Source: an uncultured Gammaproteobacteria bacterium
GTDB lineage: Bacteria; Pseudomonadota; Gammaproteobacteria; Steroidobacterales; Steroidobacteraceae
Length of the DNA: 64,000 bases
Assembly (NCBI GenBank): GCA_963717335.1
Contig: CAVQVZ010000009.1
Location: 7,063-71,062 of the forward strand
Reading direction: 5' to 3'
The notes beneath the pieces were generated by a model. That model ran no database searches and was not told where the DNA came from. It was given only the letters and a program-made list of their open reading frames with translations. Shown here piece after piece: positions 1 to 64,000 of the stretch. Position 1 is the stretch's first letter, and each line of letters opens with the position of its first letter. Both the position numbers and the translations under genes were made by a program.

Positions 1-385
1 CTGTGGGCGGCGGCGGGCTTCGCGCCCGAGCGCTACGACGACGCCAGGCCTTCGCGCTGGAACTGCGCTACGCCGCGCGCCTCGACGGCGCGGCGATCGC
101 CGAGCGCTCGCTGCGCGAGATGCGGCGCGCCGGCCGCTGTCGACGACGCGCAGGCGCGCGCTGGCAGTCCGCCATGACGCGGGCCTTTCCCGACGTGCTC
201 GCCGGCGACCGCCTGACCGGCGTGCACCAGGCGACGGCACGACGCGCTTCTTCCACAACGGCGCGGCCCGACGGCCAGCGTGAGCGACCCGGCGTTCGCG
301 CGGCGCTTCTTCGGCATCTGGCTGGCGCCGACAACCTCGGAGCCGGCGCTGCGCGCCGGCTGCTCGGGCAGGCGCCTGACCATCG
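1..385 (+). pseudogene. chalcone-isomerase-like family protein, 3' fragment with broken frame
   Basis: ...FPDVLAGDRLTGVHQ (frame of ORF 3..941) continues as ...SDPAFARRFFGIWLAPTTSEPALRAG (frame of ORF 280..1404). Family assigned from memory of this motif. Confidence 0.35.
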
Positions 386-397
386 CCATGCCGCACC

Positions 398-1696
398 GTG
401 TCGCGCGCCGCCGTCGCGGCACCCGCCTTCGGCACGTGGGCGGGCCTGCGCTACGGCGCGCTCGGCCTGCCGCTCGCCTTCGTCGCGCTGCCGCTGTACG
501 TGCGTGCTGCCGAACCACTACGCCGCGCGCACGGCGTGCCGCTGGCGACGCTGGGCGTGGTGCTGCTGGCGACGCGCGTCGCTCGACGCCGTGCTCGACC
601 CGTTCATCGGGCGCGCGGCCGACGCGCTGTTCGCCCGTTCGCAGCGCGCCGCGCTGGCGGCTCGCTGCGGTTGCGGCGCGTGCTGCTGGCCGTGGGCTTC
701 GCCGCGCTGTTCCTCCCGCCGGTCGACGGCCGAGGCGCTGCTGGCCTGGCTGGCCGGCGGGCCTGCTGTCGTCACCTACCGTCGCCTTCAGCGTGCTGAC
801 CGTCGTGCACCAGGCCTGGGGCGCGCGGCTGGGCGGCGACGCGACGCAGCGCGCGCGGGTCGTCGCCTGGCGCGAAGGCTGCGGCCTCGTCGGGCGTGCT
901 GGCGGCCAGCGTGCTGCCGCTCTGCGTCGGCGTCGGCGTGACCAGCGTGGCACTGGCGGTCACGCTGGCCGTGCGGCGTCGCGCTTGCTAGGCCGCGCCA
1001 GCGCCGCGCACCGCCGCACCAGCCGCGCGCGCCTGCGGCGCGCGGCACTGGGCCTGCCCTGGCGCAGCACGCGCTTCCGCCGGCTGCTGGCCGTGTTCAT
1101 GCTGAACGGCATCGCCAGCGCGGTGCCGGCCACGCTGGTGCTGTTCTTCGTGCGCGACCGCCTGCAAGCGCCGCGAACGCGCGAGGCGCTGTTTCTCGGC
1201 GCGTACTTCGCGGCGCGCCGTGCTGTCGGTGCCGCTGTGGGTGCGCGCCGTGCGGCCGCATGGGGCCTGGCGCCGCGCCTGGCTCGCCGGCATGGGCCTG
1301 GCGGTGCTGGCGTTCGCTGGGCGCCTGGCTGCTCGGCGCCGGCGACGCGGCCGGCTTCGTCGCGGTGTGCCTCGCCAGCGGCGTGGCGCTGGGCGCCGAC
1401 CTGACGCCTGCCCGGCGCCCTGCTCACCGGCGTCATCCAGCGCGCCGGCCACGGCGCGGCAGGCCGAAGGGGTGTACGTCGGCTGGTGGAACTTCGGCCA
1501 CCAAGCTCAATCTGGCGCTGGCCGCCGGCCTGGCGCTTGCCGCTGCTGGCGCTGGCGGGCTACGCGCCGGGCCAGCGCGACGCCGCAGGCCTTGCAGGCG
1601 CTGGCGCTCGGCCTACGTCGCCGTGCCCTGCGTGCTGAAGCTCGCCGCCGCGGCGCTGCTCTGGCGCGGCTGGATCACGACAGAGGAGACGAATGA
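398..1696 (+). pseudogene. MFS-type transporter, frame broken several times
   Basis: Hydrophobic MFS-like segments are spread over all three plus frames: GLRYGALGLPLAFVALPLYV in 398..799; LVLFFVRDRLQAP and FLGAYFAA in 280..1404; FVAVCLASGVALGADL, YVGWWNF, KLNLALAAGLAL and VPCVLKLAAAALLWRGW in the 1220/1260 frames. TGA 1694-1696 overlaps the next ATG. Confidence 0.5.
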
Positions 1697-2256
1697 ACCC
1701 GACGACATCGAATGCGCCACGGCGCCTCGCCGCGGCGTGCCGCGGTCGCCGCTGCCGCTGGTCGCCTGCGCCGGCGCCGTGCAGCCGGACGCCGACCATG
1801 CCGCCGAACGCCGGTGCTTCGACTTCAAGCAGTACTTCGACGGCACGCGTGCTCGGCCACGGCATCGTCACCGACCGCGGCGGCAAGGTGCTGCGCCGCT
1901 TCGTCGTCACGATGCGTTGCAGCTGGATCGGCGACACGGGCACGCTGGACGAGGACGTTCAGTCTACGACGACGGCGAACGGCAGCAACGCGTCTGGCGC
2001 GTTCGCAGCGCCGCCCGACGGCAGCTACACGGCCCGCGCCGACGACGTGGTCGGCGAGGCCGTGGGGCCCGGCGCCGGGCTCGCGCCTTCAACTGGCGCT
2101 ACACGCTGAAGCTGCCGGTGCGACGGCGCGTCTACGAGGTGCAGTTCGACGACTGGATGTACCTGCATCGACGAGCGCATCGTGATCAACAAGGCGGTCA
2201 TGAGCAAGTTCGGCGTCCGCGTCGGCGACGTCACCTTGTCGTTCAGCAGGCCCTGA
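1693..2256 (+). pseudogene. DUF3833-type lipoprotein, frame broken
   Basis: GGAG lies 5 nt before ATG 1693. The pieces PLVACAGAV/FDFKQYFDGTRA, GHGIVTDRGGKVLRRFVVTMRCSWIGDTGTLDED, FNWRYTLKLPV..VYEVQFDDWMYL and IDERIVINKAVMSKFGVRVGDVTLSFSRP-stop lie in different frames. Confidence 0.5.
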
Positions 2257-2264
2257 GCGATGCG

Positions 2265-2825
2265 ATGGCGCTGAACCCCGCGATCGCGGACTGGCACGAC
2301 CGCGTCGTGTGGATCGTCGGCGCCTCGTCGGGCATCGGCCGCGCGACGGCGTCGCAATTGCATGCGCCGGGCGCGATGGTCGTGGTGTCGGCGCGCAATG
2401 CCGCCGCGCTGGACGCCTTCGTGGCCGACCACCCGGGCAGCCATGCGCACTGCCGCTGGACGTCGAGCGACCGCGCCGGCGCTGGCAGCCGGCTCGCGGC
2501 AGGTGCTGGCGCTGCGCGCGGCGCGCTCGACCTGGCGCTGTACTGCGCCGGCCACTACCGCGCGATGCGCGCGACCGAGTTCGACCTCGGCGAGATGCAG
2601 CTGCACTGCAGGTGAACTACGTCGGCGCACTGCACCTGCTCGACGCGCGTGCTGCCGGTGATGATGCGCGCAGCGGCACGGCCACGTCAGCCTGGTGGCC
2701 AGCGTGGCGGGCTACCGCGGCCTGCCGCACGCCATGGCCTACGGGCCGACGAAGGCGGCGCTGCAGTACCTCGCCGAGACGCTCTATCTCGATCTGCGAT
2801 CGCGCCGGGCATCGGCGTGTCGCCG
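2265..2825 (+). pseudogene. short-chain dehydrogenase/reductase, frame broken and 3'-truncated
   Basis: MALNPAIADWHDRVVWIVGASSGIGRATA (Rossmann GxxxGIG), VNYVGALHLL and [40 protein letters not shown] (YxxxK) lie in shifting frames. Similarity ends at about 2825, where base composition changes; the usual SDR C-terminus is missing. Confidence 0.6.
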
Positions 2826-2922
2826 CAGCGATAGACATATCGGGCGCAGCACAGGGTCTGCGCTCGCCACGAACTCGTTGAAGTCATTTTGCGGGGCTGC
2901 CGAATGGCGGGGACTCACGATT

Positions 2923-3342
2923 TCATGTGCCCGCTCGGGCATAGAGCACCAGTTGGGTGCAGCGAAAGAGAGCAATGGTTTTCCCCGATTCCCGGTGTGT
3001 GACGACGGCATCCCAAACTTGGGTCGTCCTGCCAAGGTGCGCGGCCTTCGCGACACACTCGATGGTTCCATCCACCGCCGTTCCCAGGTGGTTGGACTTG
3101 AGTTCGATGGTAGTAAACCCCACGGCGCCCGCTGGCAGATTGGCCGTGCAGCCGTACCCCGCCGCGGTATCGGCGAGGCTAACGACCGTGCCCGCATGCA
3201 GGTAGCCATTGGGGGCCATGTGGGACTCTCGCACCACCAGTTCCGAGCTGACTTGCCCGCCTGCGACCTTGGTGATCACGATGCCGAGGTGGCCCGGCAG
3301 GTTTCGCGCGCCAAACTCATTGAGTTGCTCTGGAGTACGCAT
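2923..3342 (-). CDS. PaaI/hotdog-fold thioesterase
   Basis: 139-aa ORF with ...[17 protein letters not shown]...[12 protein letters not shown]... typical of PaaI-type thioesterases. Confidence 0.8.
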
Positions 3343-3363
3343 TTGAATATCCCTGGACGCCCG

Positions 3364-3385
3364 GCCCGGGCCGAGTGGCCCGGGC
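3364..3385 (-). terminator. GC-rich hairpin (gcccgggc N6 gcccgggc) downstream of ORF 3408..3827, no U-tract
   Basis: 8-bp perfect stem read directly. It lacks a T-run, so terminator function is uncertain. Confidence 0.25.
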
Positions 3386-3407
3386 TCAGCGTCAGACCGC
3401 CACCCGT

Positions 3408-3827
3408 TTATACCTGCGAGGCCGTTGACCTTTTCGGGGTGAACTTCATAACCATGAATATCATCAGCAGCATGCCTAAAAGTACACCGAACGAAGCCAC
3501 TCCAAGGACGGGCTCAATCTTCGTTCCATCGACGAAATTTCCGTAGAGCAGGAACAAGCCTACTGAAATCGTGACGGCGGATGCCTGATGCAGCACGAAC
3601 TGGAAATTGGCGACCGCGCGGTTCGGCTGAGCAAGCCAAAGCTTGTGGATGATCCCGTAAATGAACGAGAGCACGAATCCGATCAAGAGAATATGCGCGT
3701 GAGCGACAAGTTCGGAATGGTTTTGCGTGGCCGCCATGAATATTCCCAAGAGCAGCCCTACGGCGGCGAAACAAAGTGACCAAACGAGATATCTTTTATC
3801 GAGATTCATTTTCCCCCCAGAGAACAA
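3408..3827 (-). CDS. small integral membrane protein, unknown function
   Basis: 139-aa ORF with about four hydrophobic helices. No family recognised. Confidence 0.55.
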
Positions 3828-4091
3828 ACATCACCACTAAGTCATCTCACCAGATTCTGGCGCTTGGAAACATAACACGGAATTCGAACACCGTCCCCGT
3901 TCGACTTCGAATGAGATACGCCGCCAGTAACAGCCTCCTTTGTAACTCAGGGTCGTGGTGCAATTGGTCAGTTGTAGTAAGGTTGCCCTTGGAACGTTCT
4001 TTCCGGCGCGGGAAGAGGCCATCCCAACGCGCTCTCGCGGGGATCATCTGCGCGGGGCAGGACTCTGCGAACGTTGCGTCGCCTTCAGCCC

Positions 4092-4556
4092 TCAGAGCTC
4101 ATGGACATATACGATGTAGCCGAGATGTTTTGCCATCTTGTCATACAGGGCGCGGCCCGCCGCATTGGTGGTATGGGTGGTCCAGTAGACCCTGCTGCTG
4201 CCTGCCTCCCGGGCGGCTTCGAATACCGCCTCGATCATCTGGCGGCCCGCGCCTCTGCCGCGAAGTGACTCTTGCGTATACAGATCCTGCAGATAGCAAA
4301 CATCGCGCAGGCGAGTTGTGCTGCGGTGGAATAAATAGTGAGCGAGACCCACCAGTTCCCCTCGGTCTACCGCGACAAAGGCGTGGACTGGCTCAGTGGC
4401 GCTGAAGAACCGCTCCCACGTCGCGGCAGTAATGGGCTCTGGTAGCGCGGTATCTCCCGAGCGACCGTAGAATTTGTTATACCCATCCCACAGCGGACGC
4501 CATCGGTCGTAATCTTCCGGGCGAATGGGACGAATAGCAAAATGCTCATTGTTCAT
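4092..4556 (-). CDS. GNAT family N-acetyltransferase
   Basis: 154-aa ORF with acetyl-CoA binding motif ...LQDLYTQESLRGRGAGRQMIEAVFEAAREAG... Confidence 0.85.
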   Translation of the reverse strand: MNNEHFAIRPIRPEDYDRWRPLWDGYNKFYGRSGDTALPEPITAATWERFFSATEPVHAFVAVDRGELVGLAHYLFHRSTTRLRDVCYLQDLYTQESLRGRGAGRQMIEAVFEAAREAGSSRVYWTTHTTNAAGRALYDKMAKHLGYIVYVHEL

Positions 4557-4689
4557 GGGGCCTCAGACGCGGGAACAGCCTCAGGTTATGGCAAGGCGTC
4601 ACAAGTCCGTCACTGCCCGCCCGCGGATCGCGCAACACGCACAGCGTGGCCTTCCTGGTCTCGCTTCAACGAACGCGGATGTTACTGCC

Positions 4690-5136
4690 TTATCCTTGGA
4701 TATCCGGTTCCACGAGCTTGGCCAGCTGCAGAAGCGATTCCTGCCACCCCAGGTAACACATCTCGACCGGGATGACTTCCGGCACTCCCTCCTGGACGAT
4801 ATTTAGCTCGGTGCCACACGACACCGGCTTAAGAGAGACGCTGACCCTCATTTCTCCAGGCATATTTGGATCGTCGAACCGATCCGTGTAGCGAATAAGC
4901 GTGTGGGGAACCAGCTCCTCGTACTCCCCGCCGAAGGAGTGCCCCTGGCCGTTTCCAAAATTCGCGAAAGACATCTTGAAAGTCCCCCCGACCCGTGCAT
5001 CCATGTGATGCACCTTGCAGCTAAAACCGTACGGCGGTAGCCACTTGGCCATCGCGTCGGCTTCGAGGAAAGCGCGATAAACGCGCTCTGGTTTCGCGCG
5101 CAATACGCGGTGAAGGCGGACGGTTCCTGTGGGCAT
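4690..5136 (-). CDS. SRPBCC (AHSA1/Aha1-like START fold) protein
   Basis: 148-aa ORF; ...RVYRAFLEADAMAKWLPP...GGTFKMSF... pattern. Confidence 0.8.
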   Translation of the reverse strand: MPTGTVRLHRVLRAKPERVYRAFLEADAMAKWLPPYGFSCKVHHMDARVGGTFKMSFANFGNGQGHSFGGEYEELVPHTLIRYTDRFDDPNMPGEMRVSVSLKPVSCGTELNIVQEGVPEVIPVEMCYLGWQESLLQLAKLVEPDIQG

Positions 5137-5149
5137 GGTGAAAAACTCC

Positions 5150-5539
5150 TTAAAGTTGCGCGTCCCGATGCTCTTGGCGGAAAGCCTTCTGAGCCCTATC
5201 GAGGTGCCTGATGAGCACGTGCGAGATTACGTCGATCCCGATGCCTGCGAACAATGCCGGCAACAGGTAGAACCCAATAGTCACTTCGGAATTGAAAACC
5301 GCATCATCCAGCAGCGAGGGACTCAGCTTCGACATGGCCTCCAGTCGCTGCAGCAAGAACACGTCCACGCCCGAAACCGCCACCAGGGTGAGCCCGAGTA
5401 TGAGGATAGTGCCGCGCGAAACCGCGCGTTTGAAAAGCAAAGCGATGTAAATGGCGGTCGGGAAGACCACCGAGCAAGCCACCAGCAACCAAAAATAAAG
5501 CTCCGCAAATACAGAGGATTTCATGCCATTTAACGCCAT
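5150..5539 (-). CDS. membrane protein, unknown function
   Basis: 129-aa hydrophobic ORF ending 13 nt upstream of the SRPBCC start, so probably co-transcribed. Confidence 0.5.
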   Translation of the reverse strand: MALNGMKSSVFAELYFWLLVACSVVFPTAIYIALLFKRAVSRGTILILGLTLVAVSGVDVFLLQRLEAMSKLSPSLLDDAVFNSEVTIGFYLLPALFAGIGIDVISHVLIRHLDRAQKAFRQEHRDAQL

Positions 5540-5590
5540 GGGTAGCCGAACGGTGAGGATCGGTACCTGTTATGTGAGCAAACTGGTAGC

Positions 5591-5869
5591 TCAACGCCCG
5601 CGATGCTTAAGCAATCCCGGCATCAGTCCAAGTTGGCGAAGGTCCGCCAAATTGTCCCAGTTCTCGGATGCTTCCGTAATGCGCCCATTCTCCACTCGGT
5701 AAAGCGCAATGTACACAGAGCGACCTTTTTGGGCAGCTCTGACGGCCAACACAGACGAGTGTCCGTAAAAAGACGACGCGCCCCTACCACTGCGTACATA
5801 GAGCCTGAGTAACGAAAAAGAGCGAGCCACGGGCACGGGGCCTGTCGGATAATAATTGGATCCCTTCAA
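5591..5869 (-). CDS. possible SnoaL-like (ester cyclase type) remnant
   Basis: The C-terminal ...IALYRVENGRITEASENWDNLADLRQLG resembles SnoaL-like cyclases. The N-terminal half does not, and the ORF is shorter than typical. Confidence 0.3.
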   Translation of the reverse strand: MKGSNYYPTGPVPVARSFSLLRLYVRSGRGASSFYGHSSVLAVRAAQKGRSVYIALYRVENGRITEASENWDNLADLRQLGLMPGLLKHRGR

Positions 5870-5890
5870 TTACTATGATCCCCGACAACT

Positions 5891-6391
5891 ATGGAAAGTT
5901 ACCTTGCCGAGCTGCTGGAGTGGTATTGCGGTGAAATAGGGGGTGAGGCCTTCTTCTCGGCCCTAGCGAGAGGGGCCCGCGAGCAAGGCCCCGCCGCTAA
6001 GTGGGAAAAGCTTGCGCAACTTGAGATTCTTGTCGGACATCGGCTTCTCACGGAACTGGTGGCACGCAAAGTCCCGCTTCCTTCGACTGAGGCTGACCTA
6101 CAGCGCGGACTGAACTCGGCGCAATGCTACGCGGGTCTGACGTGGCGCCAGATGCTCGAAAAGCTACGGCCAGAGTTGGCCGGCTATGTTCGGAGCTTCG
6201 AGGCCGCCGAGTCCAGGATGCCCGAGGAACTGATGGCGCTTGCGCGATTCGTCACGGACCACGAGCGTGCATTGCTCGAATTCGTGACTCGTGAGCTGGA
6301 TCAGAACGGTCACCGCTCTCTCGATTTTGTGCGTGCGATGCTCGGGGAAGCTCAGGGCGGGAGAGCCGACGGCGTGCGGATACACGATTGA
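5891..6391 (+). CDS. hypothetical helical protein
   Basis: 166-aa ORF and the only plus-strand gene in the accessory tract. No family recognised. Confidence 0.5.
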   Translation: MESYLAELLEWYCGEIGGEAFFSALARGAREQGPAAKWEKLAQLEILVGHRLLTELVARKVPLPSTEADLQRGLNSAQCYAGLTWRQMLEKLRPELAGYVRSFEAAESRMPEELMALARFVTDHERALLEFVTRELDQNGHRSLDFVRAMLGEAQGGRADGVRIHD

Positions 6392-6484
6392 AGGCCATAC
6401 ACGTGGCCCTGCTCGTCTTCAGACACGAACAACGTCAGGTGGGCTGCGGACGACGCCTAGGCCGCTGCCGCACTCCGATGCCCT

Positions 6485-6955
6485 TCAGGGCTTCTCACCC
6501 TGGTAATAATCGACCGAGTCTTCCGTGCGAAACAGCATTCTGAGGCCCGCCGGACCCCGATTGCGTACGGAAGCGAGAACCTTCTGAGAGTCCGGGTACT
6601 CGCAGATCTCCAAATCCGCCTTTGTGGATAGGGACAGGTACCGCATGGTCGTCTTGCCCGTGTTGAGAATCTGGTGGGCAACGTCGGCGCCGCCCGTGGG
6701 GCAGGCGATAATGTCGTACTGCCTGATCGGGTATCGTTTTTCACCGAAGCGCAGCTCGCCTTCGCCCTCGAGGATAAAAAACATTTCTTCCTCGGCGTGA
6801 TGGTTATGGAATGGGCACTGCACCTTGCCGGGCGGGAGAACCGTCAGGTTGTAACCGAGTTTCTTCGCGCCGATATGGTTGCTGATCTGCCCACGACTGG
6901 AGGTGTAGCGTCCATTTTCCTCCACGTCGTCGAACTCGACTTCATCGAGATTCAT
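6485..6955 (-). CDS. cupin domain protein
   Basis: ORF 6485..7069 trimmed to MNLDEVEF (cat 6953-6955). Cupin motif ...PFHNHHAEEEMFFILEGEGELRFG... Confidence 0.8.
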   Translation of the reverse strand: MNLDEVEFDDVEENGRYTSSRGQISNHIGAKKLGYNLTVLPPGKVQCPFHNHHAEEEMFFILEGEGELRFGEKRYPIRQYDIIACPTGGADVAHQILNTGKTTMRYLSLSTKADLEICEYPDSQKVLASVRNRGPAGLRMLFRTEDSVDYYQGEKP

Positions 6956-7143
6956 AATAGGTCTAGCCACTCGGTCCTCCCTCACTTCCCTAGCACGTTT
7001 CCTTGTGGACGCCACCGATGCGGCGGCCAACACCAACACTCCAGCTGCACGAAGGCCGGTCGTCCGCACTCACACCAGCTTCGCCCGAACAAGCGCTCCA
7101 GACGCCCGAGGTCTGCCCAATATCCTGATGTCTAAACTAGCCC

Positions 7144-7332
7144 TTACTCCCCGCCCCTGACGAGAACATTACGCGCCAGTGTTTTAAATCGCTCACCGTT
7201 GTCCTGCACGACGGTTATGGTGACATGCCCGGTCTTACTCGTCTTGATGTCCCTGATTTGGCCGGATTTGCCGGCATGCGTACCGCGCACGACCGAGCAG
7301 CGCTCACCATCAGCGACTTCGGGAGTTTCCAT
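7144..7332 (-). CDS. small KOW-motif protein
   Basis: ORF 7144..7407 trimmed to METPEV...; ...GERCSVVRGTHAGKSGQIRDI... resembles a KOW motif. Confidence 0.4.
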   Translation of the reverse strand: METPEVADGERCSVVRGTHAGKSGQIRDIKTSKTGHVTITVVQDNGERFKTLARNVLVRGGE

Positions 7333-7553
7333 GACTTGCACCCTTGTTGCCCTGGTCAAACCGTAACCATCGCCAGCCAGGCGAGTCAACCGATATCCTG
7401 GTGTCAATCGAAGAGGCGTCTACACGAACCATAGAGTCAGCAGAGGACCAAGCAATTCTGCTCAGGAATCGGAGCCTATGCAAAGATTCCACTCTCTGCG
7501 CAATCGCCACCCACCACGCGACCTGTGGCGGATACACCCATTCACTGCAGCGA

Positions 7554-7865
7554 TTATCCGGCAACATCTAAGAAGTGCCCGAGCTCCGTCTCCTCCGAGG
7601 TCAGGCCGTCACAAATCCGATCAAGAACTTCATATTCGGCTGAAAACTGCGAGAGCAATTCGCGGTAATGCTGCTCGCTCTCCCAGTCATCGACCGTTAC
7701 AAAGCGTAGCGGGTCGGCCCGGTCGCGCAGAAGTCGCGTTCCCAGATAACCAGGAGCGCGGCGAAAGAGCTGCGACCACGTGCCTTCGCTTTCGTAGTGC
7801 GCCAGGAATTCTTCAGCCCGGCCGGGCAGGACCCGAAATGCCCAAAGGTAGGTGTATCGGGCCAA
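7554..7865 (-). CDS. antibiotic-biosynthesis-monooxygenase (ABM) fold protein
   Basis: 103-aa ORF of ABM/Dabb size with pattern (...FRVLPGRAEEFLAHY...FVTVDDWESEQHY...). Confidence 0.7.
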   Translation of the reverse strand: MARYTYLWAFRVLPGRAEEFLAHYESEGTWSQLFRRAPGYLGTRLLRDRADPLRFVTVDDWESEQHYRELLSQFSAEYEVLDRICDGLTSEETELGHFLDVAG

Positions 7866-7940
7866 CTTTTACCTCACGAGAAATCCGCAGCGCTGCTGCG
7901 CGGATGCCATCGCAGATTGCCAACGCCGCCGATTGACCGC

Positions 7941-8441
7941 CTAGAGAACTGCATCAGGCACCCCTCGGAGAGTCGCGCGCCCAAGTGAGTTGCTTGCAAG
8001 TGCTTCGGCGATAAATGCTTTCCATACCTCGTTGGGTTCCCACACACTGTTCATGATCTCAAACGCCGGCCCTTCCGCCCAACCTTTCCTCAACACGCGA
8101 TACAGTCCGAGGAATGCCGTGACTCTCATATTGGCCGCACAATGCAACCACACCCTTTTTCCTTGATAGGTATCCATGGCATCCATGAAGGCGCTCAGGT
8201 CGGCCACGGTGGGTCGAGCGAATTGCACCGGGATGTGGATGTAGCGCATTCGCGCCTCCTGCACGTCCGCTGCCTCATCCGGCAACGAGTACCTGGGGTC
8301 ATCGTGCAAGGCAAGATTAATGACAGCCACGTAGCCGAGATCCGCCATGGCGCCAAAGTGTTCACTCCCAGGCTGGCCCGAGGTCGCGAGATCCGGTGAC
8401 GCCTGTCGGAAGTTCTTGATGTTTTGCAATCCATCTTGCAT
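7941..8441 (-). CDS. protein-tyrosine-phosphatase-like (DUF442-type) protein
   Basis: 166-aa ORF with HCX5R P-loop WLHCAANMRVT. Confidence 0.65.
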   Translation of the reverse strand: MQDGLQNIKNFRQASPDLATSGQPGSEHFGAMADLGYVAVINLALHDDPRYSLPDEAADVQEARMRYIHIPVQFARPTVADLSAFMDAMDTYQGKRVWLHCAANMRVTAFLGLYRVLRKGWAEGPAFEIMNSVWEPNEVWKAFIAEALASNSLGRATLRGVPDAVL

Positions 8442-8799
8442 GAGAATTAAACCCCTTTATTCCACGATCTGTCGCGCTCCAGGCGCATCCTCCCATGACA
8501 GGACGCTGAACATGTAAGCGAGACCGAAACTCTTGAGAGGATGCCCCTGCTTAATCGCTGTGACATTCATGGCTCGCAACCACGGCTTGAGAAAAAGTGA
8601 CGGTGGATACCAGGGTCCGCGATCATGAACGTCGCAAGAGCGGCGGCCAGTCCAAGATCCAGTTGATATTGGAATTCATGTCTTTCCTTTTTGTCCAACT
8701 ACGCTCTTAAGCGGTCATCCCAGCGGCGTTGCTGCCTCGCGCAGAGGAAAGGGCCAGATCTTGGGCAGACCGGCTTTGCCATACTCATTAAGCACCTCG

Positions 8800-9216
8800 T
8801 CAAGCCCGGTCATCCACCCACGCAAGCGATGCGATTCGCCAGCCGCAGTCCAACTCCACAAGTTGAAAGCATTTTGTTCCTGAGCCGGAGTAATTCCCAG
8901 CACCGAGCAAGCCCGATTTCCGGTAGCGAGACGTTCGCGTCGCTATCCCATCGAATATTTGAGTTGCCGAGCTCACTTCCCATTCGTGAAAATTTCGTAA
9001 CTCGCCTTTTGTCAGCAATTCGATCCGGGGTGCCGCGAATTCCGCCACGGTGTACAGCGCAACTCCTGTATCGGAACTCTGGGCTATCGTGGCTTTGTCC
9101 GTGAAGCAGTCCGTCAAACTGGCCAAGCGCGGAATTGCGCCATTTCGATTGTCAAAGGCGGCGAAGAAACGGCTGATCAGAAGGTCTATGGTTTCTTGCT
9201 TTCGGGTTTCGTCCAT
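8800..9216 (-). CDS. NTF2-like/DUF4440-type protein
   Basis: ORF 8800..9234 trimmed to MDETRKQ...; ...LISRFFAAFDNRNG...W.IASLAW... pattern. The start lies 7 nt after a decayed R' box. Confidence 0.55.
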   Translation of the reverse strand: MDETRKQETIDLLISRFFAAFDNRNGAIPRLASLTDCFTDKATIAQSSDTGVALYTVAEFAAPRIELLTKGELRNFHEWEVSSATQIFDGIATRTSRYRKSGLLGAGNYSGSGTKCFQLVELDCGWRIASLAWVDDRA

Positions 9217-9222
9217 GCAACA

Positions 9223-9292
9223 CCTAACGCGCATCTGCTGTGATTATTTTGGGCTCTGGATCCAACGCCCTAAGCGCTCGCTTCTGTTACCG
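9223..9292 (-). repeat. decayed attC remnant
   Basis: The plus strand reads cctaacgcgcat...gcgctcgcttctgttacc, against family-1 cctaacgctccgcat...gcgctcgatgcggttgttagg. It sits 3' of ORF 9316..9924 and just 5' of the next start codon. Confidence 0.45.
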
Positions 9293-9315
9293 GCCTAGTT
9301 GTGCGCCCCACGTGT

Positions 9316-9924
9316 TTACGAGGCCGAGCGGTCTTTAAGTTTTCGCCCAGTCGATTTCAGCCACGGTACTAACGCTGGCGCGCGCTGCCTGTAGGATTTG
9401 TATCGTGTTCCGAACCGCTCTTCCATCCAGCGCTCCTCAACCTGAAGCTTGCGCCATAGGGCGACCCAGGCAATAAGGACGCCGAACAGACCTCGCCATT
9501 GTCCTCGAGCCAGTGCTGAGCCTATCAGCGCTAACAGCAATCCGGTGTAGATGGGGTGGCGGACGATCGCATAGGGACCGGTGTCAATCAATTCATGGTC
9601 ATGCTTGATGGTGACTGTGCCGCTCCAGTTTCGTCCAAGGTAAACGCGCGCCCAGACCGCGATTGCCAGGCCCGTCGCAGTAATGAGCACCCCGGTCGCA
9701 AATGTCCAGGGTGACCAGGCAAATATTCGCTCGTTAAGAAAGTAACCCGGGACACGATCGGCCCACAGCAACCACCCAGCGACCGTCAAAGGAAGTATAT
9801 GCAAAAGGCGCGATCGCCAAGGCTCGCGGCGTTCAGTCTGCTTCGTGCCCGCCGCGGAAATTAACCAAAAGAGAGCCCAGGCCGCCCACATGGCGGTGAA
9901 AAGGTATCGGTAGAGGAGAGACAT
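9316..9924 (-). CDS. isoprenylcysteine carboxyl / phospholipid methyltransferase family membrane protein
   Basis: 202-aa multi-TM ORF with ...VRHPIYTGLLLALIGSAL... motif. Confidence 0.7.
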   Translation of the reverse strand: MSLLYRYLFTAMWAAWALFWLISAAGTKQTERREPWRSRLLHILPLTVAGWLLWADRVPGYFLNERIFAWSPWTFATGVLITATGLAIAVWARVYLGRNWSGTVTIKHDHELIDTGPYAIVRHPIYTGLLLALIGSALARGQWRGLFGVLIAWVALWRKLQVEERWMEERFGTRYKSYRQRAPALVPWLKSTGRKLKDRSAS

Positions 9925-10053
9925 GTATAAGTACCCCGCGGCCGCAGCAAAGCAATGTACCTATGTGCGCTGCTTCCAATCCGTTGGCTCCCGAAGTTTT
10001 CGCCAACGCGCTGATAACTTGACGACCCCATTCATTCGGTGACGGGGGAGCGA

Positions 10054-10341
10054 TTATTCCTTCGCCGCGTCGCACGACACCGTGCCCGTGGCCAAGAAAG
10101 TGAGTTCCTCGTCGGTAAACTTGCCCTGCGCCATAACCCACCTGGCCCGGTGCGCGAGGGCGGCATCGACCACCACCCGGCAGGGTAATGCCTGGCCCAG
10201 CAAGGTCGAATCGGGCACAACGTGACTGGCGATGCCTTCCGCCATGAGAGTTCCTACCAATGCATGGGCCGAGGGCAAGTCGGGTGCGGTCGTCAGGACA
10301 TGCCATTCTTGTTTTTTTTCAGACACGCACCTGTGCTCCAT
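10054..10341 (-). CDS. DUF2007-like small protein
   Basis: ORF 10054..10353; ...WHVLTTAPDLPSAHALVGTLMAEGI... The start overlaps the last codons of the GST gene. Confidence 0.45.
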   Translation of the reverse strand: MEHRCVSEKKQEWHVLTTAPDLPSAHALVGTLMAEGIASHVVPDSTLLGQALPCRVVVDAALAHRARWVMAQGKFTDEELTFLATGTVSCDAAKE

Positions 10342-10978
10342 CCGCCGCCGCAAAATGCGCCATCTGGTCTGCGTGAGCCTTCACGAACGACGGGCGCGCG
10401 GTGGCACGCTCGACATAGCCGCGGCAGGCGGGAAAACCCGATAGTCCATCGAAACGATCGACGAGGCGCAGAACATCCGCCATCAGGATGTCGGCGACGG
10501 AAAAGGTTCCCGCCAACCATTCGCGATTTGCAAGCAGAGGTTCAAGGTGCCCCAGCCGGGATTTCTTGAGGAACTCATCGAACAATTTCCATGCCGAAGT
10601 GTCACGCGGTTCGCCGGTAAATATCAATATGGACCATGGCAGGCTCGCCGCTTCCACCGAATTGAGCGCCGAGAATAACCACTGCTTAACTTCGGCGCGA
10701 CCATGATGATCGGCTGGCATCAGCGCGTTGCTGCGCTCGCCCAGGTAAAGAAGGATTGCACCGCTCTCGAAAATCGACAGGTCTCCGTCAGTCAACCACG
10801 GCACCTGGCCAAACGGCTGGTGTGAAAAGTGCTCGGTAGCCCTATTACGGAATGACACACTTTCGACTCGATAGGGCAATTGGGCCTCTTCCAGGGCCCA
10901 GCGCACCCGTAGATCTCGCACGTAGCCACGCGGCTTCTGTGGTACCCAATCGAATGTGGTGAGGATAAGGTCCGTCAT
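10319..10978 (-). CDS. glutathione S-transferase
   Basis: 219-aa ORF with N-terminal thioredoxin-like part (...FGQVPWLTDGDLSIFESGAILLYL...) and a helical C-domain. Confidence 0.85.
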   Translation of the reverse strand: MTDLILTTFDWVPQKPRGYVRDLRVRWALEEAQLPYRVESVSFRNRATEHFSHQPFGQVPWLTDGDLSIFESGAILLYLGERSNALMPADHHGRAEVKQWLFSALNSVEAASLPWSILIFTGEPRDTSAWKLFDEFLKKSRLGHLEPLLANREWLAGTFSVADILMADVLRLVDRFDGLSGFPACRGYVERATARPSFVKAHADQMAHFAAADGAQVRV

Positions 10979-11002
10979 CGAATGGTGATCTCCTCGTAAG
11001 GG

Positions 11003-11086
11003 TCATGCATTGCCGTCAATGGGCGTCGGCACTTGTGCCTGGGCTGGAGTGGTTGGCGGTACTGGTCAGCGCTCGATGCATATACC
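11003..11086 (-). repeat. decayed attC remnant (weak)
   Basis: ...gggcgtcggcac...ggtcagcgctcgatgcatatacc echoes family-1 ...gcgccgcgggcac...ttcacgcggcgctcgatgcggttgttagg. It lies between ORFs 11164.. and ..10978. Confidence 0.3.
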
Positions 11087-11163
11087 GGCCGAACACCCCT
11101 CAATCTCCTCGGTCTCCTGATATGGAATCTTGCCTATCGGCACTTACATCGGGTCGCGGCCGT

Positions 11164-11607
11164 CTATAGGCGCAGACTCATAGACTCGCCAACGGCGAGT
11201 GCTTGCCATTTGCAATCAAGCTCCCTGATTTTACCGCGGACCATCCGAATGTCCTCCGCCGTCACCGCCAACATTGGGCATTCGCGAGCTTCGCAAGTTA
11301 CCCGGTAGAGTTCAAGGATGTCATCGAGAGCTGCGGCTCCGCCAGACCATTCATCGCCTTGCAACACCTCTACTAGGCGTTCCACACCATCGCTGTGCGG
11401 CTCGGGACCCATTTGAAAGGTCGCCCTCTCGCCTTGACCTATGCGCGTTAGGAATCCACGTTTCTGCAGGGTGCTTTCGACCGCGTAGTGCACCATATCG
11501 TGTGGGATGATGCGCTGCTTCGGACAGTCAATGATTTCCACTTGGCCCTCGCGCATCACGCGCATGTGATCGCACTTTCCGGAGCCTTTGGTAAATGTAA
11601 TATCCAT
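11164..11607 (-). CDS. hypothetical protein
   Basis: ORF 11164..11733 trimmed to MDITFTKGSGK (cat 11605-11607). No family recognised. Confidence 0.5.
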   Translation of the reverse strand: MDITFTKGSGKCDHMRVMREGQVEIIDCPKQRIIPHDMVHYAVESTLQKRGFLTRIGQGERATFQMGPEPHSDGVERLVEVLQGDEWSGGAAALDDILELYRVTCEARECPMLAVTAEDIRMVRGKIRELDCKWQALAVGESMSLRL

Positions 11608-11648
11608 TTGTGTCCGTTCGCGGTCGAAACCGCTCCGGCTTAGGAACA

Positions 11649-11876
11649 CTAGGGGTCGGAGCCGCCGCAGCAATCGCGTTGCTGTTGGATCGGCGGGCAT
11701 TTCACCGAACCATACGAACAAAAGACACAGCAATCACCCGGTGCCGGCTTGAGAATTACGTGACAGCCGGGACACTGATGAAAATATATGCACGCGTCGG
11801 TGGGCATCGTTTCAATGGTTTGGAGCCCGCACGTGGGACAGCTAAGGACAGATTGGAGAATCAGTTGTGAATTCAT
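11649..11876 (-). CDS. GDCCVxC-domain Cys-rich small protein
   Basis: 75-aa ORF with CPTCG, CPGC, GDCCVFC and CC motifs. Confidence 0.65.
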   Translation of the reverse strand: MNSQLILQSVLSCPTCGLQTIETMPTDACIYFHQCPGCHVILKPAPGDCCVFCSYGSVKCPPIQQQRDCCGGSDP

Positions 11877-11978
11877 AGACTTGGAAATAGCCTGCGGAGT
11901 TCCCTCGCCCGGCGAAGGTTTATGCCGCTAGCGCTTTACGCAAAACTTAAGAAACTCCAAGTTGGCTGAGTAGCAGGA

Positions 11979-12167
11979 TCATGTTATGCGCGATCTAAAT
12001 GCCCAAACCGAAAGTCCGCCCGCAACGATCGCGGCAACACAGGAGAACATTAAAGGGACGGTAAAGGGGCCGATCTGAACCGCCCATCCGGCCAGTACTC
12101 GTGCTGCTTGAAGAACGGCCACTAGTGCAAAAACGACGCCTGATACTAAGGGGTAGCCATTGACCAT
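11979..12167 (-). CDS. possible small two-helix membrane protein
   Basis: Hydrophobic C-terminal 62 aa (MVNGYPLVSGVVFALVAV...) of ORF 11979..12368. Start uncertain. Confidence 0.3.
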   Translation of the reverse strand: MVNGYPLVSGVVFALVAVLQAARVLAGWAVQIGPFTVPLMFSCVAAIVAGGLSVWAFRSRIT

Positions 12168-12228
12168 AAATTGCGACCTCGGCTGTAATTTAAGTGCAGT
12201 CAAAATCGGTAGCCATTCAACCCGAACG

Positions 12229-12591
12229 TCACGTCGGTGGCTCGGGCGGTTGTGACTCTTGCTGAGACACCAGTGCACGCCAAAGCCGGGCAAGCATGAC
12301 CAATCCGGTAATTCCCATGCTCCATGCCAAAAAAAGAAACAGATATCCGCGCGGCCTGGAGTTACCAAGGAGTCCCATCGTGGCGAGCATGAGGTTCCCT
12401 ATGACTATCAGTACAAGAAACAGAACAGCGCCCCCCTGCAACCAAGCCCGTCCGCCGGAACTATTGGGCTGGGATTCGTCTGGGTCAGCCTGGGTGTTTC
12501 CTGACTGTCTAGGGTTTGCACGAGCTGCGCGGCTATTTTCGTCCAGCGCTGATGTTTTATGCATGGATTGCTCTCTTGATGCGCTCGTCAA
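12229..12591 (-). CDS. membrane protein, unknown function
   Basis: 120-aa ORF with a polar N-terminus followed by two hydrophobic helices. Confidence 0.4.
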   Translation of the reverse strand: MTSASREQSMHKTSALDENSRAARANPRQSGNTQADPDESQPNSSGGRAWLQGGAVLFLVLIVIGNLMLATMGLLGNSRPRGYLFLFLAWSMGITGLVMLARLWRALVSQQESQPPEPPT

Positions 12592-12857
12592 ACTTGGATT
12601 TCACGGAGACTCCCTTTTCCCTACCGCCGCGCAGCCATCTCGCTGTATTTGCCCAAGAAGCGGCCCATAGACCGCTCGCTCTGCGAATTTAGAATCAATC
12701 CACTCGCCTGATGTGCCTTAAGGCACCAAAATGAACAGTGCACCGATGTTTGTCAAATATGCTCTCAATACGAGTGCCCTTTAACCTGATGATGACCTGC
12801 AAGATGCCGATGCGCCGCCGCGACGTTTTGCTGTGGCAGTGTCGGTCTTGCTTGGGG

Positions 12858-13670
12858 TCAGTTTTCGACCGTGATCACCAGCGCCTGGAGCTTGCCATCC
12901 ACGGAATGCGTTCCGAACCGCTGTGTCAGTGCGGCCGACGCCGTGTTAGTCGCCTCGGCGAGTCGAGAGGCGTCGCGCGCCTCGATCTCATTTCTGAGCG
13001 GCGTGCCCTGACAGTAAGCGATGGCGGGCACATCAGCCGATGCCGCGCGGCTCCGCGCTGTGACGGTGGCTATACGAGAGGGCTTGGTAAATCCACCTTC
13101 CGCAAGGTCGCGCTTGATTATCGATCGGCTGTGATAGCCGTGGGGTGTCCGGGCCAGGAACCGGGGCGGGTCTTTGGGAAAGACCGTCTCCAGGGCCAGC
13201 GTGACTGTGTCGGCGAATTCGTTCTCTGAGATCCGGTCCCAGACATTGAAGATGAACATGCCGCCTGGCTTGAGCACGCGGCGTGTTTCAGCGAAGGCCT
13301 TGGGCTTGTCAGGGAAGAACATCACGCCGAACTGACATATCACGACGTCGAATTGCGCATCCGGAAAGGGCAGTGCCATGGCGTCGGCCTGTTGCCACTG
13401 CACGGGGCGCGGCGTACCCAAGCTCGCCGCTTCGTCGAGCATCGCCTGATTCAGGTCGGTCGCCACGATCGACATCGCTTCGTTTTCGATAGTTGCCAGA
13501 GCACGTGTCACCACGCCAGTGCCCGCAGCGAGTTCCAATAAACGTGAAACCTTCATCGCCTCAATGCGTCCCTTCAGCTCTGCAGCGTACGGCTCGAAGA
13601 TCAGAGGCACGAGATAGGTTTCGTAGAGCCTTGGGATGGACCCGTCGAAGACCTTGTCGCTGTCGGACAT
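12858..13670 (-). CDS. class I SAM-dependent methyltransferase
   Basis: 270-aa ORF with motif I ...LLELAAGTGVVTRALA... and ...FDVVICQFGVMFF... Confidence 0.85.
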   Translation of the reverse strand: MSDSDKVFDGSIPRLYETYLVPLIFEPYAAELKGRIEAMKVSRLLELAAGTGVVTRALATIENEAMSIVATDLNQAMLDEAASLGTPRPVQWQQADAMALPFPDAQFDVVICQFGVMFFPDKPKAFAETRRVLKPGGMFIFNVWDRISENEFADTVTLALETVFPKDPPRFLARTPHGYHSRSIIKRDLAEGGFTKPSRIATVTARSRAASADVPAIAYCQGTPLRNEIEARDASRLAEATNTASAALTQRFGTHSVDGKLQALVITVEN

Positions 13671-13850
13671 CGATGTCTCCTACCCTACGGATGGGAACGC
13701 TAAGCCCGGCAACCGCACACCGGCATTTTGCCGCGCGGGCGGTGCAACCTGCTCGCGATTAAAGCAGCCACGGCAGATCAGGGTATGGGTTCGGATTCTT
13801 CGCAATTGACTATTGCGCAGCCGGGCTAAGTAACGCCCAGCCCCAGCTCG

Positions 13851-14273
13851 TCATCTAAAGGCTCCAATGGCCGCCCTTACGACCATTAGCCACAATGCCC
13901 CGGCAGAAATAACGTACAGGACAAATCTCAGGGGTATGAAATTAAAGGTGCAATGCACCGCGCTGTGCAAGGCCCGGAACGCAAAAAAGATCCACGCCGC
14001 AGTGACATACGGGGCATCTACCTGGTTGGTGGCGTACAAGTAGAGCACGGTCGCGTAGAAAACCGTGGGCAGCTCAAACAGGTTCTTGAGATTGTCGGAG
14101 GGACTGGACACCCCGGGTGGCGATACCCGGGCCAGTTCCTGAGGGGTCATCTGCTGGGAGTCGAGGCCCTTAGCGAATATGAACGAGAGCCGGCGACAAT
14201 ACATATACAGCCACACCGCAAGCGTCAGAAGCATGGTGGCGAAGAATGGCTGGAAAATGACGGCTTGTTTCAT
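13851..14273 (-). CDS. MAPEG family membrane protein
   Basis: 140-aa four-helix ORF with ...NLFELPTVFY... and ...RALHSAVH... motifs. Confidence 0.6.
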   Translation of the reverse strand: MKQAVIFQPFFATMLLTLAVWLYMYCRRLSFIFAKGLDSQQMTPQELARVSPPGVSSPSDNLKNLFELPTVFYATVLYLYATNQVDAPYVTAAWIFFAFRALHSAVHCTFNFIPLRFVLYVISAGALWLMVVRAAIGAFR

Positions 14274-14461
14274 TTGCTCTACCTGTCAGCTGGCGTCCAG
14301 GGCAAGTGTCTCCGATTGCTGGACGTGAGCAGCTGGCGGAGCTCGTTGCAGTATGGAGCCAACCAGGGCGTCGCCCGTTCCCGTCGATCGATTGGTACGC
14401 CAAACACCGGGCCAGCACATCGCAAATCGGCCATCTGACCGGAGGTAAGGCAGCGAGCGGT

Positions 14462-14929
14462 TCACTTGGGCTTTATTCGGTAGCCCGACACCGTGAATGC
14501 AATGGGCTCACCGCTAGGAGTCCCGCTGTGATCGAAGAAATGAGCACTGCCGCTGCCCCGCATGTCATCGGCCTGCACATGCACTGAAAACGTGAGCTCA
14601 CCACGGCTTACTAACTTATGTGTCGAGCGATCGGCCGTAACCTCTATAAACCGTCCGGCAATGTGATCGCCCTCGGCAATCCAAGCGCCCATGCCGTTGC
14701 TGTCGCTCGTGCGAGGATCACCCGCATCAGGGTTGCTCTGGAGCAAAGTACCGTCCGCATGGAAGATAATCAGGTGCTGCGGAAAGGGGGCTTCAGGGAT
14801 CGTCACGAGCCAGGCACCGACAATCGGCTGAACCGATCCGCCACTGGTCGGGAGCGTGCCACACCCGATCAACGCGATGGCGCATAGCCCGAGCAAGCCG
14901 ATGAGGCGGGCGTCTGTGAGTGGCTTCAT
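14462..14929 (-). CDS. lipoprotein, unknown function
   Basis: ORF 14462..14983 trimmed to MKPLTDARLIGLLGLCAIALIGC (lipobox LIGC). Confidence 0.55.
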   Translation of the reverse strand: MKPLTDARLIGLLGLCAIALIGCGTLPTSGGSVQPIVGAWLVTIPEAPFPQHLIIFHADGTLLQSNPDAGDPRTSDSNGMGAWIAEGDHIAGRFIEVTADRSTHKLVSRGELTFSVHVQADDMRGSGSAHFFDHSGTPSGEPIAFTVSGYRIKPK

Positions 14930-14987
14930 GACAGTTCGATCACCCGGCGCGCTGTGCGATTGCTGCAAGTCCTGGCCATCCAAAGCG

Positions 14988-15347
14988 CTAGTCCAGATAC
15001 TTCCATGTCGAGGCTCCGTCCAGGTGTCGAATGCGTATGTTCATTACTACCGCTGGGTCAAGGTTCCTGGCATTGACACCCACCCGGCCCGAACCCGACC
15101 TGTTTACTTCCTCCCAGTGCGTGACGCAACCGCAACTTTGACATCGGACAAACCGGATACTTCTCTCTCCCCATGAATACGATGACTTTGCCCCACGCGC
15201 GCCCCGGATCCGGACATCCTTTTGCTTGTAATAAGCCCAGAGCGCTCCGTAGCGCCGGCATATGGAACAGTTGCAATCGGTAAGCGTGCGAGGCGTCCGA
15301 GATAAGCCGATTCTTATCGCTCCGCAATGGCAAGACGCTTCAATCAT
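14988..15347 (-). CDS. GFA (glutathione-dependent formaldehyde-activating/CENP-V) family protein
   Basis: 119-aa ORF with CHCG...CNCSICRR...C.SCG zinc-Cys pattern. Confidence 0.8.
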   Translation of the reverse strand: MIEASCHCGAIRIGLSRTPRTLTDCNCSICRRYGALWAYYKQKDVRIRGARGAKSSYSWGERSIRFVRCQSCGCVTHWEEVNRSGSGRVGVNARNLDPAVVMNIRIRHLDGASTWKYLD

Positions 15348-15365
15348 CAGATGATCCCCGGTATT

Positions 15366-15448
15366 CCTGGCGTCTCGCCAGGGCGCCGGGCAATTACGCT
15401 TGAACTTGGTGCTGTATGGTTCACGCGCGCTCCATTGGGCTATTAGAG
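15366..15448 (-). repeat. decayed attC (family 1) with both core boxes mutated
   Basis: The plus strand cctggcgtctcgccagggcgccgggcaattacgcttgaacttggtgctgtatggttcacgcgcgctccattgggctattagag aligns along its whole length to the family-1 repeat. R' is CCAGG instead of GTTAG, and R'' is TAATA instead of TAAC. Confidence 0.7.
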
Positions 15449-15605
15449 AGGTGGCATGCGCGAGACCGAAAACGATGCCTCAGTGAGGCTATGCATTGCT
15501 TCCTTTGGGCTCGGTTGGATGTTCCGGAAGCACTCCGGCTCGACCGCTCCGGGGAAAGTCGTACCGGACAAACGCTTATCCAAGAGACTGCGCAATACCA
15601 CACAG

Positions 15606-16013
15606 TTAGTCGACGACTCTCCGCCAGCCGACAGCCAAGCCATTTTCAACCTCCATGCCAACGCCGATCGCCTGAACCTTGCCGTTCGCCAGCCAGGACA
15701 CCTTGTAAATATCCCCGATCTTGGTGATGACCAAGTCGTATTCGTCAGAAAACTCACCGCTGTCGTAGAAGTAGCGTACGTGGTAATTGCCGACGAACCC
15801 CGACTTCGGCCCGCCTGTTGCGATCCCGGGTCCGCTGTACTTGGTTGAGTACATCCATCTTGCGTTTAGGGTTCCCGGCGCGAGGCTCTTTGTGTACAGC
15901 ACGAAGCCGATATTCGATCCATCGGGGGATTCTGGCGCAGCAACAACTGGCGTACAGAACGACACCCACAGCAATCCTGTCAGTGATACTGCTGTCAAGC
16001 TGGCTCTATACAT
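15606..16013 (-). CDS. secreted protein, unknown function
   Basis: ORF 15606..16163 trimmed to MYRASLTAVSLTGLLWVSFCTPVVAAPE (signal-peptide-like). Confidence 0.5.
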   Translation of the reverse strand: MYRASLTAVSLTGLLWVSFCTPVVAAPESPDGSNIGFVLYTKSLAPGTLNARWMYSTKYSGPGIATGGPKSGFVGNYHVRYFYDSGEFSDEYDLVITKIGDIYKVSWLANGKVQAIGVGMEVENGLAVGWRRVVD

Positions 16014-16261
16014 AGCTCGTCCTCTCCGTATGCCAGACACGATGTTATAAGTCCTAACGCTGCGCATGAATACCCCAAACACTCGCGCTGGCTGCGGCAC
16101 TTTACCTCTCATGCGCGTGCTCGATACGGTTTTAGGTAGCGGCAATGGGGGCGACTTCATCATAACCGGCGTTCTATTGCGTCCGTTGCGTGATCCAGAC
16201 GGCCGTCACGGTCAGAGAATGTCCGACCAATTTCGAAATAAGCGCCATTCCAGTACCGCGC

Positions 16262-16603
16262 TCAAGACCGCGGGTCGAACCCGAAGACGCGCAGTTCTTG
16301 GTCGCATCGACAGGCTTTGGCGATACGCGCCGCCCACGCGATGGCTTCCTCGCGCGAGGCCAGCTCCAACACGGTGAAGCCGCCATCAAGCGAAGGCGCC
16401 CAAGAATAGCCGCCCATGGCCACCGTCCCGTCAGCGGAGACGAGCACGGGCGGCACGTTCTCATCGATGCCGCCGCCGAAGACGTAGACACCGGCGGCTT
16501 TCGCCTCATCAATCACAGCGTGCGCGGCGCGCCCTACCGCTTCCCATTCGCCATCGGCCACTACCATTGCCGCGCTCGGAAAGGAGATCAGGTATTTGGC
16601 CAC
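16262..16603 (-). CDS. YCII-related domain protein
   Basis: 113-aa ORF; MAKYLISF...EAKAAGVYVFGGG... typical of the YciI family. Confidence 0.7.
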   Translation of the reverse strand: MAKYLISFPSAAMVVADGEWEAVGRAAHAVIDEAKAAGVYVFGGGIDENVPPVLVSADGTVAMGGYSWAPSLDGGFTVLELASREEAIAWAARIAKACRCDQELRVFGFDPRS

Positions 16604-16733
16604 GGTGGTCCTGCTGGAAATTGACCGCAGATCTGAATCCCGTTTGCCGCCGGAGGCGCACGGTCATGCACTGGCCGAGCACGCAGGACAGGAGCCGCCG
16701 GCTGCAGTGCGTTATAGGTGGTGGCCTCCGCCA

Positions 16734-17237
16734 TCATGGCTGCGGCGGTGCGCCGGTCCGTAGTTGGCGCTGGTATTCAGATTCATCGTAGTGGCCCTCC
16801 GATTTCGCGATGTGCCCGGCGGGATCCATAGTCCACTCCTCATACCCGGTAATTCGGACGAACTTCCCCGTGCCGCCCGGCCCGGTGTTGGTGCCTGTCC
16901 AACGCCAGCGGAAGACCGGATGAGCTCCATGTTGATCCATGCGCTCGAGCTTTACGACCATGTCCGGGAAAGCACTCATGAAGGACTGCGCTTTTTTAGC
17001 AATCGCGGCACGGCCTGTAGACGGTGGCCCTCCATTGACGATAAGGGATCCATTTTCTGAATAGAACGAAGCCAATTTCGCGGGATCCTGACTGCTCCAG
17101 GCCGCTGCGTAGCGTGTTCCCATATCGGTGAGGTCGTTCTTGATGGGTTTCTCCTGGGGGTGGCAGGCAACCGACGCGATTACCGCCGCGCTGAGAAATC
17201 CAATCAGGATCACTTTTGCCATGCTAATCCCCTTCAT
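16734..17237 (-). CDS. SnoaL-like (NTF2 fold) lipoprotein
   Basis: ORF 16734..17375 trimmed to MKGISMAKVILIGFLSAAVIASVAC (lipobox); ...YAAAWSSQDPAKLASFYSENGSL... pattern. Confidence 0.65.
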   Translation of the reverse strand: MKGISMAKVILIGFLSAAVIASVACHPQEKPIKNDLTDMGTRYAAAWSSQDPAKLASFYSENGSLIVNGGPPSTGRAAIAKKAQSFMSAFPDMVVKLERMDQHGAHPVFRWRWTGTNTGPGGTGKFVRITGYEEWTMDPAGHIAKSEGHYDESEYQRQLRTGAPPQP

Positions 17238-17393
17238 ATCAGCGATACAATCGCGCAGGCGGAGCGGCCCTGTTCCGCAGGCAGCGGCCTGCCTTGAGAG
17301 TCGAACAAAAGCGCGATCCCTGCAAGTTTTCGGCGGAATCGCCGGTGGGGGGCACCACCGTCGCATCACATCCACCGGGGCTAGCGGTAGACG

Positions 17394-17606
17394 TCACTTG
17401 CGCCATGCGGTGTACCCAAAAAAGAACGCAGCTGTGATGCCGAGCTTAAATAGTATGCTCGTCCAATATGACCACGGCGCCTCAGACCGGCAGTACGAGC
17501 GCCATGCGCCTCTGGCCTCGCCCGTGTAAGCCTCATAAGCGCAGAAGCCAAGCAACCCAAGCCCAATCAGAATTTCAATCACTCGGTGAATGGTCGCGGC
17601 GGGCAT
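17394..17606 (-). CDS. small membrane protein; last cassette ORF, with no attC of its own
   Basis: ORF 17394..17639 starts inside attC-01 (MPAALMRSVR is attC-encoded). Trimmed to the ATG 4 nt after the R' box. No attC follows its stop. Confidence 0.4.
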   Translation of the reverse strand: MPAATIHRVIEILIGLGLLGFCAYEAYTGEARGAWRSYCRSEAPWSYWTSILFKLGITAAFFFGYTAWRK

Positions 17607-17609
17607 TCG

Positions 17610-17694
17610 TCTAACGCTCCGCATGAGCGCCGCGGGCACACATGCTTGAGCTTGGCAGTTTATGGTTCACACGGCGCTCGATACGGTTGTCAGG
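17610..17694 (-). repeat. attC-01 (family 1)
   Basis: Plus strand tctaacgctccgcatgagcgccgcgggcac...ggttgtcagg. R'' core TAAC>TGAC. Confidence 0.8.
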
Positions 17695-17708
17695 CTGCTG
17701 GCGCGCGG

Positions 17709-18077
17709 TTACGACTTTCGATCAAATGACACCACAATGAGTGTGGTACACATCGAAGCGCTGACCTGAAATTCCCAGTGCTTAACGAAATCTACAGCGG
17801 CTTGTGAAGCGCACTCGGCCGTACGGCTAGGGGTCATCGCAACGGAGGTGGCCACAATGTCGCTGACGCCTCCACTGTGATGAAGTGTTACCGCAAGTAC
17901 CACATGGCCCGAGACCGCTCCGGCGCTGGAGCAGTACCGATCAAGGAAGTCGCTGGACTTGCCCGTGTGTCCGGTCTGATAGTCATTGGCCTTACAGTGC
18001 GGTGTCTCAGCGAACGCTGAACCAGAAATCAGGCAGGCAATTCCAGCGCCATATATCGAGGCGAGACCTTTCTTCAT
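17709..18077 (-). CDS. secreted protein with TonB-C-terminal-like domain
   Basis: 122-aa ORF with a signal peptide; ...GHVVLAVTLHHSGGVSDIVATSV...AAVDFVKHWEF... resembles TonB_C. Confidence 0.45.
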   Translation of the reverse strand: MKKGLASIYGAGIACLISGSAFAETPHCKANDYQTGHTGKSSDFLDRYCSSAGAVSGHVVLAVTLHHSGGVSDIVATSVAMTPSRTAECASQAAVDFVKHWEFQVSASMCTTLIVVSFDRKS

Positions 18078-18098
18078 TGTGATTCCTCAGCTAAGCAG

Positions 18099-18187
18099 CC
18101 CAACGCTTGAACCGTGCGCGCCGCGGAGATCCACGCTTGAGCTTAGTAGTTTATGATTCACGCGAGCACTCCATGCGATTGCTAGAC
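18099..18187 (-). repeat. attC-02 (family 1, divergent)
   Basis: cccaacgcttgaaccgtgcgcgccgcgg...ccatgcgattgctagac. R'' TAAC>TAGC. Confidence 0.7.
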
Positions 18188-18196
18188 GCCCTTACG

Positions 18197-18553
18197 CTAT
18201 TGAGTAGGAAATTGGAATAGCTTTTGGCGAAGGAAGACTTCCGACGTTTCCACGCGTCCATCAGCAAAGTGAATTTGATACGGAACTCCAGTGAGCGAGG
18301 ACACCGAGGCGCAGTATCGGATAAAGTCATCGGCAGTCCTTACCCGCGTCCCGGCATGCTTCAATTTTAAACGCAGATGATCCGCAGCGGTCTTGGCGTC
18401 GTACGCGGTGCCGTTTCTAACGAACGTTGCGTTGCCGAGTGTTTCAATCGAAGTAATCAGGAAATTGATCTTTTGATCCTCGAGGGACGCCCGGCTACCG
18501 GCAAATCCAGGAGTAAAGGCGCCGGCCAATAATAGAACCCAGACACTGCGCAC
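18197..18553 (-). CDS. secreted DUF5329-like protein
   Basis: ORF 18197..18661 begins inside attC-03. Trimmed to GTG 18553 (MRSVWVLLLAGAFTPGFAG signal); ...AYDAKTAADHLRLKLKHAG...YQIHFADG... motif recalled from DUF5329. Confidence 0.5.
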   Translation of the reverse strand: MRSVWVLLLAGAFTPGFAGSRASLEDQKINFLITSIETLGNATFVRNGTAYDAKTAADHLRLKLKHAGTRVRTADDFIRYCASVSSLTGVPYQIHFADGRVETSEVFLRQKLFQFPTQ

Positions 18554-18571
18554 ACGGTAGGACCTTGGGCG

Positions 18572-18656
18572 TCTAACGCTCCGATGAGCGTCCTTGGCAC
18601 TCAGACCTGAACTTGGCAATTCGTCGTTCAAGCGGCGCTCCATGCGATTGTTAGAC
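18572..18656 (-). repeat. attC-03 (family 1, divergent)
   Basis: tctaacgctccgatgagcgtcc...gcggcgctccatgcgattgttaga. Confidence 0.8.
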
Positions 18657-18743
18657 ACCAAGTATTAACCACGTATAGAGGGCCGAGGATACAAGACTCA
18701 AGCAAGTTCTAATTGCGTGGAGAGCGCCCCATCTAATTTGGGG

Positions 18744-18787
18744 CCGACGGCTCCGCATGAGCGCCGAGCTCGATGCGGTTGTTAGGG
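18744..18787 (-). repeat. attC-04, internally deleted mini-attC
   Basis: ccgacggctccgcatgagcgcc-gagctcgatgcggttgttaggg. The two arms of family 1 are joined without the central segment, and the R' core is mutated. Confidence 0.6.
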
Positions 18788-18791
18788 CACA

Positions 18792-19172
18792 TTACTTATC
18801 CCCACTTCGCCGGGAACCGGTGCCGTTTAGGCGCCTTTGCGCCTGGCGATGTGCGGCGTAAAGAGTGAATGCGGATACTGCGGCAAAGGCTCCAATTGAC
18901 CAGCTGATCCCAATGGACCTAAGCCATACGTCACTTTGTGACTTCGCCCAAAGCACAAGTAGATAGCCGCAGATACAGAGGAGCCAAGGCGCCGGATTGA
19001 TGAGTATTGCGGCGTAGCCAGCACTCCGACTGGCAGTGTCGGGTGTCGAGAAGAAGTAAAAATCAACGATGCGAAGGGAATACAAGACACGGGCGATCCA
19101 CTTGACGGTGATTACGGCCAAAGCCATTCCTGCAAGTGCTGCGATGTTTCCGGTCATGAATGCGGTGGACAT
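18792..19172 (-). CDS. membrane protein, unknown function
   Basis: 126-aa ORF with 3-4 hydrophobic helices. Confidence 0.55.
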   Translation of the reverse strand: MSTAFMTGNIAALAGMALAVITVKWIARVLYSLRIVDFYFFSTPDTASRSAGYAAILINPAPWLLCICGYLLVLWAKSQSDVWLRSIGISWSIGAFAAVSAFTLYAAHRQAQRRLNGTGSRRSGDK

Positions 19173-19183
19173 ATACGATGTGC

Positions 19184-19305
19184 CCTAACGCTTAAGTTGA
19201 GTGGCCGGACACGCTGTTTGAATGAGCGCTGCGGGTGCACGCTGTCCCTGCGTGCACGGAGTGCACTGCCTACGCAGCACGGACCACTCGAGCACGTAGT
19301 TAGGT
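19184..19305 (-). repeat. attC-05 (family 4, about 122 bp)
   Basis: cctaacgcttaagttgagtggcc...gagcacgtagttagg. The stop codon of the MAPEG ORF lies in the R'' box. Confidence 0.8.
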
Positions 19306-19707
19306 GAGAACATATCGGACGTACGAATAGAGCAAGAAACAAGAGCATAAGAGGATTGTTGCAAAGGTCAGCGCCATGCCTGTGACCCGCAATCCGAACT
19401 TCTCGTCGGCTTGACTAACGCCAATAGCGTGCAGGAGCTGCCCTGCTACAAGGCACAGTCCGAGAGCATGAACGAGTTTTGGACTGGCACGTGCAGCCTC
19501 AACAAGGGAGATGAGCACAAGAGTCAACGGAACATATTCGGCGAAGTTTGCGTGAACCCGAATCGCCCGAAGCATCGTGGCGTCGCCAGCATCTCCAATG
19601 GCGATCTTCTGGCGACGACGAGTTCGAATGGTGCGAATGCTTAGCGCGACAAAGATCAGCGCAAGAATCGCCGCGTACAGTGACGTTATCAGCATGCGTG
19701 ATATCAC
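19300..19707 (-). CDS. MAPEG family membrane protein
   Basis: 135-aa ORF (GTG 19707 or ATG 19695); ...RAIRVHANFAEYVPL...LLHAIG... pattern. Confidence 0.7.
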   Translation of the reverse strand: MISRMLITSLYAAILALIFVALSIRTIRTRRRQKIAIGDAGDATMLRAIRVHANFAEYVPLTLVLISLVEAARASPKLVHALGLCLVAGQLLHAIGVSQADEKFGLRVTGMALTFATILLCSCFLLYSYVRYVLT

Positions 19708-19788
19708 CTAACGTTCCGCAGCAGCTCGCGGGAACTCACGCTTGAGCTTGTTAGTCTGTGGTTCACGTGCGCTCGTCGCGGTTTGAGG
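19707..19788 (-). repeat. attC-06 (family 1, R'' degenerate)
   Basis: cctaacgttccgcagcagctcgcggg...gctcgtcgcggtttgagg. Confidence 0.7.
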
Positions 19789-19804
19789 TGGCATTTATGC
19801 GTTA

Positions 19805-19888
19805 CCCAATTCTCCGCACGAGCGCCGCGGGCGCACACGCTCGAGCTGGTTAGTTTATGGTTCACGCGCGGCTCGATGCGGTAGTAGG
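19805..19888 (-). repeat. attC-07 (family 1, both cores degenerate)
   Basis: cccaattctccgcacgagcgccgcggg...ggctcgatgcggtagtagg. It lies only 16 bp from attC-06. Confidence 0.7.
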
Positions 19889-19935
19889 CATCGGCGGAAT
19901 AACGTAACCATGACACGCTCTGCCGACACGTGCAT

Positions 19936-20208
19936 CTAGGCCTGCCATAGTGTCCAAGCGCCAATGGCAATGAATCCGAGGCCCGCTGCATAGCTCAGAT
20001 GTCTTGGCTGGACGTGGTTTGCAAGTACCGCGCCAGCAAGCACACCAATTGCGGAGGTTGTGACAAGGGCCAACGAGGCTGCCAGAAAGACCGTGAGCAG
20101 CTTTGACCCTTCGCGCGACGCGAAAAGCAGCGTTGCCACTTGGGTTTTGTCTCCTAGCTCCGCCAGGAACACAGTGCCAAATACAGTTGCGATTAACTTC
20201 AGGTCCAT
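19936..20208 (-). CDS. single-domain UPF0016 (GDT1/TMEM165) family membrane protein
   Basis: ORF 19936..20268 starts in attC-08. Trimmed to MDLKLIATVF...; contains the E-x-G-D-K-T motif (AELGDKTQ). Confidence 0.75.
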   Translation of the reverse strand: MDLKLIATVFGTVFLAELGDKTQVATLLFASREGSKLLTVFLAASLALVTTSAIGVLAGAVLANHVQPRHLSYAAGLGFIAIGAWTLWQA

Positions 20209-20238
20209 CGTGTTCAATCCGTGTGGGGAACGAAGATG

Positions 20239-20324
20239 CCTAACGCTTCGCATGAGCGCCGCGGGCACTCAGGCTTAAGCTTGGTAATTCATAGTTCACG
20301 CGGCGCTCCATGCGGTTGTTAATC
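20239..20324 (-). repeat. attC-08 (family 1)
   Basis: cctaacgcttcgcatgagcgccgcgggcac...gctccatgcggttgttaat. Confidence 0.85.
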
Positions 20325-20332
20325 CTGCGATA

Positions 20333-20758
20333 TCAGGCAAGGCGCTGTCCACCACGATAGTGCACTGGCGAAAGTCTCCTAATCGAGTCGAATGCAGCTC
20401 TGTACGTGTCCACTTCCCACAGCCAAGCCTCCTGCACCTCGTACGTGCGGTTGTATAAGATCCACACGAGGAAATCCCACTCGTAGTTCTTCGCCTTTGG
20501 TACTAATGTAACGAAGCTACCTGGTTTTCCACTGGGCCGATTAGCCTTAACCTGATACCGAGCCTTGTTGAACGTGAAGTCATAACCCCTGCGTACGGCA
20601 GAACTTCCACGCATAGAAACCGCGTAATTCTCCAAATCAAATCCCACGAGGAGAGCGGCATCTAATTCAGACAACGCTGCGGTGATGTGCGGAGCATTCA
20701 CAAACGCCTGCTCCCACTCCAGGGCCACCTCGACTAGTTTCGCGCGCAGTGTATGCAC
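20333..20758 (-). CDS. hypothetical protein, possible PD-(D/E)xK nuclease fold
   Basis: 141-aa ORF (GTG start); ...SELDAALL...RRGYDFTFNKARYQVKAN... gives an E/D...D-x10-QxK arrangement. Confidence 0.5.
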   Translation of the reverse strand: MHTLRAKLVEVALEWEQAFVNAPHITAALSELDAALLVGFDLENYAVSMRGSSAVRRGYDFTFNKARYQVKANRPSGKPGSFVTLVPKAKNYEWDFLVWILYNRTYEVQEAWLWEVDTYRAAFDSIRRLSPVHYRGGQRLA

Positions 20759-20763
20759 GCAGG

Positions 20764-20849
20764 CCTAACGCTCCGCATGAGCGCCGCGGGCACCGACGCT
20801 TCGGGTTGGTGGTTTATCGTTCATGCGGCGCTCCATGCGGTTGTTAGGC
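20764..20849 (-). repeat. attC-09 (family 1)
   Basis: cctaacgctccgcatgagcgccgcgggcac...gctccatgcggttgttagg. Confidence 0.9.
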
Positions 20850-20923
20850 GGGGGCGAGCACGCCTGCTTCGCGTTGGGCGTCTCATTGCCACGAGAAGAG
20901 CACACTGTCGCCGAGGGCGCAAT

Positions 20924-21298
20924 TCATTTGAGATCCTTGAGCTCTGTAATAATCAAATGTATCGGGCTGGTACCGATGTTTTCCGTCCAATGGGTGATGG
21001 GATCACGGTAGATGACCGCTCCTGTTTTTAGCTCGCCATCAACGGAACTGCCATCAGCCATGTGGCTTCGGACCTTGCCTCCGGATATGACATAAATGAC
21101 ACAGGCGGGATGGGAGTGAACTTGCTCCTTCCGGCCAGGGGTCAGCATAGTCTCCAAGACGCGCACCGAAGCATTGTCGAGCTTCACTTGCACCGTCGTC
21201 GGGTTTGCGACAGCGGCATCTTGAGGCAGTGCTGTTCCGGAAGTCAGTAGCGCTAATACAACGCATCTGGCAGTCAACAGAACTGCGTGTGCTTTCAT
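20924..21298 (-). CDS. secreted cupin domain protein
   Basis: 124-aa ORF with a signal peptide; ...QVHSHPACVIYVISGG... Confidence 0.7.
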   Translation of the reverse strand: MKAHAVLLTARCVVLALLTSGTALPQDAAVANPTTVQVKLDNASVRVLETMLTPGRKEQVHSHPACVIYVISGGKVRSHMADGSSVDGELKTGAVIYRDPITHWTENIGTSPIHLIITELKDLK

Positions 21299-21326
21299 TT
21301 GGGCTCCTGGAACGCTATGGCTGCCG

Positions 21327-21411
21327 CCTAACGCTCCGCATGAGCGCCGCGGGCACTCGGGCTTGCGCTTCGTAGTTTATGGTTCACGCGGGCGCCATGC
21401 GGTTGTTAGGG
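21327..21411 (-). repeat. attC-10 (family 1)
   Basis: cctaacgctccgcatgagcgccgcgggcac...ggcgccatgcggttgttagg. Confidence 0.9.
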
Positions 21412-21939
21412 CGCACAAATCGTATCGTAATAAGGAACGAGAGCGCGGCCGTCATCGCCGTAAAAGTTATGGACCAAATGCTATAGATATATCCGCACCA
21501 TGCTTCGATGGGAATTCCCAACACGTATCCAGTAGGCTTAGGGATGCCGCCGGTGATTATGACCGGCCGCCACTGAGTGGGGGGCCAATGTCTAATGGCA
21601 CCGATCAATACCTCAGTAAGTCCCGCTAAGCCAGGCACTATCCAAACAGGCGTGGATCCCAAACGCCTACCAAACAAAAATGCCAGGGGTAAGCCACACT
21701 ACTGAGTCGATTAGCCAAATGGGATACGCGGCGATCGATAGAAGGTGATTCGCGATACTTCTTCCCGGGCCAAATGGCGATGCCCACAATAGCGTTGGTC
21801 CTAGTGCGGCCCACAATATTGGTCGAAGCAGATTGAGCCAAGAGTACTGGTTAAGAGGCGGATAAGGTCTGCCACTCAATGCGATTAACCTCCAAATCCC
21901 TAACAGGCAGGACAGGAATATTGCGGGGGTAGTAAACAC
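21384..21939 (-). CDS. membrane protein, either two overlapping ORFs (21667..21939, 21384..21677) or one frame-shifted gene
   Basis: The hydrophobic sequence continues across a frame change at the T-run near 21675-21685. The downstream ORF reads about 27 nt into attC-10. Confidence 0.45.
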
Positions 21940-21958
21940 TCAGGAGGCGTTCGTGCGA

Positions 21959-22042
21959 CCTAACGCTCCGCATGAGCGCCGCGGGCACTCATGCCTGAGC
22001 TTGGCACTTTACGGTTCACGCGGGCGCTGCATGCGGTTAGGC
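21959..22042 (-). repeat. attC-11 (family 1)
   Basis: cctaacgctccgcatgagcgccgcgggcac...gctgcatgcggttagg (3 nt shorter next to R''). Confidence 0.85.
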
Positions 22043-22351
22043 GTCTGCATATAGCTGTACCCCGTAGTGAACGCAGTGTCGGCGAGAGAAGCACTTCGGC
22101 AACGACTTACAGGAGAATCGCTTTAGGCATCGCGGGTACCGAAAGAAGAATGCCTGATCTGCCGTCATGGCAACCACAGTGGCCCAACACAGCAGCCCAA
22201 GGACGAGGAGCGTGGAAGCAACCTGACGTAATGCAGCAAATGTATTAAGCCCAAGGCCGATGCCAAACAGCGAAAGTGCCGCTGCCAGCGCCGCGATGCC
22301 CACCCGAGCCGTAATTCGGTGTCGCCGCCACTGTGCTGCGTAGGTGGACAT
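22037..22351 (-). CDS. membrane protein with Cys-rich C-terminus
   Basis: 104-aa ORF with two TM helices, then ...RYPRCLKRFSCKSLPKCFSRRHCVHYG... Confidence 0.5.
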   Translation of the reverse strand: MSTYAAQWRRHRITARVGIAALAAALSLFGIGLGLNTFAALRQVASTLLVLGLLCWATVVAMTADQAFFFRYPRCLKRFSCKSLPKCFSRRHCVHYGVQLYADA

Positions 22352-22355
22352 GACG

Positions 22356-22442
22356 CCTAACGAGCCGCATTAGCGCCGCAGGCACTCACGCCTGAGCTTT
22401 GGCAGTTTCTGGTTCATGCGGCGCTCGATGCAGTTGTTAGAG
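22356..22442 (-). repeat. attC-12 (family 1)
   Basis: cctaacgagccgcattagcgccgcaggcac...gctcgatgcagttgttaga. Confidence 0.85.
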
Positions 22443-22445
22443 GGC

Positions 22446-22923
22446 TTATTTGCGACCGGCTGTCTGGGCCCACCAGTAGAATCGACGAAACCCCCTGGCC
22501 CCCAAAATCAGCCAAAGAGCAATCGCGATCTGCGCGGCGTAATAAGCAAGCAAGTGCATTATTCCCGCCGTGTCGTCCAAGTGGGCGACCGCGCTATGTA
22601 GCATCAGTAAGTCGCGCGCGAGCCCCGGTATCGACGTTGAAAGTAACCAAAGCCCGATAAGCGCGCAGCCCATGGTAAGCCACTGGTCGGCCGTGGTGAG
22701 GGAAGAGGTCGACGTAACCGCTCGGGATGAAAGAAGCCTGCGCGCTATGGTCTGAGGGAAAAACCAGAGAACCAAGACCAGGAGGATCAGCAAAGGCAGA
22801 GATTAGGAGCGCGACCGGTACGTCACCTCTAGAGAAAAGCGACAGCGCGATAGTGCCGCCGTAGAGCGCAAGCCATATCGCAAATAGGCGAGTAGCGACG
22901 GCGATTATCTGATGAGGTGTCAC
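22446..22923 (-). pseudogene. membrane protein with one apparent frameshift
   Basis: ORF 22594..22923 (MTPHQIIAVATRLFAIWLALYGG...ALLISAF) continues as a hydrophobic helix in the frame of ORF 22446..22793 (LILLVLVLWFFPQ...). The shift is at about 22790-22795, next to a TTT run. Confidence 0.5.
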
Positions 22924-22932
22924 TCAGAGCCC

Positions 22933-23017
22933 TCTAACGCCTAAGTTGAGCGGCGAGCTGCAAACACAAAATCTTTGCCACTGTAGTCCCCCGGGTCCGC
23001 TCCAACGTAAGTTATAT
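22933..23017 (-). repeat. attC-13 (family-4-like arms, 85 bp)
   Basis: tctaacgcctaagttgagcggcg...gtccgctccaacgtaagttatat. Confidence 0.7.
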
Positions 23018-23028
23018 GACGGCAACGC

Positions 23029-23334
23029 CTACGGGCAGTCCTGGTAGATCGAACACACAAACAGAAGTCCGTAAATGACGAGCCATATCGACATGACGAA
23101 GCCACCAAGCACGCATAGCGCAAAGCGCACGTGAGAGATCTGCGAGATTTTCCATAGGAATGGTATTCCTAGCGCAGCGGAAACAACAATAGCGCAGTAG
23201 AGAAACAGAGTACTGGCCAAGCTTGGCATAGCCCTACAAATGGCAATGATCGCCGAGAACGCCGCGGTTGGGATGACAAATGCTCCTGCAATTAAGCCGA
23301 GGGTCCGCCAAAGCCGAGTACCCATTGTCGTCAT
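23029..23334 (-). CDS. membrane protein, unknown function
   Basis: 101-aa ORF with three hydrophobic helices. The ATG abuts the R' box of attC-14. Confidence 0.55.
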   Translation of the reverse strand: MTTMGTRLWRTLGLIAGAFVIPTAAFSAIIAICRAMPSLASTLFLYCAIVVSAALGIPFLWKISQISHVRFALCVLGGFVMSIWLVIYGLLFVCSIYQDCP

Positions 23335-23418
23335 CTAACGCTCCGCGTGAGCGCCGCGGGCACCCATGCTCGAACTTGGCGCTTTATGGTTCACGCGAGC
23401 GCTCGATGCGGTAGTTAT
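23334..23418 (-). repeat. attC-14 (family 1)
   Basis: tctaacgctccgcgtgagcgccgcgggcac...gctcgatgcggtagttat. Confidence 0.85.
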
Positions 23419-23453
23419 GCGGCGAGCCCTCGCCACAGTGCGCGTAGCTGACC

Positions 23454-23759
23454 TCAGTTTGTATAGTATTTGCATGAGGAGCCTTCGTGCCGCCACGCCA
23501 CGATCTTCCCTGCACTGTTCACGTCCCAGTAAATAATGCAGTCGCCTCCCTTCTCGACCCTTACTTTATAGGTAGTAAGCCCGCTCGAATTTGGTCCCTG
23601 CGCGTCCTCAATAAGCCTACCCGGAACCGCCGCGTAATCTGTCCAGTTGTCACCTATCCAAGAGTTGAGTTTCGTATCGAAGAACGTGCAGCCGTATGCT
23701 GCAACGGTCGCTACTACCAAAGCGACGCAGTGCGCACGCTTCAACAGATTAAGCCGCAT
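23454..23759 (-). CDS. lipoprotein, unknown function
   Basis: ORF 23454..23819 trimmed to MRLNLLKRAHCVALVVATVAAYGC (lipobox). Confidence 0.55.
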   Translation of the reverse strand: MRLNLLKRAHCVALVVATVAAYGCTFFDTKLNSWIGDNWTDYAAVPGRLIEDAQGPNSSGLTTYKVRVEKGGDCIIYWDVNSAGKIVAWRHEGSSCKYYTN

Positions 23760-23843
23760 AACGATCCGCATGAGCGCCGCGGGCACCCACGCTTGAGCTT
23801 GGCACTTTATGGTCCACACGGGCGCTCCATGCGGTTGTTAGGC
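23758..23843 (-). repeat. attC-15 (family 1)
   Basis: ataacgatccgcatgagcgccgcgggcac...gctccatgcggttgttagg. Confidence 0.85.
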
Positions 23844-23874
23844 GGCACTTGCATGCGATACCCCATGGCGAATC

Positions 23875-24207
23875 CTATAGCGAGTCCTGCATTGGCCAGA
23901 CTTCAACAACGCCATTTGCGATCGCGCAAGGCACTCCCGAAACCATTCGTATAGCGTCATCAAGCGTTGCGGCTTCGACCACAGCGAAACCAGCAACCGG
24001 AAGAGCCGCGCGCATATAAGCACCAGATTGCGTACGCACCCCGCCTGCTTGATGATTTCTCACTTGTACAGGCTCCCCAGCCACTCCCATCACCGCACCG
24101 GCTTTTACGAGCTTCGCATCTTGAGCATGAGCCTCCTCTCTCAATGACTTAGGCGTACTGTCGTAGCCCTCGCGGTTTCCATATCCGATGGTAAGGAACT
24201 TCGGCAT
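23875..24207 (-). CDS. YCII-related domain protein
   Basis: MPKFLTIGYGNREGYD...AGFAVVEAATLDDAIRM... matches the YciI family pattern. Confidence 0.7.
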   Translation of the reverse strand: MPKFLTIGYGNREGYDSTPKSLREEAHAQDAKLVKAGAVMGVAGEPVQVRNHQAGGVRTQSGAYMRAALPVAGFAVVEAATLDDAIRMVSGVPCAIANGVVEVWPMQDSL

Positions 24208-24243
24208 AAGCACCTCGCAATTGATTCGGTTATGGACAGGCCG

Positions 24244-24344
24244 CCTAACGCCTGAGCTTAGGCGCGCCGAGTGAGCGTAGCGAACGAGGGTATCCCGGCA
24301 TGCGTAGCAAATGCCGGGGCGACGCCTGGAGGGATCTGTTAGCC
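24244..24344 (-). repeat. attC-16 (family 2, about 100 bp)
   Basis: cctaacgcctgagcttaggcgcgccgagtgagcgtagcgaacgaggg...atgccggggcgacgcctggagggatctgttagc. Confidence 0.85.
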
Positions 24345-24348
24345 GTCA

Positions 24349-24828
24349 TCAATTCCGCCACCAAGCTATGCTCTTTCGTTGATGGTTCCAATAGACATTT
24401 ATTGGATCGCACTGACCTCCGTCGTCCAAAGTTAGAGCCGATGCATGAGGCGAATTCACGCAACCGGGAAGGTGTCCGCCGTCAGTTGTGCATGACAGAG
24501 GGACTACGGATAGATGTGCTGGGGTGGCGCAGATTGCTGCTTGTATCGATGCGCTAACCGCAAAGTCCACGAAATTCATGTGGAAGCGCGTGCCACCGCT
24601 GTTTATGCCCACAACAAGTACTACGCCAGTCTTAGCGTAGCCAACCGCCGCAGCATCAGTATTCCCATCACCGTCAAAGTCTCCCGTCGATAGTGTCGAA
24701 GCGTCCCAACGGACGTCTGGGCGCGCGCGATTAAGTGTCTTCAAGAAGCTGTCGTCCGGCGAGGCCGTGACCCCGACCCCCGTGACACATGCGGCGATAG
24801 AGACGAGGGTCAGTGCGACGCGTTTCAT
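24349..24828 (-). CDS. secreted protein with FG-GAP/VCBS-like motif
   Basis: 159-aa ORF with a signal peptide; ...TGDFDGDGNTDAAAVGY... Confidence 0.5.
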   Translation of the reverse strand: MKRVALTLVSIAACVTGVGVTASPDDSFLKTLNRARPDVRWDASTLSTGDFDGDGNTDAAAVGYAKTGVVLVVGINSGGTRFHMNFVDFAVSASIQAAICATPAHLSVVPLSCTTDGGHLPGCVNSPHASALTLDDGGQCDPINVYWNHQRKSIAWWRN

Positions 24829-24832
24829 GACC

Positions 24833-24933
24833 GCTAAAGCTCGAGATCAGGCGCGCTGAGTGAGCGCAGCGAACGAGAGTACCCTGGCATGCGAAGCAAA
24901 TGCCGGGGCGACGCCCGGAGCGAGTTGTTAGGT
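24833..24933 (-). repeat. attC-17 (family 2)
   Basis: gctaaagctcgagatcaggcgcgctgagtgagcgcagcgaacgagag...atgccggggcgacgcccggagcgagttgttagg. R' core mutated (ctaaag). Confidence 0.8.
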
Positions 24934-25377
24934 GGCATAGAGTGCACTTCTGATGACGATTGCGACTGCAGTCTGTTCGGACATAGACACGGGTTCGTAA
25001 TCTGCCTGCAGAAAGATTCGCGTTGGGTTGCTTCCAGGGTAACGGGGCACTACGTGTACGTGAAAATGTGGCACGTGCTGTCCGGCGTCAATACCGTTGT
25101 TCTGAAAAATGTTAAGGCCCGTTGCGGCGAAAGCGCGTATCAGAGCCCTTCCGAGGAGGGCGGCCTCGATATGAACCGCGCCCACAACGATTGAATCAAG
25201 GTCCGTCACTGTTACGGCGTGTTGGACAGGGATAACCAAAAGGGCGCCCTTCTCGTATTGGCGCAGATTAACAAGCGAAGCGACAGTTCCGGTACGGCGA
25301 ATAATTGCGCATGGTCTTGTACCGGCAAGGTAGTCACAAAAAACACACGCCTCCGCAGATATGTCGGTAGATGCCAA
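24928..25377 (-). CDS. HIT (histidine triad) family protein
   Basis: 149-aa ORF (TTG start) with ...QHVPHFHVHVVPR... triad. Confidence 0.85.
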   Translation of the reverse strand: MASTDISAEACVFCDYLAGTRPCAIIRRTGTVASLVNLRQYEKGALLVIPVQHAVTVTDLDSIVVGAVHIEAALLGRALIRAFAATGLNIFQNNGIDAGQHVPHFHVHVVPRYPGSNPTRIFLQADYEPVSMSEQTAVAIVIRSALYAT

Positions 25378-25399
25378 AGGGTACCTGTAGCCTATGCCA

Positions 25400-25485
25400 C
25401 CTAACGCTCCGCATGAGCGCCGCGGGCACCCATGCTTGAACTTGGCACTTTATCGTTCACGCGGCGCTCCATGCGGTTGTTAAGA
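25400..25485 (-). repeat. attC-18 (family 1)
   Basis: cctaacgctccgcatgagcgccgcgggcac...gctccatgcggttgttaag. Confidence 0.9.
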
Positions 25486-25491
25486 GACGCC

Positions 25492-25818
25492 TCACTTCGC
25501 TGCCTCTTGCAAGAGCGATGACAGTTGAAGAGCCTGCTGACGCGTGAGTTTATAGGGCATCATGCTGGCGCCGAGCGCCGCCTTCGAAACGAGCGTAAGG
25601 CCCACGAAGTCGTCATTCGAGTTGGTATTTTCCAACGTAGCTACCTTGATGGTGCGAGTGGCCGTCTGGAACCGGTCCAACGTGACTTCCCCTACCTCTC
25701 GCTTGATCGAAGCCCCTAAGAAGGCGCCGGTCCAGCTTCCATATTTGATGCGTTTGAATAGGAAGCTTCCGGCAACGAGGGCGAATATGCCGACGAAGAT
25801 GAATTGAAATGGGTCCAT
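25492..25818 (-). CDS. membrane-anchored hypothetical protein
   Basis: 108-aa ORF with an N-terminal TM helix. Confidence 0.5.
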   Translation of the reverse strand: MDPFQFIFVGIFALVAGSFLFKRIKYGSWTGAFLGASIKREVGEVTLDRFQTATRTIKVATLENTNSNDDFVGLTLVSKAALGASMMPYKLTRQQALQLSSLLQEAAK

Positions 25819-25837
25819 GCGTATGCCTTTAGCGTCT

Positions 25838-25918
25838 CCTAACGCTCCGCATGAGCTCCGAGCGCGCCTACGCCTGAGTTTGGCAGTCTATGCGCGGCGC
25901 TCGATGCGGTAGTTAGAT
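25838..25918 (-). repeat. attC-19 (family 1, shortened centre)
   Basis: cctaacgctccgcatgagctccgagcgcgcc...gctcgatgcggtagttaga. Confidence 0.8.
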
Positions 25919-26323
25919 GCGAGCTGGACACTTAATACCGCCAAGCACTAGATAGGTGAATTTCCTTTCCTTCGGCAGGTAAATTGCCGAGATAACACAA
26001 TTCTCTGGAATCCACATGTCAATGAAGCTCTTTTCCGCTTCAGGAGATATTGGGTAGAGGTGGCCATTAAATTCTATGCTGCGATTCGGCCCTAAGCCCT
26101 TACCTTGATACTGGAACCAATACTTGGCGGGTCGCTTCTGCAGGTCAACGTATTTCTTTAGAACACTAATATTCGCGTCGAGGTCGGCCTTCATCGCAGC
26201 GACAACCGCTTGCTCTGGCACCCAGTCTCCCCCGGGCGGGTTAAACCATGCCTCATCCGGGGAAGCGCCGCCAGGAATGGCCACGATGAACATCAACGCC
26301 ACGATGAGATGTCTGGCTCGCAC
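25913..26323 (-). CDS. secreted hypothetical protein
   Basis: 136-aa ORF (GTG) with a signal-like N-terminus. The stop lies in R'' of attC-19. Confidence 0.5.
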   Translation of the reverse strand: MRARHLIVALMFIVAIPGGASPDEAWFNPPGGDWVPEQAVVAAMKADLDANISVLKKYVDLQKRPAKYWFQYQGKGLGPNRSIEFNGHLYPISPEAEKSFIDMWIPENCVISAIYLPKERKFTYLVLGGIKCPARI

Positions 26324-26408
26324 CTAACGCTCCGCATGAGAGCCGCGGGCACTCACGCTCGAGCTTGGCAGTTTATGGTTCATGCGGCGCTCGATGCGGT
26401 AGTTAGGC
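26323..26408 (-). repeat. attC-20 (family 1)
   Basis: cctaacgctccgcatgagagccgcgggcac...gctcgatgcggtagttagg. Confidence 0.9.
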
Positions 26409-26441
26409 ATCACAGGTAAATGCACCCTATTTGCTAGAGAG

Positions 26442-26846
26442 TCATGCTGGCGATTTATGGCGGTTCCACACCACAAGCGCGGCCAATAAACCAACGGCTA
26501 GCAATCCATGCAAGGCAGTCGCGCCTAGTAATAGTGTGGGATGGGTCGAAACGGGCTGGGCCAAAGCCAGCGTGACACAGGCGACGCTGTTGTAGGTGAG
26601 AAGGGCGGCGGCAACCCCGAGGCTCACCCGGGAAATGGGTGTCGCTCGGGCGTACCCGCATGCGATACCCAAGGCCAGTAAGCCGCCGCCCGCGAGGCGA
26701 GCAATAACCAATCCCGTTACCGGCAAAGGTGACCCCAGGAGGAGCGAAACGAGCAGCGACGGAGTAATCAGCAGGCCCAGCCCGGCCAGAACTTCCAGAA
26801 CTGCGCCAATGCTGAGAAGTCCTGAGATCCAAGCGGCTGCCTTCAT
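26442..26846 (-). CDS. membrane protein, unknown function
   Basis: 134-aa ORF with four Gly/Ala/Leu-rich helices. Confidence 0.55.
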   Translation of the reverse strand: MKAAAWISGLLSIGAVLEVLAGLGLLITPSLLVSLLLGSPLPVTGLVIARLAGGGLLALGIACGYARATPISRVSLGVAAALLTYNSVACVTLALAQPVSTHPTLLLGATALHGLLAVGLLAALVVWNRHKSPA

Positions 26847-26902
26847 GCGTGAATCCTAAGCAAGGGACTAAGTGAGAATGGTCGAGCCTGCATACTGTGA
26901 CG

Positions 26903-26989
26903 CCCAACGCTCCGCATGAGCGCCGCGTGCACTCACGCTCGAGTTTGGTATTTTATCGTTCACGCGGGCGCTCCATGCGGTTGTTAGGT
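26903..26989 (-). repeat. attC-21 (family 1)
   Basis: cccaacgctccgcatgagcgccgcgtgcac...gctccatgcggttgttagg. Confidence 0.9.
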
Positions 26990-26998
26990 GCGCGGCCC

Positions 26999-27604
26999 TT
27001 AATTCGTAGTGGTGTGGCTTGCATGGAGCGTGACGACTTTATTGTCAATGAGCCGAACGATGAGAATGCTGGCCACATCGAACTCCCCCCTCGTGCCAAT
27101 GTAAGTGAAATTCAACGTGCCGTCTCCATTTTGAGTCGGCGAGCCGAATTGTCGTTTTAGTGCATCGAGCGAAGTCCCAAGCCAAACACCATGGTCTATG
27201 TGGATGCGCCGAAATCTCTTGGGTAGTTCGGGGCAGTCGTCCGTCGCGGGCGTTCCACTAGGAATAACTTTCGCCACTAGGCTGTCTATGTACTTGCGAC
27301 CACCGAGTTCGCTCGATGTGAGCCACAGGCGTTGCACTTCCTGCGGTAGAGTGAAGCAAACCCACATTACAAACGCCGAGGCATCGCCTCTTTGGCCGAC
27401 CGGAGCGGGGCCCAACACTGAGGCATCAGCAAAGGTACTCGATTCCAAAGAAATGCTTAATTTTCCAAGGGAAACGCTTGTTGCGGGTTGAACGCTAACG
27501 CGTGTTTCCTTTAGGGATTCCAGTGAGGGGATTGTGGGCGGCGGCACGTCCGCCACCGCTTGCCTCATGACCAGAATTGCCGCCATTGCCACGAGTCTGC
27601 GCAT
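26999..27604 (-). CDS. secreted hypothetical protein
   Basis: 201-aa ORF with a signal peptide. No family recognised. Confidence 0.55.
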   Translation of the reverse strand: MRRLVAMAAILVMRQAVADVPPPTIPSLESLKETRVSVQPATSVSLGKLSISLESSTFADASVLGPAPVGQRGDASAFVMWVCFTLPQEVQRLWLTSSELGGRKYIDSLVAKVIPSGTPATDDCPELPKRFRRIHIDHGVWLGTSLDALKRQFGSPTQNGDGTLNFTYIGTRGEFDVASILIVRLIDNKVVTLHASHTTTN

Positions 27605-27609
27605 GCGAA

Positions 27610-27696
27610 CCTAACGCCCGAGCTGAGCGCGCCGCGCGCAAGCGCCATGACAGGGCGCTTTATCGGTCACGGCTGCGCTCCAGCGAATTGTTAGGC
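27610..27696 (-). repeat. attC-22 (family 3)
   Basis: cctaacgcccgagctgagcgcgccgcgcgcaagcgcc...tcacggctgcgctccagcgaattgttagg. Confidence 0.85.
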
Positions 27697-27724
27697 CTCT
27701 TAGAACAGGACACGATATTTGGGC

Positions 27725-28186
27725 TCACTTGAGGTCTCTCTTCATTACTAGACCAAAACCGAATCGCATTTGCTTCTCGCCCAGTATCTCGAACCCACAC
27801 TTCTTGTAGAAGCCCTCAGCGTGGGGATTACCCATAACGTGGATTGATTGTGCTCCGCTGGCCTTTGCCTCGACAGCACAGCGCTCGACCAGCGCGGAAC
27901 CAATGCCACGTCCCCAAACTTCCGGTTCAACGAACAATGCGTCCAGCTCAGCATCACCGTCATTACGAGGCACAATAGCGGCCCATCCCTTCAGGGAACT
28001 CGTTACCTCCGCCACGAACACGCCACCCAGTTCAATTTGTCCGCGCGGAAGTTCCACCGCGTCCGGATTCGCAATCAGCGCGGCCCGATCATCGGGATTG
28101 TTGAGAGAGGCGCGCCATTGAAGCGCTTCCAAGGATTCCCGCTCTGCCGCCACCGCGAGCCGAATCTTTACCTGTGCCACCGCCAT
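27725..28186 (-). CDS. GNAT family N-acetyltransferase
   Basis: ORF 27725..28225 trimmed to MAVAQVKIRL...; ...LFVEPEVWGRGIGSALVERCAVEAKASG... motif. Confidence 0.85.
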   Translation of the reverse strand: MAVAQVKIRLAVAAERESLEALQWRASLNNPDDRAALIANPDAVELPRGQIELGGVFVAEVTSSLKGWAAIVPRNDGDAELDALFVEPEVWGRGIGSALVERCAVEAKASGAQSIHVMGNPHAEGFYKKCGFEILGEKQMRFGFGLVMKRDLK

Positions 28187-28195
28187 AAGGAGAGG

Positions 28196-28282
28196 CCTAA
28201 CGCTCCGCGTGAGCGCCGCGGGCACCCACGCTTGAGCTCGGCAGTTTATGGTTCACGCGCGCGCTCGATGCGGTGGTTAGAC
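28196..28282 (-). repeat. attC-23 (family 1)
   Basis: cctaacgctccgcgtgagcgccgcgggcac...gctcgatgcggtggttaga. Confidence 0.9.
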
Positions 28283-28291
28283 CGCTCCAAA

Positions 28292-28816
28292 TTACCTGAT
28301 AAGAGAGTCCAAATAACGTGGATCGAGACCTGCATCTCGATAGTACTTCCGACAGAGTTCGAGAGCCGTGAATCCGTCTTCGTAGGCGGCCAGCCCGCCT
28401 CCCGCCGGCTTGTCCAAATAGATAAGGGCTCCTTCAACTGCAAAGAAGATCAACGCGGGCTCCGGAGAGTCTTCGGTTATCACGAGCGTATGAGCTTCTC
28501 CAGCCGGCTCATAGATGAAAGTGCCAGGCTTAGCGATCCAGTCGTGTTCGAGGTACCGCCAGTGACCTGCGATCGTGTAGCCGCGCACAGTGCCGACGTG
28601 GTAGTGAACGCCCAGCTGCGCACCGGGCAAGCCCTTCAGTAGGGTGCTGAAGCCCCCTGAAGTGACGTTGAAGCAACACGGCTGTATCCACACGCCTTCG
28701 GCATAAGGTACCCACCGACGCTGGTCGTCAACATCGATGTTCGCGACAAAGTGACCGCGATTTCTCTGAGACGCATCGAGACCATCCGTGAAGTTACTGA
28801 ATGCGGTGATCGGCAT
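28292..28816 (-). CDS. cupin, 2,4'-dihydroxyacetophenone-dioxygenase-like
   Basis: ORF 28292..28912 trimmed to MPITAFSNF...; ...GVHYHVGTVRGYTIAGHWRYLEHDW...YEPAGEAHTL... Confidence 0.6.
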   Translation of the reverse strand: MPITAFSNFTDGLDASQRNRGHFVANIDVDDQRRWVPYAEGVWIQPCCFNVTSGGFSTLLKGLPGAQLGVHYHVGTVRGYTIAGHWRYLEHDWIAKPGTFIYEPAGEAHTLVITEDSPEPALIFFAVEGALIYLDKPAGGGLAAYEDGFTALELCRKYYRDAGLDPRYLDSLIR

Positions 28817-28897
28817 GATGTGGCTCCTGATCTTTAGGAACAATGTGGTGAGGCCATTCTTCGCGAGGCCGATTTGTACGCCATAATTCCGGAGTGG

Positions 28898-28984
28898 TCT
28901 AACGCTCCGCATGAGCGCCGCGGGAACTCACGCTTGCGCTTGGTAGTTTATGGTTCAAACGCGTGCTCCATGCGGTTGTCAGGC
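28898..28984 (-). repeat. attC-24 (family 1)
   Basis: tctaacgctccgcatgagcgccgcgggaac...gctccatgcggttgtcagg. R'' TAAC>TGAC. Confidence 0.8.
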
Positions 28985-28985
28985 G

Positions 28986-29360
28986 TCATTGGGTGGAATG
29001 CATTCCTGTCACACGAACCAGCACTCGCGCCCACAGACCCGCCAATGGCAATCCAATAATTATCCCCAGTGAAGCGAAGAGCAGCCGGCCCTTCGCAGAG
29101 CATCGCCAAGGTGCACTCGGTGAGAGATGAGCGGCGCAGTTCGTCATGCCGAAAATGTAACCGACTGTAATTGTTACGGCCGGAACGAGTATGACTACAC
29201 TCACAATCAAAGCGAACACAAGCAACACCGGGTGTCTTCCACGCGCCGGGATAAGGGGCGACGCTAAGTTTCCGTCCGCGCGGCTGAATCGGCGTGACAC
29301 GTAGAGCCAGTACAACGCTACCGCGACCCAGAAGGTGACTATGGCGGCGAATTGAATCAT
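28986..29360 (-). CDS. membrane protein, unknown function
   Basis: ORF 28986..29402 trimmed to MIQFAAIVTFW...; four hydrophobic helices. Confidence 0.5.
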   Translation of the reverse strand: MIQFAAIVTFWVAVALYWLYVSRRFSRADGNLASPLIPARGRHPVLLVFALIVSVVILVPAVTITVGYIFGMTNCAAHLSPSAPWRCSAKGRLLFASLGIIIGLPLAGLWARVLVRVTGMHSTQ

Positions 29361-29364
29361 GACG

Positions 29365-29451
29365 ACTAACGCCTGAGCTGAGCGCGCCGCTCGTAAGCGC
29401 ACTGAAAGAGCACCTGTCCGTTCACGGCTGCGCTCCAGCGATTTGTTAGGC
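29365..29451 (-). repeat. attC-25 (family 3)
   Basis: actaacgcctgagctgagcgcgccgctcgtaagcgc...tcacggctgcgctccagcgatttgttagg. Confidence 0.85.
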
Positions 29452-29504
29452 GGCTCGCGCTGCCCGTCAACAGAACTGTCACGACATGAGCCCGACGCTC
29501 TCGG

Positions 29505-30212
29505 TCATTCCCGATTACACGCGCCGGGTGATTTCCAGGCGGAAGCGGTCCCTCTTTCCTGATTCGAATCATGGATTACGAGGGCAAACGCCCGCCGAAG
29601 TGCCGTACCTGTCACGTTTAGTTGCATTGGAATATTGGGTGGTACTGTCATTACCTCTCCGGTTCGAGCCATGCTAGTGCCAGCCGGTGTCTCCAGACAC
29701 TGCTCTCCCGCCAACACATACCAGCCTTCAGGGCCCGGGTGTGTATGCACCCTCGATTTATCGCCCGGACGCATGACAGCATATGAGAGAACCGCACTAT
29801 ACTTCTTGGCTAAAGGAAGCTGCAGTGGGCCGATTACTGCGATCACTTCGCCCCCACGCGGAGGGTCGTTCTTGGGGCCAAATTCAGAGAGCCACACTCG
29901 TCCATCTTCCTCCACAACAAGTCCCGTCGCGCTCTTAGCCGCATCTGCCGCTCTTTTGCTCTCAAACGTGCTGAGATGCCAGAAAACGGTCGGTTGGCTG
30001 AATTGGAGTCCCGCAACCGTTCCGACGTTGAAGCAGCCAAATTCGGGCCGCGTCTCGCCCGCCGACACGTCCACGCACGCCACTTCAGTCAAGGGCTCGT
30101 CGGCAGTGGTGCTGGGCACCTGAGCTTCCTGGTTCACGGCCGTCCCGACTTGCAAAGTCAGGAGCGACGATAAGACCATCCCGACGGTGACAATGATTAG
30201 AGTTTTCATCAT
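29505..30212 (-). CDS. secreted cupin domain protein
   Basis: 235-aa ORF with a signal peptide; ...RVHTHPGPEGWYVLAGEQCLETPAG... Confidence 0.7.
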   Translation of the reverse strand: MMKTLIIVTVGMVLSSLLTLQVGTAVNQEAQVPSTTADEPLTEVACVDVSAGETRPEFGCFNVGTVAGLQFSQPTVFWHLSTFESKRAADAAKSATGLVVEEDGRVWLSEFGPKNDPPRGGEVIAVIGPLQLPLAKKYSAVLSYAVMRPGDKSRVHTHPGPEGWYVLAGEQCLETPAGTSMARTGEVMTVPPNIPMQLNVTGTALRRAFALVIHDSNQERGTASAWKSPGACNRE

Positions 30213-30264
30213 GTCCGAGCCTCCGAAGGACGTTCGTACGCGCGATTTTGACTAATCAACGCCG

Positions 30265-30351
30265 CCTAACGCTCCGCATCAGCGCCGCAGGCACTCACGC
30301 TTGAGCTTGGTAGTTTATGGTTCACGCGTGCGCTCCATGCGGTTGTTAGGC
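30265..30351 (-). repeat. attC-26 (family 1)
   Basis: cctaacgctccgcatcagcgccgcaggcac...gctccatgcggttgttagg. Confidence 0.9.
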
Positions 30352-30356
30352 GTCAT

Positions 30357-30767
30357 TTAGGATCGTATGTGACCTAATGAGACCATCATCACAATTATCC
30401 ACCCGATTGCGGTGCCCCAAAAAACACGGACTGCCCATCTAAGATTGTCGGGCGTGCGATAAGCGCGTGCTAGCTCCGGGGCTCTTGCGTATCCACCAAA
30501 TCGCCTATGCACCCATATTGATATAGAGAGGCTCAAAATAATTAGGAACGTAACGGCCCGACTGCCGCCATTTATCCAGGCCAAAAGGTATGCAGGAAAT
30601 AAGACGGAGCCCGCTATTAGGACTACAGCACCAATCAACAGCAATAGCATTGTACTAATCTGAATCTCTGCGTCGGTACAGGCACTCTCCGGCTCACTGC
30701 GACTGGAGCGAGATAAATTCTTCGCATATAACCGAAGAAAAAGAGCGTCAACGGTGCGATTTAACAC
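30357..30767 (-). CDS. membrane protein, unknown function
   Basis: 136-aa ORF (GTG) with 3-4 TM helices. Confidence 0.5.
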   Translation of the reverse strand: MLNRTVDALFLRLYAKNLSRSSRSEPESACTDAEIQISTMLLLLIGAVVLIAGSVLFPAYLLAWINGGSRAVTFLIILSLSISIWVHRRFGGYARAPELARAYRTPDNLRWAVRVFWGTAIGWIIVMMVSLGHIRS

Positions 30768-30810
30768 AACGGGAAGGTGCTCGATTTGAGTAGAAATGCA
30801 CGGGATGACA

Positions 30811-30932
30811 CCTAACGCTTAAGTTGAGCGGCCCCAAGGCTGCCGCGTCCAGGCGCCGAGCGCCCACAATTGATCCCGCGCGCGAGGCGCATGTTCGGTG
30901 CTTTCATGGGCCGCTCGAACGCACTGTTAGGC
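30811..30932 (-). repeat. attC-27 (family 4, about 122 bp)
   Basis: cctaacgcttaagttgagcggcc...gggccgctcgaacgcactgttagg. Confidence 0.85.
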
Positions 30933-30933
30933 C

Positions 30934-31305
30934 TCATTTGGGCGTGCCGCGCATGAGCACCCAGCATCCTTTGCCGAGGAATGCACCACCAATTACTGCT
31001 GCGACTAGAGATGGTCCGAAAACGGCAATTGCCCCTAGCCCGGTGTCGGGAACGCGGTGCGCAAGAAAATATACCCAAATTATTGAGCCTCCGAATGCGG
31101 TGAGCGCCAAAGCACACCAACGAAGGGCAGAAGCAAGTGAAAAGTCACGCATATCATGTGGATCGGCCCGGGCCGAGGCGCCGCCCAGCCATACAACGCA
31201 ACCACCAATAACCACCGTGGCGAGCCCCTGGGTGGGGGCGACCCAAAGCGCTACAAGGCACACTGCAATGTACGCGATCCCCAAGATCTGCCACCAGCGA
31301 TTCAT
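30934..31305 (-). CDS. membrane protein, unknown function
   Basis: 123-aa ORF with four TM helices. Confidence 0.55.
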   Translation of the reverse strand: MNRWWQILGIAYIAVCLVALWVAPTQGLATVVIGGCVVWLGGASARADPHDMRDFSLASALRWCALALTAFGGSIIWVYFLAHRVPDTGLGAIAVFGPSLVAAVIGGAFLGKGCWVLMRGTPK

Positions 31306-31313
31306 TAATGAGG

Positions 31314-31399
31314 CCTAACGTTCCGCATGAGGGCCGCGGGCACTCATGCCTGAGCTTGGCAGTTTATGGTTCACGCGGCGCTCGACGCGGTAGTTAGAG
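31314..31399 (-). repeat. attC-28 (family 1)
   Basis: cctaacgttccgcatgagggccgcgggcac...gctcgacgcggtagttaga. Confidence 0.9.
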
Positions 31400-31803
31400 G
31401 GGAGCTTTCCCACCGCCCACGTCACAAGCGGTAAAGTCCCAATAAGCTTGAGTTGATCGAGCATGGTGACTACCTGATGTCGCACCGGGCTTTGCGCGAA
31501 TCCGGAGAAGGCCGAGTGTAGGTCTAAAAGAACTCCGAGGCAGGTCATGGCCAGTGCGACCGCGACGCCATGTCGCCCGTAGAGGAGTCGAAGTACGCAG
31601 GCAAAGGGTACCGACACAAGAAACACGGCCAGAGCATGGTGGAGAGACAGCCAAACTAGAATAGCGTGAACTCGGGACGAGAACATAGCATCCCACCACG
31701 GAGGGTCGAGTATTCCAATCGGAGAGGCAATGCCATAGACGAGCGAGATCTCATACAGCTCGAAGAGCACCAACGCCGCTATGATTAGAAGGGCAGTTCG
31801 CAT
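31315..31803 (-). CDS. membrane protein whose ORF runs through its whole attC
   Basis: 162-aa ORF. The last 28 or so codons (...NYRVERRVNHKLPSSGMSARGPHAER-stop) are encoded by attC-28, and the TAG lies in its R' box. Confidence 0.5.
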   Translation of the reverse strand: MRTALLIIAALVLFELYEISLVYGIASPIGILDPPWWDAMFSSRVHAILVWLSLHHALAVFLVSVPFACVLRLLYGRHGVAVALAMTCLGVLLDLHSAFSGFAQSPVRHQVVTMLDQLKLIGTLPLVTWAVGKLPSNYRVERRVNHKLPSSGMSARGPHAER

Positions 31804-31814
31804 GGGTGCTCCCC

Positions 31815-31900
31815 TCTAACGCTCCGCATGAGCGTCGCGGGCAATCACGCAAGAGCTTGGCACTTTATGGCTCACGCGGCGCTCGATGCGGTTGTTAGTG
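31815..31900 (-). repeat. attC-29 (family 1)
   Basis: tctaacgctccgcatgagcgtcgcgggcaa...gctcgatgcggttgttagt. Confidence 0.9.
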
Positions 31901-32149
31901 GACCAGCCTGTCGTAGTCTGCATGTGAGCCGATCCAGAACCAAACAATGCCGTCTTCCATTTCCTTACCGAGAACTCGGTATTGGTTTCCGACTCGCGCC
32001 GACCACAATGAACCCACCTTCTTGAAGTGCAGTGACGGATGGCGAGAGTCACTCTTGAGCAGTGCGAATTGCTTATCCGCTGCGGCTCGGATCTCAGCGG
32101 GCATGGATTGGTAGAGCGCCCAGAACTTGGCCGACGCGACATGCTTCAA
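31895..32149 (-). CDS. RelE/ParE-superfamily type II toxin
   Basis: 84-aa ORF; ...FALLKSDSRHPSLHFKKVGSLWSARVGNQYRVLG...IVWFWIGSHADYDRLV... The TTG start overlaps the antitoxin stop (TTGA). Its own stop lies in R'' of attC-29. Confidence 0.7.
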   Translation of the reverse strand: MKHVASAKFWALYQSMPAEIRAAADKQFALLKSDSRHPSLHFKKVGSLWSARVGNQYRVLGKEMEDGIVWFWIGSHADYDRLVH

Positions 32150-32346
32150 AGAGGTCGTGTCCGCCCTGCGGTGTAATCGGCCTGTGCCTCGGAGCTAAGC
32201 TTATCGAGTTTGCCGGATCGGGAGTCAGCCTCAATCTGGGCGTCCCAGCCCTTCCAATCTTGGTCCAGCATCCAATCCCGCAGCTCCGAAAATTCGTGCG
32301 CGGAGAGCTCACGGATCTGCTGTTCAATATGTTCAATCTTGCGCAT
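32146..32346 (-). CDS. type II antitoxin partner
   Basis: ORF 32146..32355 trimmed to MRKIEHIEQQIRELSAHEFSELRDWMLDQDWKGWDAQIEAD... A small acidic helical protein directly upstream of, and overlapping, the toxin gene. Confidence 0.6.
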   Translation of the reverse strand: MRKIEHIEQQIRELSAHEFSELRDWMLDQDWKGWDAQIEADSRSGKLDKLSSEAQADYTAGRTRPL

Positions 32347-32364
32347 GGCCGACACCTCTCAAGC

Positions 32365-32392
32365 AGTATACCGCGGAGCCCAATGCACCCAA
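32365..32392 (-). promoter_or_regulatory. candidate cassette-internal sigma70 promoter of the TA pair
   Basis: The minus strand reads TTGGGT-N16-TATACT, followed by GAGAGG 8 nt before ATG 32346. Confidence 0.4.
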
Positions 32393-32414
32393 AAACGCTC
32401 GTACTATGGGGTCC

Positions 32415-32501
32415 GCTAACGCTCCGCATGAGCGCCGCGGGCACTCACGCTTGAGCTTCGTAGTTTATGGTTCACGCGAGCACTAGATGCGGTTGTTAGG
32501 C
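32415..32501 (-). repeat. attC-30 (family 1)
   Basis: gctaacgctccgcatgagcgccgcgggcac...gcactagatgcggttgttagg. Confidence 0.9.
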
Positions 32502-32945
32502 GCCATATCGGCTCGTGCACCATGGCTCCCAGATACCACTTTCCTTCTTCAATATCGACATAGATGGTTTGCCATTCAAGAAGGAAATCAAAGCTCGCGA
32601 CAGCTCATCACTGGGAGTTGCCTCCGGACCAAAATTAAACGCTAGGGCGAATGAGCCTTGCGCCCGGGAGTCAACTTTCGAGCTGAAATTCAACGTTACC
32701 GTTTCATAGCGAACCCCTCGGATGGGGCTACATCCCTGAAACGAAAGGTGATACTTCCTTCCGAGCACGCTGAGGTCAATTGTGTCGACAACCCCGGATA
32801 TTAATAGGAATTCGGCGCTATCGTTTGAGGCGACAGTGACAGTGATGGTAACGGCGCCTGCTTCCGTCGGAGCAGGACCTATGGTTCCAAATGCCTGCGA
32901 GGCCAGAAGCAGCGCGGACATTAGAAAAAAGGAGCGATAAGGCAT
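32496..32945 (-). CDS. secreted hypothetical protein
   Basis: 149-aa ORF with a signal peptide (MPYRSFFLMSALLLASQAFG). Confidence 0.55.
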   Translation of the reverse strand: MPYRSFFLMSALLLASQAFGTIGPAPTEAGAVTITVTVASNDSAEFLLISGVVDTIDLSVLGRKYHLSFQGCSPIRGVRYETVTLNFSSKVDSRAQGSFALAFNFGPEATPSDELSRALISFLNGKPSMSILKKESGIWEPWCTSRYGA

Positions 32946-32950
32946 TGGCG

Positions 32951-33037
32951 CCTAACGCTCCGCATGAGCGCCGCCGGCACTCAGGCTTGAGCTTGGTAGT
33001 TTATTGGTCACGCGTGCGCTCGATGCGGTTGTTAGAA
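32951..33037 (-). repeat. attC-31 (family 1)
   Basis: cctaacgctccgcatgagcgccgccggcac...gctcgatgcggttgttaga. Confidence 0.9.
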
Positions 33038-33041
33038 GCCA

Positions 33042-33338
33042 CTACTTACACCATTGCTGTTCGCAAGGCACGCCGTCGTGATCCCCGTCCATCTTCACCC
33101 CAGGACAGGTCTTCAGAAAGTACCTCGCTTCGGTGCAGGAGGTCATCTGGGAGCAGAGCACGCGGCCATCGCACCTAAAGGCAGGCGCGTTTTGCGTGGC
33201 CTCAAACAGCGAGTTGACGTGTGGGGCGGCCTGACTCGCCGCCGGTGATTGTCCGCTGAGCTGCGAACGGGCGACGTAGATCTCGTAGCCTCTCCAAGCC
33301 AGGACGCCCACGATCAGAACAATGATGATTTGGCGCAT
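33042..33338 (-). CDS. excalibur calcium-binding domain protein
   Basis: 98-aa ORF with an N-terminal TM helix and C-terminal ...CTEARYFLKTCPGVKMDGDHDGVPCEQQWC... Confidence 0.75.
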   Translation of the reverse strand: MRQIIIVLIVGVLAWRGYEIYVARSQLSGQSPAASQAAPHVNSLFEATQNAPAFRCDGRVLCSQMTSCTEARYFLKTCPGVKMDGDHDGVPCEQQWCK

Positions 33339-33362
33339 TCAGGGCGATGGGGCTGCGTGGCT

Positions 33363-33448
33363 GCTAACGCTCCGCATGAGCGCCGCGCGCACTCACGCTT
33401 GAGCTTGGCACTTTATGTTCACGCGAGCGCTCCATGCGGTTGTTAGAC
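33363..33448 (-). repeat. attC-32 (family 1)
   Basis: gctaacgctccgcatgagcgccgcgcgcac...gctccatgcggttgttaga. Confidence 0.9.
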
Positions 33449-33754
33449 AGCAGGACCCGAATCCTTGCGGATACGGGTCCAGTCCAGATACGCGCTTAGG
33501 GCTGGCCACTGTGCGATTCTATTCCGTAGTGCATTGCGCTCTGCGATCAGCCAACCTGCAATTAGCGCGGCCCCGGCGATGATGCCTGGGTGAAACCCAT
33601 AAACAACGCCAAATACAGCGACAATTAAGAATACGCATCCCATTTCCACCAGGACGATCTCGAGACGGCGAGCGTGCTTTAGTCCATCTGCAGATTGGAG
33701 CTGTATCCAGCGGGCGAGCACTAGGCGGGTAGACGCTGGGATGACCTCAGTCAT
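33443..33754 (-). CDS. membrane protein, unknown function
   Basis: 103-aa ORF with two TM helices. The stop lies in R'' of attC-32. Confidence 0.55.
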   Translation of the reverse strand: MTEVIPASTRLVLARWIQLQSADGLKHARRLEIVLVEMGCVFLIVAVFGVVYGFHPGIIAGAALIAGWLIAERNALRNRIAQWPALSAYLDWTRIRKDSGPAV

Positions 33755-33758
33755 GCTG

Positions 33759-33859
33759 TCTAACGCTTGAGCTCAGGCGCGCCGAGCGAGCGCAGCGAAC
33801 GAGGGAACCTCGGCATGCGAAGCGAATGCCGGGGCGCGCGCTGGAGCGAGTTGTTAGGC
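33759..33859 (-). repeat. attC-33 (family 2)
   Basis: tctaacgcttgagctcaggcgcgccgagcgagcgcagcgaacgaggg...atgccggggcgcgcgctggagcgagttgttagg. Confidence 0.85.
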
Positions 33860-33869
33860 GTAGATTTAT

Positions 33870-34293
33870 TCAATGCACCGTGTACCTGTTATCCAGCGCA
33901 CGAAGCGATTCCACATGCCGGGAAGTAAGCTCTGCTAAGAGCATCGCCGATTCCATCGGGTATATGCGAGCCGTACTCGACCTGTTTGTTTTGCCGCTGG
34001 GAAAGCCGCGTCGAGTACGTGGTCACGATAGCGATATCCACGATTGTTCCATGGATCTGACACGACCAAGAACCAGGGTGTCGTTCGCTACCTTCGACAA
34101 GAGCCGCTGGTATATTTGATCGTGCGCGGCGTTGACCCGAGCGAGATGCGCCGAAGCGCACACGTTCATGCCCTTCTGATCCTTCGCAACTTTAAAACAG
34201 GCATCAGTTGCTGCTTTGTCTGTGGCGGAAGGCGCAGCCCCCATAACCGGTAAAGTAACAACTGCCAATAGGCAGAAAGAGCGCTGGCCGCAT
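33870..34293 (-). pseudogene. first cassette: DUF1311/LprI-like secreted protein with several frame breaks
   Basis: My own translation gives MRPALFLP (ATG 34293), then [57 protein letters not shown]...EQSWI (ORF 34023..34268), then YRDHVLDAAFPAAKQTG, EYGSHIPDG and MESAMLLAELTSRHVESLRAL-stop in changing frames. Confidence 0.45.
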
Positions 34294-34300
34294 AAATCTA

Positions 34301-34320
34301 CGCCTAACTACTAATAGGCG
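34301..34320 (-). other. attI core / first-cassette junction
   Basis: This is the last GTTAGG box (plus-strand cctaac 34303-34308) before intI, and it has no partner R'' arm. It is embedded in the palindrome cgcctaACTACTAAtaggcg. Confidence 0.6.
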
Positions 34321-34324
34321 ACCG

Positions 34325-34350
34325 AAGTGGCGCCTTATAAAGCGCCACTT
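34325..34350. promoter_or_regulatory. perfect 9-bp inverted repeat aagtggcgc-N8-gcgccactt between attI core and intI
   Basis: Read directly. There is no T-tract on either side, so it is not a typical intrinsic terminator; it is a candidate protein-binding site. Confidence 0.3.
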
Positions 34351-34459
34351 TGGGCGTATAACATGGTTGGGAATTTGTAACCACTTGCGCTTACTACAGC
34401 ACTGTCTAATTAGGGCGTCAACTGTATCCTCTGCATTATGCAACCTGTTCTTTTCTTCC
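34351..34459. promoter_or_regulatory. intI-attI intergenic region expected to carry divergent Pint and Pc promoters
   Basis: Assigned by position only. The best minus-strand candidate is weak: TTGACG (plus-strand cgtcaa 34416-34421)-N17-TGTAGT. Confidence 0.25.
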
Positions 34460-35422
34460 ATGGCCGAACCCCCGCGCCTCCTCGATCAGCTTCGTAACCA
34501 GGTCCGTCTTCGCCATTACAGCTATAAGACGGAGCAAGCGTACGTCGCATGGGTGCGTCGTTACATAGTCTTCCATAATCGCAGGCACCCAGCTTCGATG
34601 GGCGCTCGGGAAGTGGAGGGTTTCCTTTCCTACCTGGCCTCTGAGCGCAATGTGGCAGCGGCAACGCAGGCCCAGGCGCTGGCAGCCATTCTGTTCCTGT
34701 ACAAGGCCGTCCTAGGGACGGAATTGCCGTGGCTGGAGAACATCGTCAGGGCTACAAGACCGCGGCGCCTTCCGGTCGTACTCACCCCAACGGAAGCGCG
34801 CGCCGTCATCGGGCATATCGAGGGACCCCAGTGGCTGGTTGCTAACCTCTTATACGGCAGCGGCTTGCGGGTGCTCGAGGCACTGCGCCTGCGGGTAAAG
34901 GATGTCGACCTTCGGATCCAGCAATTGACGGTGCGGGATGGCAAGGGAGGCAAGGACCGAGTGACGATGGTGCCGGCCGCTCTGGTGGCACCCCTTACCG
35001 TACACCTGGCGCGGATCAGGGAACAGCACGAACTGGCCAAGGCCCGCGGATTTGGCGGCGTCGAATTGCCTTTTGCACTGGAACGAAAATATCCGCAGGC
35101 CCATCTCGAATGGGCGTGGCAGTATGTGTTTCCATCGGCGCAACCCTGCGCCGATCCGCGTTCTGGCGTTCGTCGCCGGCATCACTTGCGGGAAGCGACG
35201 GTGCAGCGGGCCGTACGTGCGGCGGCACGACGGGCGGGCATCATGCAGTCGGTCTCACCACACACCTTTCGCCATAGCTTTGCGACCCACCTTCTCGAGG
35301 CAGGCTATGACATCCGTACCGTCCAGGAGCTGCTCGGCCACAAGGATGTGTCAACGACGCAGATCTACACTCACGTCATGCAGAAGGGTGCGAATGCGGT
35401 GCGCAGCCCGCTGGACCGCTAA
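34460..35422 (+). CDS. intI: integron integrase (tyrosine recombinase IntI)
   Basis: ORF 34367..35422 trimmed to [11 protein letters not shown] (ATG 34460). Catalytic R ([10 protein letters not shown]), HxxR ([12 protein letters not shown]) and Y (TQIYTHV) are present, as is the integron-specific extra segment ...[39 protein letters not shown]... The frame is intact. Confidence 0.92.
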
Positions 35423-35448
35423 CTACGTCCGCCAATTCGCCTGCAGGC

Positions 35449-37285
<1,837 letters not shown>

Positions 37286-37309
37286 GCTTCTGGCTCGCCT
37301 TAGGGTTGG

Positions 37310-38698
37310 CTATTTCTTACCGGGACGCTGCCAGTGATCGACAGTGCGCTGCGTGGAGCGCTCCAGGCTGAGCTTCCCTGCCGGCGCATCGTGCGTGATC
37401 GTCGAGCCGGCGCCGATCGTGGCCCCGGCACCTATCTTCACGGGCGCCACCAGCATCACGCCCGATCCGATAAAAGCCTGGTCACCGATGTCCGTGATCC
37501 ATTTGCTGGCGCCGTCGTAGTTGCAGGTGATGGTGCCGGCACCGAGGTTGACCCCGGCACCGACCATCGCATCTCCGATGTAGCTTAGGTGGTTCGCCTT
37601 GCTGCCGGTGCCGATCTCCGATTTCTTGACCTCGACGAAGTTGCCGATGTGCACGCCATCGTGAAGCGTGGACTCCGGGCGGATGCGGCTAAAGGGCCCG
37701 ATCTGGCAGGCATCGCCGATCTCGGCCCGCTCGATGACGCAGTTGGGCTTGATGTGGGTGCCGGCACCCGACCTTCACCTGGCTCAGCACGCAGTTGGCG
37801 CCGACCTGCACGCCATCGCCCAGCTGCACCGGCCCTTCGAGCAGCACGTTGACATCGAGCACCACGTCTCGACCGCAGCTGACCGCCCCGCGCACATCGA
37901 TCCGCTCCGGGTCGATCACCGTCACGCCCGCCAGCATCAGTTCGCGCGCGCGAATTCGCCGGTATTCGCTCTCCAGCCCGGCGAGCTGCAGCTTGTCGTT
38001 GACCCCCAGGACTTCGGCGCTGGTGGGGGCAATCAGCGGCATCACCTTGATCTTGTCCTTGGCGGCCATCTCGATGATGTCGGTGAGGTAGTACTCCTGC
38101 TGGGCATTGCGATTCTTGAATTTTCCCAGCCAGCGCTTGAGCAAGTGGGCCTGCGCGGCGAGCACGCCGGTATTGGCCTCGCGGATCTTCCGCTCCTGCG
38201 GCCGTGGCATCGTGCTGCTCGACGATCCGGCGCACCTGGCCCTTCGCATTGCGGATGATCCGTCCGTACCCGCTCGCATCGGGGAACTTCGCGGTCAGCA
38301 ATCCGATGCTTTTCGGTCCTGCCAGCTTGAGGAGCGCATCGCAACGTCTCGGTCCGGATCAGCGGCACGTCTCCATAGAGCACCAGCACCAGGTGATCAT
38401 CGGGCATGCCCGGCATGGCCTGCTGGACAGCGTGCCCGGTGCCGAGCTGCTTCGATTGCAGCACCCAGCGCAGGTTCTGCGCGCGCACGGCCGTCCGCAC
38501 GCGCTCACCGCCGTGGCCGTAGACGACATGGATGAGCGCAGGCTCGAGCGCCGTGGCCGCATCGAGCACGTGGGACAGAAGTGAGTGGCCGGCGAGTGGC
38601 TGCAGCACCTTCGGCAGGTCCGAGTGCATCCGCTTGCCCTTACCCGCCGCGAGGATCACTACGGACAGTGGCCGGGTTTTGGAGGGCTTTGCCGTCAT
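37310..38698 (-). pseudogene. glmU: bifunctional GlcNAc-1-P uridyltransferase/GlcN-1-P acetyltransferase, three frame breaks as sequenced
   Basis: [24 protein letters not shown]...[13 protein letters not shown] | [28 protein letters not shown]...IVEQHDAT | [14 protein letters not shown]...SQVKVG | [12 protein letters not shown]...LbH repeats...WQRPGKK. The breaks are near 38340-38350, 38200-38206 and 37763-37769. Confidence 0.9.
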
Positions 38699-38767
38699 GG
38701 AGGACAGACAATCTAACACAGCAGCCCAGCAGGAGCGCGGCGCCTCCAGCGGCTGCGCGAAGCTGAA

Positions 38768-39189
38768 CTAGCCCTTGAGCTTGCGCAGTTTCTGGATCAG
38801 CTTGAGCTGCGCGGCGGCGCGGATCAGCTCCGCCTGGGCCTCGGCCAAATCCATCTTGTCGACCTTGGCCGCCAGGGCTTCCTCGGCGCGCTGCCGCGCG
38901 GTGAGCGCTGCGGCCTCGTCCAGATCGGCAGCACGCGCCGCCGTGTCGGCCAGCACCGTCACCCGGGAAGGCTGCACCTCGAGCGCTCCGCCGCCGACGA
39001 AGAAAGATATCTCCGCGCCCTCCGGCGGCTGCACGCGCACTTCGCCGGCCTTGAGCAGCGCAAGGAGCGGTGCGTGCCGTGGGGCGACGCCGATCTCGCC
39101 CTCGGCCGCCGGCAGGAACACCATCTTTGCGGGACCTGAGAAGATCTCGCCCTCGGCGCTGACGATGTCGACGTGAATGGTCTGGCTCA

Positions 39190-39190
<1 letters not shown>
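38768..39190 (-). CDS. atpC: F1 ATP synthase epsilon subunit
   Basis: 140-aa ORF directly after atpD; MSQTIHVDIVSAEGEIFSG... Confidence 0.9.
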
Positions 39191-40617
<1,427 letters not shown>

Positions 40618-40638
40618 TCATAACTTGAAAATGTTTCG

Positions 40639-41499
40639 CTAAACCGCCGCCGCGCCGCCGACGATTTCCGCCAGCTCCTTGGTGATCGCCGCCTGCCGCG
40701 CCTTGTTGTAGACCAGCTGCAAGTCAGCGATCAGGTTGCCGGCATTGTCCGAGGCGCTCTTCATCGCGACCATGCGCGCGGCCATTTCGCAGGCCACGTT
40801 CTCCACCGAGCCCTGGTACACCTGCGATTCGATATAACGCATCAGCAGACCATCGAGAATCTGGATCGCCTCGGGCTCATAGATGTAGTCCCAATGCTCA
40901 GAGAGTTCGGATTGGTTGTGCGCCTGGGCCGGAAGCAGCTGCTGCACCAGGGGTCTTTGCGTCATCGTGTTGATGAACTGCGCATTGACCAGGAACAGCC
41001 GATCGATCGAGCCATCGCGATAGGCATCGAGCATCACTTTGACCGAGCCGATCAGATCCTTGATGTGCGGTCGATCCCCCAGTCCCGTGGCGCTGCCCAG
41101 AATCGGAAGCCCGAGGCGCCGGAAGAAGGCCAGGCCCTTGGTGCCCAGAATGCACAGCTTGATGGCCGCGCCTTTCTCCTGCCACTCGCGCATCAGGTGG
41201 ATGACGCTCTTAAACACGTTGGTATTGAGCCCACCGGCCAACCCGCGGTCGGTGGAGATGATGATGATGCCGACCGACTTCGGGTCGCGTGCGATCAGGA
41301 ACGGGTGACGGTAATCGGGATTGGCCTCGGTGAGATTGCCGATCACCGAGCGCATCTTGGCCGCGTAGGGCCGGGCCAGCTTCATGCGATCCTGGGCCCG
41401 GCGCATCTTGCTCGCCGCCACCATTTCCATGGCCTTGGTGATCTTCTGCGTGCTCTTCACGCTGGCGATCTTGCTGCGGATTTCCTTGGTGCCAGCCAT
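40639..41499 (-). CDS. atpG: F1 ATP synthase gamma subunit
   Basis: 286-aa ORF; [36 protein letters not shown]... Confidence 0.95.
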
Positions 41500-41575
41500 G
41501 GCTCAGCCCCGCGCCCGCGCTGCTATGCGCCGCACGCTCAGTACCCAGTTGTAAATGCTCGGGGCTGGCACGGGT

Positions 41576-43114
<1,539 letters not shown>

Positions 43115-43155
43115 GAAAACGTTCCTCTTGCAAACTCTTGCTGTGGCGTTCGCCT

Positions 43156-43692
43156 TTAGTGTGCGATCGCGGCCGCCAGCTGCGTCAGTCCGGCGCGCAC
43201 GCTCCCGTCGATCACCAGATCATCGGCGCGCACCACGGCGCCCCCGAGGAGCGACGGATCGGTCTGGCAGCTCAAGTGCACTTCGCGTCCGAGGCGCTTC
43301 GCCAGCGCCGCCGCGTATTGGCTCTTCTGTTCCGCGCTCAATTCGATGGCCGAGGTGAGCGTGACCTCGACCGTGCGTTCGGCATCCGCCCGCAGCTGCT
43401 CATACCGTGCCGCGATCTCGGGCAGAAACCCCAGGCGCCGGTTGGCGGCCAGCGTGGCGATGAAGTTCCTTGCCTGTTCATCCAGGCGATCCCCGCCCAC
43501 CTCGCCGACCAGTCCGGCCAGTTGCGGAGCGGACACCGCCGGGTTGTTGAGGAGCGAGGCGACGCGCGCATCGCTCACCACGCTCGCGGCGACGCTCAGG
43601 GCTTCGGACCATTGAGCCAGGCGCTTCTGGCTTTGGGCCAGCTTGAATACGGCCTTGGCGTAGGGACGGGCGATGGTGATCCGTTCAGCCAT
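43156..43692 (-). CDS. atpH: F1 ATP synthase delta subunit
   Basis: ORF 43156..43764 trimmed to [16 protein letters not shown]... Confidence 0.9.
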
Positions 43693-43699
43693 GATCGAT

Positions 43700-44170
43700 T
43701 CAGAGCCCCACGGCCAGCTTGTCGAGCAATTGCGCGTGGGCGCGCGGGTCGATCTCGCGCCCAATGATCTGCGCCGCGCCGCTCACCGCAAGGGAGGCGA
43801 CCTGGCCGCGCAATTCCTCGCGCGCCTTCTGGGTGTCGAGCGTAACTTGCGCCCGCGCGCTCTCGAGCAGGCGCGCCGCCTCGCTCTGCGCGGTCTGCTT
43901 CGCCGCCTCGATGATCTGATTGGCACGCGCCTGGGCCTGATTCTCCATGGCCAACGCCCGCTCTCGCGCGGCCTTGACCAGTTCCTCGGCACGGGATTCG
44001 GCTTCCACCAAATCCTTGCGGCCCTGCTCGGCGGCCGCCAGCCCTTCCGCAATGCGCTTGGTCCGCTCCTGGATGGAGCCCGTGATCTCGGGCCACAGAT
44101 ACTTCATCGATACCCATATCACCAGGGCAAAGATGCACATCTGCGCCAGAATCGTTGCATTCAGATTCAC
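43700..44170 (-). CDS. atpF: Fo ATP synthase subunit b
   Basis: 156-aa ORF with an N-terminal TM helix and a long charged helix. Confidence 0.9.
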   Translation of the reverse strand: MNLNATILAQMCIFALVIWVSMKYLWPEITGSIQERTKRIAEGLAAAEQGRKDLVEAESRAEELVKAARERALAMENQAQARANQIIEAAKQTAQSEAARLLESARAQVTLDTQKAREELRGQVASLAVSGAAQIIGREIDPRAHAQLLDKLAVGL

Positions 44171-44202
44171 GCTGCGTACCTCGCGGCTATCTTAAGGACG
44201 GC

Positions 44203-44484
<282 letters not shown>

Positions 44485-44515
44485 TTAGAAACGAAACCCG
44501 GATACCCTTACAAAA

Positions 44516-45376
<861 letters not shown>

Positions 45377-45405
45377 CTACCTATATATAAGTCCCGACCC
45401 AACGC

Positions 45406-45756
45406 TCACGCCCCGCGCGTGCCCACCGTCCGCCAAAGCGCGAACCAGTACGCGACGAAGGTCGCCACGTACCCCGCAAACAGCGGGCCCGCTGCAAGGT
45501 GCCGTCCCCGCAGGGCGAGGACGAAAAGCAGCACCGTCAAAGCAATCTTTATCGCTTCACCGCGATAAAAGCCGCGCGCAATCGCCGGCGCATCCCCGGC
45601 CGCGCTGCGCCGAAATCCGCTGGCCACCTGCGCCAGACTGGCCAGGGCCCCGATGCCCCCGCCGACCGCGGCGGCGATCGCCGCCGGCGCGCCTAGCCAG
45701 AGTGCGCATATCAGCGCGACGATCCCGGCGATCGCCACTTGGCCGACCACCAGCAT
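45406..45756 (-). CDS. atpI: ATP synthase protein I
   Basis: 116-aa hydrophobic ORF at the head of the atp operon. Confidence 0.75.
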   Translation of the reverse strand: MLVVGQVAIAGIVALICALWLGAPAAIAAAVGGGIGALASLAQVASGFRRSAAGDAPAIARGFYRGEAIKIALTVLLFVLALRGRHLAAGPLFAGYVATFVAYWFALWRTVGTRGA

Positions 45757-45924
45757 CAGCGCCTGGCGGCGGGCGAGCGCAAAACTGTATTGCGTCAGCG
45801 GAATCCCTATGGCTCAGGACGCGACCTTAGCCCCCATCGCGAAGGCGGCGCATTATAGGGAGGACGCTACCGGGCTTCAACGCTTTTAATGCGTTGCAAA
45901 AGGGCCGCGAGGTCGCGCCGTACC

Positions 45925-46845
45925 CTACTGAATATGCGACAGAATCCCGTCCAATTCATCGAGGCTGTTGTAGGCCACGACCAGCTTCCCGCGACCGGCG
46001 CTGGTGTGCTGGATCTGCACCTGAGCCCCGAGCTTGTCCGCCAGCTCGCTTTCCAGCCGGGTGACATTGGGATCGCGAGCGCCCAGCCCTGTCCCGTTGT
46101 CCTCGGACTTGCGGCGTTCGGGGTTATTGAGCCGCCGAACCAGCGCCTCGGTTTCCCGGACAGATAGACCCTTTTTCACGACCAATAGCGCCAGTTCGGT
46201 CTGTTTTCGATGATTTTCGAGGCCAAGTAGCGCCCGGGCATGGCCCATGTCCAGCTCGCGGCGTTCCACCAACCGGCCCACTTCCGGCGCCAGGTCGATC
46301 AATCGCAGCAGGTTGGTCACCGACACGCGCGAGCGGCCCACGGCGTCGGCCACCTGCTGGTGCGTCAGGCCGAATTCCCCGATCAGCCGCTCGAACGCCC
46401 GGGCTTCCTCTAGGGGATTGAGGTCCTCGCGCTGGATGTTCTCGATGAGCGCCATGGCCACCGCGGCCTCATCGGGGACTTCCCGGATGATCGCCGGGAT
46501 CTCGCTCAGGCCCGCCAGTTGCGCGGCCCGCCAGCGCCGTTCGCCGGCGATGATTTCATAGCGCTGCTCGGCACCGGCCCCGCCCACCGGCCTCACAACG
46601 ATGGGTTGGATGACCCCCTGCTGGCGGATGGACTCCGCCAGTTCATTCAAGGTATCCGTGCGCAGGTCCGTGCGCGGCTGGTAACGCCCCCGCTGCAGCA
46701 GTTCGACGGGCAGGCGCGCCAGTTGCTCACCCACACTCCCCGTCCCGCTCGCCGTCCCGCTCGGGGCCAGGGCGGGCGGATGGGGGCGCGCCTGGCCCAG
46801 CAAGTCCGCCAGTCCACGGCCCAGGGTCGCCTTTTTCTGAGTCAT
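45925..46845 (-). CDS. parB: chromosome partitioning protein ParB
   Basis: 306-aa ORF; ...LGRGLADLL...[15 protein letters not shown]...[15 protein letters not shown]... Confidence 0.93.
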
Positions 46846-47633
46846 GTCGCCACTCCCGCCTGCACCACATCGTCCCTTCGCAGCATTTCTCCGGCGAGCG
46901 CCAGGTAGGCCAGTGCGCCGCGGGAGTCCTTGTCGTGCAGGATCGCCGGCCGGCCGAAGGAGGGCGCCTCGGCCAGGCGCACGTTGCGCGGCACCACGGT
47001 GCGGAAGACCTTGTCGCCGAAATGTTCCAGCAACTGCCCGCCGACTTCGAGCGCAAGGTTATTGCGCGGGTCGTACATGGTGCGCAATATCCCCTCGATC
47101 TCCAGTTGCGGATTGGCCGCATCGCGGATCTGCTCGATGGTGGACACCAAAGCCGAGAGTCCCTCGAGCGCGTAGAACTCGCACTGCATCGGAATCAGCA
47201 CGCTGTCGGCCGCGATCAGGGCGTTGACGGTCAGGATGTTGAGCGAGGGCGGGCAATCGATGAAGATCACATCGAACCCGGTGCGAAGCGGGGCGAGCGC
47301 TTCCTTGAGACGCTGCTCGCGGCCCGCCGGCAGCGCCAGCAACCTCACCTCCGCCGCGGTCAGATCCTGGTTGGCCGGCAGCAGCGCCATCGTCAGGCCC
47401 TCGGGGCGAATAATGGCCTCGGCGGCGCTGCATTCGCCCAGCAGCACCTCGAGCGTGCCGCGCGTGAGCGAGGACTTGTCCACGCCACATCCGGTGGTGG
47501 CGTTGCCTTGGGGATCTAGGTCCACGAGCAGCACTTCACGGCGGGTGGCCGCGAGCGAGGCGGCGAGATTGACCGCGGTGGTCGTCTTGCCGACGCCCCC
47601 TTTCTGATTGGCCACTGCGATAACGCGCTTCAT
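46842..47633 (-). CDS. parA: chromosome partitioning ATPase ParA/Soj
   Basis: 263-aa ORF with deviant Walker [11 protein letters not shown]. It overlaps the parB start by 4 nt. Confidence 0.93.
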
Positions 47634-47654
47634 GGACCTTAAGTGTAGGTCAGC

Positions 47655-48323
47655 TCAGGGGCTGGCGGGAGAACTTGGAGCCTCCCCGGCATCGGGGCGG
47701 GCGACCAGGGTCACCAGGCACCGCTCCGCATCGAGGCCGGGCACGCGAAGTTCGCGCACACCGAACAGTTCCCAATCGGCGGGGATCGAGGCGAGCTCGG
47801 CCTCGGGGCGCTTTCCCTTGAGCGCCAGAAGGCGCGTGCCCGGACGGCTCAGGGGCCGCGCCAGGACCGCAAGCTTTGGGAGCGGCGCCACGGCGCGTGC
47901 GAGGATCGTATCGAAGGCCCGCTCAGGGACCATCGATTCGGCGCGGGCCTGAACGGCCTCAACGTTAGTAAGCTTAAGGGCGCGCGCCGCATGGGCAACG
48001 AAGCGGACTTTCTTCGCGGTGGCGTCGATCAGCGTGAAATGCCGTCGCGGGTTGGCGATGGCGAGCGGCAATCCGGGAAACCCTGCGCCGGTCCCCAGAT
48101 CCGCGATGCGCTCTCCGGCCAGATCAGCGCTCACGGCAAGGCTGTCGAGCAGATGCGTGGCCACCATCGCGTCACGATCTTCGATGCCGGTCAGATTGTA
48201 GGCGCGGTTCCAGAGCTCAAGCTCATCGAGCAATCGCAGGAGCCTCGCCGCCATCGCGTCGTCCAGCGGCACACCGAGCTGCAGCGCACCGCCGCGCAGG
48301 TCTGGGGCCGAGGGGGTCTGCAT
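47655..48323 (-). CDS. rsmG: 16S rRNA (guanine527-N7)-methyltransferase
   Basis: ORF 47655..48368 trimmed to MQTPSAPDL...; ...WNRAYNLTGI...DLGTGAGFPGLPLAI... Confidence 0.88.
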   Translation of the reverse strand: MQTPSAPDLRGGALQLGVPLDDAMAARLLRLLDELELWNRAYNLTGIEDRDAMVATHLLDSLAVSADLAGERIADLGTGAGFPGLPLAIANPRRHFTLIDATAKKVRFVAHAARALKLTNVEAVQARAESMVPERAFDTILARAVAPLPKLAVLARPLSRPGTRLLALKGKRPEAELASIPADWELFGVRELRVPGLDAERCLVTLVARPDAGEAPSSPASP

Positions 48324-48387
48324 GGGTTGCCTTGTGCGCCGCTGCAGGCACAATACCCGCACTTCCATTCGAGGAACGATATCAAGG

Positions 48388-50205
48388 ATGCGCCAACTGA
48401 ACTACGCACGCGCCGTGGCGCCCTGGCTCGGCCCGTGCTTGGCGCTCTTTTGCGCTCCGCTTTGGGCCGGGCGCAGCGTGCAGGATGGCGTACTGAAGGA
48501 CGGCGTGCCCCCGACAGGGGCTGGGATCGGCGCCGGATTGCAGCAGTACCAAAGCGGGAGCGAAGCGCGGCTCCTGGACTGGACCGGCGATGGCGCCCTG
48601 CTGGTGGCCGTGCACGAGGCCGGGCAGGATCAGATGCGCAAAATCACCGGCGCCCCTCCGCAGACCGAATCGCAGGCGCTGGGGGTGCCCACGGGTTCGG
48701 TGCGTTTTGCGACGGCGCGATCCCTTCAAAATGACCAGGTGGCCTATCTCGGTGTCGCGCCCGGCGCCGAGGGCGCCGAGGGTGCGGCCCTCGCCCTTCG
48801 TCCACTTTCAGAGGGTGACAGCAAAATACTAATGCGGCCCGAGGCGCATCCGGGCGCGCCCGTGTGGGCGCATGACGGGCGGCGCCTGGCCTTTACCGCC
48901 ACGCTCCGGGATGGCAAGAGCACGGACCTGTACGTGCTCGACACCGCCGATTCCTCCGGCCCGCGCCTGGTGGCGAGCGGCAATGCCGACGCACGGAAGG
49001 TGCTGGCCTGGACCAGCGCGGATCGCTCGCTCCTGGTTCGTCATACGGTAACCGGCATCGGCGATGAACTGCTCCTGGTCGACATTGACTCGGGCGCCGC
49101 CCGGCGCGTGGACGCGGCGGCCGCAGGCGCGAGCGCGTACGCTCATATCGGCGAGGCCAGGCTCTCCAAGGATGATCGCGGCGTGTACTTCCTCAGCGAG
49201 TCGGCCGGCGCGCGTCGCGCGCTGCGCTACCTCGATCTGTACGACAGCCGCGCGGTGGAGCTCAGCGCGCCACTCGGCCATGAGGTCGAGCATTTCGATG
49301 TCGGTCCGGACAATCGCTCGATCGCCATCAGCTGGACCGAATTCGGCTACAGCCGCCTTGCGCTGCTGGACCGGGTCACCGGCGGAGTGAGCGTCGTCCC
49401 GAGCCTGCCGCCCGGAGCGGTGAGCGCGCTGCGCTTTGATCACGGTGGCTCGCACCTCGCCGTGGAACTGACCGCCAGCACCGCGCCGAGCGATGTGTAC
49501 GTGTGCGAGCTCGGGGCGAAGGCCTGCGCTCGCTGGACCGAAAGCAAGCTCGGGCAATACACCGCCGAGCGCCTGATCGCGCCGCAGACGGTGCGATTTC
49601 CGACCTGGGACCGACCCAGCGGCAGTGGCAGCGCACTGACCGCACTGCTCTATCGGCCCCGGAGTGCGGGGCCCTATCCAGTGTTGATCCTGCTCAACGC
49701 TGGAGGCATGGCGCCGAGCGCGAAGCTTGATGCCTTCGTGCAGTACTGCGTCAACGAACTGAAGGTGGCGGTGATCGCCCCGGGACTCAGGGACGGAGAG
49801 GCGGGGGTTGTGGACCTGGGGGCAGTCCTGGCCTGGCTCGGCGCGCAGCCCGACCTGCGCGGCGATCGGATCATGGTGCAGGGAACCGGGGCGGGTGGAA
49901 CGCTGGCCCTGACCGGACTTGGACTGTACGGCGATCGCCTGCGCGCCGCGGTCAGTATCGACGGGATGGCCTCAGGCCCTCAGGTCATGCGGATTCGCAA
50001 GCCCGTGCTGCTGGTGCGCGGTTACAGCACTCCGGCGCTGGATGCCGCCTCGGCCGAACAGCTCCTGTGGCGGTTGCGCTCCCAGAAACTCGACAGCTGG
50101 TTCGTGGCTCCGCGCGACCGGCGCGAACGGCTCACGAGCGAGAGCGAGCAGCAAAGCGCGCAGGGCGTGATTGCTCAGTTTATCGCCGCGCAGCTCGGCA
50201 CCTAG
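48388..50205 (+). CDS. secreted beta-propeller + S9 (prolyl-oligopeptidase/alpha-beta hydrolase)-like protein lacking the nucleophile motif
   Basis: ORF 48322..50205 trimmed to MRQLNYARAVAPWLGPCLALFCAPLWA (aagga 4 nt upstream). TolB-like repeats are followed by ...IMVQGTGAGGTLAL... where GxSxG is expected. Confidence 0.7.
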   Translation: MRQLNYARAVAPWLGPCLALFCAPLWAGRSVQDGVLKDGVPPTGAGIGAGLQQYQSGSEARLLDWTGDGALLVAVHEAGQDQMRKITGAPPQTESQALGVPTGSVRFATARSLQNDQVAYLGVAPGAEGAEGAALALRPLSEGDSKILMRPEAHPGAPVWAHDGRRLAFTATLRDGKSTDLYVLDTADSSGPRLVASGNADARKVLAWTSADRSLLVRHTVTGIGDELLLVDIDSGAARRVDAAAAGASAYAHIGEARLSKDDRGVYFLSESAGARRALRYLDLYDSRAVELSAPLGHEVEHFDVGPDNRSIAISWTEFGYSRLALLDRVTGGVSVVPSLPPGAVSALRFDHGGSHLAVELTASTAPSDVYVCELGAKACARWTESKLGQYTAERLIAPQTVRFPTWDRPSGSGSALTALLYRPRSAGPYPVLILLNAGGMAPSAKLDAFVQYCVNELKVAVIAPGLRDGEAGVVDLGAVLAWLGAQPDLRGDRIMVQGTGAGGTLALTGLGLYGDRLRAAVSIDGMASGPQVMRIRKPVLLVRGYSTPALDAASAEQLLWRLRSQKLDSWFVAPRDRRERLTSESEQQSAQGVIAQFIAAQLGT

Positions 50206-50234
50206 CCGGGCGCGCTTCTGCTGAAGGTAAAGTC

Positions 50235-50855
50235 CTATCTCCAGCTGCGGCGCAGCACGGTTTCCAGTTGCGGTCGCTGCGCGCCGTAGAAATCAGCGAT
50301 GGCCTTGATATCGGCGGCCGAGAGCTGCACCACGAAGGACTGCATGATGGCGTTCTTCCGATCGCCCTTCTGGTACTCCACCAGCGCGCGGGCCAGGTAA
50401 TCGCCGTGCTGTCCGGCCAGAGTCGGATATTCCCCCATGAGCCCCACGCCATTTGACCCGTGGCAGGCCGAGCACAGCGCGGTCACCTTGGCGGGAGCTG
50501 TGCCGACCGTCGCGGCACTGGCGGGCAACGCCTGCCTGGACAGGTACGCGGCGAGATCTTCCATGTCCTGATCGCTCAGGGAACTGGCCTGCGCATACAT
50601 CGTGCCGTGCGAGCGTTGCTTGCTGCGGTAGGCCTTGAGCGCCGATACGATGTATTCGGGATGTTGTCCGACCAGCTTCGGCACGCTGTAGGTCGGGTAC
50701 ACGTTCTTGTAGTTTTCGATGCCATGGCAGCCTAAGCAGGTGTAGCCGATCTGCTTGCCGCGCTGCGCGTCCCCGGCGGCCTGCCCAGGACCTGCGATCG
50801 CCAACGCGAGCGCGAAACACGCGACCCTGACCCAGCAACGCAACGTGGAAGGCAT
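50235..50855 (-). CDS. dihaem cytochrome c4
   Basis: ORF 50235..51329 trimmed to [26 protein letters not shown]. Two CxxCH motifs (CLGCH, CSACH). Confidence 0.88.
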
Positions 50856-50939
50856 AATCGAACTCCGGAGCAGCAGAGGGCACGCAAGGCCGTAAAATGG
50901 CGGCAAAGTGTACGGACTCAGCCCCGGATTTGCCACTGC

Positions 50940-51389
50940 ATGATTGCCCTGATCCAGCGCGTAACGACAGCCCGCGTGCTCATCGATGGGCGCACGTGCG
51001 CTGAGATCGGCGCCGGAGTGCTCGCGCTGATTGGAGTGGAGCGAGATGATGATGCGGCAAGAAGTGCCCGGTTGCTGGAACGGCTCCTCGAGTTTCGCGT
51101 GTTTGCCGATCCGGCCGGGCGAATGAACCTGTCGCTGCGCGATGTAAACGGAGGACTGCTCCTGGTGCCCCAGTTCACCCTGGCCGCCGATACCCGTTCC
51201 GGAAACCGTCCCGGCTTTTCGACCGCCGCCGCCCCGGAAACGGCGCGGACGCTGTTCGAAGAATTCCTCGCCGCGGCCCGCGCGGCGTATCCGAGCGTGG
51301 CCAGCGGTGAGTTTGGCGCCCACATGCAAGTGTCCCTAACCAACGACGGACCGGTCACTTTCTGGCTCCAGGTGCCCCCCAAAGCGTGA
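50940..51389 (+). CDS. dtd: D-aminoacyl-tRNA deacylase
   Basis: 149-aa ORF; MIALIQRV...SQFTL-like [10 protein letters not shown]...NDGPVTFWL... Confidence 0.92.
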
Positions 51390-51487
51390 ACCGGGCATCA
51401 GTGTCGGAACAGCCCTGCTACGGCTGGAGCTGAAGTTCGCCTATTATTGAGTGCCGGACCTCTACGGCTCGATCCCTGGAGAACGCT

Positions 51488-51748
51488 ATGGACCTGTTTT
51501 CACCCCGCCACCTGATCATCATCCTAGTGGTCGTATTGCTGGTGTTCGGCACCAAGAAGCTTCGCACCATCGGTTCGGACTTGGGCTCGGCCGTCCGGGG
51601 CTTCAAGAAATCGATGGGTGAGGGCGAGGACGAGCAGCAGCAGGCCGCCGCCCAGAAGCAACTTCCGACCGGCGCGGCCAAGGACGCCGAGTTCCCGGAA
51701 TCTACCACGGCGCGAGAGACTCCACGCCAGGAAGACCGGCGCGCCTGA
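51488..51748 (+). CDS. tatA: twin-arginine translocase TatA
   Basis: 86-aa ORF; ...[17 protein letters not shown]... Confidence 0.9.
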
Positions 51749-51761
51749 ACCGGCGCTTGCG

Positions 51762-52094
51762 ATGTTCGATATCGGCTTTTCCGAGGTTCTGCTGATCTTC
51801 GGTCTGACGCTGGTCGTGCTGGGTCCCGACAAACTCCCGCACGTGGCGCGCACCGTCGGCCGGTGGGCCGGCCGGGCACGGGCGATGGCGCGCCAGTTCC
51901 GCGATCAGCTCGAGGCCGAAACCGACAACCTGAAGGTGGACCTGAACGTGTCGCCGCCGCCCGCGCCACCGCCGCAGCCCACGCCGGCACCTGCGCCTGC
52001 GCCGGAGTCCTCATCGGAATCTCCCGCCCCTGCCGCCCCGAGCTCACCGACCACGCACGATCAGAACAGCGCGCCGCATGACCGGGGAGAGTGA
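51762..52094 (+). CDS. tatB: twin-arginine translocase TatB
   Basis: ORF 51618..52094 trimmed to MFDIGFSEVLLIFGLTLVVLGPDKLP... Confidence 0.88.
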   Translation: MFDIGFSEVLLIFGLTLVVLGPDKLPHVARTVGRWAGRARAMARQFRDQLEAETDNLKVDLNVSPPPAPPPQPTPAPAPAPESSSESPAPAAPSSPTTHDQNSAPHDRGE

Positions 52095-52845
52095 ACCGCT
52101 CCTCGAGGGCACACTGATCTCGCATCTGCTCGAACTGCGCACGCGCTTGATGCGCGCGTTCATCGCGGTCATTTTGGTGTTCATTCCCCTGGCGTTCTAT
52201 TCGAACCAGCTGTTCGAGTGGCTCTCCCATCCGCTCCTGCAGCAACTGCCCGCCAACAGCATGCTGATCTCCACCAGCATCACCGCCCCCTTCACCACCC
52301 CGCTCAAGCTCTCCTTCGTGGCCGCGCTGGTGGTGGCGATGCCCTACGTGCTGTACGAACTGTGGGCGTTCGTGGCGCCCGGGCTCTACCGCCACGAGAA
52401 GAGCTTCGCGGTACCACTCCTGGTGTCCTCGGTCGTACTCTTTTATGTAGGCATCGCCTTTGCCTACTACATCGTCTTCCCGATGATCTTCGGCTTCTTC
52501 GTCAATACCACCCCGCGCGGTGTGCAGATGATGGCCGACATCTCGATGTACGTGGAATTCGTGCTGGTGCTGCTGTTCTCCTTCGGCATCGCCTTCGAAG
52601 TACCGGTGGCGGTCGTGCTGCTGGTGCTGATGGGCCTGGTGCCGCTGGAAAAACTGACCCGGATCCGGGGCTACGTGCTGATCGCGGTGTTCGTCATCGC
52701 CGCGATACTCACGCCCCCGGATGCCATATCGCAGACGGTGATGGCCGTACCCATGTACCTTCTGTACGAGGGCGGGATCCTGTTCGCACGCCTGGTGACG
52801 CGCGCCCGGGCCAAACAAGAAAATTCCCAGGGGGAAAGTCCATGA
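52078..52845 (+). CDS. tatC: twin-arginine translocase TatC
   Basis: 255-aa six-TM ORF; ...HLLELRTRL...ILTPPD... Confidence 0.93.
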   Translation: MTGESEPLLEGTLISHLLELRTRLMRAFIAVILVFIPLAFYSNQLFEWLSHPLLQQLPANSMLISTSITAPFTTPLKLSFVAALVVAMPYVLYELWAFVAPGLYRHEKSFAVPLLVSSVVLFYVGIAFAYYIVFPMIFGFFVNTTPRGVQMMADISMYVEFVLVLLFSFGIAFEVPVAVVLLVLMGLVPLEKLTRIRGYVLIAVFVIAAILTPPDAISQTVMAVPMYLLYEGGILFARLVTRARAKQENSQGESP

Positions 52846-54845
52846 GCAAGTCCACGCCCGTGCCGCTCGCACCGGCCGATGCCGTACGCACCGAACTGAC
52901 CATCCGCGGCCTTATCCTGGGCGTGCTGATCACCGTGGTGTTCACGGCCGCGAATGTCTACTTCGGGCTCAAGGCCGGCCTGACCTTCGCCACCTCGATC
53001 CCGGCCGCGGTGATCTCGATGGCGGTGCTCCGGGGGTTTCGGGGCATGACGATCCAGGAGAACAACATCGTCCAGACCGTCGCCTCGGCCGCCGGGACGC
53101 TCTCCTCGATTATTTTCGTGCTCCCGGGCCTGGTGATGATCGGCTGGTGGAGCGGATTCCCGTACTGGGAGTCTTTTGCGATCTGCGCTCTGGGCGGGAC
53201 GCTCGGGGTGTTGTACTCGATCCCGCTCCGTCGTGCGCTGGTCACGCAATCGGACCTGCCCTATCCGGAGGGCGTGGCCTGTGCCGAGGTGCTCAAGGTC
53301 GGGGGCGGCGAGCACGCCGATGCCGCCGCCGTGGGAGAGAGCCGCGCAGGACTGGCCGCGGTCGTGTGGGGCTCGATCGTATCGGCCACATTCGCCTGCA
53401 TCGTCGCCACGCGAGTGTTCGCGGGCGATGTGGTGCGTTTTTTCCGCATCGGGGGCGAAGGCGGGGGAGTGAGCGGCTTTGATTTCCTCCTGTCGTTCGC
53501 CTTGTTCGCGGTCGGGCACCTGGTGGGCCTGTGGGTGGGCGTCGCCATGCTGGTCGGTGCGCTGATCGGCTGGGGCTGGGGCGTGCCGCATTATTCGGCG
53601 CTGGCCGGCGGCGCCGATTCGATCGCCCATCTGGCGCTCGCCACCTGGAGCCACAAGGTGCGCTTCGTGGGCGCCGGCACCATCGGGGTGGCGGCCGTGT
53701 GGACGCTGGCGAAACTGGTCCGGCCCGTGATTGCGGGCCTCGCCTCGGCCATGGCCGCCTCGCGCGCGCGCGCGGCCGGCCAGGGGGCATTGCTCCCGCG
53801 CACCGAGCAGGACATCCCGATCGGCTGGGTCGGAGCGCTCTCGCTGATCTGCATGGTGCCGGTCGCGGGACTCCTGGTGCATTTCGTCAACATCAGCGGT
53901 CTGGCCGATCACATGTTGGTGCTGGTGGTGGGCGGGTTGATCTATATCGTGCTGATGAGCTTCTTCGTGTCGGCCGTGTGCGGCTACATGGCCGGGCTGA
54001 TTGGTTCCTCCAACAGCCCGCTCTCAGGAATCGGCATCCTCGTGGTGATCGGCGCCGCACTGCTCCTGGTGTTCGGCGTGCAGTCCCACATCGCCGTCAG
54101 CGGGCAGGGCGCGCTGGTGGCCTTTGCGCTGTTCGTCACGGCCGTCGTATTCGCGGTCGCGGCGATTGCGAACAACAACCTTCAGGACCTGAAGACGGGC
54201 CAGCTGGTCGACGCCACGCCCTGGAAGCAGCAGGTGGCGCTGGTCGTGGGCGTTTTGGCGGGCGCGGCGATCATCCCGCCCATCCTCGATTTGCTCAACC
54301 ATGCCTACGGTTTTGCGGGCGCGACCGGCGCCCACCATGAGCACCCGCTCCCCGCGCCGCAGGCCGGGCTGATCTCGGCACTGGCGCAAGGGGTCATCCA
54401 GAACAACGTGGACTGGAGCCTGATCCAGGTCGGGGCCCTGATTGGCGTATTCGTGATCGCCGCCGATGAAATCCTGCGCCGCACCACCAAGTCCGCGCAC
54501 CTCTCACCGCTGGCCGTGGGCCTGGGTATCTATCTGCCGACGCAGAGCACCCTGATGGTCGTGGTCGGTGCCGTCGCCGGCTGGTATTACGATCGCCGCG
54601 CCGAACGGGCGCCCAAAGCCGAGGCGCGCAAGCAGCTGGGCGTGCTGCTGGCCTCGGGCATGATCGTCGGGGAAGGCTTGGTCGGCGTGCTGCTGGCCGC
54701 CTTCGTCGCCTTCTCGGGCAAGGATTACCCGCTCGCGCTGGTCGGGGATGAATTTGCCGATCACGCCGCGGTGTGGATCGGTGGCGGAGCCTTCGTGCTC
54801 ATCGCGTTCCTGCTCTATCGCTGGATCGCGCGGGTGCGCTTCTGA
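52842..54845 (+). CDS. OPT family oligopeptide transporter
   Basis: ORF 52218..54845 trimmed to MSKSTPVPLAP... (ATGA overlap with the tatC stop); ...ELTIRGLILGVLITVVFTAANVYFGLKAGLTFATSIPAAVISM... Confidence 0.85.
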   Translation: MSKSTPVPLAPADAVRTELTIRGLILGVLITVVFTAANVYFGLKAGLTFATSIPAAVISMAVLRGFRGMTIQENNIVQTVASAAGTLSSIIFVLPGLVMIGWWSGFPYWESFAICALGGTLGVLYSIPLRRALVTQSDLPYPEGVACAEVLKVGGGEHADAAAVGESRAGLAAVVWGSIVSATFACIVATRVFAGDVVRFFRIGGEGGGVSGFDFLLSFALFAVGHLVGLWVGVAMLVGALIGWGWGVPHYSALAGGADSIAHLALATWSHKVRFVGAGTIGVAAVWTLAKLVRPVIAGLASAMAASRARAAGQGALLPRTEQDIPIGWVGALSLICMVPVAGLLVHFVNISGLADHMLVLVVGGLIYIVLMSFFVSAVCGYMAGLIGSSNSPLSGIGILVVIGAALLLVFGVQSHIAVSGQGALVAFALFVTAVVFAVAAIANNNLQDLKTGQLVDATPWKQQVALVVGVLAGAAIIPPILDLLNHAYGFAGATGAHHEHPLPAPQAGLISALAQGVIQNNVDWSLIQVGALIGVFVIAADEILRRTTKSAHLSPLAVGLGIYLPTQSTLMVVVGAVAGWYYDRRAERAPKAEARKQLGVLLASGMIVGEGLVGVLLAAFVAFSGKDYPLALVGDEFADHAAVWIGGGAFVLIAFLLYRWIARVRF

Positions 54846-54879
54846 GGCCGCGCGCTTCTGAGCCTTAGGGATTCTTAAA

Positions 54880-55368
54880 TTAACGAGTGCCCGGCAATTT
54901 CATCTGGCCAGGCTCCTTGCCGCTGGCGATCTGCTCCATGCACACCTTGAGGCGTGCCAGCGCCAGTCCCCACCCCGCCCGCAATCGGACAAAGATCGGC
55001 TCCCAGCGTTCCTCGAACGGAAACCCGGAGCCCAGGAGCCGCAGCACCGCAACGCCCTGCTCGGTATCGAGTATGAAATCATCGACGATCACCGCCTCAC
55101 CCTCCGGCGCGTCGGCGGGCGGCAGATAGATCAGCCGGAGCCGTCGCCCCGGATCGAACACATCGATCAGCGCCTCGCGTTCCATGTCGCCGTTCATGCG
55201 CACGTAAAAGTTGCCCCCGGAACGAGCGCTCACGCGCGCCCCGGGCCCGCACCACAGCGTCAGCAACGCAGGCTCGGTCAGGCCGCGCCACACCAGTTCG
55301 AGCGGAGCGTTGACATTGACCCGGTGCGCAAAGCCGCGGGTGCGCTCAGGCACGGTCCTTCCCGCCAC
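54880..55368 (-). CDS. SRPBCC (Aha1-like) domain protein
   Basis: 162-aa ORF; ...VNAPLELVWRGLTEPALLTLW... Confidence 0.7.
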   Translation of the reverse strand: MAGRTVPERTRGFAHRVNVNAPLELVWRGLTEPALLTLWCGPGARVSARSGGNFYVRMNGDMEREALIDVFDPGRRLRLIYLPPADAPEGEAVIVDDFILDTEQGVAVLRLLGSGFPFEERWEPIFVRLRAGWGLALARLKVCMEQIASGKEPGQMKLPGTR

Positions 55369-56005
55369 GCCGATGGTCGGCGATCATCACCCACAGGAGC
55401 GGCAGGAGCGAGAGGCCGATAATCGACAGCGTCACGATGCCGAAGTTATTTTTAACCAGCGGGAGGTTTCCAAACAGGAATCCACCGCACAGAAACGATC
55501 CCGCCCACGCCACCGCGCCCAGCACGTTGAAGAGCTGGAAACGACCCTCCGGCATCCGGCTGATCCCCGCCACGAACGGCATGAAGGTGCGCACCACCGG
55601 CATGAAACGCGAAATTGCGATCGCGAACCCGCCGTGACGCAGGAAAAACCCTTCCGCGCGCTTGAGGTGCTCGAGCTTGAAGAAGCGATGCTTGCCACTG
55701 AAGGCGCGCCGCCCCACGTATCGTCCGATGTGATAGTTGAGGGTATTGCCGGCGATCGCCGCGAACGACAGCAGCAGCAGGAGCCAGGACAGGTGCAGCG
55801 TGTGGGTGGTATCCACGGCGGCCAGCGCACCGCAGCCGAACAGCAGCGAGTCGCCGGGCAGGAACGGGGTCACCACCAGTCCGGTCTCGGCGAAGATGAT
55901 CAGGAACAGCAGCGCGTAGATCCAAAGATCGTAGCGCGCCACGAGCTCGACCAGGTGGCGATCCAGGTGCAGCACGACGTCGGAGAGCCAGTGCAGGGCG
56001 GTCAT
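55346..56005 (-). CDS. DedA family membrane protein
   Basis: 219-aa ORF; ...AETGLVVTPFLPGDSLLF... motif. Confidence 0.88.
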   Translation of the reverse strand: MTALHWLSDVVLHLDRHLVELVARYDLWIYALLFLIIFAETGLVVTPFLPGDSLLFGCGALAAVDTTHTLHLSWLLLLLSFAAIAGNTLNYHIGRYVGRRAFSGKHRFFKLEHLKRAEGFFLRHGGFAIAISRFMPVVRTFMPFVAGISRMPEGRFQLFNVLGAVAWAGSFLCGGFLFGNLPLVKNNFGIVTLSIIGLSLLPLLWVMIADHRRGGKDRA

Positions 56006-56106
56006 GGATCAGATCCGCACCCGAGGCAAGCCGTAAGTGCCCGCTCTCGCACCGGCCAGCAATGGATTTTCCAAGGGGCTCCGCACCGCACGCATGCGGA
56101 CGGATA

Positions 56107-58389
56107 CTACATGGCCTGAGCGATGGGAGAAGCCTCGCCTACATCAATATTTTCCAGCGGGGCGTCGGTGACCGCCGCATACAGCGGGAGCTGCTCGAGC
56201 ACATCCGCGATGGGCACCGGTTTCCCGATGGCGAAGCCCTGGCCGTAGTCCACGCCGAGCTTGGCAATGCTGTAGCGGATCTCGTCGGTTTCCACGTATT
56301 CGGCCACCGTGGTCAGTGCCATGGCGCGCGCCAGCTGCGCGATCGCCTGGATCGTGGATTCGGCTTTCGGGTCCTTCAGCACGTCGCGCACAAAGCTCCC
56401 GTCGATCTTGAGCATCGAGATGGGCAGGGAACGAAGATACGCGAGGGAGCTCAGGCCGGTGCCGAAATCATCCAGCGCGATACCGCAACCCAATTTGCGA
56501 AGGCGCCGCATCAGCCGGTCGGCGTGGCTTAGGTTTCCGACCGCCGCGCTCTCGGTCAGCTCGAAGCACAGCGCCGCCGGATTGATGCCGCTTTCGATGA
56601 TCTGCTTTTCCAGGAAATCGGTAAAGGCATCGTCCTTGAGAGACTGGCCGTCGCAGTTGATCGTGAACACGATGCCGCTGTGGGCCAGCAGATCGGCATG
56701 GGGCTTAAGCGCGCTGAGCGCCTCGGTCACCACCCAGCGGTCGATCTCGGGCATGAGCTGATAGCGGTGCGCCGCCGACATGAAGTGACCCGGGCCCACG
56801 GTCTCTTTCTGCGCATCGGTCATGCGCAGCAGCAGTTCAAAGTGGGGCCTGCTCTTGGAGGCACCCAGCGGCAGGAGCACCTGTGCGTACAGGTGCAAGC
56901 GCCCGTCGGTGATGGCGGCGCGTAGGTCGGTGATCACGTTGATGTCCGCAAAGCGCCTGATCAGGCTCTCATCCGCCTCCTGGAAGATCTCCACGCGGTT
57001 GCGGCCCCGATCATTGGCGGTCTTGCAGGCGGTTTCCGCGGCCGCGAAGGCGTGGGTGAATTCCTGCGCGCGCGGTTCGATCACCGCCACGCCGACGCTG
57101 ATCGAGACGATCAGGGTGCCATCTCCAATCCCGCTCCCGAGCGATTCGGCCCCTTGCCGGAGCGATTCCGCAAAGCTTGCCGCATCGTCCAGGCCGATCG
57201 GCAACAGCACCGCGAACCTATCCCCGGAAATGCGCGCGGCCAGCGCGCCCGGCGGCAGGCGATTGCGGATCAGCTCTCCCAGCTGGGCGATGACTTTGTC
57301 GCCCACGTGCATGCCGTAGTTGTCGTTGATGACGTGCATGCGGTTGGTGTCGATCGCCAGCGCACTCCACCAGCGCTTGGCGCTGTCGGTGTGGCGCAGC
57401 GTGCTTTGCACGCGGTGTTCGAAGGCGGGCCGGTTGAGGAGGCCGGTCAGGCCATCGTAGCTTCCGGCAATGACCGTGGCCACCCGCTGCGAGAGCAGTT
57501 CGGTGAGCCGCGCCTGGCGCGGAGTGAATTCGGGCATGCTCAAGGGTCGAAACAGCGCCAGCACGCCGATCGCCCGCTCATCGGAACGCGTGATCGGGCA
57601 GGACAGGACGCGGTAGGAATGGGTGTCATTCCCGGCCTTGAGCTTCATGTTGTTGACGATGACCGGCTCGCGGCTCAGCTGCGCGGTGGACATCAGGTGT
57701 CGGTGAGCGCGCGCGACCAGGCTCGCATCGATGGAGTGCTTGGGCTCGCGTCTCACCATCACCAGACCCTTGTCCGGCACGATGATCGCCACAAGTCCGG
57801 CCTGGATGCGCTCGACCGCCGCGCGCAGGATGGCCTTCAGTTCATCCCCGCCCCCATCCTCGCTCGCCGAGTCTGCGGCGCTGACCGAAAGGAGCATGTC
57901 CAGATCGCCGTCCTGCTCGGCGAGCGAGCCGTGCAGGTTCTTGATCTGGTCCTTGTTCATCAGCTCACGCGCCAGGATTTCCAGCGCCGGACGGACCAGG
58001 GCATAGACGAAGGCCACGGTGCGCTGATCGGACTGCGAGCCCGCCTTGCAACGCAGCAGCACGGCCGCGCGTGGCGGTGTCGGGGCGCTCGCGCTGCCGC
58101 GCCCCAGCCAGAAGATGTACATCGGCTCCCCGTCGTTGACCAGCACGCCCGGCGTGGCCGGATCCTGGCAGGCGGTTTGCATCGAGTCGGTGATTAATTT
58201 CTGCAGCCCGGTGTTGGCCACCATATCGTTCGACCAGATCAGTTCACCGGCCGCGTCAAACAGCGACACGCCGCTCAGACGCGGAAGGAGCGCACGGAGC
58301 AGCCGCGTATAGGCCTCGTAGTCGGCCGCCGCCTCGCCCGCCTCTGGTGTCGCAGTGTCTGAATTCATGGGGTGAATTGCCACGGGCAA
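56107..58389 (-). CDS. signalling protein with degenerate GGDEF and conserved EAL domain
   Basis: 760-aa ORF (start uncertain; alternative Met at 58368). It has ...RISGDRFAVLL... in place of GGDEF. EAL-domain motifs ELLLR, FELTES, DDFGTG, KIDGSF, EYVET and QGF are present. Confidence 0.85.
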   Translation of the reverse strand: MPVAIHPMNSDTATPEAGEAAADYEAYTRLLRALLPRLSGVSLFDAAGELIWSNDMVANTGLQKLITDSMQTACQDPATPGVLVNDGEPMYIFWLGRGSASAPTPPRAAVLLRCKAGSQSDQRTVAFVYALVRPALEILARELMNKDQIKNLHGSLAEQDGDLDMLLSVSAADSASEDGGGDELKAILRAAVERIQAGLVAIIVPDKGLVMVRREPKHSIDASLVARAHRHLMSTAQLSREPVIVNNMKLKAGNDTHSYRVLSCPITRSDERAIGVLALFRPLSMPEFTPRQARLTELLSQRVATVIAGSYDGLTGLLNRPAFEHRVQSTLRHTDSAKRWWSALAIDTNRMHVINDNYGMHVGDKVIAQLGELIRNRLPPGALAARISGDRFAVLLPIGLDDAASFAESLRQGAESLGSGIGDGTLIVSISVGVAVIEPRAQEFTHAFAAAETACKTANDRGRNRVEIFQEADESLIRRFADINVITDLRAAITDGRLHLYAQVLLPLGASKSRPHFELLLRMTDAQKETVGPGHFMSAAHRYQLMPEIDRWVVTEALSALKPHADLLAHSGIVFTINCDGQSLKDDAFTDFLEKQIIESGINPAALCFELTESAAVGNLSHADRLMRRLRKLGCGIALDDFGTGLSSLAYLRSLPISMLKIDGSFVRDVLKDPKAESTIQAIAQLARAMALTTVAEYVETDEIRYSIAKLGVDYGQGFAIGKPVPIADVLEQLPLYAAVTDAPLENIDVGEASPIAQAM

Positions 58390-58511
58390 GCATCGTGCAA
58401 AGCACCGCGCGTGACCTTGACCGGGTTCGCGCTTTAGTCAAATAGGGTAAAACTGATTAGGCACCGCGCGCGCCCTCAATATGTGACACGGGTCACAGCC
58501 CCGCTTGGGCC

Positions 58512-59678
58512 TCAAGGACGGCGCTGGCGAAACCAGGGGCGCGGGTCGATCGGCTTGCCGCCGCGGCGGATTTCGAAGTACAGCTGGGGTTCCGGACGCC
58601 CGCCGCTGTCGCCTGCCGAGGCGATGACATCGCCGGCGGCCACCGACTCGCCCGCGGAACGGCGCAGCTGGTCGTTGTAGCCATACAGGCTCAGGTACCC
58701 CGAACCGTGATCGACGATCGTCAGCAGGCCCAGTCCCGGTAGCCAGTCGGCGTAGATCACGCGCCCGGCGGCCACCGCGTGCACCGGGGCGGCGCGTTCG
58801 GTGGACACCACCATGCCGTCCCAGTCGACCCCGCTGGCGCGCGCCTCACCGTAACTGGCCACGATGCGCCCGGCGACCGGCCAGTCGAGCCGGCCGCGCA
58901 GGCGACCGAAGCCCGAGCCCTCATCGATCGGCGCGCTCGGCGGCACGGCACGCGCCAGTTCACGCAACAGGTGTTCTAGGTCCGCCTGCTGCGCGCGAAG
59001 GCGCGTCAGGCTCGCCTGGCGCGAGCGCGCCTCGAGCTGCAGGTTGCTGAGCGCGCTCTGGCGCTGCGAACGGCCGGTTTGCAGCTGCGCGAGCCGTTCC
59101 TGCTTGGCCAGGTGCAGTTGCGCCAGCGCTTTTTCCTGCTCGGCGAGCGCCGCATCCAGTTCATCGATGCGCTTGACCTGCTGCGCGATCCCCTCGATCT
59201 GCGCCGCGCGCGCGCGACCGAAATATCCGTACCAGGTGAACATGCGCGCGACGGCGGCTGGATCGCGCTGGTTGAGCAGAAGCTGCATCGGTTCATGGCG
59301 GCCGATCTGGTAGGCGACCTGCAGCTGGGTGGCGAGGCTGTCCCGTTCGCGCACCAGTGAGGCGCTGATGCGCTCTCGCTCCTCGGAGAGCTGCGTGCGC
59401 TGCGCGCCGTGCGCGGCTTCCTGCGAGCGCAGCGCGTCCAGATCCGATTGGGCCGAGGCGACCGCCAGTTCCGCGGTGCGCAGATTCCGCGCCAGGCGGT
59501 CCTTTTCCACGGCATCGCGCCCGACGTCGCGGGTGACGCGCTCGATGCGCTCCTTGAGCGCCCGAAGCTGCGCCTGTGTGCGGTCGGCCGAGGGCGTGGC
59601 CGCGGGCGCCCGCCCCGGTCCAAAGGGCCAGGAGAGCAGCAATATCAGCAGGATAATCAGTGGGCGCGGCGGTGCCAT
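58512..59678 (-). CDS. EnvC-like coiled-coil + M23/LytM domain protein
   Basis: 388-aa ORF with a signal peptide, a long Q/A/R/L coiled coil and C-terminal ...LLTIVDHGSGYLSLYGY...LYFEIR... Confidence 0.85.
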   Translation of the reverse strand: MAPPRPLIILLILLLSWPFGPGRAPAATPSADRTQAQLRALKERIERVTRDVGRDAVEKDRLARNLRTAELAVASAQSDLDALRSQEAAHGAQRTQLSEERERISASLVRERDSLATQLQVAYQIGRHEPMQLLLNQRDPAAVARMFTWYGYFGRARAAQIEGIAQQVKRIDELDAALAEQEKALAQLHLAKQERLAQLQTGRSQRQSALSNLQLEARSRQASLTRLRAQQADLEHLLRELARAVPPSAPIDEGSGFGRLRGRLDWPVAGRIVASYGEARASGVDWDGMVVSTERAAPVHAVAAGRVIYADWLPGLGLLTIVDHGSGYLSLYGYNDQLRRSAGESVAAGDVIASAGDSGGRPEPQLYFEIRRGGKPIDPRPWFRQRRP

Positions 59679-59765
59679 ACGGAAAAGTCTATCGCAGCGA
59701 GGCTATAATGCGCGGCCCGCTTCAACGCGGTGCCAGTCTAACGCCCCGGACCCCAAAGCCCATCC

Positions 59766-60188
59766 ATGCAGCGCCTGCTCGAATACACCTCCCATCACAC
59801 GCTCCTGAGCCTGCTGGCCGTGGCCGCGGTCATCGGCGTGCTGATCTACGAGTTGCGCGAGCGGGCCCAGCGCGCGGGCGCGGTCTCACCCCAGGACGCG
59901 GTGCGGCTGATGAACCAAGGGGCGGCGCTCCTGGACGTGCGCGCGAGCGAGGAGTACGCAGCAGGTCACATCCGCGGTGCCCGAAGTCTTCCGCTCGAGC
60001 GACTGAGCGAGGGGCTGGACAGCCTCAAGCGCTACAAGGACAAACCGGTCATCGTCTATTGCGAGCGCGGCCCCAGCGCGAGCTCGGCCATTCGCCAGAT
60101 GGCGCAGCAGGGTTTCGGCAAGGTGGTCAACCTGCGCGGCGGCCTGAGCGCCTGGCGCGCCGAGCAGCTCCCGGTGGCGCGCGATTAG
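59766..60188 (+). CDS. membrane-anchored rhodanese (YibN-like)
   Basis: 140-aa ORF with a TM helix, then ...LLDVRASEEYAAGHIRGA...VIVYCERGPSA... Confidence 0.85.
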   Translation: MQRLLEYTSHHTLLSLLAVAAVIGVLIYELRERAQRAGAVSPQDAVRLMNQGAALLDVRASEEYAAGHIRGARSLPLERLSEGLDSLKRYKDKPVIVYCERGPSASSAIRQMAQQGFGKVVNLRGGLSAWRAEQLPVARD

Positions 60189-60229
60189 ACCGGCGGCGTC
60201 GAGGCGCTTTCGTTCATCCCCCGCCGATC

Positions 60230-60490
60230 ATGGCCGCACCCAAAATTGAAATGTATGCCACCTCCTGGTGCCCGTACTGCGAGTACGCTCGCACACTGCT
60301 GCGCAACAAGGGCGTGCAGTTCGAGGAAATCAGCCTGGAAGAACATCCCGAGCGCCGCGCGGAAATGATCAAGCGGAGCGGTCGTCACACCGTGCCGCAG
60401 ATTTTTATCGGCGAACGACACATCGGCGGCTCGGATGACCTGGCGGAGCTGGACGCCGAGGGCGGACTCGACCCGCTCCTGGCCGGCTGA
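60230..60490 (+). CDS. grxC: glutaredoxin 3
   Basis: MAAPKIEMYATSWCPYCEYARTLL...TVPQIFIGERHIGGSDDL... Confidence 0.92.
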   Translation: MAAPKIEMYATSWCPYCEYARTLLRNKGVQFEEISLEEHPERRAEMIKRSGRHTVPQIFIGERHIGGSDDLAELDAEGGLDPLLAG

Positions 60491-60545
60491 ACGTTTCGCG
60501 GCAACAGTACATTCGCCTGCAACTACCCTTAAGGAAATCCCAACG

Positions 60546-61022
60546 ATGAGCATTGAAGCCCCACCACCGGCCAACGAGGCCGCCGCCGGCGCCGGAATCA
60601 CACTGACCATGCAGGCGGTCTACCTGAAGGATTGCTCGTTCGAGGCCCCGCAGGGCCCGCGCATCAGCGGGGAGTGGAGCCCGCAGATCGGCCTGGACAT
60701 CAATACCGCGGTCAGCAACATCACCGGCGACCTGCACGAGGTGCTGCTCACGGTGACGGTGTCGGCGAAGCAGGGCGAGCAGACGATGTTTCTCGCCGAG
60801 GTCAAGCAGGCCGGCGCGTTCCTGATGCAGAACCTGTCCGAGCCCGATTTTCGGCGTGCGGTGGGTGTGGTTTGTCCGGGCGTGTTGTTTCCCTACGCCC
60901 GCGCGGTGGTCTCTCACCTGGTCAGTCAGGGCGGTTTCCCGCAATTGCTGCTGCCGCCGGTCAACTTCGAGATGTTGTTCGCCGCGGGCGCCAACCAGGC
61001 CAGCGGCGTGGCCACAAACTGA
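60546..61022 (+). CDS. secB: protein-export chaperone SecB
   Basis: ORF trimmed to MSIEAPPPANE...; ...LTMQAVYLKDCSFEAP...LFPYARAVVSHLVSQGGFPQLLLPPVNF... Confidence 0.9.
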   Translation: MSIEAPPPANEAAAGAGITLTMQAVYLKDCSFEAPQGPRISGEWSPQIGLDINTAVSNITGDLHEVLLTVTVSAKQGEQTMFLAEVKQAGAFLMQNLSEPDFRRAVGVVCPGVLFPYARAVVSHLVSQGGFPQLLLPPVNFEMLFAAGANQASGVATN

Positions 61023-61024
61023 CC

Positions 61025-62038
61025 GTGAACGACGCGCCGCCCTCACAGATCGCCGTGCTGGGCGCGGGCTCGTGGGGCACGGCGCTCGCCATTCAGCTGG
61101 CGCGTGCCGGTCACCTGGTGCGGCTGTGGGGACGCGCACAGTCGCACCGCGAGGCGATGCAACAGGCGCGCGTCAACCAGCGCTACCTCCCGCAGGCCGC
61201 GTTCCCCGATAACCTTAAGGTGGCCTCCGACCTCAAGGGGGCGCTCGAGGGCGCGGAGGACGTGCTGATCGCCGTGCCCAGCCATGCGTTTCGTGAACTG
61301 CTGAGCGCGATCCGGGACCTTCTCACCGCGGGCCAGCGTTTGTGCTGGGCCACCAAGGGATTTGAGATCAGCAGCGGGCGCCTTCCGGACGAGGTCGCCC
61401 GGGAAGTGCTGGGAACCGGTCGATTGACCGCCGTGCTCTCGGGGCCGACCTTCGCACGTGAGGTCGGCGCGGGACTTCCTACCGCCATGACCATCGCCTC
61501 ACGCGATGCGGACTACGCCGAGCAGCTCGCGCATGACTTCTCCACGCCCGCCTTTCGCGCCTATACCAACACCGACATCGTCGGCGTGGAGGTGGGCGGA
61601 GCGGTCAAGAACGTGCTGGCCATCGGTGCCGGGCTGTCCGACGGCCTGGGGTTTGGGGCGAACTCGCGCATCGCGCTCATCACGCGCGGCCTGGTCGAGA
61701 TGACACGCTTAGGGGTGACCTTAGGCGCACGGCGCGAAACCTTTATGGGTCTGGCCGGATTGGGGGATCTGGTGCTCACCTGCACCGACGATCAGTCGCG
61801 CAACCGGCGCTTTGGGCTGCTGCTGGCGCAGGGGCGCGGGAAGGAAGCGGCGCTCTCTGAGATCGGCCAGATCGTTGAGGGCTACGGCGCGGCGCAGGCC
61901 TTGCACCAGGTCGCGCAACGCGAGCGGGTCACGATGCCCATCTGCGCCGGCATCTACGCGGTGCTCTACTCGGGCTTGCCCGCCGATGAGGTGGTGCGCG
62001 GGCTGATGATGCGGCCGATCCGGCCTGAATTCGACTGA
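61025..62038 (+). CDS. gpsA: NAD(P)H-dependent glycerol-3-phosphate dehydrogenase
   Basis: Putative GTG start. IAVLGAGSWGTALA Rossmann motif; ...GVEVGGAVKNVLAIGAG... Confidence 0.9.
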   Translation: MNDAPPSQIAVLGAGSWGTALAIQLARAGHLVRLWGRAQSHREAMQQARVNQRYLPQAAFPDNLKVASDLKGALEGAEDVLIAVPSHAFRELLSAIRDLLTAGQRLCWATKGFEISSGRLPDEVAREVLGTGRLTAVLSGPTFAREVGAGLPTAMTIASRDADYAEQLAHDFSTPAFRAYTNTDIVGVEVGGAVKNVLAIGAGLSDGLGFGANSRIALITRGLVEMTRLGVTLGARRETFMGLAGLGDLVLTCTDDQSRNRRFGLLLAQGRGKEAALSEIGQIVEGYGAAQALHQVAQRERVTMPICAGIYAVLYSGLPADEVVRGLMMRPIRPEFD

Positions 62039-62048
62039 CACCGGCGCC

Positions 62049-62504
62049 TCAGGCGAACCCCAGCTGGCGCCAGGCCTCATAGACCACCAGGGCCACCGCG
62101 TTGGACAGGTTGAGGCTCCGGTTTCCAGGCCGCATCGGAATACTCAGCACATTCTCCCGGGCCATTCCCTGCAGCACTTCCTGCGGGAGTCCGCGCGTCT
62201 CCTGGCCGAACAACAGGGCATCGCCGCGCCGAAACTGCGCGGCGCTGTAGGGCCGGGTACCGGCGGTTTCCACCGCGTAGAGCGTCGCCCCGCGCAGGGC
62301 CGCGAGGCAGGACTCGAGATCCCGGTGGACGTGGACCGCGGCGAGGTCGGCGTAGTCGAGCCCTGCCCGGCGCAGCTCGCGCTGTTCGAGGTTGAACCCG
62401 AGCGGCTCGATCAGATGCAATCGCGAGCCGCTGTTGGCGCACAGCCGGATGATGTTGCCGGTATTCGGCGGGATTTCCGGCTGGTACAGAATGACCTCAA
62501 ACAT
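62049..62504 (-). CDS. trmL: tRNA (cytidine/uridine-2'-O-)-methyltransferase TrmL (SpoU family)
   Basis: ORF 62049..62513 trimmed to MFEVILYQPEIPPNTGNIIRLCANSG...; ...SLNLSNAVALVVYEAWRQ... Confidence 0.88.
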   Translation of the reverse strand: MFEVILYQPEIPPNTGNIIRLCANSGSRLHLIEPLGFNLEQRELRRAGLDYADLAAVHVHRDLESCLAALRGATLYAVETAGTRPYSAAQFRRGDALLFGQETRGLPQEVLQGMARENVLSIPMRPGNRSLNLSNAVALVVYEAWRQLGFA

Positions 62505-62533
62505 GGCCCACATTCAGGCGATAATTGGCGCCC

Positions 62534-63505
62534 ATGAGTGCCGTGCCCACCGCCTCACCCAGCGCGCCCCCGGGCTCGCTCCCCGTCTCCCTTGCGACGC
62601 GCTTTTGCGGGCTGGAGCTCGCCTCGCCCATCGTGTTGCTGTCCGGGTGCGTCGGATTCGGGGAGGAGTACACACGGGTGGCGGGATTCTCGAACCGGGA
62701 CGTGGGTGCGGTGGTGCTCAAGGGCACGACCGGCGTGGCGCGCGCCGGCAACCCGCCCCATCGCCTGGCCGAGACGCCCGAGGGCATGCTCAATGCCATC
62801 GGGCTGCAAAATCCTGGGGCCGAGCACGTGGTGCGCTCCATCCTGCCGTCGCTCGATTTCGGCGAAACCCGTTTCTTCGCCAACGTCTGCGGCTCGACGA
62901 TCGAGGAGTACGTGGAGGTCACCCGCCGCTTCGATGACTCGCCCATTGACGCGATCGAGATCAACATTTCCTGCCCCAACATCAAGGAAGGCGGAGTGCA
63001 GTTCGGCAATGTACCGGAGATGTCGGCGCGCGTGGTGGCGGCCTGCCGCGCGGTCACGCGAAAGCCCCTGATCACCAAGCTCTCGCCCAACCAGACCGAC
63101 ATCCGCGAGAACGCACGCCGCTGCATCGAGGCCGGCACCGATGCGTTCGCCGCGATCAACACCGTGACCGGCATGGCGATTGATTCGCGCACGCGCCGCG
63201 CCGTGCTGGGGAACATCCAGGGAGGACTTTCCGGACCCGCGATCAAGCCCATCGCGCTGCTCAAGGTCCGAGAGGTCTACGAGGTGGCAAGGCCCCACAA
63301 CGTTCCGATCATCGGCCAGGGCGGAATCGCCAACGCCACCGACGCGATCGAGTTCCTGATCGCCGGCGCCAGCCTCATTGGCGTGGGCACCGCGCTCTTT
63401 TACGAGCCACTGATCTGTCCGCAGATCAATTCGGGCATCGCCGCCTACCTTCGCGAGGCGCGGCTGGACAACGTGCAGCAACTGGTCGGCACACTGCAGG
63501 GGTAG
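62534..63505 (+). CDS. pyrD: dihydroorotate dehydrogenase, class 1 type (Cys active site)
   Basis: ATG 62534; ...GAVVLKGTT...GMLNAIGLQNPG...IEINISCPNIK...GGLSGPAIKPIAL... Confidence 0.85.
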   Translation: MSAVPTASPSAPPGSLPVSLATRFCGLELASPIVLLSGCVGFGEEYTRVAGFSNRDVGAVVLKGTTGVARAGNPPHRLAETPEGMLNAIGLQNPGAEHVVRSILPSLDFGETRFFANVCGSTIEEYVEVTRRFDDSPIDAIEINISCPNIKEGGVQFGNVPEMSARVVAACRAVTRKPLITKLSPNQTDIRENARRCIEAGTDAFAAINTVTGMAIDSRTRRAVLGNIQGGLSGPAIKPIALLKVREVYEVARPHNVPIIGQGGIANATDAIEFLIAGASLIGVGTALFYEPLICPQINSGIAAYLREARLDNVQQLVGTLQG

Positions 63506-63512
63506 AAGAACC

Positions 63513-63860
63513 ATGAACATGACCGAAGAACTCGAGCGCCTCCAGGCCTTGCGCGAACGCGGCGCGATCAGCGAGAGCGAGTTCGCGCAGGCCAAGGCGC
63601 GCGCACTCGGGGGCGGAACGAACGCCACCGCGCCCGTCCATGACACGTTCCTGCACCGCCTGAGCCTGTCGACGACCGATAAGGTGATCGGTGGGGTCTG
63701 TGGCGGGCTGGGCGCGCACACCGGATTGCCGTCCTGGGCGTGGCGCGTCATCTTCTGCGTGAGCGTCTTCTATTTCGGCATCGGATTGCTGTTCTACGTG
63801 CTGCTGTGGATCTTCATTCCCGCAGGTGCCCCGCCACCGACGCTTCCGAAGACGGGCTAG
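63513..63860 (+). CDS. PspC-domain membrane protein with N-terminal SHOCT-like helix
   Basis: 115-aa ORF; ...LERLQALRERGAISESEFAQAKA... then ...KVIGGVCGGLGAHTGLPSWAWRVIF... Confidence 0.7.
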   Translation: MNMTEELERLQALRERGAISESEFAQAKARALGGGTNATAPVHDTFLHRLSLSTTDKVIGGVCGGLGAHTGLPSWAWRVIFCVSVFYFGIGLLFYVLLWIFIPAGAPPPTLPKTG

Positions 63861-63867
63861 CTCACGG

Positions 63868-64000
63868 GTGTCACAGCTCGATTTGCTGCGCTTCCTGTCG
63901 CTGGCCGCGATATGGGGCTCCTCCTACATGTACATGCGCATCGCCGTGCCGGGCTTTGGCCCCTTCGCGCTGGTGCTGCTGCGCCTGGGCGGCGCGACGC
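63868..64000 (+). CDS. DMT/EamA family transporter, 5' fragment (runs off window)
   Basis: GTG 63868; VSQLDLLRFLSLAAIWGSSYMYMRIAVPGFGPFALVLLRLGGAT... Confidence 0.55.
   Translation, partial: MSQLDLLRFLSLAAIWGSSYMYMRIAVPGFGPFALVLLRLGGAT

Follow-up and report, generated by a model that had tools for sequence, protein, structure and literature searches.

An integron of an uncultured gammaproteobacterium, very probably complete and sedentary chromosomal, directly downstream of glmS

In the window (the whole stretch of 64,000 nucleotides analysed here), a tyrosine recombinase gene stands at one end of a long series of short minus-strand ORFs and imperfect palindromes. This raises the question of whether the locus is a genuine integron and, if so, whether it belongs to the chromosome or to a mobile element, and whether its cassettes have been exchanged or only inherited. 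We think it very probable that the element, which lies directly downstream of glmS, is a complete sedentary chromosomal integron of an uncultured, soil-type gammaproteobacterium, apparently intact and holding about 35 small captured genes. Elements of this kind are well known, and this is one more example of them.

The integrase and the attI site

The predicted product of the recombinase ORF (Table 1) is a full-length, integron-specific integrase. It matches the TIGR02249 profile ("integron integrase") with 466.6 bits (cutoff 265) over profile positions 1-314 of 315, whereas the XerC and XerD profiles (TIGR02224 and TIGR02225) give 155.2 and 152.2 bits, below their cutoffs of 335 and 330, in a match split into two stretches. 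Residues 10-320 align with VchIntIA (PDB 2a3v, E = 2.8e-90) with one gap of a single residue, outside the integron-specific region, and the catalytic residues R137, K162, H268, R271, H294 and Y303 can be read off this alignment. The 320-aa tyrosine recombinase with an integron-specific segment reported in the preliminary description is thus borne out, and the XerCD-like protein without that segment, which it had named as the finding that would speak against it, is not what we see. An assignment of IntI to the class 1-5 mobile integron integrases was also considered and rejected, near-identity to IntI1-5 being absent (even the best plasmid-borne matches stay under 60% identity, and IntI1 is 55.7% identical across 98% of the protein).

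Beside the intI start, the attI crossover G|TTAGGC lies at 34308-34302 (minus strand), and homology with the loci of five related genomes starts at 34301-34304, i.e. at this very crossover. The conserved motifs upstream of it include GTGGTTAC...TTCCCAAC (34384-34366), invariant in six genomes. The spacer between attI and intI contains a candidate promoter Pc that might read into the cassettes; both of its hexamers (TTGACG and TGTAGT) are conserved in the six genomes, and a scan of this spacer for consensus sigma-70 promoters called none.

For a complete integron we followed Cury et al. 2016 (PMC4889954), and the locus has an integron-specific recombinase, attC sites near intI, and an attI with a GTT crossover beside the intI start. 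The same authors class an integron as sedentary chromosomal if its attC sites number more than 19 or if all genomes of a species contain it; here there are 33 sites, plus two decayed copies.

Table 1. Coordinates, strand and properties of the features of the integron (CM, covariance model)
Feature	Position	Strand	Properties
intI, integron integrase, intact	34460..35422	+	320 aa; compared with TIGR02249, VchIntIA 2a3v and IntI1
candidate cassette promoter Pc	34393..34421	-	-35 TTGACG 34421-34416, 17-nt spacer, -10 TGTAGT 34398-34393
attI	34302..34384	-	synteny break with L001-L005; motifs invariant in 6 genomes
cassette array	17615..34307	-	33 cassettes, 98-900 bp, two without ORF
toxin-antitoxin cassette (cassette 5)	31895..32354 (start approximate)	-	ParE-like toxin and antitoxin-like ORF
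attC 1	33758..33859	-	102 nt, family B; CM 24.8 bits; R'' GCCTAAC, R' GTTAGAC
attC 2	33362..33448	-	CM 105 bits
attC 3	32950..33037	-	CM 104.8 bits
attC 4	32414..32501	-	CM 105.3 bits
attC 5	31814..31900	-	CM 94.5 bits
attC 6	31313..31399	-	CM 97.8 bits
attC 7	30810..30932	-	123 nt, family C; CM 31.8 bits; long hairpin
attC 8	30264..30351	-	CM 111.1 bits; bottom-strand DNA fold z = -2.9
attC 9	29364..29451	-	CM 72 bits
attC 10	28897..28984	-	CM 96.9 bits
attC 11	28195..28282	-	CM 105.6 bits
attC 12	27609..27696	-	CM 77.5 bits
attC 13	26902..26989	-	CM 106.8 bits; DNA fold z = -3.3
attC 14	26322..26408	-	CM 100.2 bits
attC 15	25837..25918	-	82 nt; CM 74.8 bits
attC 16	25399..25485	-	CM 105.8 bits; DNA fold z = -6.3
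attC 17	24832..24933	-	family B; CM 9.1 bits; R' mutated, TTTAGCG; 80% identical to 24237-24346
attC 18	24243..24344	-	family B; CM 12.9 bits; 82% identical to attC 1
attC 19	23756..23843	-	CM 101.7 bits
attC 20	23333..23420	-	CM 98.7 bits
attC 21	22932..23017	-	family C-like; CM 14.9 bits; R' end common to attC 7 and 29 (family D11)
attC 22	22355..22442	-	CM 94 bits
attC 23	21958..22042	-	CM 95.6 bits
attC 24	21326..21411	-	CM 89.7 bits
attC 25	20763..20849	-	CM 98.4 bits
attC 26	20238..20324	-	CM 98.9 bits
attC 27	19804..19890	-	CM 78.9 bits; R' mutated, ATTGGGT
attC 28	19706..19789	-	CM 48.9 bits; directly after attC 27, giving a 98-nt cassette without ORF
attC 29	19183..19302	-	120 nt, family C; no CM score; R'' ACCTAAC, R' GTTAGGG, long stem
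attC 30	18742..18787	-	internally deleted remnant; CM 27.6 bits; no clear R' box
attC 31	18571..18656	-	CM 76.7 bits; 171-nt cassette without ORF
attC 32	18098..18187	-	CM 70.2 bits
attC 33	17609..17695	-	last well-formed site; CM 100.5 bits
attC 34, decayed	16052..16137	-	CM 35.1 bits; bottom-strand fold z = +0.27, no better than shuffles
attC 35, decayed	15362..15448	-	CM 26.3 bits; R''/L'' half retained, R' box lost
attC-free tail, ~12 kb	2908..15361	-	some 20 cassette-like genes, small and mostly on the minus strand

attC sites and cassettes

From 17609 to 33859 the minus strand carries exactly 33 attC-like sites, which point in a single orientation away from intI, the first of them 443 nt from attI. 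They measure 82-123 nt (except for the internally deleted copy of 46 nt, attC 30). The main family is homogeneous (82-90 nt; 80% mean column identity among 25 copies) and is accompanied by two minor families of three copies each. A covariance model was trained on 25 of the window's own attC copies, so that its scores within the window are partly circular; with filters off it gives 24.8-111 bits for 28 of the 33 sites (E below 1e-4), and a run with default filters adds attC 7 as the 29th. The scores of attC 17, 18 and 21 are weak (9-15 bits), and attC 29 was recognised solely through its R'' and R' boxes and its hairpin. At least 26 sites are close to the consensus (at least 70 bits), and three are damaged, either in the R' box (attC 17 and 27) or by truncation (attC 30).

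Support beyond this model comes from covariation and from the independent arrays of related genomes. When the hairpins of 67 sites from nine loci are compared, paired cells amount to 93.6%, versus 79.4% in shuffles, and compensatory cells to 143 versus 46; both observed figures exceed those of all 500 shuffles, and the paired fraction falls to 16-37% if the partners are slid by one to three columns. Covariation is seen in the L-box helices, the R-box helix being conserved in sequence. When the bottom strands of main-family sites are folded as DNA, they show the canonical R stem, an unpaired spacer, a bulged L stem and a variable loop (z from -2.9 to -6.3). An Rfam search of the whole window gave no match. 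The heptamer GTTRRRY by itself shows no significant enrichment in the window (90 found, 75 expected), so that the evidence lies in the complete repeat together with its structure and register. The claim of 33 palindromes with RYYYAAC and GTTRRRY ends agrees with our count, with the covariance model and with the covariation.

The cassette register, described earlier as a palindrome after nearly every short minus-strand ORF diverging from intI, is canonical: of the 31 cassettes with an ORF, 23 have its start no more than 30 nt from the G|TT crossover, and the stop codon overlaps the R'' box in seven and lies at most 14 nt away in most others. The cargo had been called "almost entirely uncharacterised", which is too strong: roughly 70% of cassette ORFs are without a Pfam family, nine of the 31 reach the Pfam gathering score and three more have sub-threshold matches. 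This Pfam scan of the cassettes detected no family known for antibiotic resistance. Cassette 5 encodes a ParE-like toxin (31895-32149; PF24732 ParE_like, E = 8.7e-7) with a 66-aa antitoxin-like ORF upstream, and probably contributes to the stability of the array.

What we say of recombination activity, promoter and expression draws on the established integron model. IntI would recognise folded single-stranded attC hairpins and, by recombining two attCs at the G|TT within their R' boxes, excise a cassette; recombination of attI x attC type would then return the circular cassette to attI (crossover 34308/34307). Insertion would place it beside a promoter in the intI-attI spacer, predicted to read into the promoterless minus-strand cassettes. 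Counted from attI, the element comprises 33 cassettes with recognisable attCs, then two with decayed attCs, then the attC-free tail.

The locus in related genomes, its left end and the alternatives

The stop codons of intI and glmS are 26 nt apart, and the flank consists of housekeeping genes (glmS, glmU, the atp operon, parB, parA and rsmG). Five related MAGs of uncultured Gammaproteobacteria (L001, CAVOVV010000006.1, and L002, L003, L004 and L005), all from other species, match our sequence at 76-85% nucleotide identity over intI, attI and 10 kb or more of this flank. Their IntI proteins are 75-87% identical and the intI-glmS junction is the same in all five, so that related species-level genomes have the integron at one common locus. 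The attC family of our array also fills theirs (up to 115 bits by the covariance model in L001), and their cassette content is almost entirely different, the common part being a DUF5329 cassette and a 0.2-kb fragment. Homology that ends exactly at the attI crossover, with different cassettes beyond it, is what characterises a sedentary chromosomal integron. The preliminary description had used this term, and it fits the 33 attCs of a homogeneous family, the housekeeping flank and the common locus.

On the left, the boundary first placed at 17394 is not a natural end, since two decayed attC copies (attC 34 and 35) and a tail lie beyond it. The first of these copies closes a 1557-bp unit with two or three genes, probably fused cassettes. 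The tail has Pfam matches to GFA, MAPEG, methyltransferase, GST, PEMT, cupin, AHSA1, GNAT and PaaI; a search for attC sites in 2908-15361 found none. Its GC content (0.57-0.58) is like that of the array, that of the flank being 0.654. The part from 2908 to 7000 is collinear (70-79% identity) with L081 and was therefore inherited vertically; L081 is a locus on the contig of L001, some 52 kb away from intI, where cassette-like genes stand in an attC-poor stretch. Homologues of the GFA gene occur in cassettes of L003 and L049. By analogy with established integrons, the tail most likely represents old cassettes that have since become fixed. The junction at 2908 is itself suspect: the 2.9 kb to its left have a GC content of 0.75 and an SDR gene that shifts frame several times, and a Logan contig with an identical PaaI protein runs on into different genes.

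It could be argued that we are dealing with REP-like palindromic repeats next to a Xer-type recombinase, as the Rfam and heptamer results would allow. We give this practically no credence and regard it as effectively refuted by the integrase scores (152-155 bits for XerC/XerD with cutoffs of about 330, against 466.6), the attC covariance scores, the hairpin covariation and the cassette register, the repeats with RYYYAAC and GTTRRRY ends lying on the intI-distal side only, with a uniform orientation and a single copy for each short ORF. It is also highly improbable that a mobile integron on a transposon or plasmid happens to assemble here. Tn7-like elements can carry integrons, and the classical attachment locus of Tn7 lies directly downstream of glmS; however, IntI is distant from IntI1, Pfam scans of array, tail and flank contain no transposase or mobility gene families, the close intI-glmS junction recurs in the five related genomes, and 33 homogeneous attCs speak against it as well.

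A more serious objection would be that the integron is a frozen relic in which recombination has ceased, the array being a static inherited block. Several attCs are indeed damaged, the distal ones have decayed and lost their folding, 12 kb of tail are devoid of attC and partly of vertical descent, and the consensus scan called no promoter. Nevertheless, we consider a relic unlikely, because intI is intact with all its catalytic residues, the great majority of attCs are near the consensus, and the attI-proximal cassettes are wholly different in five relatives whose flanks are still 76-85% identical, which requires turnover since these lineages diverged. It is likewise unlikely that the integron is real and that the order or number of its cassettes, or its left end, reflects a metagenomic strain mosaic. 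The glmS gene is frameshifted (split) in this assembly and intact in L001, and cassette 22 appears frameshifted, so that ORF details and even the cassette order may contain errors; the anomalies around 2908 point the same way. On the other hand, the orientation and register of the array are internally consistent, and the right-hand junction is backed by five independent genomes.

Comparison with known integrons

Our element resembles the Vibrio cholerae superintegron in its sedentary chromosomal setting, its homogeneous attC family, its mostly unknown cargo with toxin-antitoxin cassettes, and an integrase that aligns end to end with VchIntIA, integron-specific region included. The differences concern size (about 35 cassettes here, roughly 180 in V. 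cholerae), the host lineage, the chromosomal site and the attC sites, which in the main family are 82-90 nt long and have no sequence relationship to VCR. With class 1 mobile integrons our element has in common the enzyme family and the attI/attC logic, but it is not on a transposon or plasmid, its 33 attCs are homogeneous where theirs are few and heterogeneous, and no known resistance family turned up in its cassettes by Pfam. Xanthomonas integrons adjoin ilvD and their intI is often degraded, whereas here the neighbour is glmS and intI is intact. They nonetheless resemble our element in that 10.1101/2025.06.18.660453 describes them as occupying a fixed place in the chromosome of environmental or plant-associated Gammaproteobacteria and as co-evolving with their hosts.

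Finally, the attC bottom strand is the plus strand, rsmG-parAB-atp-glmUS are all on the minus strand, and the GC skew is weakly negative. A leftward replication fork is suggested, and would fit the rule that attC bottom strands lie on the leading-strand template, as in 25 of 30 sedentary chromosomal integrons (PMC5371416).

Integrase and attC sites

The tyrosine recombinase of 320 aa that the preliminary description credited with the integron-specific extra segment is indeed an integron integrase: it matches NCBIfam model TIGR02249, named 'integron integrase', along the full length of the profile (466.6 bits, curated cutoff 265), carries the Phage_integrase and SAM_4 domains of Pfam, and its residues 10-320 align end to end with the crystallised VchIntIA (2a3v; E = 2.8e-90). 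This alignment has a single gap, one residue long and outside the integron-specific segment, and the catalytic residues read off it are R137, K162, H268, R271, H294 and Y303. It also places conserved residues at the positions of VchIntIA W219, P232, H240 and H241, which reportedly touch extrahelical bases in the structure published in 2006. The alternative of an XerCD-like enzyme lacking the IntI insertion does not hold, the segment being gap-free against VchIntIA and the XerC and XerD equivalogs reaching about 150 bits, far below cutoffs of about 330, with the match broken in two stretches. We place this IntI outside all mobile classes because it is 55.7% identical to IntI1 and all plasmid-borne matches are below 60%. 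An exact look-up of the protein returned no record.

Direct-repeat analysis brings out a family of repeats of about 88 nt, spaced by 400-900 nt, whose consensus folds into an R stem (CTAAC/GTTAG), a spacer, a bulged L stem and a variable loop. An alignment of 25 copies (mean column identity 80%) gave a covariance model, which was run unfiltered over the whole window. Significant matches fall on the minus strand only, all within 15362-33862; on the plus strand these sites remain below 22 bits and nothing in the rest of the 64 kb exceeds 14 bits, scores that are partly circular, since the model derives from the window's own repeats. The model nevertheless has independent support, because it also finds attC sites in relatives: arrays upstream of intI in L001, L003, L005 and L014, and a single site there in L002, L004 and L006 (L001-L005 being five related MAG loci with intI downstream of glmS, the others further comparison loci). 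Counting the sites known by their boxes and hairpins, exactly 33 attC sites lie between 17609 and 33859, as had been claimed: 27 of the main family (82-90 nt, one internally deleted), three of 102 nt and three of 86-123 nt.

Across 67 sites from nine loci, hairpin pairing is 93.6% versus 79.4% in shuffles and compensatory cells number 143 versus 46, values reached by none of 500 shuffles; slid-partner controls are 16-37% paired. The L-box helices covary while the R-box helix keeps its sequence, the known signature of attC sites. Folded as DNA, the bottom strands of the main family (the plus strand of the window) are significantly stable (z -2.9 to -6.3). A strict RYYYAAC...GTTRRRY pattern recovered only about ten sites, being too strict for the many boxes that are off by one base, and a MAFFT alignment pooling the three length classes was poor and was rebuilt with the main family only. 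Rfam at gathering thresholds gave no match in the whole window, a result uninformative on attC sites.

Cassettes and their cargo

With the boundary set between the G and the TT of each R' box, the cassettes, numbered outward from attI, measure 98-900 bp (n = 33), and two of them bear no ORF. The minus-strand ORF starts at most 30 nt from the boundary in 23 of the 31 others; its stop codon overlaps the R'' box in seven cassettes and lies within 14 nt of it in most of the rest. This cassette register, the match of the integrase to its family and the 33 attC sites together confirm the observation and support its reading as an integron.

To call the cargo almost entirely uncharacterised, as was done at the outset, is fair for the roughly 70% of ORF-bearing cassettes without a Pfam family, many of which encode small hydrophobic proteins, but too sweeping for the remainder: nine of 31 have a family at gathering score (Excalibur, ParE-like, two cupins, GNAT, HIT, GDT1, MAPEG and DUF5329), and three more have sub-threshold matches (cupin, YCII or FG-GAP). 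Cassette 5 encodes a toxin-antitoxin pair whose toxin is ParE-like. PADLOC recognised no defence system, its sole match being a generic one of a HIT-domain protein to ThsC, and a tblastn search with the cassette proteins, run on 1 Mb of other integron loci, revealed hardly any cassette in common. The cargo differs in composition from the core genome: cassette DNA (17615-34307) has a GC content of 0.56 versus 0.65 in the flank on the glmS side (35423-64000), about 8-9 points lower, and GC3 is 0.48-0.75 versus 0.84 in the atp genes. The same is seen in relatives, the GC offset being alike in L001 and L003 and smaller in L005 (0.62 versus 0.65).

A few cassettes deserve separate mention. The ORF of cassette 6 runs through its entire own attC, and the longest ORF of cassette 32 begins within the preceding attC; the attC-encoded peptides of the two are alike (…RVERRVNHKLPSSGMSARGPHAER and …RMERRLNDELPSSGLSAKDAHRS). 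Cassette 22 appears frameshifted, with two overlapping ORFs in different frames that, joined across a frameshift near 22790, read as a single membrane protein some 160 aa long. Cassette 26 encodes a soluble protein of 141 aa without a Pfam family, in which a D...QVK pattern, picked out by eye, would be reminiscent of PD-(D/E)xK nucleases.

The attI junction and its chromosomal setting

The IntI proteins of the five related MAG loci are 75-87% identical to that of the window, and these loci align with it from 34301-34304 rightwards, with 76-85% nucleotide identity over 10 kb or more; to the left they have nothing in common with it except attC. GTTAGGC, at this junction, is the predicted attI crossover. 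The spacer between attI and intI contains blocks invariant in six of six genomes, one of which (TTGACG, 17 nt, TGTAGT) points at the cassettes and is a candidate Pc, not called by a consensus promoter scan. Inspection of the spacer by eye revealed no convincing CTGT-N8-ACAG LexA box. A near-perfect palindrome, GTGGCGCCTTATAAAGCGCCAC, also lies within attI, at a distance of 15-40 nt from the crossover; it is partly conserved in relatives and could be a binding site for IntI or a regulator.

On the right the integron is flanked by glmS, glmU, atpCDGAHFEB, parB, parA and rsmG, all on the minus strand, with 26 nt between the stop codons of glmS and intI. This housekeeping flank, the junction common to five related MAGs, and an array exceeding the 19 attC sites beyond which Cury et al. 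(PMC4889954) speak of a sedentary chromosomal integron (SCI) bear out the reading of the element as one. To judge from this gene orientation and from the GC skew, which is weakly negative, the replication fork may move leftwards; the leading-strand template would then carry the attC bottom strands, as it does in 25 of 30 SCIs (PMC5371416). An ORF of 627 aa without a Pfam family separates rsmG from a cytochrome c gene; mnmG, expected beside rsmG, was found on neither strand.

The element is a further example of a well-known kind and leaves the current understanding of integrons unchanged. Its closest relatives are the integrons at the same locus in uncultured gammaproteobacterial MAGs, and among characterised systems it stands nearest to the Vibrio superintegron and the Xanthomonas integrons. 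Large chromosomal integrons are regarded as the stores that supply mobile resistance integrons with cassettes, and the best-studied ones are mostly from Vibrio. The present one adds a well-resolved example from an uncultured lineage of soil or freshwater Gammaproteobacteria, with an intact integrase, a defined attI, its own family of 82-90-nt attC sites and several related genomes for comparison, so that recombination assays and estimates of cassette turnover can be designed directly.

Coordinates of the integron and neighbouring features in the window
Feature	Position	Strand	Remark
High-GC left end	1-2907
attC-free tail	2908-15361	mostly -	about 20 small genes
Decayed attC	15362-15448	-	26 bits; R' box lost
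Decayed attC	16052-16137	-	35 bits; L boxes degraded; fold lost, z = +0.27
SnoaL-like/YCII-like unit	17614-16058		1557 bp
attC 33	17609-17695	-	last well-formed attC
Longest ORF of cassette 32	18197-18661	-
Cassette 26	20333-20758	-
Cassette 22	22446-22923	-
ORF of cassette 6	31315-31803	-
Predicted attI crossover	34302-34308	-	GTTAGGC
Palindrome in attI	34322-34350
Candidate Pc	34393-34421
intI	34460-35422	+	320 aa
glmS	35449-37285	-	frameshifted
ORF without Pfam family	48322-50205	+	627 aa

The distal end

All 33 attC sites lie within the span originally assigned to the integron, but its left end, placed at 17394, was too short: two further copies, both decayed, lie to the left of attC 33. 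The SnoaL-like and YCII-like genes found there form a unit that probably arose by fusion of two cassettes. A homologue of the YCII-like gene, 64% identical, lies on the cassette side of the comparison locus L042; the attC sites around the c34b homologue in L042 were not resolved by our model, that locus using a different attC family.

ORF-level statements are to be read with some caution as to the assembly (frameshifts and the left-end join). The frameshift near 35927-35952 splits glmS into two ORFs that overlap, one of 452 and one of 167 aa; in L001 the orthologue is a single intact ORF of 611 aa, and such a lesion in an essential gene points to an indel error of the assembly. The first 2907 nt have a GC content of 0.75-0.78 versus 0.654 in the right flank, and hold coding remnants of an MFS-like protein (by eye), a DUF3833 protein and an SDR that switches frame several times. 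This GC jump and these frame changes, the end of homology to L081 at 2908, and a 3.7-kb Logan contig (ERR12040026) that encodes identical PaaI and GNAT proteins followed by different genes indicate a possible chimeric join or rearrangement at the left end.

We consider it an even call whether the array records a spatial gradient of cassette fossilisation from attI outwards. On this reading, the attC sites near attI are intact and the cassettes wholly replaced between related species; further out (15362-19890) come damaged attC sites and fused cassettes; and outermost the 12-kb attC-free tail, still array-like in composition and partly conserved in order in a relative. If this is true, the lineage documents how cassettes cease to be mobile and turn into chromosomal genes like any other, passed on vertically. 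The stepwise loss of attC sites towards the distal end could shed light on the way cassettes are fixed in genomes.

That the tail itself consists of old cassettes, which lost their attC sites and are now vertically inherited, we infer with slightly more confidence than doubt. Its genes include GFA, MAPEG, SAM methyltransferase, GST, PEMT, cupin, AHSA1, GNAT and PaaI families, and its composition (GC 0.57-0.58, GC3 0.52-0.73) resembles that of the array, core genes having a GC3 of 0.84. A structural scan, the unfiltered covariance model and nhmmer searches with 5' and 3' attC halves, covering 2.5-17.7 kb, found nothing above the noise of the housekeeping flank except the copies at 16.1 and 15.4 kb. 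A short remnant seen by eye at about 9260-9296 was dropped (E = 20), and 14864-14971 (10.4 bits), within an ORF and without boxes, was rejected as an attC. The GFA gene adjoins the last decayed attC, and bona fide cassettes in L003 and in L049, another comparison locus, carry homologues of it. Finally, 2908-7000 is collinear with L081 (70-79% nucleotide identity), a locus on CAVOVV010000006.1, the contig of L001, some 52 kb away from the intI there; L081 keeps one attC (41.5 bits) beside a DUF5329 gene whose homologue in the window is cassette 32.
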